From: Macrostomum hystrix
Taxonomy: Eukaryota > Animalia > Platyhelminthes
Reading direction: 5' to 3'
Assembly (NCBI GenBank): GCA_950097015.1
Contig: CATNEN010000015.1
Location: 372,001 to 436,000 of the forward strand
DNA: 64,000 nt
Shown here: piece by piece, positions 1 to 64,000 of the stretch
Layout of the letters: the number at the start of each line of letters is the position of its first letter
Numbering within the stretch: the first letter of the stretch is position 1
Made by a program: the position numbers and the translations under genes
The notes under the pieces: model-generated
What the model was told of the DNA's origin: nothing
Seen by the model: only the letters and a program-made list of their open reading frames with translations
Database searches by the model: none

Positions 1-202
1 GCACAGCCAGACTCTTAGCTTCCCCTGTGAGCAGAGAGAAATTGGCTGGTGTGGGCAATTTCATATTTTACGTACACTAGCGCTTAAGTATGCCGAAAAC
101 TCGGAGCTTTGAACTTTTGGCCAACAATGGACGAGACTAGTGCCTTCCGCTGCTAAAGATCTGCATGGAAGACACCTCAGAACCGCGTACAGTACAGTAC
201 TA

Positions 203-2290
203 AGGACACCTGTACAGTTTTGAAGACACCTGTACAGATTTGAAGACACCTGTACAGTTTTGAAGACACCTGTACAGTTTTGAAGACCCTGTACAGTATT
301 AAATACACCTGTACAGTATTGAAGACACCTGTACAGATTTGAAGACACCTGTACAGTATTGAAGACACCTGTACAGTATTGAAGACACCTGTACAGTATT
401 GAAGACACCTGTACAGTATTGAAGACCCTGTACAGTATTGAAGACACCTGTACAGATTTGAAGACACCTGTACAGTTTTGAAGACACCTGTACAGTATTG
501 AAGACACCTGTACAGTATTGAAGACACCTGTACAGTATTGAAGACACCTGTACAGTATTGAAGACACCTGTACAGTATTGAAGACACCTGTACAGTTTTG
601 AAGACCCTGTACAGTATTAAATACACCTGTACAGTATTGAAGACACCTGTACAGTATTGAAGACACCTGTACAGTATTGAAGACACCTGTACAGTATTGA
701 AGACACCTGTACAGTTTTGAAGACACCTGTACAGTTTTGAAGACACCTGTACAGTATTGAAGACACCTGTACAGTATTGAAGACACCTGTACAGTATTGA
801 AGACACCTGTACAGTTTTGAAGACACCTGTACAGTATTGAAGACACCTGTACAGTATTGAAGACACCTGTACAGTATAGAAGACACCTGTACAGTTTTGA
901 AGACACCTGTACAGTATTGAAGACACCTGTACAGTTTTGAAGACCCTGTACAGTATTAAATACACCTGTACAGTATTGAAGACACCTGTACAGTTTTGAA
1001 GACACCTGTACAGTATTGAAGACACCTGTACAGTTTTGAAGACACCTGTACAGTATTGAAGACACCTGTACAGTTTTGAAGACACCTATACAGTTTTGAA
1101 GACACCTGTACAGTATTGAAGACACCTGTACAGTATTGAAGACACCTGTACAGTATTGAAGACACCTGTACAGTTTTGAAGACACCTGTACAGTATTGAA
1201 GACACCTGTACAGTATTGAAGACACCTGTACAGTTTTGAAGACCCTGTACAGTATTAAATACACCTGTACAGTATTGAAGACACCTGTACAGTTTTGAAG
1301 ACCCTGTACAGTATTGAAGACCCTGTACAGTTTTGAAGACACCTGTACAGTATTGAAGACACCTGTACAGTTTTGAAGACACCTGTACAGTATTGAAGAC
1401 ACCTGTACAGTATTGAAGACACCTGTACAGTATTGAAGACACCTGTACAGTTTTGAAGACCCTGTACAGTATTGAAGACACCTGTACAGTTTTGAAGACA
1501 CCTGTACAGTATTGAAGACACCTGTACAGTATTGAAGACACCTGTACAGTATTGAAGACACCTGTACAGTATTGAAGACACCTGTACAGTATTGAAGACA
1601 CCTGTACAGTTTTGAAGACCCTGTACAGTATTAAATACACCTGTACATTATTGAAGACACCTGTACAGTTTTGAAGACCCTGTACAGTATTGAAGACCCT
1701 GTACAGTATTGAAGACCCTGTACAGTTTTGAAGACACCTGTACAGTATTGAAGACACCTGTACAGTATTGAAGACACCTGTACAGTTTTGAAGACCCTGT
1801 ACAGTATTAAATACACCTGTACAGTATTGAAGACACCTGTACAGTTTTGAAGACCCTGTACAGTATTGAAGACCCTGTACAGTTTTGAAGACACCTGTAC
1901 AGTATTGAAGACACCTGTACAGTTTTGAAGACACCTGTACAGTATTGAAGACACCTGTACAGTATTGAAGACACCTGTACAGTATTGAAGACACCTGTAC
2001 AGTTTTGAAGACCCTGTACAGTATTGAAGACGCTGTACAGTTTTGAAGACACCTGTACAGTATTGAAGACACCTGTACAGTATTGAATACACCTGTACAG
2101 TATTGAAGACACCTGTACAGTTTTGAAGACACCTGTACAGTATTGAAGACACCTGTACAGTATTGAAGACACCTGTACAGTATTGAAGACACCTGTACAG
2201 TTTTGAAGACACCTGTACAGTATTGAAGACACCTGTACAGTATTGAAGACACCTGTACAGTATAGAAGACACCTGTACAGTTTTGAAGAC
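203..2290. repeat. Minisatellite, 20-bp unit GAAGACACCTGTACAGT(A/T)TT, about 105 copies, with interspersed 19-bp variant units
   Basis: Direct reading of the tandem unit, which contains the palindrome CTGTACAG. It explains the repetitive minus-strand ORFs at 61-2361. Confidence 0.97.
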
Positions 2291-2331
2291 AGCAAATTAA
2301 ATTTCTCGTTTAAGTACACAAATAGTTTTTC

Positions 2332-2393
2332 ACTAGCTGGAATTCGAACTTCAGACCTCACGGCTACGAGTCCAATGCTTGCACCACTGGGGA
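2332..2393 (-). mobile_element. tRNA-derived SINE head or tRNA pseudogene fragment
   Basis: Minus strand reads GTCCCAGTGGTGCAAGC...GAGGTCTGAAGTTCGAATTCCAGCTAG, with Pol III A-box-like and B-box-like (GTTCGAATTCC) motifs at tRNA-like spacing. The cloverleaf stems do not pair. Confidence 0.5.
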
Positions 2394-2861
2394 CTTAGAT
2401 TAATCAAGACACTTGAGTATCATTTTGTCATTTTTTGTGCGCTCTCTAAGTAAGCAGAAAAGTGCACGCACTGGTCAGTTAGCTGATTTAACCACATGAA
2501 AGGTTTTAATTGATTCATTCTTAAGGAGGCCGAATTTAATCCCCATCTGCTCTATTCGATTGTGAGCTCGGAAACAGGTAGAGGAAGCTGAGTACTGTAG
2601 TGCGATCTTTATTTAAATTTTAAATTTCATCCAAAACGCTACAAGCAGAATAGATCTTTCTCCACAGAATGACAAAAGCGTCTGATAACTAATATTTGCT
2701 TCCGTAACAGCGAGAACTCGCTTTGCAAGAAATGCCGAGAGCGGACGCTGAAACCAGAGCCGCGAACTAATTAGCCATGTCTCCGTGCCTTGAGCTCATT
2801 GGTTTGACAGGAAGATTACTGGCATGGCTCAGTGCGTCACGGATAACAAAGGTGAACTGGG

Positions 2862-3780
2862 ATGGGGTGAGACTGGTAGAGAGTGAGAGTGAGAGGGGGT
2901 GAGTGCAAGTGAGTGAGAGTGGGCTAGGGTGAGAGTGGTAGAGGGTGAGATTGGGAGGGAGTGAGAGTGGAAGGGAGTGAGAGTGGGAGGGAGTGAGAGT
3001 GGGAGGGAGTGAGAGTGGTAGAGGGTGAGATTGGGAGGGAGTGAGAGTGGTAGAGGGTGAGATTGGGAGGGAGTGAGATTGGGAGGGAGTGAGAGTGGGA
3101 GGGAGTGAGAGTGGGAGGGAGTGAGAGTGGGAGGGAGTGAGAGTGGGAGGGAGTGAGAGTGGTAGAGGGTGAGAGTGGGAGGGAGTGAGAGTGGTAGAGG
3201 GTGAGATTAGGAGGGAGTGAGATTGGGAGGGAGTGAGATTGGGAGGGAGTGAGATTGGGAGGGAGTGAGATTGGGAGGGAGTGAGATTGGGAGGGAGTGA
3301 GAGTGGTAGAGGGTGAGATTGGGAGGGAGTGAGATTGAGAGGGAGTGAGATTGGGAGGGAGTGAGAGTGGTAGAGGGTGAGATTGGGAGGGAGTGAGATT
3401 GAGAGGGAGTGAGATTGGGAGGGAGTGAGATTGGGAGGGAGTGAGATTGGGAGGGAGTGAGAGTGGTAGAGGGTGAGATTGGGAGGGAGTGAGATTGAGA
3501 GGGAGTGAGATTGGGAGGGAGTGAGAGTGGTAGAGGGTGAGATTGGGAGGGAGTGAGATTGAGAGGGAGTGAGATTGGGAGGGAGTGAGATTGGGAGGGA
3601 GTGAGAGTGGTAGAGGGTGAGATTGGGAGGGAGTGAGATTGAGAGGGAGTGAGATTGGGAGGGAGTGAGAGTGGTAGAGGGTGAGATTGGGAGGGAGTGA
3701 GATTGGGAGGGAGTGAGATTGGGAGGGAGTGAGATTGGGAGGGAGTAAGAGTGGTAGAGGGTGAGATTGGGAGAGTGTGA
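2862..3780. repeat. Minisatellite, 16-bp unit GGGAGTGAGA(T/G)TGGGA with variant GGTAGAGGGTGAGATT
   Basis: Direct reading; G-rich plus strand. Confidence 0.96.
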
Positions 3781-4236
3781 GGCTGCAGAACAACAGCTTC
3801 CGTCATTCTTGGCATTGATCGAAGGCAGTTGAAGAAAAAAACTAGTCAACGGAGCCAGGTGTCATCGACTCCGTCCGTTTGCCGTTGCCACGGGAGACTG
3901 CACGATTTGCCGGGAAAGTTGTGGAATTGCCGCTCAGCCCGTGTCAAATTCAGATACAGTTTGCCAGTGTTTGCCAATGCCCATTGTTTGTCTACCGCCA
4001 AAATGTCCGTTAAAAAAAGAAAATTTAACTTAAAAGAGATTTTTTAGTTCGAAAAAATTAAGACAATTTATGACAGGGCACCCACAGGGTCCATCCATTA
4101 GCGCAGATCTCATTATTGATACACTGCTTGCATCCAGACAGCCATGAGGCCTGTTGAAAGCATCTGGAAATGAACTTTTTTGAAATAGTTGCACTCCAGA
4201 ACTGCTTTGATGACCCCCATCACACTCGGAAACTAT

Positions 4237-6904
4237 CCATCTCACACTCTGCCTCTCACACTCTGCCTCTCACAGTCTGCCTCTCACAGTCTGCCTCTCA
4301 CAGTCTCCCTCTCACAGTCTCCCTCTCACAGTCTGCCTCTCACAGTCTCCCTCTCACACTCTGCCTCTCACACTCTGCCTCTCACAGTCTGCCTCTCACA
4401 GTCTGCCTCTCACAGTCTCCCTCTCACACTCTGCCTCTCACAGTCTCCCTCTCACAGTCTCCCTCTCGCAGTCTGCCTCTCACAGTCTGCCTCTCACAGT
4501 CTCCCTCTCGCAGTCTCCCTCTCGCAGTCTCCATCTCGCTGTCTCCCTCTCACAGTCTCCCTCTCGCTGTCTCCCTCTCACAGTCTGCCTCTCACAGTCT
4601 GCCTCTCACAGTCTCCCTCTCGCAGTCTCCCTCTCACAGTCTCCCTCTCACAGTCTCCATCTTAAAGTCTCCATTTTACAGTCTCCATCTTAAAGTCTCC
4701 ATCTCACAGTCTCCCTCTCACAGTCTCCCTCTCACAGTCTCCCTCTCGCAGTCTCCCTCTCACAGTCTCCCTCTCACAGTCTCCCTCTCACAGTCTCCCT
4801 CTCACAGTCTCCCTCTCACAGTCTGCCTCTCACAGTCTCCCTCTCACAGTCTCCCTCTCACAGTCTCCCTCTCACAGTCTGCCTCTCACAGTCTCCCTCT
4901 CGCAGTCTCCCTCTCACAGTCTGCCTCTCACAGTCTCCCCCTCACAGTCTCCCTCTCACAGTCTCCCTCTCACAGTCTGCCTCTCACAGTCTCCCTCTCA
5001 CAGTCTCCCTCTCACAGTCTGCCTCTCACAGTCTCCCTCTCACAGTCTCCCTCTCACAGTCTGCCTCTCACAGTCTCCCTCCCACAGTCTCCCTCTCACA
5101 GTCTGCCTCTCACAGTCTCCCTCTCACAGTCTCCCTCTCGCAGTCTGCCTCTCACAGTCTGCCTCTCACAGTCTCCCTCTCGCAGTCTCCCTCTCGCAGT
5201 CTCCATCTCGCTGTCTCCCTCTCACAGTCTCCCTCTCGCTGTCTCCCTCTCACAGTCTGCCTCTCACAGTCTGCCTCTCACAGTCTCCCTCTCACAGTCT
5301 CCCTCTCACAGTCTCCCTCTCACAGTCTGCCTCTCACAGTCTCCCTCTCACAGTCTCCCTCTGACAGTCTGCCTCTCACAGTCTCCCTCTCACAGTCTCC
5401 CTCTCACAGTCTCCATCTCACAGTCTCCCTCTCACAGTCTCCCTCTCGCAGTCTGCCTCTCACAGTCTGCCTCTCACAGTCTCCCTCTCGCAGTCTCCCT
5501 CTCACAGTCTCCCTCTCACAGTCTCCATCTTAAAGTCTCCATCTCACAGTCTCCCTCTCACAGTCTGCCTCTCACAGTCTGCCTCTCACAGTCTGCCTCT
5601 CACAGTCTGCCTCTCACAGTCTCCCTCTCACAGTCTGCCTCTCACAGTCTCCCTCTCGCTGTCTCCCTCTCACAGTCTCCCTCTCACAGTCTGCCTCTCA
5701 CAGTCTGCCTCTCACAGTCTCCCTCTCGCAGTCTCCCTCTCACAGTCTCCCTCTCACAGTCTCCATCTTAAAGTCTCCATTTTACAGTCTCCATCTTAAA
5801 GTCTCCATCTCACAGTCTCCCTCTCACAGTCTCCCTCTCACAGTCTCCCTCTCGCAGTCTCCCTCTCACAGTCTCCCTCTCACAGTCTGCCTCTCACAGT
5901 CTCCCTCTCGCAGTCTGCCTCTCACAGTCTCCCTCTCACAGTCTCCCTCTCGCAGTCTCCCTCTCACAGTCTCCCTCTCACAGTCTGCCTCTCACAGTCT
6001 CCCTCTCGCAGTCTGCCTCTCACAGTCTGCCTCTCACAGTCTCCCTCTCGCAGTCTCCCTCTCACAGTCTCCCTCTCACAGTCTGCCTCTCACAGTCTCC
6101 CTCTCGCAGTCTCCCTCTCACAGTCTCCCTCTCACAGTCTCCTTCTTAAAGTCTCCATCTCACAGTCTCCCTCTCACAGTCTCCCTCTCACAGTCTGCCT
6201 CTCACAGTCTCCCTCTCGCAGTCTGCCTCTCGCAGTCTCCCTCTCACAGTCTCCCTCTCACAGTCTCCATCTTAAAGTCTCCATCTCACAGTCTCCCTCT
6301 CACACTCTGCCTCTCACAGTCTGCCTCTCACAGTCTGCCTCTCGCAGTCTCCCTCTCACAGTCTCCCTCTCACAGTCTCCCTCTCACAGTCTGCCTCTCA
6401 CAGTCTCCCTCTCACAGTCTCCCTCTCACAGTCTCCCTCTCACACTCTGCCTCTCACAGTCTCCCTCTCGCAGTCTGCCTCTCACAGTCTCCCTCTCGCA
6501 GTCTGCCTCTCACAGTCTCCCTCTCACAGTCTGCCTCTCACACTCTGCCTCTCACAGTCTCCCTCTCGCAGTCTGCCTCTCACAGTCTCCCTCTCGCAGT
6601 CTGCCTCTCACAGTCTCCCTCTCACAGTCTGCCTCTCACAGTCTCCCTCTCACAGTCTCCCTCTCACAGTCTCCCTCTCACAGTCTGCCTCTCACAGTCT
6701 CCCTCTCACAGTCTCCCTCTCACAGTCTCCCTCTCTCGCAGTCTCCCTCTCACAGTCTCCCTCTCACAGTCTGCCTCTCACAGTCTCCCTCTCGCAGTCT
6801 CCCTCTCACAGTCTCCCTCTCACAGTCTGCCTCTCACAGTCTCCATCTCACAGTCTCCCTCTCACAGTCTCCATCTCACAGTCTCCATTTTAAAGTCTGC
6901 ATCT
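4237..6904. repeat. Minisatellite, 14-bp unit CACAGTCT(C/G)CCTCT, about 190 copies
   Basis: Direct reading. Variant blocks recur at exact multiples of 14 (672 and 1106 bp apart). Confidence 0.97.
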
Positions 6905-7262
6905 GAGTGTGTTATATGTTTAAACATATAAAACATCCTCAGTCAGGTTTGTTCTATCATTCATTTCCAAAGTGCGTCTCCTTTCATCCGCATGTCATAA
7001 TAAATTAATCTAAGCCCGGATAATGAAATTAAAGATGTCAAAAATTGACTGGAAATGTAGCAGACAGGCAGGTAACCACAGTCGACGACAGAAAACACTA
7101 GGGGATTGTTTCTGGCCAATCAGAATTCACTTTTCACTGACTAAAACTATGATGTATCCGAGGATGAGCCACACACAATGCGTGCGTCCCTTCTCTTCCC
7201 CCCTCTGTCTCTTAAGCCAGCTTTTGTGTGTCTCGACAGCAGGGTCAAAAATATGCTGGGCG

Positions 7263-9193
7263 CACACTCACACACTCACACACTCACACACACACACTCA
7301 CACACTCACACACTAACACACTCACACACTCACACACTCACACACACACACTCACACACTCACACACTAACACACTCACACACTCACACACTCACACACT
7401 CACACACTCACACACTCACACACTCACACACTCACACACTCACACACACACACTCACACACTCACACACTCACACACTCACACACACACACTCACACACT
7501 CACACACTAACACACTCACACACTCACACACTCACACACTCACACACTCACACACTCACACACTCACACACTCACACACTCACACACTCACACACTCACA
7601 CACTCACACACTCACTCACACACTCACACACTCACACACTCACTCACTCACTCACACACTCACACACTCACACACACACACACTCACACACTCACACACT
7701 CACACACTCACACACTCACACACTCACACACTCACTCACTCACTCACTCACTCACACACTCACTCACACACTCACACACTCACACACTCACACACTCACA
7801 CACACACACTCACACACTCACACACACACACACTCACACACTCACACACTAACACACTCACACACTCACACACTCACACACTCACACACTCACACACTCA
7901 CACACTCACACACTCACACACTCACACACTCACACACTCACACACTCACACACTCACTCACACACTCACACACTCACACACTCACTCACTCACTCACACA
8001 CTCACACACTCACACACACACACACTCACACACTCACACACTCACACACTCACACACTCACACACTCACACACTCACTCACTCACTCACTCACTCACACA
8101 CTCACTCACACACTCACACACTCACTCACACACTCACACACTCACACACTCACTCACACACTCACACACTCACACACTCACTCACACACTCACTCACTCA
8201 CTCACTCACTCACACACTCACTCACACACTCACACACTCACTCACACACTCACACACTCACACACTCACTCACACACTCACACACTCACTCACACACTCA
8301 CACACTCACTCACACACTCACACACTCACTCACTCACTCACTCACTCACACACTCACACACTCACTCACACACACTCACACACTCACACACTAACACACT
8401 CACACACTCACACACTCACACACACACACTCACACACTCACACACTAACACACTCACACACTCACACACTCACACACTCACACACTCACACACTCACACA
8501 CTCACACACTCACACACTCACACACACACACTCACACACTCACACACACACACACTCACACACTCACACACTAACACACTCACACACTCACACACTCACA
8601 CACTCACACACTCACACACTCACACACTCACACACTCACACACTCACACACTCACACACTCACACACTCACACACTCACTCACACACTCACACACTCACA
8701 CACTCACTCACTCACTCACACACTCACACACTCACACACACACACACTCACACACTCACACACTCACACACTCACACACTCACACACTCACACACTCACT
8801 CACTCACTCACTCACTCACACACTCACTCACACACTCACACACTCACTCACACACTCACACACTCACACACTCACTCACACACTCACACACTCACACACT
8901 CACTCACACACTCACTCACTCACTCACTCACTCACACACTCACTCACACACTCACACACTCACTCACACACTCACACACTCACACACTCACTCACACACT
9001 CACACACTCACTCACACACTCACACACTCACTCACACACTCACACACTCACACACTCACTCACTCACTCACACACTCACTCACTCACACACTCACACACT
9101 CACACACTCACTCACTCACACACTCACACACTCAAACACTCACACACTCACACACTCACACACTCACACACTCACACACTCACACACTCACAC
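7263..9193. repeat. CA-rich microsatellite, (CACACTCA)n / (CACT)n / (CA)n compound
   Basis: Direct reading; explains the His/Thr/Ser/Leu ORFs at 7178-8394. Confidence 0.98.
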
Positions 9194-10889
9194 GGAAGAC
9201 AAGACAGAAATAAAGGCATTGGGACATTGTCAGAGAGGCACCGGAAATGTCTGCAGGCAAGGCCTAAGCTGGGAATTCACCGCTGCTGGCTGCACGAGTC
9301 TGCTGTGCTCAGGAAGTTGTGAGTCCGCGAACAGCCTTGGAGAAAGAAGCTACAGAGATATTTGACTACCAGCTCTGCGATAACCGGATCTGGAATCTGT
9401 GTAGCAGTCGGGAACACAGGCCCGACTGACTGACTGGCATCAAAGCTTTGACGATGTTGTCGAGGTGAGAACACGCGCCCATTGCGAATGACTTTCCGAG
9501 TTTCGAAAAGAATCGACGGCTGGTCCGAGCCGGTGGGAATTCTATCGAAAATTTGCGAACAGATGTGCGAAATAAAAATGGGCAGCTGTATCAACAAGGG
9601 TATCGAGTTCGCGCCCCGTTGGCAAAGTACCTGAGGGCTGGGGAGGGGAGGCACAGTGCGCGAGACTGGAAAATAACAAACATAAGCTCGCGACATTAAT
9701 CAATTCGAACCGGCCCGACACGCAACACTGGCTGGGCCCGGCAAACTGAAACTAAATTGCTGCTTTGGAGGAAGATTCGGAGGAAATATTTATTAATTGT
9801 CGACGCAAATCCACCTGCTCAAAGTGTCACGCACAGGCGGTAGTTAGACTGGGGAGCAACTGCATGGTGTGAGATGGTTTACGACGAGATAATGGGATAA
9901 TAAAACATTTTACACGATTTGCTTTGTAATAGAAGCAGAATATTGTTACCTAAAACTTAATTATTAGACTGCATCAACACGCAGTGAAGTGACTTCTGAG
10001 CAGCAGCTCTGGAGAACTGAACTCTAAAACTCTTGCTCCATTGAGTCAGGGAGAGAGCACCATTGGATGGGGCCGAGGACTTTTTTACCATAGACTATAA
10101 TGAATTAAACGGCGTTTATGATATACTAAATGTGATTGCCCGTTGGACCATTAAAAGACTTAATGGGTTTGGAATGCAGACTGTTTGAGCCATAGACAAG
10201 AGATTGCATACTTGGAAGAAGCTCATTAAACATCCAATAAAAAAGCAGACAGACAAGAGTAAACGTCGCTGTGAAAGCAAGAATATTCTCTCAGAAATCT
10301 GACCTTTAGTCTATGGTCCAAAGTATCGCATTATTGGCTGGACAGTGTAAGTGCATGCTCAGGGTGAAGTGGAATGAACAGAAAATGATTTCGTTCAGTG
10401 AGTCTCAACAATCTATTGAAGTCCTAGGAATGTGGTGGCGCGTACAGTCGAGTCGTCATTAACGTCCGAGCACTACAAACGCATGCTTGACTTCGGTAGT
10501 CAAAGAGCTGGTTGCAAAATTCTTCGGTAGCCGCCCTGTCAGACACAAGCTCAAGCGGTAGAGTACTATTGAGTGAGCACAGCTCACCGCTCACATACGA
10601 GTCCGCAGGTCAGTTTTGGTCCTGGCTTTGGCATCAATCAAAGCGCGGATACTTGCCCCGAGAGTTAATCTAATTAATCACCTTGGAGTAAAGTGTGGCT
10701 CAGTTATTTTCTAGCAGACCAAAGAATGAAGCTTCTTATTTTGGCGGCTGAATGGCTGAATGAGGAAGGCGCCACTTGATGCATTTCGGGCCGCAAACTG
10801 CTGACCATGCAATAAAGTTTGCAGTTGCCGAGGCCTTTGCGAAGGGAGAGTAGAGATTTGGAATGGGATTAGAGAATGGGATACTTTAA

Positions 10890-11582
10890 GATGAGAATGG
10901 GAGATTAGTGTGGGGCGAATGCAAGATTAGAAGAGGAGAATGGAGGACTAGGATTACGAGAATGGGCGATTAGGGTGAAGAGAATGCGAGATTAGAAGAG
11001 GAGAATGGGAGATTAGGATATGAGAATGTGAGATCAGGAGATGAGAATGAGAGATTAGGATATAAGAATGGGAGATTAGGATATAAGAATGGGAGATTAG
11101 GATATAAGAATGGGAGATTAGGATATGAGAATGGGAGATTCGGATATAAGAATGGGAGATTAGGATATGAGAATGGGAGATTCGGATATAAGAATGGGAG
11201 ATTAGGATATAAGAATGGGAGATTCGGATATAAGAATGGGAGATTAGGATATAAGAATGGGAGATTAGGATATGAGAATGGGAGATTAGGATATGAGAAT
11301 GGGAGATTAGGATATAAGAATGGGAGATTAGGATATGAGAATGGGAGATTAGGATATAAGAATGGGAGATTAGGATATAAGAATGGGCGATTAGGATATA
11401 AGAATGGGAGATTAGGATATGAGAATGGGAGATTAAGATATAAGAATGGGAGATTAGGATATGAGAATGGTAGATTAGGATATTAGAATGGGAGATTAGG
11501 ATATGAGAATGGGAGATTAGGATATAAGAATGTTAGATTAGGATATAATAATGGGAGATTAGGATATAATAATGGGAGATTA
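10890..11582. repeat. Minisatellite, 21-bp unit GGGAGATTAGGATAT(A/G)AGAAT with degenerate left flank
   Basis: Direct reading. The in-frame GRLGYKN ORF at 11028-11486 follows from the 21-bp unit. Confidence 0.95.
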
Positions 11583-12383
11583 GCAAAATATTCTAATGAT
11601 CAGGGGAGATTAGGTGAGGATCATGAGGAAAAGGGTGGGACAGAGGTAGAGGATGGGGGATAGTAGGCTTGAACCGCTGACGGATGGAGTGAGAGTGCTG
11701 GTAGGCATGAGCATGAGCTCAGTTCAGCTCAGGCAGTGTCTGGGTGTGTTAGTAGGCAGCTGCAGCGATGAGGGATGGAGAGAAGTTGATTGTGCGGCCG
11801 GGAGGAGGAACTGCAGAGGGCCGGCTGCAGTGTGAATGACGCACAGGCCGACTTCCTGCATAATCAGCTGATGGCTGAGTCGGCATCGATCACCGGCCCC
11901 GACAGGCCGACAGAAATCTAAACTTCTCCTCCGCAGCACAATGTGAATTCGCTTGCTGCTTTGTTTTGGCAAGCCCGCCTGAGCTGCTCAATATTGACGC
12001 GGGCTCAGCCCCGGATCCACAGGTAGCGAAATTGGCTTGGCCCCGCAACACAAAACAAAAACATGAGCTGGGCTTTAAAAACCGATGTGCTCAGGCCAGC
12101 GGTGGAGTAGGCCTTGATTGCATTACTGGTACAAAATACACTTTTGTTTGCTTCTGATTTTATATATTTTACCGGCTAATTAATTTCTTAGTCAGTGCTA
12201 AAAAGTATGAAGGATCGAATATAAAGTACATTAGGCGCATAGAGACAGCATGGCAACGAGACTTGAGGAACTGGCAACCACAAATACCTTGAATTCGCAA
12301 AGTTTGCAATCTGGTTGCCATGCGGTTGCCATGCAAGTAAAATGAAACTCGGTGAGCAGAGCTGAGTCGGGGAAAAGCATCGA

Positions 12384-14720
12384 TCAACACGTCAAATGGC
12401 CGCTGCTGCCGCCTTCACAATGGCACCGACACCGCCTGCCCTGCCGCTGCTGTCGGTTCAGCCTGTGCCGGCTTTTCACGCTTCCGACGCCGCAAAATGA
12501 GCCTCCGGCACCGCCGCTAGTGTCTTCGACTGTCCCGGCCGCACAGGCAGAGCGCGCCCGAGTCCCGGCGCCTCGGCAGCAGGCGAGCATCAGGAGAGCG
12601 TCCACGGACTCGAGCAGACCCACAAGGGAGGCTCCCAGCAGCAGGCCCAGAGCTCCGCCTGCATCTGCCAGGAAGGCGGCCAGCGGGTACAGCCACACCT
12701 CCGACACCTGCTGGCCGAGCAGTGAGGCCGGCCGCACCTCCAGCATGCCCGTGTTGCTCTGCAGCACCTTGTGCGCGTGGATGCTGAACGGCTCCGGCCC
12801 CTGCATCTTCTGCAGGTAGGCCTGCACCGGCAGGCTGACATTGCGCCGCTGAGCCTCCGGCTGCACGATCTGCTGCTCGTAGAGGCGCAGGTTCTGCGAG
12901 ATGTAGGCCGCGTGCAGCGTGTCCGTGGACTGGAACCAGGGCCCCGAGTCCACCTCGGCCCGATAGCTGGTGCTCACCGGGTCGGGGTCCGCGGCCTCGA
13001 GTCGAGCCTCGTCGAACGGTCGCGGAAACTGCTTCAGGAAGCAGTCAACGGAGCGCTTGAAGGCGGCGTAGCCGTGCGTGTCCTCAATCCAGCGCATCTC
13101 GCCACCGCCGTCCAGAATGTACAGGTAGCGGCCGACGTACTTCGCCCGTCTGGGGTCGAACTGCAGCAGGATGGACTCGCGCACGCCCACGCAGGAGGGC
13201 CGGTCGGCCAGCGGTTCCGGAACCGGCAGCGAGTCGCTCAGGCAGCCGCAGGTTTCCAGCAGTTCGCGCTGGCGCAAAACCCGCAGGCGGTCCTCGCGTC
13301 GGCTGGCATACCGCCGGCACCATCGACCCTGACCGCCGAAGCAGTAGCTCACCGTTGCCGCGGCAGCTCGCTCCGTCAGGACACCGATGTTGCTTTCGTC
13401 GATCGCTGTGTCGTCGTAGTCGAGTTGGTCCCGCCGGACCTGCTTCATAGTAACTCGCATTGAGGTGATTCGGCCGCTGTTGATGTGGGAGACGCGGTCG
13501 AAGCTCGGCCAGGTCATTGGTGGGTGCAGGGTGGCCGTGTAGCTATGCCGGTGAGTCATGCTGGTCTGCGAGTCGCCAGTCAGCAACCAGTTGCTGGGGC
13601 TTAGCGTGTGCAGCTGCAGCACCAGGCCGGGATTGTCGTGGTCCAGGTGGGTCGCCCGCACAGCCCGCCTGGGCGGGTGGAAGGTAATGCAGGAGCCGTG
13701 CGCCGGGTGGAAGAAGATGGAGAAGTCTTCCATGGAGCAGAGTCGGCCCTGGTAGCTGCAGTAGGCCACCATGTCGAGCGGGCTGAGTACAGCGCTCGAG
13801 TTGATGTAGTAGCGGAAGATGCTCTGCAGGGCCAATCTTGAGGCGTACTCACGCTGGGCCTGTGTGAGGTGCTGCAGCGACATGTTGCCGTACAGGACGT
13901 AGCGCCACAGAGCAGGCGCTGAGGTCACGAGGATGTCAAAGCCGAAGGTCCGGTTGCTGCCTTCAAGCGTGTCGGGCTTGCTGACGTCTCGCCGGAAGAA
14001 AGCGCTCGGCGGGCAGACCGTAACGTCCGGGAAGACGAAGGGCCGCGGCCGGCTGGCGGTCAGGACGCTGCGGCCGCTGCTGAAGGCGGCCCAGAGGCGC
14101 CATAGGTGAAAGCTGCTCAGCGCAACGCAGAGCACCAGGGCCACGACCCAGAGCGACTTTACCGGAGGCGACCGGCGGAGGAACTTCACAGCGAACGGGC
14201 TGAGCTCGCCCCGAGCCATCGGCGCGCCATGGCGCTGCGGCGCACTCTTCGATCGCGTCTGCGGCTGCAGCGGGCACCGAGACGCCGTTGTCAGCGGACG
14301 AGCACCGGCTGGATGACCGTCGAGAGGACCGCCGATGGGCATCAGGTGGTGCTGAAACTGGTGCTGCAGGCGCTGTCTGTGCAGATGATGGCCGCTGCAG
14401 CCGAGGGCCCGAGGCAGAGACGAGAAGGTGCCGGGCAGGCATCCGACGTTGCCGCCGCCACCTCCGGTGCCTCCACCGCCTGCGCTGCCGCTGCCGCTGC
14501 CACTACCGCCGCCGCCAGCACAGCCTCCACCGCAGCCTCCTCCAGAAGTTGTTGACAGAGACGAAGGCGGCTGCTTGCGATGGTGCAGGCTGCCAGCCGC
14601 AGCCAGCGAGGACGAGAACGTGGTCGTGCCGGCTTCGTCGTCGGCCGAATTCTCGTCGAAGTCGAAGCTGTAGCGGCCGAGCATGGAGGCCAGGTCTATG
14701 GGCCGGTGGTCCAGGTCCAT
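12384..14720 (-). CDS. Intronless DEG/ENaC (amiloride-sensitive Na+ channel superfamily) subunit, about 778 aa from the ATG at 14720
   Basis: One uninterrupted ORF with family motifs: TM1 (SLWVVALVLCVALSSFHLW), post-TM1 FPDVTVC (cf. FPAVTxC), CSYQGRLCSMEDF..HPAHGSCITF (cf. CxFxGxxC...YGxCYTF), GLVLQL, CGC in the thumb, and pre-TM2/TM2 YPLAAFLADAGGALGLLLGASLVGLLE with the GAS filter. The ORF-track start at 14750 is TTG; the first ATG gives MDLDHRP. Confidence 0.92.
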   Translation of the reverse strand: MDLDHRPIDLASMLGRYSFDFDENSADDEAGTTTFSSSLAAAGSLHHRKQPPSSLSTTSGGGCGGGCAGGGGSGSGSGSAGGGGTGGGGGNVGCLPGTFSSLPRALGCSGHHLHRQRLQHQFQHHLMPIGGPLDGHPAGARPLTTASRCPLQPQTRSKSAPQRHGAPMARGELSPFAVKFLRRSPPVKSLWVVALVLCVALSSFHLWRLWAAFSSGRSVLTASRPRPFVFPDVTVCPPSAFFRRDVSKPDTLEGSNRTFGFDILVTSAPALWRYVLYGNMSLQHLTQAQREYASRLALQSIFRYYINSSAVLSPLDMVAYCSYQGRLCSMEDFSIFFHPAHGSCITFHPPRRAVRATHLDHDNPGLVLQLHTLSPSNWLLTGDSQTSMTHRHSYTATLHPPMTWPSFDRVSHINSGRITSMRVTMKQVRRDQLDYDDTAIDESNIGVLTERAAAATVSYCFGGQGRWCRRYASRREDRLRVLRQRELLETCGCLSDSLPVPEPLADRPSCVGVRESILLQFDPRRAKYVGRYLYILDGGGEMRWIEDTHGYAAFKRSVDCFLKQFPRPFDEARLEAADPDPVSTSYRAEVDSGPWFQSTDTLHAAYISQNLRLYEQQIVQPEAQRRNVSLPVQAYLQKMQGPEPFSIHAHKVLQSNTGMLEVRPASLLGQQVSEVWLYPLAAFLADAGGALGLLLGASLVGLLESVDALLMLACCRGAGTRARSACAAGTVEDTSGGAGGSFCGVGSVKSRHRLNRQQRQGRRCRCHCEGGSSGHLTC

Positions 14721-14996
14721 TGGGTGGATCGGCACTGGCTGAGCAAGCAAGTTGAGCAGTTTAGAATTAATGCAATGCTTTGAGCGATAGTGGCTACAAT
14801 AGCTGCGGAGACGGCATCCCGGAGTCTCAAGCAGCTGTCGGTATAACTGTGAGCAGTTCTGAGCTCACAGGGCGGGTCCAGGAAGGTGTTGACGCAGGTT
14901 GCGCTGTGGTTAGCAGCTGCTGCGCTCGCCAGTTTTATGACGGCAATAACTTTCAGAGCGGCAATTTCAGCCAGAGTCAGGAGGGTAGCTGGCGGA

Positions 14997-15037
14997 CCAA
15001 TGAGGGCACAGCTGGCTGTGAGGTCCGGGCAACCAAT
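14997..15037 (-). promoter_or_regulatory. Possible paired CCAAT boxes about 280-320 bp upstream of the DEG/ENaC ATG
   Basis: CCAAT at 14997-15001 and 15033-15037 in GC-rich context; positional inference only. Confidence 0.2.
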
Positions 15038-15814
15038 GGCTGGGCTGGGCCGAGTCTCCAAGTGTGCTGGGTGGAGCAGCGGCAATCAATTGATGCGATC
15101 ATCAATTTCCTTGATAAAGCACTCCAAGTGGAGTTTAATGCTTTCACCAAGGGCTGCCGAGGTATCCAGGTGGGATATTTATTTCTGCCAACCTGCAGAA
15201 GTGCAGCGCCACTGTTATCATGGCCGGTCCAAAGAAGTTCAGGTGAAAAATTGTTTAAAAAATGAGCGCGCAGCTGCCGCTGTGACAGCCAGCAGCCACC
15301 TGCCACTGCCTCCTCGCCTTCTTATTTCAAGTGCATTCCATTACCGGCCCCGGTGGGAGAAAGTGTGCAGCCAGGACAAGTCCCCACCCCAGCTAGATCT
15401 GTGGGCAGATAGAGGCCGTGTGTCAGTGACTCGGGCTCTCAGTTACAATCGACCGGCTGAGAAGTTCTCGGCTCCGGGCGGGTGGCGGCCGCGGGGGGTA
15501 CAGTCGGCGGCGATTAAACTAGGAAATTAAAAAGCCAGAAGCAGTTTTGGAGTGGGGAGCGGGGAACTGGGAATCGGAACCTGTTGGACCCGTGTCGGGC
15601 TGGCTGTGCGCGTGGCGCCAGTGGCTGCAGGGGCCATCCTGCCATTGTCTGACTCCGAAACTGACCGCTGCCCCTCCCAACCCAGAATATTTTCAATTGA
15701 ATTCTCCTTTCAACCAGTGGATGATCCTGCGGCTGGCATGCATCGACATTGATTAGCTGTGAACTTTTCGTTACCGACTTGCTTCCTGACCACCTTTATC
15801 TGCCTCTATCAATC

Positions 15815-17040
15815 CCTATCAGCCTTTATTAATCTCTATCAGTCTCAATCCATTCTAACCAGTCTCTATTCACTCCTATCAATCTCTATTCACTCCTATC
15901 AATATCTATTCATCCCTATCAATATCTATTCATCCCAATCAATCTCTATTCATCCCTATCAATCTCTATTCACCCCTATCAATCTCTATTCATCCCTATC
16001 AATCTCTATTCATCCCTATCAATCTCTATTCATCCCAATCAATCTCTATTCATCCCTATCAATCTCTATTCATCCCTATCAATCTCTATTCACCCCTATC
16101 AATCTCTATTCACCCCTATCAATCTCTATTCATCCCAATCAATCTCTATTCATCCCTATCAATCTCTATTCACCCCTATCAATCTCTATTCATCCCTATC
16201 AATCTCTATTCATCCCTATCAATCTCTATTCACCCCTATCAATCTCTATTCATCCCTATCAATCTCTATTCATCCCTATCAATCTCTATTCACCCCTATC
16301 AATCTCTATTCATCCCTATCAATCTCTATTCATCCCTATCAATCTCTATTCATCCCAATCAATCTCTATTCACCCCTATCAATCTCTATTCATCCCAATC
16401 AATCTCTATTCACCCCAATCAATCTCTATTCACCCCTATCAATCTCTATTCATCCCAATCAATCTCTATTCACCCCTATCAATCTCTATTCATCCCAATC
16501 AATCTCTATTCACCCCTATCAATCTCTATTCACCCCTATCAATCTCTATTCACCCCTATCAATCTCTATTCACCCCTATCAATCTCTATTCACCCCTATC
16601 AATCTCTATTCATCCCTATCAATCTCTATTCATCCCTATCAATCTCTATTCACCCCTATCAATCTCTATTCATCCCTATCAATCTCTATTCATCCCTATC
16701 AATCTCTATTCACCCCTATCAATCTCTATTCATCCCAATCAATCTCTATTCACCCCTATCAATCTCTATTCATCCCAATCAATCTCTATTCACCCCAATC
16801 AATCTCTATTCACCCCTATCAATCTCTATTCATCCCAATCAATCTCTATTCACCCCTATCAATCTCTATTCATCCCAATCAATCTCTATTCACCCCTATC
16901 AATCTCTATTCACCCCTATCAATCTCTATTCACCCCTATCAATCTCTATTCACCCCTATCAATCTCTATTCATCCCTATCAATCTCTATTCATCCCTATC
17001 AGCCTCTATCCATCCCTATCCAACTATACTAATCTCTATC
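15815..17040. repeat. Minisatellite, 20-bp unit AATCTCTATTCA(T/C)CCC(T/A)ATC
   Basis: Direct reading; in register with the 10-nt blocks for more than 1 kb. Confidence 0.97.
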
Positions 17041-17589
17041 TGATAACCGATTGTCCCTCAGTTATAATTTTAGCTCGCATTTTACCCTTGTTTCGGCTAT
17101 CACGCAACTTCATTATCTGTTTCTATCCAACTTACAATTATCGATTTGGTTCTTTCATTTTCGCATTTCCTTTGATGAGCTGGCAGTCGGACTTTTTGAG
17201 CACGCAAAGTTTTCCTTTAGCATTTTGTTTTCCTATTGTTGAGCAAGTGCTGAGCACTGCTCAATGGGAGGAGGAGCAACAGAAACGGGTTTTGTACGGG
17301 TGAGACCGGATGCTCGGGGACCGGGGTCGGTGGTTGGGAAATATTTCATGGGCTGCTATGTCAGTCAAGGCTTTGAGTTGCTCGTCTTTGTCCCATTGCT
17401 TTAGGCTGTTGGAGCAGATTTTAGTGAGGCCTGCAGAGACTCTGAGCTTGCCGGGGGGTCTGAGCAGCGACTCTGAGAACTGGGCTCGCGGTATAGCCAC
17501 TGGGAATTTGTAGTACTAAATCTTCCTTATAAGTACTTGCTGCATATTTTATAAGCGGAATCAGACACGAACAGTGGGCTAGATAGAAT

Positions 17590-18335
17590 ATGGGAGAAAG
17601 GAAGATGATGGGGGAGAAAGGTGAGGGAAGAAAATGGGAGAATGAGGAGAAAATATGGGGAGAAAAATGTGTAGAAGATGGGGAGAGGAAGAAAAAAAGA
17701 ATTTGCCGCAAGTTCTGTTACAGGTGAAGAAGATGGGGAGAAAGGGGAGAAGAAGATGGGGGAGAAAGGGGAGAAGAAGATGGGGAGAAAGGGGAGAAGA
17801 AGATAGGGAGAAAGGGGAGAAGAAGATGGGGAGAAAGGGGAGAAGAAGATGGGGAGAAAGGGGGGGAAGAAGATGGGGAGAAAGGGGAGAAGAAGATGGG
17901 GAGAAAGGGGGGGAAGAAGATTGGAGAGAAAGGGGAGAAGAAGATGGGGAGAAAGGGGGGAAGAAGATGGGGAGAAAGAGGGGAAGAAGATGGGAGAAAG
18001 GGGGGAAGAAGATGGGGAGAAAGAGGGGAAGAAGATGGGAGAAAGGGGAGAAGAAGATGGGGAGAAAGGGGGAAGGAGATTGGGGAGAAAGGGGAGAAGA
18101 AGATCGGGGACAAAGGGGAGAAGAAGATAGGGAGAAAGGGGAGAAGAAGATGGGGAGAAAGAGGGGAAGAAGATGGGAGAAAGGGGAGAAGAACATGGAG
18201 AGAAAGGGGAGAAGAAGATGGGGAGAAAGGGGAGAAGAAGATGGGGAGAAAGGGGGGGAAGAAGATTGGAGAGAAAGGGGAGAAGAAGATGGGGAGAAGG
18301 AGGGGAAGAAGATGAGAGAAAGGGGAGAAGAAGAT
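17590..18335. repeat. Purine-rich minisatellite, about 23-bp unit GAGAAAGGGGAGAAGAAGATGGG
   Basis: Direct reading; nearly pure purine plus strand with variable G-run length. Confidence 0.94.
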
Positions 18336-19374
18336 TTGGAAAGCTTTTGGGTAAAGTGGAACAGAGGGGACACAGGCCAGCTAGGTAAGCCGAATGGCGA
18401 ACGCAGGGATGTTCGTGGGCAGGTGGGTGCATTGGTTCTCCTCTCTTTCTGCCTCCCTTCTAAAAGCCTTGCCACGGATTGCCGCAGTTCTGTAAGAGGC
18501 CAGGTGCAAATTGGCTTAAAGGGCAATTGCTCTGTCTGCAGCCGGCCGGGGTCTCCATCATTTGTTTTAGCGCGGCGGCTTGTCAGTCACCCGGCCCGCT
18601 GACAGCTCCGCAGCCGCCGCCGCCGCCGAGGCCGTCTTCTTGACGCGGTCGGCAGAAGCCGCGAGATTCAACAGAAACCCCGGGGGCCCCTCGGGGAGAG
18701 AAAATTGTCGGGATCTGCCGAGCCTAAACTCCGGCTGGGGATTATTTCAAAGTGGGGAACCCGCTCCCATCAGCTGGGATAATCTGGCAGGGAAGAATGC
18801 AAGTTTGCTGAAGTTTTCGACTAAATTTACCTTGGCGATTAGCAAAGTGAAACCCAGATTAGGGATTTGCTTTGACAACCCAGTGGCCGCGACCCTGTCC
18901 ACTCTCGTGAAGGGAAGAGGAAGGGGATAGAGGAATGGGTGAGAAAGGGAGCGGAAGGGGAGAGAGAGAGCAAGGGGAAGCATGTATTGTTACTGCATCA
19001 GTCAATAGTATCTGATCGCAAGCCACTCGATTTTTCAATTCGATAAAACTGCAACTGAAAATGGATTGTCGATGGTCTCCTTGGCAACAGAGCTTCGTTC
19101 GTTGTGAAACGCATAAGATTTTCTGTTCTGAAGTTGGACACAAAGGGCGCTTATCATGGTGGCTATCTTGAGTACGTGCCACGTCACTGCTCACAGTCAT
19201 ATTCTGATTCTGCTTGATGTCATGCGTCAGTGGGCAGGACACTCTGAGCGAGGCCGTTGCCGAAGCCATTTGCATTCGGGAACTTTTGGACTTTAGGACC
19301 AACACTGGGACTGAGTGGAATAGCGGAGACTAATAACAGGACCACGAAAGGAAATTGAGGACCACAAGTAGATC

Positions 19375-19792
19375 TAGAGGACCAACAATAGGACCACGAA
19401 GAGAGCATGAGGACCAACAATAGGACCACGAAGAGAACATGAGGACCAACAACAGGACCTCGAAGAGAACATGAGGACCAACAATAGGACCACGAAGAGA
19501 ACATGAGGACCAACAATAGGACCTCGAAGAGAACATGAGGACCAACAACAGGACCTCGAAGAGAACATGAGGACCAACAATAGGACCACGAAGAGAACAT
19601 GAGGACCAACAACAGGACCTCGAAGAGAACATGAGGACCAACAATAGGACCACGAAGAGAGCATGAGGACCAACAATAGGACCACGAAGAGAACATGAGG
19701 ACCAACAACAGGACCTCGAAGAGAACATGAGGACCAACAATAGGACCACGAAGAGAACATGAGGACCAACAATAGGACCACAAAAAGAACAT
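19375..19792. repeat. Minisatellite, 32-bp unit GAGGACCAACAATAGGACCACGAAGAGAACAT, about 13 copies
   Basis: Direct reading. Two alternating variants (AATAGGACCA and AACAGGACCT) and no spacers. Confidence 0.95.
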
Positions 19793-20394
19793 GTTTACCT
19801 AGAATAGGAATTAGAACCTACTCGTGCAAATATTTGTTCTGAGAAGGAAATCTCAAAAACGGGCTCCAAAAATTGATTCCAAATGAAACATTCGCAAACT
19901 GCTGAAATCCAACACGCAAATTTGGCAATAAATTCTCCCCGGTAAAAAGGGAGTTACTTTTGCCAGTGCATTCCCTGATCCCCTGTCCTCCCCACACTTT
20001 TCCCAGACGAGTTTTAGTGAAGTGAGCGGCTTCCGCAAACAGAATGGGCATCGCTGATTGCTATTTGTGGGCGGGCTGCTCTGTTTGAGGATTATTCTTC
20101 CCTTCCTGGGGAAAATATCCCCCCCTCGGAACAGGCACACAGGAGTCGGTAGAACTATTTTTCAAAGTCCTCACTGGGGGTGATTTTCTAAAACGACAAG
20201 TTAGTAGTCTGAGCACTTCTCCCAGTAGCTCTTCTGAGAAGCGCAGGTCGTCTGGTCAGATGGGAATTGCCGTTTCTTGGCCGGCAAACCGATATGCTCA
20301 TGATCTGCATCTGGAAACTGGAGAATGGGAGACAAATAGCTTTGAATATATTAAATGGCAGTCCCGATGGCGAAGAGCTGCGGAATTCTAACCG

Positions 20395-20915
20395 GATAGA
20401 CAAGGAAAGAGATTGACAGACAGGAATAGAGATCGATAGAAATCGATAGAGGTTGATAGACATGGATAGACATGGATATAGATGGATAGAAAGGGATAGA
20501 CATGGATAGATAAGTGACGAGGTTGATTCAAATGTTCTATGGACATATTTAAGCTAGCAGTTGTCCAGAACAAGCTAAAACATGGATAGACATGGATAGA
20601 CATGGATAGACATAGATAGACATGGATATAGATGGATAGGTATGGATAGACATGGATAGACATGGATAGATAAGTGACGAGGTTAATTCAAATGTTCTAT
20701 GGACATGTTTAAGCTAGCAGTTGTCCAGAACAAGCTAAAACATGGATAGACATGGATAGACATGGATAGACATAGATAGACATGGATATAGATGGATAGG
20801 TATGGATAGACATGGATAGACATGGATAGATAAGTGACGAGGTTAATTCAACTGTTCTATGGACATGTTTAAGCTAGCAGTTGTCCAGAACAAGCTAAAA
20901 CATGGATAGACATGG
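20395..20915. repeat. Composite repeat: (CATGGATAGA)n decamer runs alternating with three copies of a 70-bp unit
   Basis: 70-bp copies at 20511-20580, 20671-20740 and 20831-20900 (160-bp period), separated by 9 decamers. Confidence 0.95.
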
Positions 20916-21578
20916 ATCGCCCTGACGTCGGTGACTCATGAAACAGATAAATTAGTGAATAATTGTGAATTCACATGATGAGCTGGAAGGATGAGGTGAG
21001 AAACAAAATTACAAAAAACAAAGGAAACGGCCAGAAGAAGACTGATGTTTTGGGGCGGGGCCCGTTCGAGCTATGCGGGCTCGAGCAGGGAGGACCAGCA
21101 GCTGGGGATAATTGCTGCATCGAGTGTCAGGGGGTGAGTTCGATGGCAGGTGCCGAGTGCCCCCACGGCTTCCGCGGCCCGCATCGCTGCAAGAATCCGC
21201 CACCTCCCTCAACTCGCGCTCGACTCGCTTTGTCAATTGAGGTGCACTTCCTGCGCTCATTGCTGGCTGAGCAGCTGATGGTGCTGCTGTGGGTTGGTGG
21301 CATTGTTTGTTTTCAGCTTTTGTAGCTCAAGTTAAATCAGTTAATATTGAATCCAGCGTTTTTCACACATAACAAACAAAGCGTTTATTTCGTTAACTTT
21401 CAATTCTGATCGTTACTTCGAGATTGAAGTCCTATCTCGTTAATATTTAAGAACAGGTTTTTATTTAACAGATTTTTCAAGTCTTGAGTTTATTCGTTAC
21501 TTCGTTATAGCGCAGAAAAGTTTCATCCAAATGGTGGACTCTCAAGAAAACCGTTCATTCGGTCTTGGACCTATACAA

Positions 21579-21760
21579 GGGGTTGTAGCTTTGTGGTTAG
21601 AGCACTTTACTCACGACTTGAAGGTCGGAGGTTCGATTCCCGACTTGCCTGCAACAATCGGTACCAGAATTAGCAGGGGTAATTGAGGCTGTATGTGGCG
21701 TCCCTCCAGTCCATGGACTGAACAGCCGTACGCAGCCTTCAAATTCGCTATTATTCGCTA
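21579..21760 (+). mobile_element. tRNA-derived SINE-like element (tRNA head, body, TATTCGC-type repeated tail)
   Basis: A-box TAGCTTTGTGGTTAGAGC, B-box GGTTCGATTCC, anticodon-loop-like CTCACGA with an unpaired stem. Body 21695-21738 matches 41760-41802 (minus) at 38/44 nt. It ends in the short repeat ATTCGCTATTATTCGCTATTT. Confidence 0.7.
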
Positions 21761-22041
21761 TTTAATTTGATAATGCACGCGTTTGAGTACAAAGCTCGAA
21801 TCCGGCCGTGTCTCCATGCTCAAATGAGTCGAGTCCCGCCCCCCCCACCATCAATCACGGCCCGGACCGCAACCGGACCGCGGCCTGAGCAGCTTCGCTC
21901 AGAACCCATGCCGGAGCAGTTTGTCAACACAGCTCAGTCTGCCTTGGCAAACATTTGAGCTGTTCCAGTTGTCCTAGAGAGCAGCTGAATGTGACCCGAA
22001 CTGTGCTCAGCTAATTCTGATCGAGTTGCTCTGCAAGCCTG

Positions 22042-22095
22042 ATAGACAGATAGATAGATAGATAGATAGATATACATATAGATAGATAGACAGAC

Positions 22096-22132
<37 letters not shown>

Positions 22133-22164
22133 TACATATAGATAGATAGATAGATAGATAGATA
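22042..22164. repeat. (GATA)n / (GACA)n microsatellite
   Basis: Direct reading. Confidence 0.97.
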
Positions 22165-22635
22165 ACACACACACATACTCACTCCTGTGTACTCCTGGCT
22201 TGACTTGGTAAACTTGAAATCGAACTGAAGGACCCTCCGACTGTCACAGCTCTCAAAAGAAAATGAAACAATGTCAAAAGAAATGGCCCCAGAATGCAAA
22301 ATCGAAACTGGGGAAGTTTTGAAGGCTTTGATCGCATGCGAAGATACAATTTAAGACAGCCCAGCCCGGCCAGGAGGTCCCGATCAAAAGGCGGTGAGCT
22401 GAATCTCGGCCGGACTTTTGACTGCTCCTCCCGAAGGCAAAGCTGTCCGTGATCGCTGATGATAGGCATGACTATCGAACTCTGTCGATCGGGATGCGAG
22501 CTAGAGATTGCTTTGTAGCGGCACGTCCATCAGTGCTCAAACATGCCCGCTGGGCGTCATTGAGAACTCTAGGAAAGCGGCGACACACACGACTGGCGGC
22601 TACTCAACTCAGAAACAATCAGCGGCCTCAGCGAA

Positions 22636-23355
22636 GGGAAGGTAGACAGACAGGTAGAGAAGGTAGACAGGTAGGGATGGTAGACAGGTAGGGAAGGTAG
22701 ACAGGTAGGGAAGGTAGACAGGTAGGGATGGTAGACAGGTAGGGAAGGTAGACAGGTAGGGATGGTAGACAGGTAGGAAAGGTGGACAGGTAGGGAAGGT
22801 AGACAGGTAGGGAAGGTAGACAGGTAGAGAAGGTAGACAGGTAGGGATGGTAGACAGGTAGGGAAGGTAGACAGGTAGGGAAGGTAGACAGGTAGGGCAG
22901 GTAGATCGGTAGGGAAGGTAGACAGGTAGGGATGGTAGACAGGTAGGAAAGGTAGACATGTAGGGATGGTAGACAGGTAGGAAAGGTGGACAGGTAGGGA
23001 AGGTAGATCGGTAGGGAAGGTAGACAGGTAGGGATGGTAGACAGGTAGGAAAGGTAGACAGGTAGGGAAGGTAGATCGGTAGGGAAGGTAGACAGGTAGG
23101 GAGGTAGACAGGTAGGGATGGTAGACAGGTAGGAAAGATAGACAGGTAGGAAAGGTAGACAGATAGGGAAGGTAGACAGGTAGAGAAGGTAGACAGGTAG
23201 GAATGGTAGACAGGTAGGGAAGGTAGACAGGTAGGGAAGGTAGACAGGTAGGGAAGGTGGACAGGTAGGGGAGGTAGACAGGTAGGGAAGGTAGGTAGGG
23301 GAGGTAGACAGGTAGGGAAGGTAGGTAGGGGAGGTAGACAGGTAGAGAAGGTAGG
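22636..23355 (+). repeat. Minisatellite, 17-bp unit GGTAGACAGGTAGGGAA (left arm of an inverted pair)
   Basis: Direct reading. Confidence 0.96.
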
Positions 23356-23660
23356 CAAGCAGGGCAGGTAATCCTTGAAATGGAAATGGATGAGCAGTGA
23401 AAACTCCGCGCGGCAAATGAACTCAGCAAGGTTTTTACGCCTGTGAGCAGTGGTAACTGACGGTAAGCTATCCTGGCGCACCGCTGAAAGGACAAGCAAA
23501 AGGCATAGTTATGGATTTCTGCCACAAGTTGGGGACTTCTTTTGCAGCCGTTGGAGACACAGAAACTCGGCCGGGCAATCAATGTTTCCAGACAGCTAAC
23601 CGATTGCTTCAATTTGCTGCTGCGGGCGCTTCCTTGCTGCCGAGAACTGGCAGGATTATT

Positions 23661-24600
23661 TTCCCTACCTGTCTGAATTGCCTGCTGTCTCCCTTCCTTA
23701 CCTGCCTTGTCTACATTCCCTGTCTATCTACCTTATCTGTCTATCCACTTTCCCTGTCTATCTACCTTTCCTGTCTATCCACCTTCCCTGTCTATCCACC
23801 TTCCCTGTCTATCTACCTTCCCTGTCTATCTACCTTTCCTGTCTATCTACCTTCCCTGTCTATCCACCTTCCCTGTCTATCTACCTTCCCTGTCTATCTA
23901 CCTTCCCTGTCTATCTACCTTATCTGTCTATCCACTTTCCCTGTCTATCTACCTTTCCTGTCTATCCACCTTCCCTGTCTATCCACCTTCCCTGTCTATC
24001 TACCTTCCCTGTCTATCTACCTTCCCTGTCTATCTACCTTCCCTGTCTATCCACCTTCCCTGTCTATCTACCTTCCCTGTCTATCTACCTTCCCTGTCTA
24101 TCTACCTTTCCTGTCTATCCACCTTCCCTGTCTATCTACCTTCCCTGTCTATCTACCTTCCCTGTCTATCTACCTTTCCTGTCTATCCACCTTCCCTGTC
24201 TATCTACCTTCCCTGTCTATCTACCTTCCCTGTCTATCTACCTTTCCTGTCTATCCACCTTCCCTGTCTATCCACCTTCCCTGTCTATCTACCTTCCCTG
24301 TCTATCTACCTTCCCTGTCTATCTACCTTCCCTGTCTATCTACCTTCCCTGTCTATCTACCTTCCCTGTCTATCTACCTTATCTGTCTATCCACCTTCCC
24401 TGTCTATCTACCTTCCCTGTCTATCCACCTTCCCTGTCTATCTACCTTCCCTGTCTATCCACCTTCCCTGTCTATCTACCTTCCCTGTCTATCCACCTTC
24501 CCTGTCTATCTACCTTCCCTGTCTATCTACCTTACATCTCTATCTACCTTCCCTACCAGTCTACCTTCCCTGTCTCCTCTACCTTCCTGTCAGTCTACCT
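23661..24600 (-). repeat. Minisatellite, 17-bp unit TTCCCTGTCTATCTACC (right arm, inverted relative of the 22636-23355 array)
   Basis: Direct reading; 14/17 identical to the reverse complement of the left-arm unit. Confidence 0.96.
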
Positions 24601-24983
24601 TCAGTTCTTTTGGTTTGATTTTGATTGGTTTAAATTGTAGATTTTTTGTTTTATCGGATCCAAATTTGATCGAAGCGGGAAAGACATGACGTGACTTCTT
24701 GCTCAAGATTACGAGCGTAGCTGCTCACATTTGCATCGAGCCGCGATTAGAAGATACAGGGAGACAAGAATAGATTGAATTTAATTCGATGAATTTAAAA
24801 CTGTCTGAGATTCTGGACGCTATGGGACTGGGAATGAAATATTGTTCGAGATCATATTTCTACAATTTTGGAATAATATTGGATTAGCTCGTAGGATAAT
24901 AATCTATTTGGGTTGATACGAATCAAATTTGTTAAGCATATTAGACTTTAGATCATGCCGGACTTCGGATCACGTCACATTGG

Positions 24984-25490
24984 CGGTTTGGGATCAGATT
25001 GGGTTTGGGATCAGATTGGGTTTGGGATCATATTGGGTTTGGGATCAGATTGGGTTTGGGATCATATTGGGTTTGGGATCAGATTGGGTTTGGGATCAGA
25101 TTGGGTTTGGGATCATATTGGGTTTGGGATCAGATTGGGTTTGGGATCAGATTGGATTTGGGATCAGATTGGGTTTGGGGTCATATTGGGTTTGGGATCA
25201 GATTGGGTTTGGGATCATATTGGGTTTGGGATCAGATTGGGTTTGGGATCAGATTGGATTTGGGATCAGATTGGGTTTGGGGTCATATTGGGTTTGGGAT
25301 CATATTGGGTTTGGGATCATATTGGGTTTGGGATCATATTGGGTTTGGGGTCATATTGGATTTGGGGTCATATTGGGTTTGGGGTCATATTGGGTTTGGG
25401 ATCATATTGGGTTTGGGATCAGATTGGGTTTGGGATCAGATTGGGTTTGAAATCAGATTGGTGTTTGGGATCAGATTGGGTTTGGGATCA
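24984..25490. repeat. Minisatellite, 17-bp unit GGGTTTGGG(A/G)TCA(G/T)ATT
   Basis: Direct reading; two G3 runs per unit. Confidence 0.96.
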
Positions 25491-26393
25491 TAAACGACCC
25501 GAAAACAGTTCAGATATTTGATTTCAAAGATGGAAAATTATAAAGCCTAGGTATTCCTGCCGTGACTCTGGTTTCAGAGACCAAAATCATCAAGTCCGAA
25601 ATGTTTTACGTGAACGTCACGGACAACTAGAACACCATCAGGTCCCTCCAGGGACGAGCTTCCTTCGGTTGTCCCTGGTTCAGGTCTATTTCTCGCTTTG
25701 TTGTAAAAATTAAATCAAAACTTTGAGTAATGTGCGGTTTTTACATTGAATGCCTTTGTAGCTGAGCATTTGCAAGTTGCTTTTATAAGCAAGTCACGTG
25801 AGTTGGACTAAAGCTACTTTCTAGCGCTTGAGAAAATGTTTGTCCTGATTCACAGCCAGCTCATTGCTCGCTGTTGCTGAAGGCTTTGGCTTAAACTGCT
25901 TTTGTTATTTTATTTTGTTCAAAAACTAGAATACATAAAAAATGATTCAGCAAACTTCAAGCAAGTCTTTTTGTTGCTTCTGATTTCTGCTTTTTTATTA
26001 AGGAAAATTGTTTGCCGTATTTTCCACACCGAACAGGAAATTAGTTTTCAATGCCATGCAAAATTTTCAGCAGCTAAAATTGATTGAATTTGGGCCGGCA
26101 AAGTTGAATGCAATTTTTCTAATTGCACGCGGGAATTCTTCGTTTTGAGAAATTCTGTTCGCAAGCAGATATTGCTGTGGCATCTGGTTTTCATACAAGC
26201 CAGAATATTCTTAATTAAGTGCGTAAGATTCCCACGCATTCCCACAGATCCCATGATGAAAGTTGCTGACTTCATTTGATTATATCCCTAATACAATTGG
26301 AATGGGACTCTAGCAACAATCAACAATGGCTTGCTGATTGCTGATCAATTGCTAACAAGATATTCGAGTTTAAGTGCATCAGAAAGCATTTGT

Positions 26394-26810
26394 GAGGATT
26401 GGTGAGGATTGGTGAGGATTGGTGAGGATTGGTGAGGATTGGCAAGGATTGGCAAGGATTGGTGAGGATTGGTGAGGATTGGTGAGGATTGGTGAGGATT
26501 GGTGAGGGTTGGTGAGGATTGGTGAGGGTTGGTGACGATTGGTGAGGATTGGTGAGGATTGGTGAGGATTGGTGAGGATTGGTGAGGATTGGTGAGGATT
26601 GGTGAGGATTGGTGAGGATTGGTGAGGATTGGTGAGGATTGGTGAGGATTGGTGAGGGTTGGTGAGGATTGGTGAGGGTTGGTGACGATTGGTGAGGATT
26701 GGTGAGGATTGGTGAGGATTGGTGAGGATTGGTGAGGATTGGTGAGGATTGGTGAGGATTGGTGAGGATTGGCGAGGATTGGCGAGGATTGGTGAGGATT
26801 GGTGAGGATT
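26394..26810. repeat. Minisatellite, 10-bp unit GGTGAGGATT, about 41 copies
   Basis: Direct reading. Confidence 0.97.
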
Positions 26811-27769
26811 TTTACACATAAAAAAGTTTAAAAGCATATTTAAGAAATGCAAATAACATTTCTGAGCTACATAGTCTTACATACTACTGGGGGGAGGAAA
26901 AAGTAGTAGAAGCTGCGAATGTCAAGTATGGAGAACAAAATGAACAGCTTTTTGTTGGAAGTTTAGAAGAATTTCAAGAATGAACAACGAACGAACTCAG
27001 CAGTTGAATTGTCTGAAACGAATTGCACTTGCACGAGACGCGGGTCATTATATATCATTTGAACAGCTCGTTGGCATCAATGTAGATACTCGCTAGGCTA
27101 GCCAGATAATAAATTGACAACGTGCTCACGAGCTAAGAGGGAGTAACGTACAGTACTGCGCTTAATGAAAAAGTACTAATACTTATTAGCAGCAGGGCTC
27201 TCACAACAGCTTCCTAACTTCTCATATCGAAGAATTCAACTTGTTGCTGTATAAAAAGTGTACGGTTTACAATATTGTGCCCGTTTTTATACAGTAGTGC
27301 CTGTGATTCACAGGCAGTTGTGTTTGAAGCCGGTTTGTTTGGCTCGGCCCTGGCCCACCCCCTTTCTCACCCTCCTCCCCCGGCCTATGCTCAGGGTGCC
27401 CTGTGCCGCCATCTGATTGGCTGGGCGCGGGCATTGTCTGCCAACCCTTACCCTTGCCTGCAATAGCAAGGTGATTAGCTCATCTGTTCTATTGCAGCAA
27501 AGGATAACCATGAAAGCAAAGAACAGATTGGAGTGGGGCGGGTGATGGGTGGGTGGGTGAGTGGATATGAGTTGATGTGATTGACCTTTTAAAATAAAGT
27601 TTGAATCAAATAAAAAACAAATGCAAATTAGTTAATTTGATCCTCAGCGCCTTTTAACTTAGGAATTTCCAAGTGTCGGACAGTGTTTGACAGTTTCGGG
27701 CTACCCAAGTAGATATAAACGACAATTTAGTAGTCCGTGTGTTCGTGATGGCTGCGACTCGAAAACATT

Positions 27770-28060
27770 TTGATCTGGCCAGATGTAGAACCCTTGGGAA
27801 TGCCCGGCCTGGACCCTGACTTGCCGAGGCTTGAGATCGCCGATGACCATCCAGCTGCGTTTTTCAAGCTGTTTCTGACCGTTGGTCTGCTGCAACAACT
27901 CTGCGATTGGACCAATGCGCGGGCGTGGAGTAAATCGATGAGCGAGCGTCGATCCAGAACCTGCCTCAAAGGTTCTCTACTTGGAAAGACGTGGCAATTG
28001 ACGAGATAAAAAAAGTTTGTCGCTATGTCGCTTTACATGGGAATAGTTAACCGCGCCCGC
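27770..28060 (+). pseudogene. Degraded piggyBac-family transposase fragment (N-terminal part of the DDE_Tnp_1_7-type region)
   Basis: PLGMPGL...PAAFFKLFLTVGLLQQLCDWTNARA, then after a frameshift RFSTWKDVAIDEIKK, and after a +1 A in an A7 run FVAMSLYMGIVNR. This matches the piggyBac pattern PxxxFxLFxxxxLxxIxxxTNxxA...WxxVxxxEIxxFxGxxxxMG. A stop follows shortly after. Confidence 0.75.
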
Positions 28061-29388
28061 TCCGGCGAACTTTAAGATTCGATCTGTAAAGACGGTCACT
28101 TACTGCGAAGTCTCAAGTTATTGCATGCAAATACACCGAAATTGAAGTCATCGTGTCATCCTGCGTTCCGACCGGTAAGCGCTGCATTCGTTTCTTTCCT
28201 TACGGATTGCCAGGACTTATACGGAGTGCTGTATCTAACTTAGAAGTACTGTGTGAGCGTCCTAACACCACCAGTGCCAGGCTGAAGCAGAGCGTCCCAA
28301 CGCATGGTTTAGCAATTATTCTTATTATAATCGTTCTTATTAGTACTGTATAGGCTGGGGATCCCAAACCGACCACAGTCACTACAATACGCTCGTTCTG
28401 CTAAAAATTATTCAATTCTTAGCCACTCTTGATACGGACGACGGCCATGTCATCCGGGGCCGAAGCCCAGAGCCGCTAAAGGACATCCTGCTGTGGACTT
28501 TGCAGTTACCGCGCAGGAGCAGACAGGGACGAGCGGGTCGCTAAAACGACCCTCTTTTTAATGACGCGCGAGCAGCCAGGCAACCGGCGTGAAGCATGTC
28601 AGCGACCTAGCATTGAAGCGCGTGATTTGACACCCTCTCTCTTTTGGCCACTTTGTAGTCGGCGTGTGTGGTTCTCATATCATTATTTTTGTACCATGAA
28701 ATTCTGTACCATTTGTACCCGACGGGCTGAAAATCGTGCCCGTTAATTGGACATAAACTCTAGAAATACCGTGGGGGTATTCCTAGTACCCACAGTTTTC
28801 TTTTTTCTACACCTCCAAAAATATTCCACCCATCGGCATGAAAATGCAGAACGTAGGGCTAAAATACGATGAAACAGTTTTCAGAATGTTCAACGATGCG
28901 TCGCGTCGCTGAGATGTTCAACGATGATGACATACGAGTATATGTCTCCTGACTGAAGACTGCATGCAAAATAGTATTATTCAATATCAGATTTGGAAAC
29001 GCAGCCGTATTTGAGATACTGATCGGATGCTTTTGATGAACGTCCCGACGGTCGCCGCCGATGCTCCAGACGGTGATTAAGGGGATCCTTGTGACTGTGA
29101 TGCTGAGAACAAGGGTCCCTACGACAGATGGACTCAGATTATTGAGCCAATATGGATTCTTGAATTCTCGAATACGTATTTCTTGAAACTAACTATTTGT
29201 ACTCTACTGGCGCTTTGGTCCTATGGTTATTTCTCCTACTGTATTTGCAAGTTTGCACAAGTTGTATTTGTTTAATTTTTACGTGTGTTTTAGCAGAAAT
29301 TTTAGCAAAAGTTTTAGCCAAAATAGACAATGAATATTTCCGATAGCTATTATGATAATTTATGCCTTTTTTATGACAGATTAACCAA

Positions 29389-29398
29389 TTTATTTATT
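29389..29398 (-). terminator. Candidate polyadenylation signal (two overlapping AATAAA) for the giant gene
   Basis: TTTATTTATT on the plus strand, about 460 nt past the stop at 29852, in an AT-rich tract. Confidence 0.35.
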
Positions 29399-29851
29399 AT
29401 CACCATGGCCGATAGAATAGTGATGTTAAAAGGTTAATTGGAAAAGGTTGGAATTGAATAATTAGCAAAAAATGCTGCACTTATATACGTCGTAATTGAA
29501 CCAATATTTGAAATATGAATCTAGATAATTCGCTTAATTATAACAATGGCCTTCATTTTTCAATGAAAAGCACAACCCAGAGAGGAACCCAGATTTTACA
29601 ACTGATTCCTTTTTGTAAGGCCTAATGTAGTCCCTTATGAAGCCTAATTCTTGTGGCAATTGAACCACGTACACTATCGTGCAAAACTCCTGAAGGCAGA
29701 ACAGCGGATGAGCTTCTCTATCAGAAAGCCTTTTTACAAAGTCCAGGTAAAATCGAATTAAAATTTTAGTTTCGAAATGAAAATCTCAGAAATAAAATAG
29801 AATCAGAGCGATAAAAGTCCATTCACTGGAGCACAGTCATCAAGGTTAATC

Positions 29852-30285
29852 CTAAACTTCGGTTTCGTCAACGGGATCTGCCTGGCTGGCCGACGAAGTG
29901 CCAGAACCGGCGCTTCCAATCCTTCGCGTGACGATGCGGTCTCCCTTAGCAACAATTCGGTCAGCTGGCCAGGCCTCCAGCCTCTCTTGCAGATTGAATT
30001 CCTTGGCGGCCTCATGAGTAGACGTGGCTGGTTCTACAGCAGATTCAGCGCTCCAGGCCTCCCGAGACCGCGGAACTTCCGACACCTGCTGAGCCTCAGA
30101 GGCGGGCTGGATCACTCGGGATTTTCTAGAATTCAGGTTTGATCAGGGTCAATGGTTTGTTACACTTTGACAAACTCAATGCACAGTGAAAGTTACCGCA
30201 GGTTTCTCCGCACGAAGATGGTGGCAAGGACGAGGCCGACTAGAGCAAAAGCCACGCCTAAGGAGATGACTGTTGGCATCATCCA
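29852..30285 (-). CDS. Giant protein: transmembrane helix, basic stop-transfer segment and about 95-aa cytoplasmic tail
   Basis: WMMPTVISLGVAFALVGLVLATIFV followed by RRNLR|KSR; the tail ends ...DPVDETEV*. Confidence 0.85.
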
Positions 30286-33200
30286 GTTCATTCCGGATCC
30301 TTCGATCGGAGGCTCGCATTTTGAACCTGGCGGACAGATGCAGGAGGCGCTGCCGCCGCTGCCCTCACTGCAGATGAGCGGCGGGTCGCAGCGCAGCAGG
30401 GCGCAAGGGTCGGCGCGCTCGCAGCGGTCTCCCAGCCAGCCAGCGGGGCAGCCGCACCAGTAGCCTTCAAAGCCGTCGGCGCGACGATCATCGAGGCAGG
30501 AGGGGTCCCACTCGGGTCCGCGGCAGGTGCCATTGTTAAGGCACGGCATGGCCAGCAATGCCATGGTGACTTCAACAACCTCGGAGCCCCTGATCGAGCC
30601 ATCGAGTTCGAACACGCCAGCGAACTCAAAGCTGTAGCGGCCGTAGCCGTGACTCATCGGCCTGAACTCGTACACGTTAGTGAGCCACTTTGCCTGCGGC
30701 AGGTCGTCGACACCGGGCGGTTTCTGGGAGCTCGATCTCAGCAGCACCAGCTCGTGACCTCCCGGACTACGGAGGCTTAGCTTGGCGGCTGCGCGAGCTG
30801 AGGTGGCGCAGCTGATGGCGAACTCGATGCCACTGGAGTCTGTCTCGTCCTGCTTGATCTGAAAGGAGAGAGATTGTTTAGAATGTTCCTTTAGAATTTA
30901 AATTTAAACTGCAGCGATGCTAAGTTTACAAGGAAGTGAATGGCCCTTTGGAAACCTGGCAGTACGCCCTTGTTGTTATACTAATTTGCGAGTAGAAGGT
31001 GTAGAGACTGTGCTCACCACAGTCCGAAGCGGTCCTTTCAGTGCCGTCCCGTTCTTTACGAACAGAATGTCAGTGCGATAGCGGCCGCCGCTCACGCTGA
31101 GCAGGAAGACTCCCTGAGTCTGCTGCGGTGGCACCCCGGATGGCGGCTTGTCGGTCACCACAAGTGGAAGGCTCTCCGTCCACTCCAGCTCGTCCGCGGT
31201 GGAGCTGGGCCGGTACACTAGCAGGCCGTCAGCTGACATGCTGGCCTGACCGAGCTTGGCTGTGCCTCGCAGCTCCCACACAATTGGATCTTCTTCGGGG
31301 TCGGTGGCCACCAGCTGCCGCTTGAACTCAACTGGAATGTTGTGAAAGATGAAAGATGAAAGATGGCGTCTTCATTTACGTGCACTTTAATCTGTTTACT
31401 CGTACATTCGTACATTCGTACTCCGCAGGGCTATCGACGAACGTCAGTCATTTCATTGAACTCCGTTGGCCAGCGAAAGCCGAGACCCTCTTTTTGGCTC
31501 CCAAATTTTTCAACCTAGCTCGCTGACTGGCTGCTCAGTTCTCAGTGACCTTTCCCCTCCAGCAACTGTCACTTGTCTGACCCTGCATCTTAGCCGTACC
31601 GCTCCGTCATACTTGGCTTTTTTAAATTAAGTACGCGACCACAATTCCTATCTGCGCCACAACAGCATTGCAGATTGCAGAGCCTTACCAACAGCATCTT
31701 CCGGCGAGCTGAAGTTGGCGAACAGGTCGGACTGAATCACTGGCGCTGAGTTGTAGGGCGACTTAGCGATGCTGCACATGGCGAACATTCGCTCCTGCGT
31801 CAGCGTGACAGCCAGCGCTTCGCCTGGGGCTGAGTCGAAAATTCCGGCCAGCTGCCAGACTTGGCTGTCTGCAAGCGTGTAAAGCAGTTTTGGCGCTGTA
31901 ATTTTCGATAATTTGAAGCGAATATTCATTAGTACTTACCTGTGTCCCAGTAAATAAGACTGTCCACTACATCCTGCTCAGGGTCAGCGCTCCGGCGCTC
32001 TCGATTAGCAGCCAGCTGCTGATGAGGCTTCACCTGCAGCTCGATGCTGGCTCTGCCGACCGGCGAGATCGCGAAGGTGCTGCCGAATTCTCGAATGCGG
32101 CGAGTCAAGAGGCGCGCGGTGCGGTGCTTCGTCCACTCCGGGTGCACAATGTACGGTTTGTAGGAAGCCGCTGCCGATGAGTCGTACTCCTCCTTAGTTC
32201 GCTCGTCTGTCAGCTGCTCGAAGTACAAGGATGTGCCATCAGGATAGTCGCCGATAGCTCTGACCTCCGGCATGCCAAGCCGTTCGGAGCTGAACTTCGC
32301 AGGCAGGGCTTGCGACTTCAGGCGAGAAATCTGAATGACGAGACGGTCATCGGGCACAATGGTCTGCTTACTGAGCGTTCGATTAGCGCACACGTAAGCC
32401 TTCGTGCAGGCCTGGAGCTTGATGAATATCGTCCTTGGGGATGAGAAGAGTGATGGTGTTCGGTTAACAAAATCTGAAATTGCAGACCCACTTTATATGG
32501 CAGATAAGAAATAGACCATTCTGTCTACTGCTTACTTTCCAGGCTCCAAGTAAAACCTATTTTTGGTGGAATCTGTGCTAATGTTTCTCCTTAGGCTTGA
32601 TAATGTGATGTTGTGCTCAGAGTCATCTACACCGTTCCATTGGATGGTATTGTTCTTGATCAGCACTGTGACAGATGTATCTGAGTCGTTAGCTTTTGGC
32701 GCAGGAATGCACGATAATACGTCATCGAGTCGGTTCTCAGCAGAGCTCACGCAAAGCTCTAAAATGGAACAACATTTAGAATTAAAATATGATCAGGACT
32801 AGGGATGTTTTCCATAAGAACTCCAGCCAAATAAATTGCTTCTACTCGCACCGTAGAAATTCAGCCTATCATCCAGCTTAAAGCTCAGAGTGGCGCCCAC
32901 GACGCTCTGGTCCGACTGCTTCTTTGAGTCTGGAGGCGATACGTCGAAGTCGAAATCCGTCACGCCGATGAGCGAGGAGTTCACAACACTGAGGTCTGGA
33001 GGGTCCGTCATCACGGTCAGCCCAACCTGGTCGTGGTAAAACATTGAAAGACCGGCGTTGTTGATCGCGCGGACACTGACGTAATAGGTCTCTCCGTTGA
33101 CCAGGGTGAGGTTGGTGTTCATGCCTGTCGGATTGGAGCCCACCGATTTCCACGTCTGCAGATTTGAGCTCTTTGGTGAAGTGCCTACCGCCCAGAAGAA

Positions 33201-36200
33201 CTCCTGCAGAAGAGTTCGGGTGCGGAGTGAGTAAGTATTCGAATTAAAGGAATAAAAAAATTTTTTTTTTGAAACTCTTAAACATACGCTAATTAGAGAT
33301 TCATTGTCGCTGATGATCCAAAGCGCGCGAATAGTTGTTGTGGAGGCTGTGTAGTTAGTTGGCGCGAACGGATAAGGTGACTCAGGATCATTGTACATCA
33401 TCGGAGCCTGATCGTCCGCCAGTGGTGGCGTGGTATCGATCAACAAGCCGGAGGTGAAGCTAGTTGCCGACTGACCGTTTGCTTGAATTGCCATCACTTA
33501 AAGACAGAAATCGTTAGTTTGCGCTTAGACAGAAAGTCGCAAAAAGTGTGAGCTCTAAAATCTACCCATTTTAGCTCGTAACTGTACCACAAAGGAACTC
33601 AAAGTACAACTAACGTTGCGCATAAATCAGGGTATAAATTGTTCAGCTGCCCTTCAGGAACTCACCTCCAATCTGATAAGTTTCTCCATTCGTCAGATTC
33701 AGCTGGGACAAAGTCAAGCGCACCTCAGTGAACCCGCTGTCTCGGCACCTGGGATCGCAATGGAGATGGTCGCACGGATGCAGACACGGGATGCAGGGCT
33801 GGTACAGGACCTGCCAGTCGGACACTTGAGTTTCGTTCCAGAACACAGCGGCGTTGTAGGCGACAATCGGGTTAGTGCCAGCGATGAAGGCTGTGCCGTA
33901 GCGGCACTTCTCCGTCGTTGGCTGTGGCAGCCGAATATCTCGTAGTTGCACTTTCTCTCTCCAGCGATTGAGAACATTTTCTGGGTCCAGACGCGGAACA
34001 AAGTTGGCCTTGGTGTGAGTGAGCAGGCTGAGTCTGGCCCGATTCATGGTTGGAAGACCTGAGAGAGTGACTACCGTTTCTCCGTCAACCTCAGCTCTCG
34101 CACTCCATTCTCTGTGCCCGGAGTCCTGAGCTACGCTGTGCACATGCAGCGTGTAGTTGTGCAGATCCCCACTGGGATCAAAGTTTAGGGATGCGAGCTG
34201 ACTGACGCTCTCGAGCGAGTTATTTTCATGCGAGCACCATAGCACAATGGCAGGCTGGTCAGCTGGTTCGTATAGGATCTGCAGCCCACACGCTGCGTGC
34301 ACTCGGTTGATGTCATCGATGTCGCCGTTAAGGGTGTCGTCAGGCAGGGGCAGAAGATTCTCGATCACTTTTGATCCTGTGGCTCGTGTCGGTCTAGGAG
34401 TTGGGGGCGGTCGGCTGAGGTCTCGACTCATGTTAACTCTCAGGTAGTCCAGAAACTCAGGTGTGCAACCCTCGCACATGTCGCTGCAGTTGGGATACGC
34501 CACGGGATCCGGGAAGACGCAGCAGCTGCATGTGTACTGGGACCAGTCCTCCTCTGGAACATAATCGATGTCACCCACCACCCCGGCGGGACCGTCCCAA
34601 AGCACCAGGCTGGTGACCACGTGACTTGAGTTCGCTACACGCGCTCTGAAGCTGTACGAAGCACCAATGCCCAGATGAGAATCCGCCTGAATCGCGCTTG
34701 AAAGCACCCTGGCCGATGTCAGGTCTCGCTCCAGGTGCAGGTCCCAGTCAGCGCCGCCTTGTCCGATGGGAGACGCCAGATCGTGGCGGAACCGCAAGCT
34801 CCACCACTCGTCCATGTTCCACAGACCTGCTGTGTTCAGTGTCTGCCACTCGATGCGGTTGGGACTCCTCAGCGGACAGGGATCAGCTGAAGCTTTTGGG
34901 AAATGGAGCAGCGTGGCCGTCAAGGAGTCTGACCTGCCCGAGTAGCTTGCGTCTTCTGTGAAGTTGGATCCATCAACCACGGAGCCCGATTTGGGTAGGG
35001 ACGTATCCAGAAGTATCGGGCTTGTCTGGTCTCTGGTTTTCAGTTCGGCTCGGTTTTCGGCTTCAATCGTCACAATGTAGGGCACTCCCGGCTCGAGATC
35101 CAGATCTCTGAATGTCACTTCTGTGGTTGTGGAAGTGTCATTGACTTTCACCGAGGCCTCCAGGCCCGTGATGTCTAGCACCGCTATCAGGTTCACCAAA
35201 TCGGCGGCAGCGCAGCCTGCAGTACGCCACAACTGAAGCTTGACGTGCGACAGTCCGGAGTCCGCATCCTCGTAGCCTCGCCACTTCACGTGCAGGGCAC
35301 CAGCCTCCACTGAGAACGTCAGTTTCTGAGACGCGTTGGTGTGTTTTGGTTATGAAAAGTCTAACTGCATTCAAAACTTGTTTAATGAAGAATTGCAAAG
35401 GCAAGGGCTCACCATGTTGTAGAACGGCCCCGCTGTGATTTCACCCTTTGTGGGAGGGTTGTTGTCAAACAAGAAGCTAGAAACCGAGGCGTTGCACTCG
35501 CCCGCTTCGTCAAGTCCGATGACGATTATGTACAAGGTTTCGGCCTGCTTGAGCTCGAGGTCAGTCAGCCTCACCATGGTGTCAGTGCTTACTGAGATCA
35601 GCGGCTGGACGTCGAATGTGAAGTTGAACACATCGCCGATCTTATCCCGATGTGTTAGCTGAAAAGTGCAGCCATTGATTAGTTTCGTCCTGCCCAGGTG
35701 TGATTTGGAATGCAGAGCTTTATTCTCTCTTCTTACTATTTTGTGGCAGTCAGTGTCACCCGGAATCGGCATGCTTGATATTCCTGTGAAATAGGACACT
35801 ATCTCCAGCTCCTGCTTCTCATTCAATGCTGACTTGAACCTGCCCCAAGAATATCTCAGGTGGAACAAGCCTGAGCTGGTCTCTGAGTGCTCGGCTCCGT
35901 TTTCTGTGCTCACGAAACGCGGCACGTTGATATCCGCTCCTGAAACAGTTGCCGGATTTCAACTGGTAAACCAAAATCTAAAAATATACTTTCCCACGTT
36001 TCTTACTGAAAACTGTCGAGTCATAGCCCACTCGCATGCCCGAAGACGTGACCTCCGTTGAGGCGAATCCTTTTGAATAGGCGCGAACCGTGGCATAGTA
36101 CATCCCCTTGATTGGGACGAGATCGAGGTCGTACGCCGTGAACGTTTTGTTCCGACCCACATTCACAAACGGCAGCACGTTGTCTCTGGTCTTGGGGTAG

Positions 36201-39200
36201 CGTCGGTCAGTTCCAAAGGCCACTTCGTAGTAGTCAATCACCTGTCGTTCGCCCAGCTTGTCCACCGAGCTCGAGCCGCCTCCGTTGGGGTTGATAAGGA
36301 CTGTGTCGTTTCCGAAGCCCATCCAGTTGGAAGACAGCTGCGTGTGGGACTTTTGCTTGTGCAGGTCAATGCCCGTGACCGAGCCGTCGAAGACATGGCC
36401 AGGGATGATTGGCTCAAGGCGAATCACCACTCCTGATGATCGAACAGTGATGACGTGCCCGAGTGCTGTAGTGCCACTGACAATTGCGAAGTAGGTCTCT
36501 CCGTTCTGCATATTGAGGCCAAAGTGGCTTCCGCTTGTGCGCTCTGCAATTCATTGAGAAACAACTAATTTCAGTTACATTTAGATCTTGTGTTGAAGGA
36601 ATATATGTGTTAATTAAGCATTTTTTTATTTATGCACCTCCAACGCTAGTGAAATTCTGGACAACAAGACCGTCAAGTCGTTCAAAATAAAGTTGATAAT
36701 CAACAACCGGGCAAGGTTCACCGCTGAAGTCCCACCGGGCACTGAGCTGTTCCACGTTCGTTTGGAAGTCGCTGAAATTTCATTTTTAAATCTCTTTGCT
36801 TCGAGTACAAGTATGTCAACCTGCGCGATGACAAAGTTAGTTTTCATGCAAGCGTCTTACATGTCTTTGCCGACATTGTCTCCATCGTGGACAGTTATTG
36901 GGCTGTGGTAGCCTAAGACAGACCCAACTCTTGTGATGTACACTCCATTAGAGATGACAGTCGAAAAGTGATCCGCACCGTTGAAGCCCTTCAGTACAAC
37001 AAACAGTCTTCTGTAGCTTGCTAGCTGGATTCCAGTGAAAGTGTAGCCGGTAGAATTAGCTGGTATGGCTTCAAACTTCATCACTTGAGTTGCTCCCGGC
37101 GAAGTACCTAGTCCTATCTCGTACCTAAATCATGAGAAAAGCCGTTTTTTCTACGGGATTATAAGCAGCTGTGAGGAGAACTAAAATGATGACAGTAATC
37201 ATATCCCACCGAGAAATTCCACTCTCTGGATCCCGGAACGGTACCCAACTGACTGCCAATGTGTCGAGACCAAGATGGCAAGTGACGTCGAGTTTGAGAC
37301 AACTTTCCGCATCGACGCATTTTTGGTTGTCAGCCTGGATGGAACCGTTGAGCAGCTGGACTCTGTCGGACAGCTCAACTATGACCGAGTGCTCAGGCGG
37401 TGTGTCGTCAATAATGATGGCGCTAGAGTAGATCTTTGTGGAGTACTTCACTTTGTTGAACGCTGTCAAGGTCACGTAATAGTCCTTGTTGTGCTCCATT
37501 GCGGCCGAAAAGTCACTCGCTGCAGGGAGAAATTTGTGTTTACATTTTGCTTGATCTGAGCTCTGACTGTAAGAGTAGTATGTGAGACAAGTTTCAATAG
37601 CTTTCTTATTAATATCCTCACTCACGGTGAACAGTGAATGAAGTCGCATCCCCGCTGACATTCTTGCCAAGAAGGATTTCGGCCCGTCCTTCAGCCTCGC
37701 CAATCATCACTGAGTAGTAGTCGATTTCGCTTTGCGGGTCTTGAACGCCCTCCCAATGGCAGGAGAGTGGACTAAACGACTAGAATGCGAGGGAAAGTTA
37801 TCGATAATTATTAACTTCTCAAATCAAACCAGTGACAAGCAGGTTGAAACCATCCAGTGTGTACCTTGGTGAACTTTGGGCACCTCAGAGTACCTTCAGT
37901 TGGCGGGGTTGAGTCGAAGACCACAGGGGCTGAGGAGGTGATGTTCTTCTGACCAAGCGCATTGACAACGATGGCAGTAAAAATGTTGGGCAGTCCATCC
38001 GACTGTGGATGAACCCGATCATCCGCAGTCACACCTGACCTGTCCTTGGCTCCTAGATCGATTCCGTCGCGTCTGAACAGCGAGTCTCCAAGCGGATGGT
38101 CGCCGTACATCACAGAGGCCAAGGTCACTTCACTCTCGAGATCACTGAACTCGAACTGAGCAGTGAGCGAGTCCACCGTCTCTGAGTAGATCGATGATTG
38201 TGTCAGCGGCATGGGCCCATCAGGAAGACCCAGGTCCGTTATTCGAACAAACGGTGGAGTCCGATCCACGACGATGCCGTCAGAAGAGGCCTCGAGAATG
38301 TAGCCAGCGTTGGTGACGCCACGAACCGTACAAAAGTACGCCTTGCCATGTTCCAGGCGGATGGGCATCTGGGCATGGCCTGAAGACGAAAGTCCCTCGT
38401 GCTCCGCATCGTCAGAGTTGACAAAGTCGTCTACGTCATCATATAGGACAATGCCAACCCGAGTGTAGCGCTGCACATTCTCGGACATTGGCCTGGACCC
38501 GATCGCCCACTCATAGTGGTTGATTCCGTACAGTGGACTGTGGAAACCCTCGAACTGGCAGGTCAGCGAGTAGTCGTCTGACTGATAGCGAGCGTTCACT
38601 TTTGGCTCATCTCCATCCATCAGATATCCTGGAGCGTCCTCAGCCAGAACGACTATCGGCATCGATGAGATCACAGCACTTTCTATTCCGGCTCCGTTGA
38701 CAGCATACGCACTGACATAGTATACTGGCGCTTTCGTCTTTGTGTCCGTCACATTGAGCTCGACTGACAGCCTGCCTGAATTCATTCTCGACATCGATGT
38801 CCAGTTCAATACATTCGCTAATCCTGAAATAATGAGCGAGCAGGTAAACTACTTAAGAAAAGAAAATTGACACGAGTCCATAATTAATGAAAGAACTGCC
38901 TGGACTCGCTTTCGCTTACCAGGCTGATCGCCGACAGCCAAAAAGTACTCATAAATGTCCGACTCGGGATCAACCGCTTGCCACCAGCCCCTTATTCCAG
39001 ATTTGTCCGCCTGCCACACGTATCCACCATGGTGCTCCTCCAACTCTCCGGGCGCAACGTTCACCTTCACCCAACGCATGACTGGCGGTGTGTTATCGAC
39101 TAGAGACCCGGTCGTCTCCCGCTCTTGACGCAGCAGGGCTCCGTTCTGACCGACAACTCTAACAGAGTACCGGCTGCCCAGTCTCAGGCTCAGGTTAGTG

Positions 39201-42200
39201 TGCTCAACGAGACTGGCATTTGGTGCTAGCGTTTCACTCCATTCGTGTTCTTTTTCTATAATTGTGATGAGTATAATCGGCGAATAAGAATGGTACATAT
39301 TACTTAAAATGTAATGAGCATTCATGTGAATTTCTGAGCAAATTACGTGGGAAAAGCTGATGCTTTGATCCGTGCGTTAGCTCATAGATCCGATATTGGA
39401 AGCTCGCTAGCTTTGACTCAGGATCTGTAAAGTCCCAGTTGGCCTTTACCGTCGAAAGAGAAGATTGAAAGTCGGCGTTCTTGGTCTCATCGTGTCCGTC
39501 GTACAATCTATTTACCACAGGCTTCGTCAAATCAATTAGGACTCCACTGGAAGACGTTGCAATCGAATTTAGTGCCCTATTGGTTGCATTCAACTGGACT
39601 TTAACAAGTTCGTTATGATGAAAATGAAAGTGGTTCCAATCTATGCTGGATTGGTTCGGGGAGATGGAAATCTCAGAGCTCGCTCGAACCCACTCCTTGA
39701 AAGTCGAATCGAATCTCAGCACGCTAATTCCGTACTCCTTGATGTCCGACTCCGGGTCTGAAAAGCCTCGCCACTGAGCGCTCACTGAAGCAGCATTCGA
39801 TGAGTACACAAGATCAGTGAAGTCCGCAGCCAGACCGTCCACAATGTCACCCATAACAGGTGAGGTGAGATCGCAGAGAATGCCGCTGCTGGAAGCATTC
39901 ACTGCCAGCTCCCTGTGGCCGTAGTGCACGGCAGTGATGACGCTGTGATAGCGCACGTTGTGCTGCAGCTCCTGACCGCCGGCCAGGCTGGACTCCATGC
40001 AAAGGACCTGCTTGTGGCTGTCAACGAACTCGATGCGGTAAATCTCCTCTGCCTCCTTGAAGAGCTGCCAGTGATAGAATGCGATGCCCGACTCATCGTC
40101 TCGGAAGTCGAACCAGTTGACGCACATGCGATCCGGCTTTCCAACGAACTCCGCGTCGTGTTTGAATTCGCTTCCGTCCAGGACAAAACCTGCGATCGGC
40201 GGTGTCAGATCGATCAAGATCGGCCGGTCCGCGTGCTGCACCGAGCTGAGGTTCACGCTGTTCTCGGCCCTAAGGATAGCCCACACGGGCACACCGTCGG
40301 GCAGCCGATGAGTCATTGCGAAGGAGCTTGTGAACTCGAGCACGTCCTCTTCAAAATCTGGCGTTCCAGTGAAGGGCATACGCTGGAAGGCTAAGACCAT
40401 CGTGTCAAACTTCGTGCGTCCCAGACCGATGTCGAACTCCTTGATTCCGGATAGCGGATCGCTGAAATGTTTCGTTTTTACAATGCTTTTCAGTAGCCAT
40501 AATCGTTCAGTGAAAGTTCAAGTGTAGAAATTAAACAAGAAAATGCTTACGACATGTGGTACTGCGCACTTAGCTGCAGGTTCTCCTCGTCGTACTGCAC
40601 GTCTTTAAGATGGTGAACTAGCGGAGGCGTGTTGTCAACTACAATGGGCCTCCAGTGGCACAGAGTCAGCGTCATGGGTCCCCCGAATTCCACCTTGTTA
40701 GTAGCCCGCACTGTTGAGTAGTACTTCCCATCCGGTAGGCCGCTCTCTTTGTAAATCGGATTGGGAATAGGATGGATGCTGCCGACGTGAGTCCACTGGG
40801 ACTCGTGGCCGAGGTGGGCGTGCGGATCTCCGAAACCGAGGCTGACGTCGGTTGCACAGATGGCCGTGCCCACTGCCCAGGTGATGCCGAAAATCGAAGT
40901 CTCATTGTCGTGCATGCCGTCCCAGTTGGCAGAAATGAACTCATTGGCACGAGTCCACCTGACATCGACCATACGGTCGTGTCCGTTAAACAGAGTTCTG
41001 GAACCCATGCCGTCGATAATCTTGCGGTGGTTTTTCAGTAAAGTCTCGTACTTTGTCCTGACAACGTTGTTTGTATCTTGCGGATCAACTGGTCCACATC
41101 TGTCCCACCACTTTCTGATTATTTTCTCTCGGCACACTGTGTACACAACTTCGCTTGACGACACATTCGCCGTGAAGCCGGGATAAGGAGGGTCGAAGTC
41201 GGTCAGGATCGGCTGCGAGGCGATGATGTTGGAATAGCCCAAGGTGTTTTTCAAAAACAGGCTCACAAAGTGAATGTTGTTGTGCCTCAGAGTAAAGTCT
41301 TGCTGGAAGTAGCTTGCAGAATGGCCCAAAGCTTTCCTCTCATAGTACGCAAAGCCATAACTGTCTGACAATCGAGATCGATGCCCGATCATCTCGTGCG
41401 ACAGTTCGCAGAGCCTGTTTACGACTGCAATGGAAAAAAGGCTTTCCATGTTTCTGTGATTCTAGTGCAGATCAATTAGACCAATATAAATTTGTTAACA
41501 TACAGTGGTAATTGAATGCCCTGCATTTATCGCCCTGCTTGACGCAATCCTCGGCACACATCTGGCTGGTAAAGACGGACGTTCGCGTGACATAAACCCC
41601 GCTTGCGAGCCGGCCGTGCAAAGGCGACGAGAAACGACTGAGGGGGCTCGATGCATCTGAGGCGGATTTGGTAGCTTTTTCAGTGTAAAATGTTGAGATT
41701 GAGATGGAAATTACACCTAGATTCTAGGCACAGCCACAGCTATTGCGCATCGCTTCCAGAGGCTGTGTACAGCTGTTCAGTCCGTGGACTGGGGTATGCC
41801 ACCTGAGTTTCTATCCTAGCTGGTGCTGCTATCAGTTTTACGGAAGGATACACTAAACACTAAAGTCCTTCTTCAATGTTTTTGAAGTTTTTGGCAGGGA
41901 TTCAAGCTGCCTTGTAGTGAAATAGGAAACGACCGAATAGAATCTTCGATACATTTTTTGCATAATTTTGCACAGAATAATTTAATACGAGCTAGATATA
42001 TGAGTTTTTAGCAGCTTTTAAAGAATTTCTATCTATATTTTGGAGATTGGTTTCCAAACCTTTAAAACCAAAAAAATTAAGCAGCTTGCAGCTGAAATCA
42101 CGATGTGAGTTAGCCTTAGAAAATCTTTTTTCTATTTGCTTCAAAGCTTAAAAAGTGAAATTGGAGAGACGGCGATGAATGAAAGGCGATATGAGCGACG

Positions 42201-45200
42201 ATCACAAAAATGATTCGTTTGACCCAGCGCTATCGGTAAGCTCGTACGGGTGCAAGTACCAAAGTTCTATATTTCCAAGATTCTATAATCGCCGCCGTCA
42301 CGAAGGCGAGATGACTCCTCCTTCTCTCTCTCGCTGCTTTCTGCCCAGTTGTTCCAGCGTAACTGTCTAGCATTTAGCGAGCACTATTCCACTAGCTGTC
42401 CTTGAACGTGTGAACGAGCTTGGAAACCACCAGAGCAGTGGTCAGAGTAAACGGCAACAGTTAGGAAGAAAAAACAGCAACTGAACAGATGGAACCCCAC
42501 CTAAAAGAGAACCGTGATTTTTAATCAACGAATGTAGCCTACTTTGGAACTGCATTTGCAAATCGAATAAACAAACTAATGACAGCTTTGCGAGAACGTG
42601 ACAAAGAAGAAATATATAGTGGAAGGACCTACTCAAAGCCAACGACCACCCTCAATAGAGTCTTTATTCTTAATAGCGCTTTGCATGCTAGCCAAGGCCG
42701 TCCCCAAAGTACACATAATATTCCATAGGCAGACAGACTGTGCAAAACCACCCACCAGCCTGATTGTCGGGCTTAGTCAAGTCGATCGTGCGCCAAACAA
42801 CGTGGCTCTCCCCGCCAGGTCCGAATCCCACAGCAAGGCGGGTCTCCACGAGTTTGGAGTCATCCGTAGCGATGGCGTACGCAGAGAGTATGCCCGGATT
42901 GCTGGTGCTTCTGAAGTCGGCCTGAACTCGGCCTTGCGGCAGGGTGGTGTCGTATGTCGGCAGATCGCATGTGGCGTAGACAACGTCGCGCTGGCTGTTC
43001 TCGACTCTTATCGTGAAGTACAAGGGGATACTGTGAGGCAGCGGCTGCAACACAAATTACGGATTTGAGGATTATTCGACGCGGCCTCAGGTACAGTGAG
43101 GTAGAAAAACTAAAGCATTTGACGAACAATTACCCACCCTTGAAATGATGGACATTGGTCCCTTGAATTCGCTGTCTCGCACAATGTCATTCATTCCCTT
43201 GGACGAACCGATGCTATACGTCATTCTAATCAAGCCAGAATCGTCTTCCGCATCAAGCTCCAGTCGGAATGCCGGGTCATTCACATCGCGACCGGGCAAC
43301 TGCCACACGTTGCAATGCCTGGTTGATCTTTTCACGAGCGAAAATCCTGCTAATTTTCCTTCCATGTCACTGACCACTAGCGGCTTGTCGTCCTTTTTGC
43401 TTTGATGTCGGTACACAACAACGCTAAAAAGACTGGGTGCGGAAACTCGCCAAATCCTTGCTCGGAAGAGCGTAAACCTAGAAACACATTTTTTCAAGTA
43501 TTCGTGGATAATATACTCTTTTCATAGAAAAAGCTAATTTTCTGGCTTCCATGTCTGACTCATATGAACTTACCAGATAAAGAAAAATTTAATCGATACA
43601 ACACCATCCAACTGAAGGGCGATTGGAACGAGCTCAAGCCGCAGAATATGTTTATGCTGGATGTCCTGCTGTTTAAAATCAATCTCAACGGTATAGGGCA
43701 GGCGCATCTCCAAAAGGTATCCAGTTAATTCGATGCCGCCGCAAATCAAGAAGCAAATGTGGACGCCTGCAAACACCTGTAAGTACGAGTTTTTAAAGAA
43801 TTCGCCAATGAGGATGATCGGTCAAGTTGGATGAGTGGTGGAGCAGTAATACGTACTCTGGTACAAATATCCCCGAACTCGAATAGATGGTGAGACCACA
43901 TAATTTTTAGCGCAGCCGCAGAGAGAAGGGTGTGTGTGTATGTGTTATTCTTATCGAGCAATCGACGATTATGAGGATTAACCGCTAAGGCGCAGTTACA
44001 GTGTGCATTGCCTGATGATGAGGGCACAGTACATTGCCTGACTGAAATATTACTGAACTAATTTAAGGAAGTAAAAACAAATGAGTGTGCATAAAAATTT
44101 GTTAAACCTAGATATATGCCATTGCGCACAGGCTCGTTATCTGACGATGAGAAAATCAGATGCGTATTCGCGTCTACGTAAGTTTCCGTGTGCGTGACAT
44201 TAGGTATCAGCCGAGTGGGAATCATTGCCACACACTGCAGCTGAGGCTGGACATTTTTTATTTAACGCATCAGTCTTCTAGTCCCATACAAAAAGCTCGT
44301 TAGAACAATACAATGACTCACCGCCGGGCCGGCTCGCGGCGTGAGATGAAACGTAACCTTTCTTGAAATGATTAACGCCTCGAAAGTCCCCTCAAGGTTC
44401 AAGGTGCCAGCGAGTCCAACTCGAAACACAATTGGGAAAATTGATCCGAGGATCATGCTGGTGTCGAGGGAGAACAAGACCAGTCGGAACTCCCGCATTT
44501 GAATGGTGCCTTCTACTTTGACGTCGAATGACTTGAAGAACTCTGGATCGAATCCACCCTCGGGTTTGGCGTCAAAAATGTATTCCAGCTGAGGATTTGG
44601 GGAGAATGCTGCTTCATTTGCTGTCACTTATTATCAATCTTTCTAATCTTAAGTTTCTTACCATCTTGTCCAGAAGGGTGGAAAAATCGTTTGTCATTAA
44701 TCCTGTAGAGATACGCCGATTTCCGAACTTGAGGTTAGTCAAAGCTGCCACGTCGAACAGCGTCATGTTACCAAGCAGAAGAGCCAAATCGGTGAGTCCC
44801 TGTTTTGAGAAGCCTTGGCCCATGATGTACGAGCCGCCTTGTAATGCACTTCCTGAGTTTGAAGCCCTTAGCAGTACTTGGCGGATGTGGTCAACGCCTC
44901 TCTTGAAGTTTTCATCCAATGTTGCGCCTCTTGCATCAACTGCTAGGCGCACTGGATTCATCCTCAGCAATGGTCCCCTGCGAATCGAGCCTTCATTACT
45001 TTCGCTTAATTCCTTCTGAACTCTCAATCCGTCCTCGAGTGCCGGCATGCTGACACCAATGGTCGCGGCTTTACTCATTAGCATCTGCTCCATCTGGCGA
45101 TTAACAGCTTCAAAGTCCAAGCTTGACCACTTATGAAGAACATCAGGTTGATTACTCAAATCCCTGAGCATCTCAGTTACTGGATCCATGAGTTCACTCA

Positions 45201-48200
45201 AATCGGATTCATCAAAACCAGCTGCCGGGCTTCTCTTTTGTCTGCCGTGCGGTTCTGAAGCGAATTCTTCGCCCGAGTAAAAGCTTTCAACGAAATTGCT
45301 GGTGCTGTTTACATCCGGACCTGTCCACTTACCATTGAAAATGGTTTGGCATGCGGCTGGAACAGGAACCACCGTCATGTTGATGATCTGGTATTGCAGC
45401 AGATTGTTCGCTGAGTCGGGCAAAGTGAAGTAGAAAATGAGGTCAGTTTGATAGGCCACTATTCTGTCCCCTTTGATAGGCTCCCAAAGTCCAGGAATCG
45501 GAGTTGGCGAGTTTGCTGTTATGGCGCTTAAATACAAGTCCGCCGATATTCTCTCCGTGATGTCAATCCTAAATGATTTGCCATGGTGAAAGCCTGACAA
45601 AGTTGAGTTGAGGACATAGTTTTCATAGCCGAATTTAAATGTATCGTTGCATGGATCCAGCCGAAATACGAAATAGAAGTCTCTCATTGCAACTTCCAAG
45701 TCAAACTCGATGCAACACTTGAGTCCGAGGCAGTCCATATCGAAGGAGCAACTGGCCCCCTCATCCCTCCACAGGACGCTGTCATTGAAGTGCGGGCAGT
45801 AGGGACCGGGAGTCAAAATTACTCGCTCAATGATTCTTGTTTGATTCTCGTAGCAAGTTACGTTCGGACTGATGGTCGTCAAAGTTGAGTTGATCAGCGA
45901 GTTGTTGCACGGAACCTCCACCTCAACTATTACAGTTTCGTTATAGTACTCTCTGAGTGGGTACTCATCAATGGCGCACTTTGTGGAGCGCAGGAGGTCC
46001 GGGGACACCTTCAATCGGTTGATGATCAAGCCGCTCTCCACATCTGCCTGTGACGGGTACAGGTAGGTTCCGTTGGACAAGCACACGGGAAACTCGAAGC
46101 TCATGTCCTTGAGAATGTCGGCTTCCATCTCGCAGCTACCCAGCACAGTGGACTGGTCCGTGCACAATGTGGCTGTGAGGTTCAGCACCACGTGCTTGTT
46201 GTCCGCAGTCCGGGTCATCCTGTAGGATGCTGACATCCAGGGACCGAATCGGAAAGTCCTTTGCTCGTACCAGAGATCCCTCTCAACCAGTTCCTTGGAA
46301 ATGACTTGCCGCTCGAATTGATAGTTGAAGGTCATCGAGCATGGCTCAATAGCCAGCTCGGAGCGAAATGACCAGGTTCCCACAGTCAGGTTGACAGGCA
46401 TGCAGCAGCTCACGCCAACGCAGCCTTCTGTGAACTGGCACTGGACTCCCGGGGACATTAGAGGCATCGTGAGGTGCGGGCAGCTGTGCTGCGGGATGAG
46501 GCTGAAGTCGCAGGGGTAGCTGTACAGCATGGTGAGCACCGTGGCGTTCTCAGCCTCAGTCAGGCCCATGCGGTTCAGCAGCAGGCTGTTTGCTCGGGAG
46601 TAGGTCCCGTTGCTCACGTAGATTTCCTCATCAGGCCACATGAAGCCAATGTCGCTTGAGGCCGCACACAGCGGAATCTTCATCCAAAAGGTGTCAAGTA
46701 TGGTGTACCTGATGATGCTGTCTCCAACGCCGAGAAGCAGGTCCATGGACAGCACGAACTCTTTATAGTCGGGGGCAAGCTGCAACTGGTACTCCAACTG
46801 AACTGCCCTGCCGATTCGCTCAACGTGTTTAGTTTCAAAGTTGTGGCCCAGTAGTGTCTTGTTCATGGACCATCTCTCGAAGCCCACTGACAGCTGTAAG
46901 GTGCAAGGCTCAACGAACAGCCACAGCTTGAAGCTGTGCTGGGTAACTTTGAGATCGATCGTGTAGCAGCACTCCATGCCGGTGCAGGACTTGGTTGGCG
47001 TGCATCGCAGCTGATCTGTGTCCGTTTCATTGCGGTTGTGTTCTCTGCACCAGGACTCCCAGATGGACTTTTGCATGTAATCAACTTCGCACTGTTGCGC
47101 GTACATGCTTTCGAACTGCAGCCCGAGCCGGTTCAGAATCAGAGTGCTCGGAACATTTTTCAGGTCCTCGGGCTTGTCCACCGGTGGCCAGAGTAGTCGG
47201 CCGCCGTCACAGATGGGCAGGTAGAAGAAGGTGGGCCGCAGGATGTCTATCGGCGCTTGGCACGCTTCGCCTTCCTCCAGACACAGGATGTAGCCGGCTG
47301 AGATCAGGGCACCGCTGCCTGAGAAGTGGCTATTCACCTCGTAGAACAGCTTCAGAGACGGGGATACTGCCACCTCGTGCCGAGTGTCTGAGAGGGATGG
47401 CGGGTGGAAGAGACTCGCATGATGTGGGAAAAGTTCTCAAACAGTGACCTAAAATACATACAGGCCTTTTTAGCCAGTCATCTTGCCAAGCTCTTACCGA
47501 ACTCGAGCGTTAAGAACGAAGCGGTGACATGCCATTTCTCGAATGTGATGGAGAACTCAAACTGACAGACATCTACGAAGACGCTGACATGGAATGCTCG
47601 CGACACCACCATGAGATCCGTGTTCTGGCAGCAGACAACTCCGACGCAGCTTGAGTGCAAGACGCACACGGACCTGGGATCCGCGGCCTGCACGTCCACC
47701 TTGTCTTGGAATGGACACTGGGTCTTGTCTGGGATCGTGAGGGAGGAGTTGTAGCACTGGCTGTCCCTGAGAGTCGCAGGTTCCAGCTTCAGCCGGGTAA
47801 CAATCAGGCCGCTCACCGTGTCGATTTGGTTCGGGGAGGGCACTGAAATGCGTCGGTAGGTATGCAGCTGAGTGCTTCAGAAGGCAAAGAATTGGCAAAC
47901 AATCAAGTCCAAAATACCTCCAGGCCAGATCAAAGTTCCGTTGAAGCAGGCGGTAATTGACAGGTGTAGATCTGCCAAAACCGGCACACTGTAGCAGGCG
48001 GTCTTGAGCGGGCACACCAAAAGCTCAAGGTTGAAAACAATGTCCTTCATCTCATTCGCCAGAGTCAGAGTGTAGGCCAGCTTTACATTTTCGCCAATCG
48101 GGTGCTCAGTCTTTCTGCCCCACACAAATCCAAGCAGAGATCGATTGAACGACCACTTCTCAAAGGTGAGTCCAAGCTCATAAGTGCACGGATTAATGTC

Positions 48201-51200
48201 GATTGACGTCTTGAAGGCCGCCTCAGCCACTTTCAGGTTGACGAGCGAGCAGCAATCCAGTCCCGTGCAGATGCCCACAGCTGAGCAGTAGACATCCCGG
48301 GTGTCTGGCGCAGTGACGTGCGGGCACTGGACCGAGGCCTGGCCAAGATCGGACCTCTGACACTCCCTCTCTCTCAGCAGCCGGATGTCAATGCCCAGCT
48401 GAGTTGCCAGGATTCCGCTCAGTCCGCGATCGACATTCGTCCAGTCAAGTCGAGAGCCATCTAAGCACACCGGCACTGGGAAGGTCTGGTCATCGAGGAT
48501 GTTCGCCCCTCGACTGCACTCGCTTCCGTCGCAGTACTCCAGAGCCATGCTGACGATGAAGCTTTGCAGGTGCGGTCCCCTGGCCACCTTGAAGCGAAGG
48601 ATCAGGCGGTCGCCAATCTTTTGCTCCTGCTCTTCATTCCAGCCAGTGAAGTCCATCAGAGTGCCGTTGAGGTACCACTTCTCAAAGCCTACTGAGTAGG
48701 TGTAGGTGCACGGATCGAACTGAATCCACGTGGAGAAGCTTCTGTTGACCAGCTTGAAGTCTACCAGCTGGCAGCATTCAACGCCGAGACAGCCGGGAGC
48801 CAGGCCGCACGTGGTGAAGTCGGGCAGAGCGGGCACATTCGCGTGCGAGCACGTGACGTTCCGGCGTCGAATCTCGTCCACGCTGCACTGCCGATCCGCC
48901 AGGAAGTTCGGAGACACCTTCAGCCGATTCGCAATGAGGCCTTTTGTGGCCTCTTCAACCGACTTTGCGTGTCCTGCCGAGTCCACTGAAATTAGAGTTC
49001 AATGGCTCTTAAACTTCTCAGTGACTCTCATTCACAATGCGCAGGCAACTCACATTCAGGCCACACGAGTCCGGAGCCCCCGCAGGCTGGAATGGGAATG
49101 ACCGCCCCGTCCAGCAGCTTGATGTCGAATGTGCATTGGAAGTCATAGCAGAACTCCACGGACAGTGTAGCCAGCAGTTGGCCGTCTGATGCTCGACCGT
49201 ACTCGAAATTCACTGACAGCGAGTTGCCGATCTTCTCTACGTACCTGCGACCTGGAATGCACGGGATTCAGAACTTTGCACTTTTTGCCAAGAGGACTGA
49301 CACAAGAGAAAACAAGCACAGCGCACCAATGTGATTGAGCAGACTGATGTTGAACCTCCAGTTTTCGAATCCCGTCTCGAACCTCAGACCGCACGGGTCG
49401 ATGGCAAGCCAGACGTGGAACTGCTTCTTGAAGGACAGCATCTGCAGGTCAATGCAGCAGTCCATCTCAAGACAGTCGTCGCTGATTCTGCACTTTGCAC
49501 CCTCTGGCAGCTGGGGCGGCACTGTGAAGTGGGGGCAGTTCCTCCTTGACACTGGAGATGACGTCACTACCGTGCAGTTCTCGGGTCGGAAAACTCCAGG
49601 AGGTATGTTTAGCCTCTTGAGAGCTATTTCAGCAGCGTTGTCCCAGATCTTGCTGCCGTCGACCTTGTCAAAGTCCCCTGGAAAAACCAAGTGCATTATG
49701 TAATATCCTGAAAGCAGTTATATAAGCAGAGAAAAATCTCTGCTGCTTACAGTCGATGGTTCCGTTAGCGTGGCACAGAGGCACCTGCAGCAACTGGTCG
49801 TTGAGAAGGCTGACCACAGTACAGGACTGCCCAGAGTCGCCCAAGCACAGCTCGATTCTCGCAGACAGAACAAAGTTCTTGTCGTCGGCTGACTTGTCCA
49901 GAGTGTAGATCAGACGCACAGCCTTGGCGATCTGCTCCCTCTGCTCAACGCCCCAGACAAAGCTCAGCAGTGTCCGGTTCAGCAGCCAGTTATCGAAGGA
50001 GATGGACAGCACCATCACGCAGGGGTCAACGAAGGCCCGAACCATGAAGGAGCGGCTCACGATGCCGAGGTCCAGACTGGCGCAGCAGTCCACGCCCATG
50101 CAGCCATCGGAGTGCACGCAGCGAAGGCTTTCCAGGCCCCCTGAGCTGCTCTGGATCGGGGGCATGTGGGGACACTTGTCTGGCTGCTCTGGCGCCAGGC
50201 TGCACTGGTTCGGTTTCAGGTATCTGGCCACGATGCCCAGCCGATTAACCAGCAGGCCGCTCACGCTGCGCTCTCCGATGCTCGGCCAGCTGAGGCCGCC
50301 TCCGGAGCTGCAGCCCGGAATGGGCAGCGCGGTGTTCTCCAGGAAGACGCGCTCGCTGCTGCAGCCGCCGTCCTGACAGATGGTCACGCCGAATGTGAAG
50401 ATGAAGTTGTTGAAGTCGGCGCTGCGGTCGAGCATGCTGCGAATCTTCACGTGTCCGAGCTGGTGCTCCGCCGGTCTGCCGAACAACCCGCCGTTTCCGA
50501 TGAGGCTCTGGGTGACGGTCCAGCGCTCGAATCCGAAGGTGTAGACAAACTTGCAGGGGTCAACGGAGACCCAGAAGAGGAAGTTGCGCCTGGCCACACC
50601 CAGGTTGATGTCCATGCAGCATTGGATGCCGGTGCACTGAGCGGTCAGCCGGCAGCGCATTCCCTCAGGCAGGCTGGGGATGATCGTGTGCGGACACGCT
50701 GTCAGGCTCTGCTGAATCTCATCGTCACTCAGGCTGCAAGCCTGCTCTCTGAGGATGCCTTGCTCCAGGTTCAGCCGGGTCAGCACTAAGCCACTGACAC
50801 CTTTGATATCATGGGACACCTGATCGCGCTCTGTAAATGTTTTACTGAAAATAGTTTTGTGTCTTCCTAGATGGTTGGATAGGTTGTCAAGGTATCAAGA
50901 ATTTCTTTATTACCAACTGGCCATGAAAGCGAGCTGTTGCTGAAGCACCGAGGGATCGGCATCAGGTAGTGGTTCAAGAAGTTCGTGTTGGGCAACTCGC
51001 AGTAGCCATCCTTGCAGATGGCCAGCTTGGCAGTCACAATCAGGTTCAGCAGATCCACCGACCGCGTCAAATTGTATCTGAAAAGCGAGACACAAAAGAG
51101 TTTCGTGCATTGTTAAAAAAGCCTTCCATAGATTTCTCAGTTAACCAATCGTATTAATTTAGTATAAAGCTCTAATTCATATACATTGCCTTAAGTCCTT

Positions 51201-54200
51201 TCTCGAAGTTCTACAAAGATTTCATCACCAGGTAATCGCGCACCTGAGCTCAACGGTTGAGCCAGCGATTCTCAGCAGCTTCTCCTGACCCCAGTCGAAG
51301 TGGAAGAGCGATTGGTTGTAGAAAAAGTTCTCGAAACCCAGGTAGAAGGAGTATGTGCACGGATCCACCAGTTGGGTGTAGAAGAAATGCCTCCGGTGCA
51401 CCTTAAAGTCCAGTTCCGTGCAGCACTCGATGCCTAGGCACTGGTCGTGAATCTTGCAGTTGTAAGGCTCTCGGTTCAGACGCAGGGTGACGTCGGCGAA
51501 GGTGCAGTGCGGCGGCCACTTCTTGGCGTAGAGCTCAGGGCGACACTGCGGCTGCTTGAGCAACTGACGCTCCAGCTCGAGTCGGTTCAGCAGCACCCCA
51601 GTGGCTGCGTCAACGGGGTTTTCGATGGCGCCCTCTGGGTTCAGCTTCGGCCATTGAAGGCTCCCGTTCGACAGGCAGAAGGGGATCGGGAGCCGGGCGT
51701 CACTCAGCAAAGGCAAAACTTCTTCACTGCACGTGGCGTGTCCGGCGCAGTTGGCAATGTGCCAGGCGAGCTCCAACTGGCTGTCGTGGTGCTTGTTGAA
51801 CTGCAGGTCGATGGACAGAGCCTTGCCAATCGGGATCTTCAGCCACTGTCCAAAGTTTGAGAAGACTGGCCGAGTGACTGCCCAGTTTTCGAACTGGACG
51901 CTGAACGCCATGGAGCACGGGTCCAGGCGCAGGGAGGTGCTGAAGCTCTTCTCCAGTGTCAGCAGCTTGAGCTTTGCGCAGCAGCGCAGCTCCAAGCAGT
52001 CGTCAGTCAGCTGGCACTGGACGGAGTCGGGCAAGTCGTGTGTCAGCCGGAAGTGCGGGCACCGAGGATTCGCCAGTCGAGAGCCGCCTGTCATGAGGGC
52101 GCAGTCGTCCCGCTTGAGGAAGTCCTTCTCCAGACCGAGCTTCTGCATGAGCATCTCTCTGGCCTTGTCCATCATGTGGTCGCGAATGTCGCTGGCGTTG
52201 AAATCTGGCCAGCTGAGGTTGCCCGCACCGGAGCAGAGTGGCACGGGCAGCCTCGCATCGGTCAGCAGGGCGATGGGGCTCGGCAGGCAACTGCCGTCGA
52301 GGCACAGATCGAATGCAGCGTCCAGGAACAGCGCGCTGTCATCAGGCTTGTGGTCCAGCTTGTACTTCACCAGCAAGTGGTCGCCGATGTGCTCAACTCT
52401 GCTCTCACCCCAGGGATAGTTCAGGATGGAGCGGTTGAGCGCCCAGTTCTCGAAGCCGAAACTCACCTGGTGCTGACAAGGGTCCACGAAGGCCCAGGCC
52501 GAGAAGGAGCGGCTCACGAATCCGAGGTCCAGATCTAGGCAGCACACGAGCCCCATGCAGAGGTGGTGCAGCTGGCAGTTCGCCTGCGGTGGCAGCTGCG
52601 GCTTGTCAAAGTATGGGCAGCTGTCTATAGGCGCGAGGGAGTTGCGGTTGCACTGGAACTGGCGCAGGAACTGCGGAGAGACGCCGAGACGGTTCACCAG
52701 CAGCCCGCTGATCTGCTTGCCTTCGAGATCTGAGACGGGAGTAGGTTGAAGAATGGCACTTATTCGCTGGCAGTTCAATGATGTTTGATTTCAGGATTCA
52801 AAGTACACACCTTTGCTAGGCCAGAAGAGAGTGCCGTTGGCAGCACAGCCGGGAATGGGCACCTCCGCCGCACTGAGCAGCCGCATCTCCGGCAGCCAAT
52901 GGTCGTCAAGCCGGAACTGAACAGAGCCCGAGATCAGGAAGTTCATGAGATCTGGCGTCTTGGACACGGTGTACCTGTGCGATAGTGGCAGAGTATTTGA
53001 GAACAGTGCTCAGGTTTAAGAAGCTTAGTTGACTTCACACCTGTTTAGTAGTGCTTTCTCTTACTTGAGCCGAATGGCCTTCTCAAGCTGCGCCAGTTGC
53101 TCAGTTCCCCACGGGAAGACCGTGAAGGTGGTGTTCCTGTGCCAGTTCTCGAAGCCGAAGTCGATGGTGAAGGTGCACGGATCTACGCGGAACCAGAACT
53201 CGAACGCTCGCTTCACGATCCGGAGGTCGAGGGTGGCGCAGCAGCGAAAGCCGGCGCACTCGGCGGTCTGGCTGCAGGCGATGCTCCCGTCCGGCAGCTC
53301 CGGCGCGCGGAAGTACGGGCATCGGCTGCTCGGCACCATCTCCGCCACCGGGCACTCGGAGGCGCGCAGGAAGTTCGGCGGCACCGACAGGCGCGTGGCC
53401 AGGAGACCGCTCAGGCCGCCCTGCCAGTCGACTGCAATTCAGGGGATGCTGGGGGTTGACTGCCGGCGACCACAGCCCCACTGCGATATTGGCACATTGT
53501 GCCCTCAACTCACCTTGAGGCCAGGACAGCGAGCCATTGGTGTTGCAGAATGGAACTGGCAGCTGGTAGTTTTCAAACAGCTGAACGCTGATGTCGCAGT
53601 CAGAGCCGGAGCAAATGGAAACTTTCATCGAGAGTACAAAGTTGCTGAGGTCGCTCAGCTTATTCAACGTGAACCTGCAATTTCAGAGCATCAAGCAATT
53701 GCACCTGATCATTGGCTACTTGGCGCACCCAGCGCTACTCACTCAAGCTGCAGAGCGCTGCCGATCCTCTCGACGTGCTTCACACCCCATTTGAAGGAAA
53801 GCAGCGAGGTGTTGAAGTGCACCTTCTCGAAGCCAACACTGAAGTCGTAGCTGCACGGATCGATCTTCAGCCAGAGGTGGAAGGCCCGCTGAAGCAGCTT
53901 GAAGTCGGCCAGCGCGCAGCACTCGATGCCCATGCAGCCGGCGGTGAGGCTGCAGTTCATCGAGGGCGGCAGGCTCGGCAGTGTGATCGTGTGCGGGCAG
54001 TCTGGAGAGGTGCGGGCAGGGGTTTTGAAACTGTGTGCTCATTGGCGGCACAATCTTGACACGTATGACCTTGGATGAAGATCTACAACTCACCGTTCTT
54101 GGGCGGCCAGATGTTCATTTCCACGGGCGAGCAGGCGGTGCCTCTCAGGATGTCGGCCGTGACCCCAACTCTGTTCAGGATGATCTTTGTGCCCGCGTCG

Positions 54201-57200
54201 TAAATTGACTTTACCATGTCCTGAGGATCGACTGAAAGGCGATGAAAGCGTTGGAAATGAGAGAAGTTAGGGTGTAACGATGTGAGTTTCTGAGAACAGA
54301 GCTTCAAGGCAGAGCGACTCACACTTGGGCCAGGACAGGGTGTTGTCGGAGCGGCAATAGGGAACCGGGAGAGGCGCGGCGTCGATGAGCCACGCGGTGG
54401 GCATCAAGGACAGGCCATCCAGCTGCGTGCCCACGCCGAAGCTCACGTCCAGCTCGTTACGATTGGTGCGGTCGAATTTGAAGCTGAAAGTTGATGTGTC
54501 ATACCTTGTGACTGCGCTTAACGAATGGTTGCGTCTGACTTTCGAAAATGCAACGGACTTCTTAATGCAAAAGAGTCCGAGGCACCGAGAAGTCGAACCT
54601 TACCTGAAGTCGATGGCCTTGCCGATCGTCTCTGTGTGCATGAGGCCCCACTTGTCGAACAGCGACCGGCTCCAGTTCCAGTTCTCGATGCCCACGCCCA
54701 CGGACAGCTGACACGGGTCGAACTTGGCCCAGGCGTTGTAGCTGTAGCGGAAGTTGCCCAGCTGCAGGCTGAGGCAGCAATCCACCTCCAGACAGGTGTC
54801 CTTGATGCGGCACTTCAGATGCTTTTCGCCATGGAGCCGATCAGAGAGTTTGAACAGCGGACAGTCTGAGGATTTTTTGGTTTGGCATTCGTGAGGTGCA
54901 AAATGCAACCGTTTCTGACGCCTGTGACCGGAGATCCCACATGCTATCTCCGAGACACCGCACCTCTGGAGCTCAGACAAATGATAATCTGGTTATTTGG
55001 AACTGCATGCAGGCCTGATCCCATGAAAAGGCCCTTCAAAACTCTTGGCCAGGACCCATTGCTTTAAGGGGGCAGGCATATTCGAATCGCGAGCAAACTA
55101 AATATCTAGCCTACTCACTCGACTGCTGTCGCGACGAGCTCCTCCAGGTGGATCCGTCTACGGAGCAGTTCTGCAGGCGGAAGAACTTCTTGTCCAGCCC
55201 GATGCGCTGCAGTGTGATCCCCATGGCCGTGTCCTTGATACTCTCACCAATGTCGCTTCCAAGGTTAATGAGGTCTGTGGAGTTCAAATGAAATTTTACT
55301 GTTTACTTAAATTCTAATTATCCCTGAAAAAAGTACTCGAATCAAACCTGAAATTCCGATGGATGCCTCGCGATTGCACACTAGCTGAGGGATCTCGTAT
55401 CCCTGCAGCACAACAAACTCCTGGCTGATGTCCTCCACCTTCAGCGAGATGGTCAGGTCAAACGTGAACACTCGCCTGTTGTTGTCCTTGGAAATCCGGT
55501 ACCTGTGCCGATTAGAAAACGATGCGCCGTCAGGTAATTGATAGAGTCTTAACAGTTATTGCAGAAAATGTCCCTCTTTGACCTACCGCATGACGAGCGC
55601 GTTTCCCAGCCTCTCGGTCTTCCACTGGCCCCAGTCAAACGTGAACAATGGCCTCTCAAACTTCCAGTTCTCCAGTCCCACTGAGAACTTGTAGTCGCAC
55701 GGATCTACGAAGGCCCAGGCCTTGACTGACAGCTGCTTGATCTTGAAATCCATGCTCATGCAGCACTCGATGCCCATGCAGTGCTGGTTGAGGTGGCACT
55801 TCAGCGGGTCCGGGATGTGCTGAGGCAGCGACAGGCCGGGGCAGACTGGAATGTGTGAGATTTCGGGACACTTCATCAGACTGCCATCACCGTTTCGCAT
55901 TGCTAAAAAGCCGAGCGGCAATGAGCAGCGAAAACAACTGCGAACCTTTGGGACTCTCGGGCTGGCAGTTCGAGTGCGTGGCGATGACGCCCTCCAGCCG
56001 CAGGTGCCGCAGGACGGCCTCGATGGCGCTCTCGGTGATGCTGCCGCCGAGCTCCTTCACGAAGTCGCCGATGGAGCCGCCAGGCAGACTGATGGACGCG
56101 TTCGGGTTGCAGATCGGAATCGGAATGGCGAAGTTGTTGAGGAAGGCCACCGGAGTCAAGGTGTCTCCTTCGATCTTCACCTGCAGATCCAGGTCTACGA
56201 AGAACAGCTTCTTCACGGGGTCTTTGTCGATCTTGAAGCTGGAAGCGGAATCAAAGATTTTTAGATTTGAGTTCAAATCAAACAAGCAATTCGCATCGGT
56301 CAACATGGCGTGCTGTCAGACCTCACGAAGATGACCTTGCCGAGGTCGAACGACTCCCTGCGACCCCAGTCGTAGCGGAAAAGAGACTTGCTCAGCGCCA
56401 TCTTCTCGAACCGAATCAGCAGCTTGTAGTCGCAGGGGTCGACGGACACGGCGAGCGCGAACGCCTTGCGGGCGATGAGGATGTTGAGCTCGGCGCAGCA
56501 GCTCAGCATCCGACAGTCAGCTGACAGGTCACAGTAGGTGCCCGGCAAGAAACCCGCCGGGGCGTTCGCCGAGCTCTTGAACAGCGGACAGTCTGGAGAG
56601 CGATTCGGTGTTTGATTCGACAGGAACAGAACATTTTCAATGAAGTCGAAGCAATTAAACAACTTGCCAATATGTGTAAGTACTTAGGCTACACCATCAA
56701 ACATGTGGACATACTCGTAATCTCTTTTTGTGCTGCAGCCCTTACCCGTGTTCTTATGGACGTTTTCTCCGGACATTCTTTTGCTCTCTGCCTCGCCCCA
56801 GTCGGCTAGCCCCACCCGGATTCGAATTTATCGATAAACCCCCCTCATCACGGCATGTACATCTCAACTGCACCCGTGCGCCTTCTTTCGGCCCTTTTGA
56901 GCTGTAAATATGAGTTCACGATCAAGGCTGCCCACACCCCTTGCTCCACGCTGAAACCCTGCTAAAGTTCGCCTGAGTGTCGTGATTTTGACATTTCTGA
57001 GTTGTGAGTATCATAAAATTGCCTCTCTGCTATTCCTTCAGGGCATCGGACGGGCAGCGCTTGACTGGGGACCTGGGGAGCTTCAGCTTCTCTCTGTAGG
57101 TGCATTTACATGTAGGGATCACAAAACTACTCAAATCTACTTGAGAGTTCATATGGATGAGGACTTACGGTTGAAAAAGCCGGTCCTGTTGTCGCAGTGG

Positions 57201-60200
57201 CCCTCGAAGTCGATGAGGTCGCCGATGCCCAGGTGCCTGAGCACGGCCTGGACGGCCTCGTCAGTGATCTTCTGCACGCCAGTCTCAGTCAGGTGCCTGA
57301 TGAAGTCCTTGACCTGGCCGCCACCAGGCAAGCTGATCGAGGCGTTCATGTTGCAGCCCACCTGCGGCACCATGGAGTGTTCGAGCAGCACGAAGTCTGT
57401 GCGAACCGAGTCCACCGTGAGGCTGAGCTTCAGGTCCACGATGAACAGGCGCCGGTCGCTGTCCTTGCGGATCGTGTAGCTGGAAAGCGCGAAATCGAGA
57501 CCATCATTTTTTAGCTCCGATTGAAAATATATTTCAAGCCAAGCAATTGAAGAATGCTGCAGTTAGACATTATACTCGCTGGTGTTCTGCTCACATGATC
57601 TGCAGAGGTGACCCCAGGTTGAACGTCTCGACCTGGCCCCACTGGTAGTAGTAGAGAGTCTGGTTGTAGTACATGTTGTTGAAGCCGATGGAGAACTTGT
57701 ACTCGCAGGGATCCAGCAGCAGAGACAGTTGTGCCGTCGGCTTGTAAACTTTGAAGTCCAGCTCTGCGCAGCAGGTAACTCCCATGCAGAACTCGTTCAT
57801 GTGGCAGCGCACCTGGTTGGGCAGTCTTGGTAGATGGAACACCTTGGGGCAGCCTGTGAAAATTAACCGAAGCTTTCATGAATGAAATTATGAAACTAAA
57901 TGCAACTGCTCTTGGGTAGCGCGCAATGATTCTCATAAAAAAATGAACGAAGCAACGCTCACGGCTATCCCAGCCATTGTTGAATGTGCTCGATGGCAGC
58001 ACGCAAGCTGGGGAATCAAAGAATGCGCGCTGCAGGCCAAACCTTCGCACCACTGCCTCCCATGCCGTCTGCACTGTCGAGTCGGAGGCCTTTTCGCCGA
58101 GCAATTTGGCGAAGTCGCCCAACGAGCCGCCGGGCAGAGCGCCGGTGAAGTTGCTGTGGCAGTAGGGCTGGGGCACCACCGACTCGTTCAGCAGCTGAAC
58201 AGACAACTCGCAGCTGTCGGTGAAGCAGACTGCCAGGCCAAAGTCCAGCTTCAGGAAGTCAGTTCTGACTCTGTCCACCGAGTAGCTGCAAATATATTTC
58301 GCGATTCGATCATATTCTCGATGTCCGGCTTGTGAATGGGACCAAGTGTGCTTGCATTGGACTTTGCCTATGTTTACGGTAAGTAAGCAGAATGGGACTC
58401 ACTCCAGCCGAACTGCCTTATTGCCGATCCACTGCGACTTTTTCTGTCCCCAGTGAGCTTCCAGCAGGGAGGTGTTGAAGTGCAGCCTCCCGATGCCGAT
58501 GGAGCTGATGTAGTCGCAGGTGTCCAACAGAATCCAGGCCTTGGCGTGGTAGTTGAGGAAGCTGAGGTCCAGTTTGCTGGTCTTAAATGCGAAGTCCAGG
58601 CAGCACTCGATGCCGAGGCAGTTGTCCGTCACTCGGCACTGCAGGTTGGACGGCAGCTGCGGCAGCCGCACGTGCGGACAGGCCGTGAAGTTGCTCATCC
58701 GTGCGCATCTGCCCTTCGAAAGGACGTTGGTGAGACCTGTCCTTGCGAGCAGGATCTCCGCGGCCTTGTCCAGCGCGGCCGGGCTGGAGGAGGTTCCGAG
58801 CTCCCGGAGGAAGTCCTCCAGCTTGTAGGTGTTGCCAGGCAGGACTCGGTGCCAGTCGTTGCCGCAGAAGGGCACTGGCACCGGTAGCCGGTTGAGCACG
58901 CTGATGTAGTCCAGGAGGCAGGATGAGGAGCCCGGACAGATGGCCAGCTGGAGGCTGAACAGCGGCGCATCCGGGCTGTCTGGATTCTCTTCGAATCGGT
59001 ACCTGGCGGATTGATTGTTATCAGCAAGCTTTGTTGGATTGATCAGTCACTCAAGAGTCGATTGGCTGGCTTTGTGAAGGCCTGAAGCCAATAAAATTTA
59101 CGCTTTTAACCAAAAAAGTACGACATTGCTTACTTCAGCTTAAGAGCTCCGACATTCTGTGAAAACTCCTGGCCGTAGGGAATCGCGAACAGGATCTTGT
59201 TGAAGGTCAGCGAGTTGAAACCGAAACTAAAGGTCAGCGAGCAGGCGTCAATTTTTGCCCAGCCTGTAATGCGCATGGGACCATGAATTCAGCTATGGGT
59301 TGCGAAAATGTGAAATTTGTGTGCAAAAGCTACACACCTTGCAAGTACTTGGCAATTTCGAATCCCCTGATCGAAGCCTCGAGTCCCATGCAGCACTCGA
59401 ACTTGGTGCAGTTCGGCGACGCCTGGCAGAAGACGCGACTCCTTAGCGCCTCTGGCAGCTGCGGCAGCTCCAGCTGCACTGGCCCGTTGCGGCACTGGCG
59501 GAAGTGCAGCTCTGCTAGCTCGATCAGCTGCGTCTTGTTGTCAGAGTCCACCACCTGAACTCCACGCTTTCGCAGCCCCTCCAGCAGCACTTCGTTCGAC
59601 ACCTTGTCTGGGAGTGAGCATGCCTTGGCGTTGAAGACTTCGGCTAAGTCCCTCAGACCCAGCTGCTGTAGCTGGTCCTCCCACCACTTCTGCATCACGG
59701 CGTTGATGGCTGAATTCGATGTCTTCTGCAGCAAAGACTTCAGGTGCTTCTTGTTCAGAACCTGCTGCCAGTTCAGCATGGGCCAGGTGACGATTCCGTC
59801 CTTGCAGATGGGAATCGGCAGCACGAGCTCCTGCAAGACCTGGATGCCAAAGGGGGTGAGTAGTCAGCGGCTTGTGTCGCTGCCTCACTTTCCAGTGGTC
59901 TCTGGTTTGTTCCTCCCTCCAAGTCATGATTATTTCGGGGCTTAGTTGGAGGATTGCGAAGTAGTGACTTGCGGAGATGCACCTTATTCTGTGCAACCAA
60001 AGCTAATTTAAAATAGCTTAACCCTTGACTTCTGCATGCCTGCTTGTGTGTTTGTGTTTGTGCGTTGGGCAGGGTGTGAGGCGTTGTATGGGGGTGGGGC
60101 GGGTGTGCACCAATGTGTACTCTCGTCACTACCATTCAGGCATCTAAGTCCTCCCCTGGTTTGGTCTGCTCTGTGCGTGTCCGGGCCTGGGGTGAGAGGC

Positions 60201-63200
60201 ACTACGGCTGCCGCCCCCTTCCCCGCTTGGCTTGCTGCTGAGGTGCCTGTGTCCAGGGGTCCAGATGGCGCGATTGGGACTCCCGCCTAGTTCGTCGGCC
60301 TGGGGGCATGCCGTTCCTCTGCCTGTGCGTCAAGTGCCCCAGGTCCCCTGCAAATAATTAAGTAAAGTAAAGACCTGGATGCCAGCGTCGCAGTTGCTGG
60401 TTGACGCGCACATGAAAAGGCGAAGGCTGAACATCACGCTGTCATCCGTCTTCGCGAACTGGTAGGACAGTTTAATCTTTCTTGTCAGAACGTCGAAGAA
60501 GCTCATTTCGTCCGTCAGCCAGATCTCTTTCTCCTCAAAGTCTGAAATATGCTTATGCACTTATTATGACTGTTTTCTGTTTCCTAGATTTGATTTGAAC
60601 AGGTCCTAAGTCGCATACCATTGGCTGAGAAGCTGTCTAGCTCAATCGAGTGCACGAAGCGGTTCATGTCCTTCAGCTTCAGTCCGAACTCCAGCTTCTT
60701 GCTGCTGCCGCACGGATCCAGCCGAGCCCACAGCTTCGCCGCCTTGCGGAACATGTTCACTTTGAGATCCAGGCAGCACTCCATGGATAGGCAGCTCTTG
60801 TCGAACTGACAGTAGATTGGCTTCTGCAGAGACAGTTGCATCAAGGGACAGCCTGGGCAGTACGGTTGGTATTTAGGTTAGTAAGAATGCTGGTGAAAAA
60901 AATGGGCATAGTATGCTGAACAAGATAGACTCACGAGAGTCACTCTGCTTCATGCGGTCAATAAGGCTGGCCTTGGGCATGACGTCCACTTCCTTTTGAT
61001 CGAAGCCCTTTTTAATGAGCTCGTTCCGTAGCTCCTCTTCGGACATCAGGTAGGGACTCTGGCACGGCTGGTCCTCGAGGACATCTTTCACCGACAGCAG
61101 CATCTGGTCGGTCTCATTTCGCGTTGACGCTAATATGTTTCTAACTTCCTCTGACTCAAGAAAAGCAACGACATGGGCCAGCCGCATTCGGCGTAGGTTG
61201 AACTTCTGGAATATCCGGTCCACTCCGAGCCTTTTCGGGAAATTTAGGACGCTGCTAAACTTTCTAAGGACTCTCTCGTTAGTGGTTGGCTGGGCATTGG
61301 AATTCCCAGTGTCCTCTGCAAACAGGTTCTTGTAGTCCGCCATCAGCGGTGCGATTGTTTCCTCTCTGGCCTCCCGCCGTGGGCTGTTATCGAACACCCA
61401 GCCATATCTCGTTAGTCTGGCTGAGAGAACCAGAAATCCCAGAACGTACACTTGGGCATCGCCACAGTAGGGCACCCAGTTGGACAAGGTAATTCCGCGA
61501 GGCTCCAGATACTTGCTGGCATCCAGGTACGTACCCGGGCCGGACCTAGCAGACATGTGGATGTGGTTGATGCACTTGCCCGTGTTGGCCGCAAAGCCCA
61601 GCTGGCCTCCAGAATTCAGCCGCACGCCCTCAGTTGCCTGGTTGTTGCCTCTGGCGAAGTCAAACACGGGCAGCTCGCTTTCTTGAAACCTGCCGTTGTC
61701 CATCAGGAACTTCACATTCTCAAATATGAGGTGAAACCTGTCCAGACTGAAGCCCTTCGGAATCACGACGAGCTGGTTGGGTCGCTCCGGGCCTCGGTAA
61801 TACTCGCCCAGGATGGGCACAACGATTCTCTGTCCCGGGTGGACCTGCAAGTCCACGCCCGGGTGAGACCACAGGCCGTCGCCATTCGCGGGAAAGAAGC
61901 CGTCGGAACCGCAGCCTGATCCGGGCAGGCGATAGGTGCGAGGGAACTGGGGATGCACCCGCGGCCCCAAGATGGACTCCAATATGGTACGGAGTGCGTT
62001 CCACGTCTCAACAAGACCATTGAAGGCCTCTTTTAAACCTCGGATGATTTTCTTCCAGATCTGAATGAGACCCTCGGCGATCCCCATCATGGTTTGAACT
62101 CGGCTCAGCGGTTCGATGAGGCTGCTCTCCACTCCTTGAAGAAGACCCGCAAGCTTTGAGAATTCCTGAAATTAATTAAATTGTTAGCTTGCAAACCTTT
62201 GTTTTAAAGTTCCAACATAATAATCGCCGCTCACAAAGAGCCAGAAGTACCTGGTCAGACACAAAGCCAGATGAGCGGTTTGTCCCAGCCAACACAGCCT
62301 TGGCTCTTCTGTCCAGTCCTGTGCGCATCGCCTCAGTGAACTCCGAATGAAGGCTGTCGCAAAGTTTGCCGATTTCCCACCAGAAGGTCCTGTCTTCTGC
62401 ATGAAAGAGTATAGGAATTGATGAGAGAATGTACAGCATTCAGCCTAGTCTCAAAGTCACAGCGCACTCACCGTTAGTCGTATGGCATGCAGCCTGCGTT
62501 CGATTCTGGCTATCGATGAGGCCCTGGACTGCTGTTCCTATTTGGTGGAAGGCCTTGAATGCATTCAGCATGGACTCTTTGGGCGAGCGATACAGTTTCG
62601 GAAAGATGTTCACTAAGAGATCCAGGCTCTCTTTCAGCTGCTTGCCAGAGACTGGCATCTGGTTGTTTATCGTGTCGAACAGAGTCTAAAACGGTGTGCG
62701 CGAGCGCAAGTGTGATTTCTGGAACTCTGAACAATTCTATGAGCTCTGCTCTAACTTTTTACTCCTTCTCTCACACCAAAATCTCTTCGGTCTGATGTGA
62801 GTCAATTAAATCGGAGTAAGTGCATGCGTGTGTACGAATGCGTGTTGTCGATAGACATACAACAACTACCATGATATTTTGAGATGGTATGCCTAGCAGT
62901 ATGAAATGTTGCAGATCAAGCACCGCAAACATTCCACTCACAATGTAGAAGTCAGTGGCATCCGCCTTGACGGTGCTGGACAGGATGAGAATTCTTCTGA
63001 GCACAGCTAGCGGTGGCTGCAGCTGCTCAGGCAGCTCCTGTGCGTCCAGCTGGGACAGGATGCTCAGCGCGTGGTCCCCTGAGTCGCTCATCTGCGCCAC
63101 AATCTCGGGCACTTTTCCGTTAAACTCGTCACCAAGTCTTTTTATGACAGAGAACAGCTGATCGGGATTCGTTGGCGCAAACAGCTCGCGGAAACCGTCC

Positions 63201-64000
63201 ATGACGGCGTTTATGCCCCGGTAGATGGCACCGATGGTGCGGTCGTAAAGCTTCACAAGTGTTTCAAGGTTGTAAACCCCCAGTTCTTTCAGGAAGTTGG
63301 TTTTGTACTCTACTCGGCCACTGAGGCACGCCTTGCCTACTATAAAAGTCGGATGGAAGTTAATGGCGCCCAGGTGTCCTTGGACAGTAGCCAAACCAAT
63401 GCACTTCACTTCAAAGTGGCCGGCGGACAAAGCTAGAATGAGGCGACAGTTGCTGGGATGAAACTCTGAGGGAGATTTCTAAGTCTTTTATGTGGTGATG
63501 ACTCACAGGTCTTGAGAGTTGCTTCGCTTAATAAATTAGCTCTAATCGTAGCGCCAACTTTATGGTCGCCAAAAAGTTTACTCCACTGGACTTGGGGCAA
63601 GTTCAGCGGCCAGTTGATGCCTTTCCACATCTTCTCCAGAAAATACGGGGCGCTCCGCTTTGACATGAGATGAGCCAGACTGCTGTTGGCGGACATTCTA
63701 CAACGATGAGTCCGGTTGAAACAGCATGCTCAGAGCATGAAATAGCTGCTCGCATTAAAAATATAACTCGTATATATGCAGGGGCTGAGCGCAGCATTTA
63801 GCGACAGTCGACCCACAGCCAGGGTAAATTGATTAAGCATCTGAAATGTCTCCCCGCGAAGCGGGCCTATTTTAGGTCAGAGACCTTTCCGCGAGAGTAC
63901 CGTCGGCTCTAAAAAATACTCTGTGATTTTCAGCGCCTACCCTTTGTTGATTTCACGATTGAGAGCAGCAAAGTCTTTCGTTCTGGCCGGATGTGACTCG
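29852..64000 (-). CDS. Giant multi-exon type I membrane protein, 5' end outside the window; at least 58 exons and about 8,610 aa within the window
   Basis: Hand-spliced GT-AG exons with phases consistent throughout (5'->3'): 64000-63941, 63697-63507, 63432-62942, 62685-62472, 62396-62251, 62165-60935, 60852-60619, 60541-60375, 59839-59338, 59263-59134, 59002-58403, 58285-57963, 57853-57595, 57479-57169, 56592-56322, 56238-55946, 55902-55587, 55502-55348, 55274-55119, 54865-54604, 54483-54323, 54231-54094, 54001-53743, 53674-53514, 53431-53065, 52974-52811, 52729-51244, 51077-50914, 50830-49751, 49677-49327, 49251-49054, 48985-47918, 47842-47498, 47387-44662, 44588-44322, 43776-43574, 43477-43138, 43044-42756, 41656-41504, 41424-40551, 40461-39347, 39255-38920, 38823-37865, 37779-37626, 37519-37210, 37124-36861, 36771-36638, 36543-36007, 35939-35413, 35325-33666, 33496-33288, 33203-32852, 32758-32536, 32433-31940, 31895-31689, 31331-31018, 30858-30197, 30125-29852. 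Repeat and domain motifs run correctly across the junctions. Individual boundaries may be off by a few nt. Confidence 0.88.
30300..30555 (-). CDS. Giant protein: two juxtamembrane EGF-like repeats
   Basis: PCLNNGTC...C...CGCPAGWLGDRCE and DPCALLRCDPPLICSEGSGGSASCICPPGSKCE. Confidence 0.85.
31018..31760 (-). CDS. Giant protein: cadherin-like Ig-fold module
   Basis: Spliced NSAPVIQ...PEDAV|VEFKRQLVATDPEEDPIVWEL...GQASMSADGLLVYRP...LVVTD resembles the cadherin-like NxxP...ED...ATDxDxD signature. Confidence 0.7.
32430..43300 (-). CDS. Giant protein: about 15 FN3/Ig-like beta-sandwich modules, interrupted by a PAN domain and a non-FN3 insert
   Basis: Recurrent motifs D(T/L/N)TPP, V.DG, W.GF.DPES.I..Y.WA(I/V)GT and L..G..YY..V.A.N (e.g. 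IDLTPP, VDNTPP, VDRTPP, FDSTPP, IDDTPP, FDNNPP, IDTTPP). Confidence 0.8.
41320..41656 (-). CDS. Giant protein: PAN/apple-like domain split over a 153-nt exon (41656-41504) and the next exon
   Basis: Spliced ...SQMCAEDCVKQGDKCRAFNYH|FVNRLCELSHEMIGHRSRLSDSYGFAYYER fits the PAN pattern C..C....C..F.Y.....C.L......YY. The small exon is absent from the ORF track. Confidence 0.8.
41760..41802 (-). mobile_element. Second, headless copy of the SINE-like body seen at 21695-21738, inside an intron
   Basis: Reverse complement GTGGCATACCCCAGTCCACGGACTGAACAGCTGTACACAGCCT versus GTGGCGTCCCTCCAGTCCATGGACTGAACAGCCGTACGCAGCCT, 38/44 identical. Confidence 0.65.
45290..60852 (-). CDS. Giant protein: tandem array of 21 cysteine-patterned repeats (about 175-200 aa each)
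   Basis: Consensus L..RL......C...CP...P.LP...C.....C.G(I/V).CC..(L/V)D.....F..W..(V/L)DPC...F..GFE.W..N.(S/T)L..F.WG....E.IG..L.L.Y........F.......C....C.......LP(I/V)P.C..NG.L.WP. The CxxxxCC...(D/N/E)(P/A/T/V)C core was counted 21 times. Confidence 0.9.
59835..60384 (+). mobile_element. Retroposon-like insertion (520-bp core) flanked by a 15-bp target-site duplication; coincides exactly with the intron at 59840-60374
   Basis: AAGACCTGGATGCCA at 59835-59849 and 60370-60384. The plus-strand 3' end has the A-rich repeated tail AAATAATTAAGTAAAGTA. Confidence 0.8.
61490..61930 (-). CDS. Giant protein: LECT2-like M23/LytM zinc-binding domain
   Basis: GCGSDG...HPGVDLQVHPGQRIVVPILG (HxxxD, His at 61863-61865), GQLGFAANTG...NHIH (HxH at 61557-61565) and DASKYL. 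This parallels LECT2 GCG...HQGVD...APFTG...HVH...DPTAYL. Confidence 0.82.
61960..63432 (-). CDS. Giant protein: beta-strand-rich segment followed by long amphipathic-helical (apolipoprotein-like) region
   Basis: Heptad-like hydrophobic periodicity, e.g. LYDRTIGAIYRGINAVMDGFRELF and IAEGLIQIWKKIIRGLKEAFNGLVETWNALRTILESILG. Confidence 0.55.

Follow-up and report, generated by a model that had tools for sequence, protein, structure and literature searches.

What does the minus strand of this 64,000-nucleotide stretch of the Macrostomum hystrix genome (the window) encode: a single giant protein, and if so, a protein of what kind? The original prediction was of one phase-consistent gene for a receptor-like protein of more than 8,600 amino acids, running past the end of the window. 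Read from 63432 to 29852, 56 modelled exons join into one uninterrupted open frame, 8,471 codons long and closed by a TAG at 29854-29852. This frame, together with spliced RNA contigs and collinear orthologues, defines a coding span of 29852-64000 on the minus strand. The predicted length was slightly high, with ~8,500 aa encoded in the window. The gene does extend past the window, its N-terminus lying beyond position 64000 with ~620-665 residues outside, judged by the orthologues. An extra upstream exon was located at ~63490-63630 by tblastn with the orthologues P0156, P0164, P0171, P0005 and P0010, whose residues ~620-675 match here, just after their Vitellogenin_N/HEAT region.

The gene model is a first-pass prediction, partly ab initio and corrected by RNA junctions; the output of a self-trained gene-finding model, which over-split long exons and invented micro-exons, was discarded. 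RNA comparison took in ~12 kb of the 34-kb span, and for 35.4-40.5 kb and 46.5-63.4 kb the exon model draws on open frames, splice motifs and collinear orthologues. In four RNA runs (X2-X5) spliced contigs skip 14 complete introns, every one with GT..AG ends, and reveal two more splice boundaries at 40551 and 35325. The depth of these contigs is 9-105, and they extend into a 3' UTR (29400-29851), continuing from 30125 across the stop codon and past 29400. One set of contigs bridges the Cys-rich repeats to the helical and beta-rich block, PAN domain and FN3 modules; another connects the FN3 array to the cadherin-like module, EGF modules, membrane span, tail and 3' UTR. Iso-Seq or RNA-seq had been put forward as a means of confirming a single gene, and the two weakest joins of the model are both crossed by RNA contigs.

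Collinearity with other species extends over most of the frame. Residues 4-2957 and 4527-8381 of the model align with residues 665-3673 and 3555-7367, respectively, of the 7,549-aa protein P0164 of the abalone Haliotis rufescens, and comparable alignments were obtained with proteins from Mercenaria, Solemya, Sinanodonta and Branchiostoma. It is exceedingly improbable that a chimera of at least two neighbouring genes, or an assembly artefact, underlies the long frame: even with RNA compared over only about a third of the span and the remaining model partly ab initio, the frame is free of stops, the weakest joins are spanned, and the collinear orthologues in abalone, bivalves (clams) and amphioxus are single RefSeq models of 7,400-7,800 aa, of which the abalone one reaches the membrane span. 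We therefore consider it very probable that this is one transcribed gene, encoding a protein of ~9,000 residues, and the N- to C-terminal order of domains originally listed holds.

The encoded product is a type I membrane glycoprotein of a conserved, unnamed family, which, by alignment, is shared by flatworms, molluscs and amphioxus. All relatives found bear the names "hypothetical" or "uncharacterized", and the literature searched held no account of the family, which agrees with the claim that no characterised protein has this architecture. The relatives had been thought to share only similar FN3-like arrays within giant invertebrate proteins, but those in molluscs and amphioxus are full-length collinear orthologues. 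No full-length relative from ecdysozoans or vertebrates was among the matches. Pfam recognised almost no domains in 20 large exons, so most domains were reached via orthologues and structure models. A length-filtered homologue search gave no match for a 940-aa exon and only two close fragments for a 359-aa exon. The Macrostomum adhesive proteins Mlig-ap1 and Mlig-ap2 were set aside as relatives: we take their domain sets to be unlike that of the giant protein, which is membrane-anchored.

The first 350 residues of the frame (model aa 1-350; 61965-63430) comprise strands and then a long amphipathic-helical stretch; they are collinear with residues 672-1010 of P0156 and 663-1009 of P0005. A beta-rich and amphipathic-helical N-terminal region had been predicted and is present; it is not the start of the protein, however, but joins a large lipid transfer head of the Vitellogenin_N type to the domain that follows. 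In the orthologues, Vitellogenin_N is matched with E values of 1.5e-12 (P0156), 1.5e-8 (P0005) and 0.0034 (P0164) in a region that for M. hystrix falls outside the window, while the exon following it (63490-63630) falls inside. Signal peptides are found at the start of P0164, P0171 and P0156. A profile of the N-terminal 1,000 residues of the orthologues searched against the PDB matched only HEAT-repeat designs and, at E 0.13, lipovitellin, and Pfam found neither vWD nor DUF1943 in the orthologues tested. From these orthologues, the M. hystrix gene probably begins with a signal peptide and Vitellogenin_N head outside the window.

Next lies a degenerate M23/LytM domain (61470-61937), which had been predicted as a LECT2-like M23 zinc domain. 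The fold is matched by the family profile A2, which against the PDB retrieved the LytM domain of SpoIIQ (E 1e-4), M23 peptidases (0.03) and LECT2 (0.037). The orthologue P0164 scores 31.9 bits for M23, above the Pfam cut-off of 28.7, and the assignment draws on atlas features as well; on its own, the M. hystrix domain gives a Pfam E value of 0.043. Both zinc-ligand motifs are present in the window protein, HxxxD as HPGVD (61851-61865) and HxH as HIH (61557-61565), as would be expected of an active antibacterial peptidoglycan hydrolase displayed at the surface. Such an enzyme is nevertheless very unlikely. The position of the second catalytic His aligns to an Asn (ENV) that is invariant in a six-sequence alignment and corresponds to Ser in SpoIIQ, the best solved match and itself non-enzymatic. 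The D and the HxH (H-I-H) are invariant in the family alignment, but in place of the first His other members have R, D or Y. LECT2 has the same motif pattern, and its catalytic histidine is absent (PMC9662197). On this low-identity alignment, the catalytic histidine of the family's M23 domain appears to be replaced by Asn, an apparent loss that would parallel LECT2. The profile matches and the two motifs thus place the domain beside the degenerate LytM/M23 domains of LECT2, SpoIIQ, EnvC and NlpD, at a similarity that is weak (E 1e-4 to 0.04), and whereas LECT2 is a 16-kDa secreted factor, here the fold is one module within a protein of ~9,000 aa.

The SAP/HeH-like motifs of the original prediction are seen through the orthologues, in which the position homologous to a helix-extended-helix motif at 60945-61052 scores as Pfam SAP with E values of 1e-11 to 4e-4; in the window protein itself, however, Pfam gives no SAP match. 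A second SAP-like motif is listed with it at 59486-59608.

The largest part of the protein is an array of tandem Cys-rich beta domains (model aa 685-4690; 45262-60935), each of ~180 aa with 10 Cys and preceded by a short helix. They had been noted as 21 unrecognised repeats and number exactly 21, both by CC motifs and by HMM matches. Across the family, proteins carry 12-21 of these domains, and a search with the domain returned 571 relatives at E<=1e-3, with molluscs, amphioxus, nemerteans and hemichordates among others. The AlphaFold2 model of the domain has a pLDDT of 86. Compared with solved structures, it gave a best Foldseek E value of 0.019 with a TM-score below 0.33, and a best Z of 5.7 over 56 residues with VIA wide, both of which we take as chance matches to a beta-meander. 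The modelled domain is thus a fold without a solved structure. It has relatives in AFDB and is, at the level of models, remotely like Pfam DUF4773 (PF15998), with a Foldseek E value of ~1e-3 and TM-scores of 0.4-0.5, and with an atlas score of 0.81 and TM-score of 0.42 at the structure/language-model level. Membership of DUF4773 was rejected, as its Pfam HMM had no match even at E<=10 in three repeat-bearing exons, nor in 20 closer relatives. DUF4773 proteins also differ in being small single-domain proteins of arthropods, tardigrades and molluscs.

The array is followed by the first of two predicted furin-type sites, RQKR (aa 4697-4700; 45232-45243). Eight of the 9 located orthologues, like the window protein, carry a dibasic motif 132-158 aa upstream of a conserved NMT anchor. 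The second site, RERR (aa 7975-7978; 31992-32003), lies 377 aa before the membrane span, and RRRR or RTRR is found 338-368 aa ahead of the span in the Haliotis, Solemya and Branchiostoma orthologues. Both motifs had been named in the original prediction, and as putative furin sites they occupy equivalent positions in different phyla.

The helical and beta-rich segments expected after RQKR are also present, and for the beta part the structure models refine the description. A helical linker (aa 4701-4890; 44662-45231), identified from the translation and corresponding to helices in residues 1-59 of the model of the orthologous region, leads into a long-hairpin open beta-sheet and then an Ig/FN3-like sandwich, encoded by four RNA-confirmed exons (42756-44588). 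This block is the most conserved in the family, with 47-59% identity among molluscan paralogues as well as in mollusc-amphioxus comparisons. A model of the bivalve orthologue (P0152, residues 3470-3880; 411 residues) has a pLDDT of 80-90 in the sheet and a pTM of 0.38 overall. Foldseek matched it to MTP (4.2e-4), the MTP lipid-binding domain (1.4e-5), vitellogenin and lipovitellin, and also to AsmA-like and "vitellinogen open beta-sheet" entries; TM-scores are low, the open-beta-sheet match covering ~160 of the 411 residues with a TM-score by query of 0.20. Long amphipathic hairpins occur in pore formers too, and a perforin-like pore former was considered for this block; perforin came at rank 3 with an rmsd of 41.7, behind the lipid-transfer matches. 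The model of the conserved block is thus that of an open beta-sheet which may bind lipid in the manner of lipid-transfer proteins.

The remainder of the ectodomain is composed of more familiar modules. A putative PAN/Apple domain (41342-41656), with the exon 41656-41504 confirmed by RNA, is matched by PAN_1 at E 4.6e-4 and 20.4 bits, below the cut-off of 21.4, and PF00024 is on record for six orthologues, in line with the domain predicted here. It is followed by the FN3-like array (32376-41332), for which about 15 modules were proposed and for which an in-house HMM built from seven modules gives 15-17, from 19 stretches found. The modules are 105-125 aa each with a D-x-T-P-P boundary; one in the window reaches a Pfam fn3 E value of 8.8e-5 and 23.1 bits (cut-off 25), the orthologue P0152 reaches 36.9 bits, and the atlas neighbours are fn3 and bacterial Ig-like domains. 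Within the array lies a Cys-rich insert of ~400 aa (33709-34926) to which no domain was assigned.

The membrane-proximal part also follows the predicted order of cadherin-like module, two EGF modules, membrane span and tail. The cadherin-like/Big_9 module (31018-31331), in an RNA-confirmed exon, is matched by Pfam Big_9 at E 0.0076, and in the orthologue P0152 by Big_9 at 2.1e-7 and Cadherin_5 at 8.6e-6. Two EGF-like modules (30313-30543) are identified by Pfam EGF (E 0.01) and by six-Cys patterns in the translation. The single transmembrane helix (aa 8353-8375; 30214-30282), followed by RRNLRK, is the only hydrophobic span in the 8,471 aa, and the orthologues have one membrane span at the same relative place. 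The cytoplasmic tail is 96 aa long (29855-30213), with a splice at 30197/30125 seen in RNA, and ends in ETEV. The term "receptor-like" is weak, as the tails show no conservation among orthologues and no signalling domain was found in them.

For this architecture we infer, as the most likely role, a stalk that is processed by furin, tethered to the membrane and topped by a head for lipids or other ligands. The original hypothesis of a processed surface or mucus scaffold for microbial recognition, lipid handling or adhesion would be compatible with these findings. The precursor would be cut at the two conserved, predicted sites by furin-type convertases, and the cleaved pieces would remain associated as a stalk roughly 100-200 nm long, with its anchor in the plasma membrane of an epithelial cell. 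Both the head, which would bind lipids or amphiphiles, and the M23 module, which would bind without catalysis, would thereby be positioned in the outer reaches of the surface coat, from where they might also be released. The protein would work in the manner of a tethered mucin and not of a signalling receptor. That this is a giant surface protein of the lipid-transfer family, with the listed architecture and the tethered-stalk mechanism taken jointly, we consider probable. The mechanism alone, a cleaved and anchored stalk with a lipid-binding head, is put forward only tentatively.

The typical adhesion-protein modules of the distal half (FN3, cadherin-like, EGF and PAN), the M23 domain without a catalytic histidine and with a first zinc ligand that varies among orthologues, and the modest Vitellogenin_N scores would all suit a purely structural adhesion or apical-matrix tether, in which the lipid-transfer and M23 modules were degenerate and made only protein-protein contacts. 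We regard this as quite unlikely, since no other part of the protein is as well conserved from mollusc to amphioxus as the open beta-sheet block, which argues for a retained specific function. Also unlikely is a secreted or matrix lipoprotein (in yolk, clotting or lipid carriage), in which the large N-terminal furin fragment would be the working molecule and the anchor would serve only biosynthesis or sorting. All characterised large lipid transfer proteins are, to our knowledge, soluble, and several are cut by convertases, which together with the conservation of both furin sites and the unconserved tails favours such a carrier. However, flatworm, molluscs and amphioxus have all retained the membrane span, EGF modules and cadherin-like stub, a soluble carrier would have no use for a rod of ~15 FN3 modules separating head from anchor, and neither vWD nor DUF1943 was matched.

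In comparison with the tethered stalk that we favour, MUC4 and MUC16 are membrane-tethered mucins, giant surface proteins that are cleaved. Like the giant protein, they have type I topology, with a repetitive ectodomain of great length, EGF modules near the membrane and a short tail, and they are cleaved into associated subunits, as is proposed here. In contrast, the giant protein has no mucin PTS repeats, SEA, NIDO, AMOP or vWD, and its cleavage would be at furin sites. The likeness is by analogy one of a way of working and not of family membership.

A further comparison is with the large lipid transfer proteins (LLTPs; vitellogenin, apolipophorin II/I, apoB and MTP). At the N-terminus of the orthologues a signal peptide precedes Vitellogenin_N/HEAT-like helices, the modelled mid-protein sheet in part resembles that of MTP, vitellogenin and lipovitellin, and there are putative convertase sites, a feature also of vitellogenins and apolipophorins. 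Unlike LLTPs, however, which are soluble secreted or ER-luminal proteins, the giant protein is tied to the membrane by one C-terminal span; its length exceeds that of most members several-fold, no vWD, DUF1943 or DUF1081 was matched in the family, and its head and beta-sheet are ~4,000 residues apart, with M23, SAP and 12-21 Cys domains between them. Three classes, Vtg, Apo and MTP, are all that LLTP surveys list (PMC10799875). These flatworm, mollusc and amphioxus sequences might represent a fourth, hitherto undescribed class of membrane-anchored giants, in which the parts of the lipid cavity (the barrel and helices of the N-terminus, and the open beta-sheet), separated by M23, SAP and the Cys fold, would be joined only after folding and furin processing, and which would serve at the body surface to capture lipids or microbial molecules of a lipidic kind; we put this forward as a rather doubtful possibility.

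The giant family would be a second animal home of the M23 fold besides LECT2, and its widespread Cys-rich domain without a solved structure offers a new fold for study. A conserved membrane-anchored giant relative would widen the picture of three soluble LLTP classes, and the family would provide a new setting for how LLTPs took on immune and surface roles. Macrostomum is routinely studied by RNA interference and in situ hybridisation, and the presence of the gene in this host makes its function directly testable.

Every long stop-free stretch between 29.8 and 64 kb lies on the minus strand, and chaining them with regard to splice sites gave the first gene model. Because self-trained refinements cut long exons into too many pieces, the model was instead fixed with RNA evidence, using spliced contigs from four runs (X2-X5) of one organism. 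Between 40500 and 46499 the contigs leave out six introns, each bounded by CT..AC on the plus strand, which reads GT..AG on the minus strand. The last Cys-repeat exon is unbroken (46499-44662) and is spliced onward to five exons (44588-44322, 43776-43574, 43477-43138, 43044-42756 and 41656-41504, all minus strand), after which the contigs enter the first FN3 exon (41424-40551, minus strand). Eight further introns are skipped between 29400 and 35399, joining 35325-33666 through 30858-30197 to a last exon beginning at 30125; here the contigs continue past the stop codon, and the 3' UTR extends at least to 29400. GT and AG occupy the expected bases in all 14 RNA-shown introns. With these junctions fixed, 56 exons (63432-29852) form a single frame of 8,471 codons whose sole stop is the terminal TAG, and an additional exon at about 63490-63630 matches orthologues immediately upstream of model residue 1. 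From 35.4 to 40.5 kb and from 46.5 to 63.4 kb, the model is founded on open frames, splice motifs and orthology.

The intron at 59840-60374 measures 535 bases, compared with 71-102 bases for nine of the 14 confirmed introns. RNA contigs reach a depth of 53-150 over a short stretch (41751-41795) of the 1.1-kb intron (41657-42755), and in each of the four runs many differing loose contig ends flank it on both sides; the pattern resembles a short repeat with transcription from many other locations. Downstream of the gene, 29 kb (192-26810) consist largely of at least a dozen long minisatellite arrays, whose periods are 8-160 bases, whose copy numbers reach 243 and whose composition is strongly skewed. 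Such a repeat-laden flank, like the short introns, would suit a Macrostomum-like genome. Among these arrays a single 788-aa open frame (12384-14750, minus strand) carries an ASC (amiloride-sensitive sodium channel, DEG/ENaC) domain (E 3.7e-25).

Nine single-exon Cys repeats were combined into a profile (A1), which matched 571 of 1.84 billion representative proteins at E<=1e-3. Bivalves and amphioxus supply the top matches, giant predicted proteins that without exception bear the name hypothetical or uncharacterized, and the Cys domain is also present in a nemertean and a hemichordate. Searching with the conserved mid-protein block of the Sinanodonta woodiana protein P0152 returned 22 giants, among them proteins of Haliotis rufescens (7,549 and 7,523 aa), Mercenaria (7,756 aa), Pinctada (7,243 aa), Solemya (6,827 aa), Ruditapes (6,854 aa) and Branchiostoma floridae (7,446 aa). 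The window protein is collinear with P0164, the RefSeq model from abalone (residues 4-2957 against 665-3673), and its residues 4527-8381 align with 3555-7367 of that model with 31% identity across 4,039 columns, into the membrane span; for the C-terminal half against Sinanodonta and B. belcheri proteins the figures are 31-33% over 2,400-3,500 columns. Five orthologues align with the N-terminal 740 residues. The RNA junctions and the collinear orthologues both favour one gene, and the phase-consistent gene of the original prediction is therefore supported by transcripts, by its stop-free frame and by cross-species comparison alike.

In S. woodiana, P0152 (ACJMK2_008558) and P0153 (ACJMK2_008560) are partial gene models, near neighbours on one contig, which cover the C-terminal portion of the architecture (repeats, FN3, cadherin-like) and its N-terminal portion (M23, SAP, repeats), respectively; they are probably one giant gene that annotation has divided, or else copies in tandem. 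P0002, a fragment in UniRef under the name Macrostomum lignano, is collinear with model residues 2373-3044 at about 71% identity overall, with mis-predicted gaps, and the Logan fragment P0001 shares 94.5% identity with residues 2983-3330. Both are close, not identical, to the window protein and probably represent a second copy, allele or homeologue.

The 21 Cys repeats first read from the sequence were recovered both as 21 CC motifs and as 21 matches with the A1 model. Abalone has 12 copies, B. floridae 14, and Pinctada and Mercenaria, whose models are incomplete, at least 20-21. AlphaFold2 predicted a confident beta-rich fold from A1 (pLDDT 86, pTM 0.78), for which no convincing match was found among solved structures. 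In AlphaFold DB it matched uncharacterised amphioxus and Mytilus proteins (E 4e-11 to 3e-5) and, more weakly, DUF4773 proteins (E ~1e-3, TM 0.4-0.5), with which atlas results agree. Membership of DUF4773 was dropped, and the repeats were not filed there, because the Pfam model matches neither them nor 20 relatives.

The first ~620-665 residues of the orthologues, which have no counterpart inside the window, comprise a signal peptide, Vitellogenin_N (E 1.5e-12 in orthologue P0156 and 1.5e-8 in P0005) and HEAT-like helices. Further along, the window M23 domain on its own gave a weak match to an M23 peptidase (E 0.043). When aligned with five orthologues (A2), it matched the solved structures of the SpoIIQ LytM domain (E 1e-4), M23 peptidases (0.03) and LECT2 (0.037); the abalone orthologue passes Pfam's own Peptidase_M23 threshold, and language-model neighbours of the window domain are M23 clusters. 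These matches, together with HPGVD and HIH in the window protein, bear out the LECT2-like M23 Zn domain proposed at the outset. Asp and HxH are invariant in all six aligned family members and the first His varies; an invariant Asn stands where the second catalytic histidine would be. By this alignment one M23 catalytic residue appears to have been lost; LECT2 likewise lacks the catalytic histidine, according to a 2022 review (PMC9662197), and 'LECT2-like degenerate M23' describes the domain fairly. As for the SAP/HeH-like motifs, Pfam detects no SAP in the window protein and scores it at the homologous place in orthologues (up to 1e-11).

A dibasic motif 132-158 residues upstream of a conserved NMT anchor was located in the window protein and eight of nine orthologues, and the flatworm, abalone, Solemya and amphioxus have a second furin-type motif at 338-377 residues ahead of the membrane span, so that both predicted sites are kept at corresponding positions. 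No part of the family is better conserved than the block after the first site, where identity is 47-59% between molluscs and with amphioxus. As it covers five window exons, the Sinanodonta orthologue was modelled instead, with the window exons included as alignment rows (A3). The modelled block begins with helices, continues with long hairpins made of six strands, each 15-26 residues in length (pLDDT 80-90), and finishes in an Ig-like sandwich (overall pLDDT 73, pTM 0.38). Its top solved match was microsomal triglyceride transfer protein (MTP; E 4.2e-4), followed by honeybee vitellogenin and lipovitellin; AlphaFold DB matches were an MTP lipid-binding domain, AsmA-like C-terminal domains, a 'Lipid transport family protein' and a 'Vitellinogen open beta-sheet' protein. 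Since the matches span only part of the block and have low TM-scores, we grade this modelled lipid-transfer likeness, consistent in direction, as a lead rather than proof.

An HMM built from seven FN3-like modules found 19 stretches, equivalent to about 15-17 modules and in line with the roughly 15 expected. Matches were also obtained to PAN (E 4.6e-4), EGF (0.01) and, for the anticipated cadherin-like module, Big_9 (0.0076), the last scoring more strongly in orthologues (Big_9 2e-7; Cadherin_5 9e-6), where fn3 scores 36.9 bits. An insert of ~400 aa in the FN3 array (33709-34926, minus strand; model aa 7150-7555) contains clustered Cys motifs (CSCC, CxxC) and matched no family. As predicted, there is a single membrane span: residues 8353-8375 are the sole hydrophobic span, and orthologues have one at the equivalent place. 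The tails of the window protein and its orthologues are 100-290 residues long, lack conservation and yielded no domain, and among those compared only the window protein ends in ETEV.

With the gene, its transcription, architecture and conservation established, a working can be proposed. Cleavage would occur at both conserved furin-type sites and the pieces would remain assembled as a tethered stalk, in which the head and open sheet may bind lipid or amphiphile and the M23 domain would bind rather than act as an enzyme. The main rivals are that cleavage instead sets free a lipoprotein, or that the protein is a structural tether only. A signalling receptor is disfavoured because the tail is unconserved. 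A recent snail LLTP survey lists Vtg and Apo types plus MTP only (PMC10799875); every relative found here is unnamed, and we found no literature description of the family, which agrees with the claim that no characterised protein has such an architecture. The component parts are of known kinds, and their combination and the membrane anchor are new. What fits best is a surface scaffold that resembles a tethered mucin and is able to shed its outer part.

What the first reader, a model, noticed from the sequence alone, without database searches (positions are those of the whole stretch)
59835..60384. An intron that is exactly a transposon-like insertion: a 15-bp TSD supplies both splice sites
The coding sequence T-GGC-ATC-CAG-GTC-TT (G-I-Q-V) is duplicated at 60384-60370 and 59849-59835, and it contains CAG|GT. 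The first copy provides the donor and the second the acceptor, so removing 535 nt restores ...NCDAGIQ|VLQELVLPIPIC perfectly. The insert has a retroposon-like tail (AAATAATTAAGTAAAGTA) in antisense orientation. It also has a CTGAC branch-site motif about 25 nt before the AG, plus a pyrimidine tract. None of the other 20 repeats has an intron at this position. The donor GTCTTT is weak, but other introns here use GTCTGA, GTTCGC and GTTTGA. Without splicing the frame stops after 12 codons. So this is either a recent intron gain caught in the act (introner-like, but with a long retro-type TSD) or a knockout allele.
Basis: partly seen in the sequence, partly recalled or inferred. Interest (0 to 1): 0.85.

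Follow-up and report, generated by a model that had tools for sequence, protein, structure and literature searches.

The report
SINE insertion spliced as an intron
A short jumping-DNA element (a SINE-like retroposon) landed backwards inside a coding exon of a giant repeat-protein gene, and the 15-base duplication it made supplies both splice sites, so the cell cuts it out exactly as an intron; this is a clean, RNA-supported animal case of a known but seldom documented route to a new intron, and it is old, not recent.

Summary
An exact 15-bp direct repeat (59835-59849 and 60370-60384) flanks a 520-bp element. That element belongs to a dispersed SINE-like family: at least 44 scored copies, uniform 5' ends, simple-repeat tails and TSDs of 8-22 bp. 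It lies antisense to the gene.

Spliced contigs from three runs in two studies all join 59834 to 60370, skipping 535 nt. Only one cut position gives GT..AG. The four neighbouring introns are spliced in the same contigs.

DNA contigs of run X1 bridge both SINE junctions at full single-copy depth and show no empty-site form.

A paralogous gene 350 kb away has an uninterrupted exon with ..TCCAG|GTAC.. at the site. So does the neighbouring repeat of the same gene. This is therefore an intron gain at a proto-splice site, not a knockout allele.

It is not "caught in the act". The copy differs from its family consensus by about 4-6%, and the closest other copy is 91.5% identical.

It is not a specialised introner either. 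Among about 90 sampled copies, only this one and one other candidate sit inside long ORFs.

The scan had already found and followed up the same mechanism on other DNA of this genome.

Kind: new member of a known kind. Interest is moderate.

The parts
59840..60374 (-). The new intron: 535 nt, cag|GTCTTTAC...CATCCAG|gtc. It equals 5 nt of TSD copy 1, the 520-nt SINE, and 10 nt of TSD copy 2.
   Evidence: Joint 59834>60370 'skips 535, CT..AC at cut +5, 15 nt ambiguous' in contigs of X2, X3 and X5. Boundaries printed.
59850..60369 (+). SINE-like retroposon body, antisense to the gene.
   Evidence: 44 scored matches of 396 candidates in the genome at 77-93% identity. Shared 5' end (A)GGGGGTGAGTGGGTCAGCGG and tail ..CCCCTGCAAATAAGTAAGTAAAGTA. 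No inverted repeats.
60370..60384 (-). TSD copy 1, upstream in the gene. 60384-60375 is the end of the exon (TGGCATCCAG). 60374-60370 is the 5' splice site GTCTT.
59835..59849 (-). TSD copy 2. 59849-59840 is the last 10 nt of the intron including the AG. 59839-59835 is the first exon bases GTCTT.
59863..59867 (-). Candidate branch site CTGAC (A at 59864, -25). It is the reverse complement of GTCAG in the conserved SINE head.
   Evidence: Sequence. Its use as a branch point is inferred, not shown.
59850..59862 (-). Pyrimidine-rich stretch TACTCACCCCCTT. It is the reverse complement of the G-rich 5' end of the SINE.
   Evidence: Sequence. Its function is inferred.
60352..60369 (+). SINE 3' tail AAATAATTAAGTAAAGTA. 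Read antisense it follows the donor as TACTTTACTTAATTATTT.
60375..60541 (-). Upstream half of the split exon (..FSLRLFMCASTSNCDAGIQ).
   Evidence: RNA contig pieces 60370-60541 in X2, X3 and X5, with 0 other letters.
59337..59839 (-). Downstream half of the split exon (VLQELVLPIPICKDG..).
   Evidence: RNA contig pieces 59337/59421-59834 in X2, X3 and X5, with 0 other letters.
59904..59913 (+). B-box-like motif GGTTTGTTCC (GGTTCGTTCC in the family consensus). An A-box-like TGGGTCAGCGG lies at about 59858-59870.
   Evidence: Read by eye. ARAGORN and Rfam do not call a tRNA.

Best explanation
A roughly 520-bp non-autonomous retroposon (SINE-like) inserted, antisense to the gene, into a coding exon of a giant repeat-domain gene. 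The target was TGGCATCCAG|GTCTT, and the insertion produced a 15-bp target-site duplication. The target already held a proto-splice site, CAG|GT. The upstream TSD copy now serves as the 5' splice site (cag|GTCTT). The downstream copy serves as the 3' splice site (..CATCCAG|gtc). Read backwards, the conserved SINE head supplies a CTGAC branch-site candidate at -25 and a C/T-rich tract just upstream of the AG. The spliceosome removes exactly the SINE plus one TSD copy (535 nt), so the mRNA equals the pre-insertion sequence. Shown here: the TSD, family membership, presence in DNA at full depth, precise removal in RNA contigs, and the empty site in a paralog and in the neighbouring repeat. Inferred: which branch point and tract are used, the age of the insertion, and that the RNA-source animals carry the insertion.
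For: Exact 15-bp repeat at the element's ends. The element is multi-copy, with the same 5' end and tail elsewhere and locus-specific TSDs of 8-22 bp. Contigs of X2, X3 and X5 (two studies) carry joint 59834>60370 together with the four flanking GT..AG introns, in one contig of 19.4 kb in X3. They show 0 mismatches to the assembly in the flanking exons. A 15-bp repeat is shorter than Logan's 31-letter words, so the joint cannot be an assembly collapse. DNA run X1 has contigs bridging both junctions (59421-59969 at depth 81.5; 60328-60710 at depth 94.7). These depths equal the single-copy flanks (83.7 and 96.2), and no empty-site joint is present. The apparent second haplotype at 58497-58658 is a paralog, not an allele. 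The paralog at G000:C15:~779.8-780.9 kb aligns straight across the site with ..GATGTCCAGGTACTACAGGAGCTCGTG.. and shares the neighbouring intron. The neighbouring repeat has no intron at the homologous position. The copy is 4.1-6.2% diverged from the family consensus.
Against: No DNA from the very animals used for RNA was available, and no RNA contig crosses an exon/SINE boundary. Transcription of the insertion-bearing allele is therefore inferred, from three facts: the insertion is at full depth in X1, the RNA haplotype is 100% identical to the assembly, and the insertion is old. The donor GTCTTT is weak compared with the four neighbours. The intron is 4-7 times longer than its neighbours. Contigs cannot show low-level retention or cryptic splicing.
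Confidence: 0.85

Rival explanations
1. Insertion polymorphism. The assembled animal carries a disrupting SINE (a null allele), and the RNA runs come from animals with the empty allele. The 'joint' would then be the uninterrupted exon, not a splice.
For: The mRNA sequence cannot tell splicing from an empty site, because the joint is ambiguous over 15 nt. RNA and DNA samples have different sample codes. No unspliced contig was seen.
Against: In X1 the junction contigs have full single-copy depth and there is no empty-site contig, so X1 is homozygous. The copy is 4-6% diverged from its consensus, so an empty allele would have to be a very old polymorphism. Yet RNA contigs from two studies are identical to the insertion-bearing haplotype over all flanking exons. 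The only GT..AG solution falls exactly on the TSD, and a branch site plus pyrimidine tract sit in the right place. The rest of the gene is intact.
Confidence: 0.07
2. An older intron already existed at this position and was later colonised by a SINE.
For: SINEs commonly sit inside introns. Most sampled copies are in non-coding DNA.
Against: The intron holds nothing but the SINE and TSD bases: 5 + 520 + 10 nt. The paralog and the neighbouring repeat have continuous exons there.
Confidence: 0.02
3. The family is a dedicated introner, that is, an element selected or specialised to insert in genes and be spliced out, generating many introns.
For: A second copy of the same family lies antisense in a 561-codon ORF with an 11-bp TSD (L036). 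Earlier scan notes list several SINE+TSD introns in this genome. The antisense head carries a ready-made branch site and pyrimidine tract.
Against: About 73 other sampled copies with TSDs show no convincing exon-splitting case. A pattern search for an antisense head followed by CAGGT gave 3 hits, none exonic. TSD sequences are unrelated to one another, so no AGGT target preference is evident.
Confidence: 0.06

Closest known systems
Introners: TE-derived introns whose splice sites are co-opted from the TSD (Gozashti et al. 2022, PMC9860276; Gozashti et al. 2025, PMC12130899)
   Same: A transposable element inserted in an exon is removed as a spliceosomal intron. Both splice sites are recruited from the TSD or insertion site, as described for Florenciella and 'more complex cases'. 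The mRNA length is unchanged. Non-LTR retrotransposon-derived introners are reported as about 5% of the classified families.
   Different: Introners are families that create many near-identical introns, and most are TIR DNA transposons with TSDs of 3-9 bp. Here the element is a retroposon with a 15-bp TSD. Its family is overwhelmingly non-genic, so intron creation looks like a rare by-product. The host is a bilaterian (a flatworm according to earlier scan notes). Introners are reported as rare in animals.
Proto-splice-site model of intron origin (Dibb and Newman 1989, cited in PMC3488318)
   Same: Insertion at a pre-existing MAG|GT. Duplication of that site gives a working donor and acceptor. 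The paralog still shows ..CCAG|GTAC.. uninterrupted.
   Different: The model is general and says nothing about the inserted element. Here the inserted element also supplies the branch site and pyrimidine tract.
Other SINE+TSD introns found by this scan in the same genome (s1-394529 RasGAP, 9-bp TSD; s1-258391 cubilin-like, 13-bp TSD; s1-348870)
   Same: Same genome and the same mechanism as summarised in the notes. Those cases were also judged old rather than recent.
   Different: Those intervals are 344-389 letters long, so they probably involve a shorter SINE. I could not fetch them to compare. The present case has the longest TSD (15 bp) and an empty-site paralog.
Antisense Alu exonisation in primates (Sela et al. 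2007, cited in PMC11282704; the mechanism itself is from my own knowledge)
   Same: A SINE read in antisense offers spliceosome signals, namely a pyrimidine tract and a 3' splice-site context.
   Different: Alu insertions in introns create new exons. Here an insertion in an exon creates a new intron.

Membership tests
SINE (non-autonomous non-LTR retroposon) | Dispersed multi-copy family with a common 5' end | tested here: met
   44 scored matches of 396 candidates on many contigs. 338 hits to the 30-nt head pattern at up to 3 mismatches, against 0 for the control pattern. Shared start (A)GGGGGTGAGTGGGTCAGCGG.
SINE (non-autonomous non-LTR retroposon) | Locus-specific TSDs of variable length, and no terminal inverted repeats | tested here: met
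   TSDs of 8-22 bp, mostly 10-15, abut the head and tail in most of about 90 copies. No inverted repeats were found in 59600-60600.
SINE (non-autonomous non-LTR retroposon) | A-rich or simple-repeat 3' tail | tested here: met
   AAATAAGTAAGTAAAGTA-type tails of variable length. The sister family has (GATA)n tails.
SINE (non-autonomous non-LTR retroposon) | Internal pol III promoter or small-RNA-derived (tRNA, 5S, 7SL) head | tested here: inconclusive
   A-box-like TGGGTCAGCGG and B-box-like GGTTCGTTCC (AGTTCGATTCA in the sister family) were seen by eye. ARAGORN finds no tRNA, and Rfam gives no tRNA, 5S or 7SL match at E<=1-5.
SINE (non-autonomous non-LTR retroposon) | Partner LINE sharing the 3' end | not tested
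   Not searched.
U2-type GT-AG spliceosomal intron | GT..AG termini and precise removal from mRNA | tested here: met
   Joint 59834>60370 with CT..AC on the + strand at cut +5, in X2, X3 and X5. It lies in the same contigs as four flanking GT..AG introns.
U2-type GT-AG spliceosomal intron | Branch point and polypyrimidine tract actually used | not testable with these tools
   CTGAC at -25 and TACTCACCCCCTT are present. Lariat reads would be needed to show use.
U2-type GT-AG spliceosomal intron | The intron sequence is present in the DNA of the animals that gave the RNA | not testable with these tools
   Only one DNA run (X1) was listed and laid. It has the insertion at full depth and no empty site.
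Intron gain (rather than loss elsewhere) | Homologous sequences lack the intron, and the intron has an identifiable exogenous origin | tested here: met
   Paralog with a continuous exon. Neighbouring repeat continuous. The intron equals SINE plus TSD. Orthologs in other species could not be found.
Introner family (sensu Gozashti et al.) | Many similar introns in unrelated genes created by one element family | tested here: not met
   In about 90 sampled copies only the focal one and L036 lie in long ORFs. The targeted pattern search added none. This was a sample, not the whole genome.

The most novel reading that the evidence does not exclude
The SINE families of this flatworm may be a recurrent, mechanistically predisposed source of new introns. 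Read antisense, their conserved head provides a built-in branch site and pyrimidine tract. Any exonic insertion whose long retro-type TSD contains AG|GT would then be spliced at once, even with a weak donor. If dozens of such introns exist genome-wide, this would be a retroposon-based, introner-like process operating in a bilaterian.
Probability: 0.2. Interest if true: 0.75.

Novelty: new member of a known kind. Interest (0 to 1): 0.5.

Why it matters
Documented intron gains in animals with a known mechanism are scarce. Here all the parts can be read directly: the donor element family, the 15-bp TSD holding the proto-splice site, an empty-site paralog, and spliced transcripts. It shows that an ordinary retroposon, not a specialised introner, can create a constitutively spliced intron in one step. 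It also shows that the antisense SINE head can supply the 3' splice-site signals. Together with the other cases noted in this genome, it gives a small natural series. That series could be used to ask which TSD and orientation combinations make an exonic insertion survivable, and how tolerant this spliceosome is of weak donors such as GTCTTT.

Tried and rejected
- tRNA origin of the SINE head: ARAGORN on the window copy and on 8 other loci, and Rfam at permissive E-values on the focal copy and a sister-family copy, gave no tRNA, 5S or 7SL call. I therefore do not claim the head is tRNA-derived.
- Orthologs for an empty-site test in other species: the search for homologous proteins with the downstream exon half (167 aa, by reference) found nothing at E<=1e-5. 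Its first attempt failed on a frame error. The tool sees only proteins of 0.55-1.75 times the query length, so this blank says little.
- Pfam on six ORFs of the gene gave no family at or above its curated cut-off.
- The heterozygosity reading of the variant contig at 58497-58658 was rejected, because it is a paralog at C15:781633-781883.
- Genome-wide hunt for more exon-splitting copies: ORF-span screening of about 90 copies and a pattern search (antisense head followed within 20 nt by CAGGT) found no further convincing case apart from L036.
- The search of earlier findings by sequence returned nothing.
Full report
**1. The observation**

On the minus strand the gene reads ..AAC TGC GAC GCT GGC ATC CAG | GTC TTT ACT TTA CTT AAT.. 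at 60384-60370. It reads ..CCCCC TTT GGC ATC CAG | GTC TTG CAG GAG CTC.. at 59849-59835.

The repeat finder reports a perfect 15-nt direct repeat, AAGACCTGGATGCCA on the + strand, at 59835-59849 and 60370-60384, with 535-nt spacing. The 15-mer has no other match in the window even with two mismatches. Only 2 of 100 shuffles gave two matches. No inverted repeats are present in the region.

**2. What lies between the repeats**

The 520-bp core (59850-60369, + strand) hits the window's own genome, which has 220 Mb in 42 contigs. There were 396 first-look candidates, of which 44 scored matches on many contigs at 77-93% identity.

When oriented and printed with their flanks, the copies start at the same place, (A)GGGGGTGAGTGGGTCAGCGGCTAA... 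They end in ...CCCCTGCAAATAAGTAAGTAAAGTA-type tails of variable length. Each is flanked by its own direct repeat of 8-22 bp, mostly 10-15 bp.

A 30-nt head pattern has 338 hits at up to 3 mismatches, against 0 for the reversed control. These hits include a more uniform sister family of about 590 bp with a (GATA)n tail.

These features are the anatomy of a non-autonomous non-LTR retroposon (a SINE): a uniform 5' end, a simple-repeat tail, variable long TSDs, no TIRs and no long ORF.

A-box-like and B-box-like motifs are visible by eye. However, ARAGORN and Rfam do not recognise a tRNA or any other small RNA in the head. The source RNA is therefore left open.

The element is on the + strand and the gene on the minus strand, so the insertion is antisense.

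**3. Is it spliced?**

The look-up of sequencing runs listed one DNA-like run, X1. It holds 0.90 of the sampled words and has 197 Mb of contigs. It also listed seven runs that hold 0.66-0.68 of the words, from two studies.

Four runs were laid on 58300-61300. The contigs of X2, X3 and X5 skip five intervals, and all five have CT..AC on the + strand, which is GT..AG for the gene:
- 58999>59131
- 59262>59337
- 59834>60370 (535 nt, ambiguous over 15 nt, GT..AG only at cut +5)
- 60541>60619
- 60851>60934

These three runs are therefore RNA. In X3 one 19.4-kb contig runs through all five joints. The pieces flanking the SINE have 0 differences from the assembly. Logan's words are 31 letters long, so a 15-bp repeat cannot produce a false join.

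No RNA contig crosses an exon/SINE boundary. The RNA contigs that lie inside the SINE carry differences from this copy and loose ends, so they come from other copies.

In X1 (DNA) there is no 59834>60370 joint. Contigs 59421-59969 (depth 81.5) and 60328-60710 (depth 94.7) bridge both junctions. These depths match the single-copy flanks at 83.7 and 96.2.

The one place with two X1 contigs, 58497-58658 with 8 differences, is a paralog at C15:781633-781883 and not a second allele. Depths of about 82-96 are therefore the full depth, and the insertion is homozygous in X1.

**4. Polarity: gain, not loss elsewhere**

A paralogous gene about 350 kb away, in inverted orientation, matches the exon halves on both sides of the SINE. 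Only 8 nt lie between the two matches, which is exactly what an empty site predicts.

The alignment runs straight through..GAGTTCGATGTCCAGGTACTACAGGAGCTCGTG.. The neighbouring short intron is shared with the paralog. The target CAG|GT thus pre-existed as a proto-splice site.

Within the gene, the neighbouring repeat has the homologous ..CLLDYIS|VLNRLPVPVPFC.. inside one RNA-supported exon, 58403-59002.

The intron contains nothing except 5 nt of TSD, the SINE, and 10 nt of TSD. This excludes an older intron that was later colonised.

**5. Age**

The copy differs from a consensus of 30 copies by 6.2%. Against a cleaner consensus of 16 near-full-length copies it differs by 4.1% (21 of 512 substitutions, plus 18 indel positions). 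That places it in the middle of the family's range of 2.4-5.4%.

Its closest relative in the genome is 91.5% identical. No near-identical copies were seen for this family.

The insertion is therefore old, roughly as old as the family's burst. Rates of 2.6-4.4e-9 per site per year are quoted for other invertebrates in PMC12130899. If they applied here, the age would be of the order of 10^7 years. This is inference only.

Age also argues against the polymorphism rival. An empty allele would have to be ancient, yet RNA from two studies is identical to the insertion-bearing haplotype.

**6. How it works**

| Step | Status |
|---|---|
| Insertion with a 15-bp TSD | shown |
| Donor cag\|GTCTTT, from TSD copy 1 followed by the antisense tail TACTTTACTT | shown |
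| Acceptor ..TTTGGCATCCAG\|gtc, from TSD copy 2 | shown |
| CTGAC (A at 59864, -25) as branch site; it is the reverse complement of GTCAG in the conserved head | inferred |
| TACTCACCCCCTT as pyrimidine tract; it is the reverse complement of the G-run at the SINE 5' end | inferred |

In sense orientation the element would end in an A-rich tail before the AG. Only antisense insertions are therefore expected to be spliceable.

The donor is weak compared with the four RNA-supported neighbours, GTAAGC, GTGTGT, GTATGC and GTGAGT. At 535 nt the intron is also much longer than its neighbours, which are 74-131 nt. Even so, the spliced form is the only one assembled.

**7. Is the family an introner?**

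I fetched 60 further copies and screened about 90 in all. For each I asked whether an ORF spans the reconstructed empty site.

- Only the focal copy has a long spanning ORF among the unselected copies: 231 codons, antisense.
It is the same family, lies antisense in a 561-codon ORF, and has an 11-bp TSD, TACCGTTGGCC.
- L096 sits on a pre-existing donor; read antisense its TSD is CAAG|GTGAGAATT.
- L043 sits in a reverse-transcriptase ORF.
- The rest are in non-coding or repetitive DNA.

A pattern search for an antisense head followed within 20 nt by CAGGT gave three hits, none exonic. Intron creation is therefore a rare by-product of an ordinary SINE, not a family specialisation.

A rough expectation fits this, though it is my own arithmetic and not a tool result. 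A TSD of 10-15 nt holds AGGT on a given strand about 3-5% of the time. Only a few per cent of exonic antisense insertions would therefore be tolerated.

**8. Comparison with what is known**

- TE-derived introns whose splice sites are co-opted from the TSD are established for introners. Cases where both sites come from the TSD or insertion site are included (PMC9860276).
- Non-LTR retrotransposon-derived introner families are reported as about 5% of the classified families (PMC12130899).
- Single introns of retrotransposon origin are said to be reported in many eukaryotes (PMC11282704).
- Introners are rare in animals.
- The proto-splice-site model (Dibb and Newman, cited in PMC3488318) predicts exactly this geometry.

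This scan had already followed up the same mechanism on other DNA of this genome, called a flatworm in those notes (s1-394529, s1-258391, s1-348870). The present case is thus another clean member of a known kind. Its distinguishing points are the long 15-bp TSD, the in-genome empty-site paralog, and RNA support from two studies.

**9. Limits**

- RNA evidence comes from contigs, so retention or minor isoforms cannot be excluded.
- Only one DNA run was available, and it may be the sample the assembly was made from.
- No orthologs were found.

Noticed in passing
A donor ACC|GTTGGC in the first TSD copy and an acceptor ..GGCCAG|TC just past the second would remove the SINE and drop three codons in frame. 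There is no RNA check.
   Followed up: partly
L096 (G000:C1:26737514-26739914): A SINE copy whose 13-bp TSD, read antisense, is CAAG|GTGAGAATT. A 259-codon ORF ends 5 codons past it. The element seems to have landed on an existing exon-intron boundary and duplicated a consensus 5' splice site.
   Followed up: no
L077-L096 (contig C1 of G000): A sister SINE family of about 590 bp has the head GCGAGTGGGTCAGCGGCTAACG and a (GATA)n tail. Its head sequence is far more uniform than in the focal family, so it is probably younger and more abundant.
   Followed up: partly
L005, L020, L084, L098, L099: Several independent SINE copies are inserted in the same other repeat (..CACACAGGTGTGTACATCTGCCCTGACTTTC..). 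This is either a preferred target or a very abundant host element.
   Followed up: no
L043 (G000:C15:1440571-1442971): A SINE copy with a 13-bp TSD interrupts an ORF carrying the reverse-transcriptase-like motif FIDFRKAFDS|V. This is a SINE nested in a LINE-like element and a possible clue to the partner LINE.
   Followed up: no
G000:C15:~778000-782400 (L032, L034, L035) compared with window 58400-60900: An inverted paralog of the giant repeat gene lies about 350 kb away. DNA identity varies along it (96%, 86%, 87% and 69% in different pieces), which suggests patchy gene conversion or uneven constraint. A variant contig matching the paralog is present in RNA run X5 but not in X2 or X3.
   Followed up: partly
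window 60873-62132 (-): A 419-aa ORF upstream of the repeats has no Pfam hit at E<=0.1. Its nearest ESM-Atlas feature clusters are all M23 peptidases, at scores of 0.88-0.89, below the 0.9 mark.
   Followed up: partly
window 59916-60319: The RNA runs contain contigs of other SINE copies, with differences from this copy at 59953, 60071 and 60204 and loose ends such as TGTGTGTGAGGTGCCTGCTCAGGGGAGGCG. SINE sequence is therefore present in transcripts from elsewhere in the genome.
   Followed up: no
window 2001-12000: Blocks with extreme GC skew, from +0.53 to -0.68 over 2-kb windows, which looks satellite-like. Not examined.
   Followed up: no

Follow-up and report, generated by a model that had tools for sequence, protein, structure and literature searches.

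The gene and exon carrying the M23 domain

The window, which is the whole 64,000-nucleotide stretch of Macrostomum hystrix DNA analysed here, carries an M23/LytM-fold domain on the minus strand at 61413..61991. The domain was delimited by a family HMM, an AF2 model and PDB matches. It has family-specific N- and C-terminal extensions, and its structure-aligned core covers about 61494-61977. The range first given for it, 61490-61930, is on the minus strand within the open frame 60873-62132. The M23-bearing exon is located at 60935..62165 (minus strand; 1231 nt, 410 codons plus 1 nt), as defined by spliced contigs, introns and collinearity with amphioxus. It contains the M23 domain, preceded by a helical lead-in and followed by a linker and a SAP-like motif.

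Spliced contigs from two public runs of one study (X2 and X4) align to the window in the blocks 60692-60851, 60934/5-62164/5, 62250-62396, 62472-62685, 62942-63432 and 63507-63697 with 0 mismatches, whereas DNA run X1 is contiguous and unspliced over the same 60692-63697 stretch. The introns around the M23 exon are 75–85 nt long, and the two that flank it are both GT..AG when checked on the minus strand. Therefore, the M23 domain is part of an expressed exon.

Another run, X9, from a second organism (B), gave a 267-nt contig at 61242-61508 with about 97% identity to the window. The amino acid was changed in four of the six checkable affected codons, all of which are in the linker after the M23 core. 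These differences were rejected as a signal of selection on account of their small number and their location outside the core. Farther along the gene, RNA contigs skip a 535-nt stretch at 59835-60369, which is bounded by GT..AG on the minus strand. The depth of DNA run X1 over this stretch is 16,000–52,000 versus about 96 around it, and this pile-up marks it as a very high-copy repeat filling an intron.

Homologues were collected by an exhaustive HMMER search of 1.84 billion representatives, which returned 51 matches at E<=1e-3 (best 1.1e-16). Residues are numbered below by the 196-residue piece 61401-61988 of the window (minus strand). Five bacterial matches (P0004, P0010, P0024, P0029 and P0050) were rejected as unrelated, since they consist of tandem matches to residues 31–60 only. 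InhA-like MAM repeats were found in all three of these proteins that were scanned (P0004, P0010 and P0029), and the repeated weak matches of such tandem repeats push unrelated proteins into the match list. With these set aside, the matches with a source name are uncharacterised proteins, all of them animal. They come from gastropods (Haliotis, Elysia, Batillaria), bivalves (Potamilus, Mytilus, Pecten), an annelid (Owenia) and cephalochordates (three Branchiostoma species and a Branchiostoma hybrid). The remaining family matches are short fragments that carry no source name and come from assemblies of metagenomes and read archives.

The long members of the family share one architecture, with Vitellogenin_N at about residues 100–580 (Pfam), M23 at about 1010–1190 (phmmer and family HMM) and SAP at about 1300–1600. 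Pfam itself calls M23 in one of these long members, P0007. In the amphioxus protein P0053, Pfam places Vitellogenin_N at 106–580 and SAP at 1301–1332. The whole M23 exon of the window, including the SAP-like motif, is collinear with P0053 (E 7e-44), and it is also collinear with P0009 from Potamilus (E 2e-29). Judged by these sequences, the giant LLTP-M23-SAP family is old and bilaterian, with M23 at a fixed internal position.

The window follows the same order along its minus strand. The upstream open frame 62774..63478, which holds the exon 62942-63432, corresponds to the C-terminal region of the lipid-transfer (LLTP) module. It aligns to residues 666–839 of P0053 (E 3e-17), which places the lipid-transfer module proper beyond the end of the window. 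Downstream of the M23 core, a SAP-like helix-hairpin (MSEEELRNELIKKGF...LIDRMKQ) at 60945..61052 (minus strand) aligns to the Pfam SAP stretch of P0053 (1301–1332). Pfam made no SAP call at this position in the window copy. The same hairpin also aligns to the Pfam SAP stretch of Potamilus P0009; it sits in the same exon as M23, and the remainder of the protein is predicted to be extracellular.

About 20 tandem Cys-rich beta-type repeats with a C-x-CC-x-DPC pattern occupy 45290-60852 (minus strand). They gave no Pfam match. Stretches of an L-x-x-R-L-G/N-hairpin type, similar to the SAP-like one, recur ahead of each repeat. The amphioxus protein P0058 matches the repeats at one place only, which suggests an expansion of the array in this lineage. 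Farther on, at 32800-41460 (minus strand), there are many beta domains in a row, connected by D-x-T-P-P linkers; the only Pfam matches there, to fn3 and Ig-like domains, are weak.

The last large open frame, 30196..30897 (minus strand), translates to an EGF-like region, a hydrophobic transmembrane segment (VISLGVAFALVGLVLATIFV) and then RRNLR. It has a weak Pfam EGF match and aligns to the C-terminal part of P0058, which also bears M23 (E 7e-14). The order in the window, from the LLTP C-terminal region through M23, the SAP-like motif and the Cys-rich repeats to the EGF-containing C-terminus, thus matches the order in the family. The best reading of the sequence, with every search made on single exons, is that one giant type I membrane protein is encoded across the window, and the M23-bearing protein would be extracellular. 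The spliced contigs and the collinearity with amphioxus place the domain in a multi-exon gene with a C-terminal transmembrane segment, and the original prediction that it is embedded in a giant membrane protein holds. A separate open frame of 788 codons at 12384-14750 (minus strand) has an amiloride-sensitive sodium channel (ASC) domain (Pfam, E 3.7e-25).

Evidence for the M23 fold

The window translation contains the HxxxD motif in ...LPGSGCGSDGFFPANGDGLWSHPGVDLQV... and the HxH motif in ...GKCINHIHMS..., and the distance between them is about 95 residues, which is the spacing of M23 peptidases. Two motifs of this kind could match by chance in a protein that has no M23 domain. The window copy taken alone leaves room for such an explanation, as Pfam gave no PF01551 match even at E<=10, either with the whole exon or with the domain alone, and the single-sequence AF2 model had a pLDDT of 29. 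Its best PDB sequence match was an M23 peptidase, with an E value of 0.066. A language-model look-up, which serves as a lead only, gave M23 clusters as neighbours.

The family as a whole argues strongly against a chance match. An alignment of 18 domain copies from the exhaustive search (A1) was used for profile and structure comparisons. PF01551 was matched by 15 of the 18 copies, with a best E value of 2.1e-12, and automatic annotation had already marked PF01551 in some homologues. Searched against the PDB, the A1 profile matched LECT2 (E 6e-6) and LytM (3e-5), then SpoIIQ, LytU and others, and the M23 chains ranged from 6e-6 to 4e-3. When A1 was supplied to AF2, the pLDDT reached 81.2 and the pTM 0.75, with block means of 92–94 around both motifs. 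The top 50 PDB matches of this model in Foldseek were all M23 proteins, and the model contains the M23 beta-sheet core. A six-frame scan of the window with the family HMM gave a match only at 61413..61991. An M23 domain at 61490-61930, as first proposed, is therefore established through the homologues, the PDB profile matches, the AF2 model and Foldseek, with the fold found in both profile and structure searches. The chance explanation, which fails against the family link to PF01551, the profile matches to LECT2 and LytM and a confident alignment-based model matching only M23 structures, can be regarded as refuted.

One hydrophobic stretch after the core, VYVLGFLVLSARL, might be taken for a membrane segment. 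This reading was rejected, since the stretch aligns to the family's conserved WxQECDDYK-xVY beta hairpin.

Zinc-ligand and catalytic columns

H(x)nD and HxH are the two motifs of M23 proteins (PMC9662197), and the roles and ligand identities of the corresponding residues have been described for LytM and LECT2 (PMC9662197, PMC8039541). Both motifs are present in the window copy and fall in the LytM H210/D214 and H291/H293 columns. The HxxxD motif (HPGVD) is at 61851..61865 (minus strand) and supplies putative zinc ligands 1 and 2. By profile alignment, H42 is equivalent to LytM H210 and LECT2 H35, and D46 to LytM D214 and LECT2 D39. The HxH motif (HIH) is at 61557..61565 (minus strand), where H142 aligns to LytM H291, the water-activating histidine, and H144 to LytM H293, in the column of zinc ligand 3. 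This agrees with the claim that both motifs are intact. The zinc ligands of the window copy would be co-located, given the column equivalence and the fold match.

The second catalytic histidine is different. In the M23 consensus an extra histidine stands about 30 residues before HxH (LytM His260). It is absent in the window copy, where the profile alignment to LytM puts a glutamate, E90 of I-F-E-N-V, in this column (61719..61721, minus strand). The original prediction had read F-E-N at this position by eye, and the alignment supports that reading.

Across the family, the columns differ strongly in conservation. The D46 column is Asp in 47 of 51 copies and the H144 column is His in all 21 of 21. 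In the H42 column, no more than 20 of 47 copies have His; 11 have Asp or Glu, and the rest have Tyr, Arg, Ser, Asn, Trp, Val, Thr, Ile or Phe. The H142 column is His in 11 of 21, and the His260 column varies among T/E/Q/D/H/N/S. No full-length copy among the family matches of the exhaustive search has the zinc triad together with both catalytic histidines. H-D-HxH is kept together only in the window copy, Haliotis P0001 and Potamilus P0009. A candidate oxyanion column, presumed to be that of LytM Tyr204, has Tyr in 37 of 50 copies and, in the window, Phe.

Conservation is higher in other parts of the domain than at the catalytic residues. One such part is the family motif (I/L)FGPKxHxxFPR, which precedes the M23 core and in the window reads ILGPRVHPQFPR (61935..61970, minus strand). 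F15 and P16 of this motif are each found in 50 of 50 copies, G8 in 49 of 49 and H12 in 43 of 50, and the AF2 model based on A1 has a pLDDT of 94 for residues 11–20. H12 is thus more conserved than the first zinc-ligand histidine (20/47). The motif might cover the groove or be a source of a metal ligand. The C-terminal WxQECDDYK hairpin is also conserved across the family, as are three cysteines (C26 in 49/50, C139 in 21/21 and C175 in 21/21). This bias towards the cysteines and flanks indicates selection for the fold and its surfaces rather than for the chemistry of a peptidase. Such conservation is a hallmark of 'degenerate' M23 folds in the review literature (PMC9662197).

These patterns bear on whether the domain is a binding module or an enzyme. 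Protein-protein interaction is the reported role of degenerate M23 folds, and the zinc in LECT2 is structural (PMC9662197, PMC8039541). The loss of zinc ligand 1 outside 20 of 47 copies and the lack of any copy with the complete catalytic set argue for a non-catalytic binding or structural module. The window domain is therefore probably a diverged, degenerate M23 module that binds a structural zinc, holds a ligand or partner in its groove and does not cleave peptidoglycan; zinc binding and the absence of catalysis are both predicted from the residues in the aligned columns. In the proposed mechanism, the surviving triad (His, Asp, His) would bind zinc as a structural ion, and the M23 groove or the conserved flanks would hold a ligand or a partner protein, as in LECT2, EnvC and NlpD. 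This would take place in an extracellular lipid-binding giant protein, whose modules would run from vitellogenin-type lipid transfer, M23 and SAP-like through the Cys-rich repeats and the long beta-domain array to EGF and a transmembrane anchor.

The domain could instead be an active zinc metallopeptidase with altered chemistry, in which Glu replaces the second catalytic histidine as the general base. Such an enzyme might be part of an immune lipoprotein and hydrolyse bacterial cell-wall peptides, or it might process the giant protein in which it lies. The intact zinc triad and first HxH histidine of the window copy, Haliotis P0001 and Potamilus P0009 fit this explanation, a glutamate at the His260 position could in principle be a general base, and the match of the fold to active enzymes (LytM, lysostaphin) is as good as that to inactive ones. 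Binding of microbial cell-wall components is known from the lipid-transfer family, for example from vitellogenins and apolipophorins, which also counts in its favour. However, a conserved enzymatic role would not tolerate the variation seen in the catalytic residues: the M23 catalytic set is incomplete in every member of the family, zinc ligand 1 is gone in more than half of the copies, and the putative oxyanion Tyr is Phe in the window if the presumed mapping is right. An active enzyme with a glutamate base is thus conceivable for the window copy and finds no support as a function of the family, and on the whole it is considered unlikely. Between the two options first offered for the domain, a zinc-binding recognition module is favoured, and an enzyme with altered chemistry is disfavoured because zinc ligand 1 and both catalytic histidine columns vary.

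The window domain also differs from its relatives of known function. Bacterial M23B enzymes (LytM, lysostaphin, LytU and ShyA) have the extra catalytic histidine (LytM His260) and an oxyanion Tyr (PMC9662197), in contrast to Glu and, by inference, Phe in the window. The identity between bacterial M23B peptidases and the window copy is 12–20%, and no bacterial protein was significant as a true relative of it. The degenerate LytM domains of EnvC, NlpD, DipM, SpoIIQ, Csd2 and PrgK belong to the bacterial cell envelope, and most of them are without the zinc ligands, which the window copy keeps. The graded loss of catalytic and zinc residues within the present family provides a natural series for the change from a peptidase fold to a binding module.

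Origin, relation to LECT2 and possible release of the domain

Bacteria account for about 97% of M23 entries (PMC9662197), and the neighbours of the window domain in the language-model look-up and among ESM Atlas structures are bacterial or viral M23 clusters. Both observations would suit a recent horizontal acquisition of the domain from bacteria or phages in this lineage. In contrast, the domain lies in a spliced exon between GT..AG introns, every true match with a source name is from an animal (gastropods, bivalves, an annelid or amphioxus), and the homologues long enough to show it have the same domain position and the same architecture. No bacterial M23 protein was found at E<=1e-3 in the exhaustive search, the five bacterial matches being unrelated. 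With a spliced exon, an orthologous architecture in spiralians and a cephalochordate and no close bacterial match, a recent bacterial transfer is very unlikely.

M23 domains have been viewed as nearly all bacterial, and here a second, much older animal context is found: giant membrane proteins of the lipid-transfer type, in which M23 is a fixed module and which occur in molluscs, an annelid, amphioxus and Macrostomum hystrix. The Vitellogenin_N start is common to the homologues of the window gene and to LLTPs such as vitellogenin, apolipophorin II/I and apoB, and the upstream exon of the window is collinear with the stretch that directly follows this module. LLTPs described so far are secreted lipoproteins without M23, whereas proteins of the window type carry M23 and a predicted C-terminal membrane anchor. 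Full-text searches found no literature linking M23 with lipid-transfer or vitellogenin-type proteins.

The domain had been called LECT2-like. LECT2 is its best PDB match by profile and joint best by structure, but the margins over bacterial domains are insignificant. The LECT2 profile alignment extends upstream of HxxxD through a Cys/Gly-x-Tyr segment, whereas the LytM alignment does not. A word-indexed protein search returned no LECT2 sequences and no further homologues, either with the domain as query or with the family profile, including at E<=10. LECT2 (leukocyte cell-derived chemotaxin 2; PDB 5b0h, 9non) is secreted as a free protein of about 133 residues and has three disulfides (PMC8039541, PMC9662197). 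The window domain does not have this small free form; it is an internal module of a several-thousand-residue protein encoded by a giant multi-exon gene. The identity between the two is only about 19%. The three conserved cysteines of the window family have no obvious match to the three LECT2 disulfides, and the pattern differs as far as the alignment shows. The FGPKxHxxFPR and WxQECDDYK flanks are the window family's own. 'LECT2-like' is thus probably a fair description of how the domain works, in the sense of a degenerate animal M23 domain and not of established membership in a clade. The label stands in this general sense; a specific affinity to LECT2 does not follow from it, since bacterial LytM domains tie with LECT2 by profile and by structure.

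The family is a candidate relative for the question of where LECT2 came from. In a more speculative scenario, LECT2 and the M23 module of the giant proteins would share a direct common ancestor, with the free cytokine LECT2 as a detached copy, the zinc-bearing groove would be a ligand-recognition site, and a proprotein convertase would shed the LLTP and M23 portion. Taken together, this combination is improbable. If true, microbial or matrix peptides would be example ligands, and the shed N-terminal portion would be a soluble LECT2-like factor.

Apolipophorin precursors are cut by furin, and the position of the M23 domain upstream of the first furin site had been proposed to allow its release. 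In the M23 exon, a search for Rx[KR]R found only minimal RxxR strings, and there is no canonical furin site near the domain. The first confident canonical furin-type site predicted by a motif scan of the minus-strand frames, RQKR followed by S (HGRQKR, then SP), is at 45232..45243 (minus strand), and its position near 45243 is 16.6 kb downstream of the M23 domain on the DNA. Release of the domain by furin would thus depend on cleavage at a distant site. The same scan predicts a second confident canonical site at about 32003.
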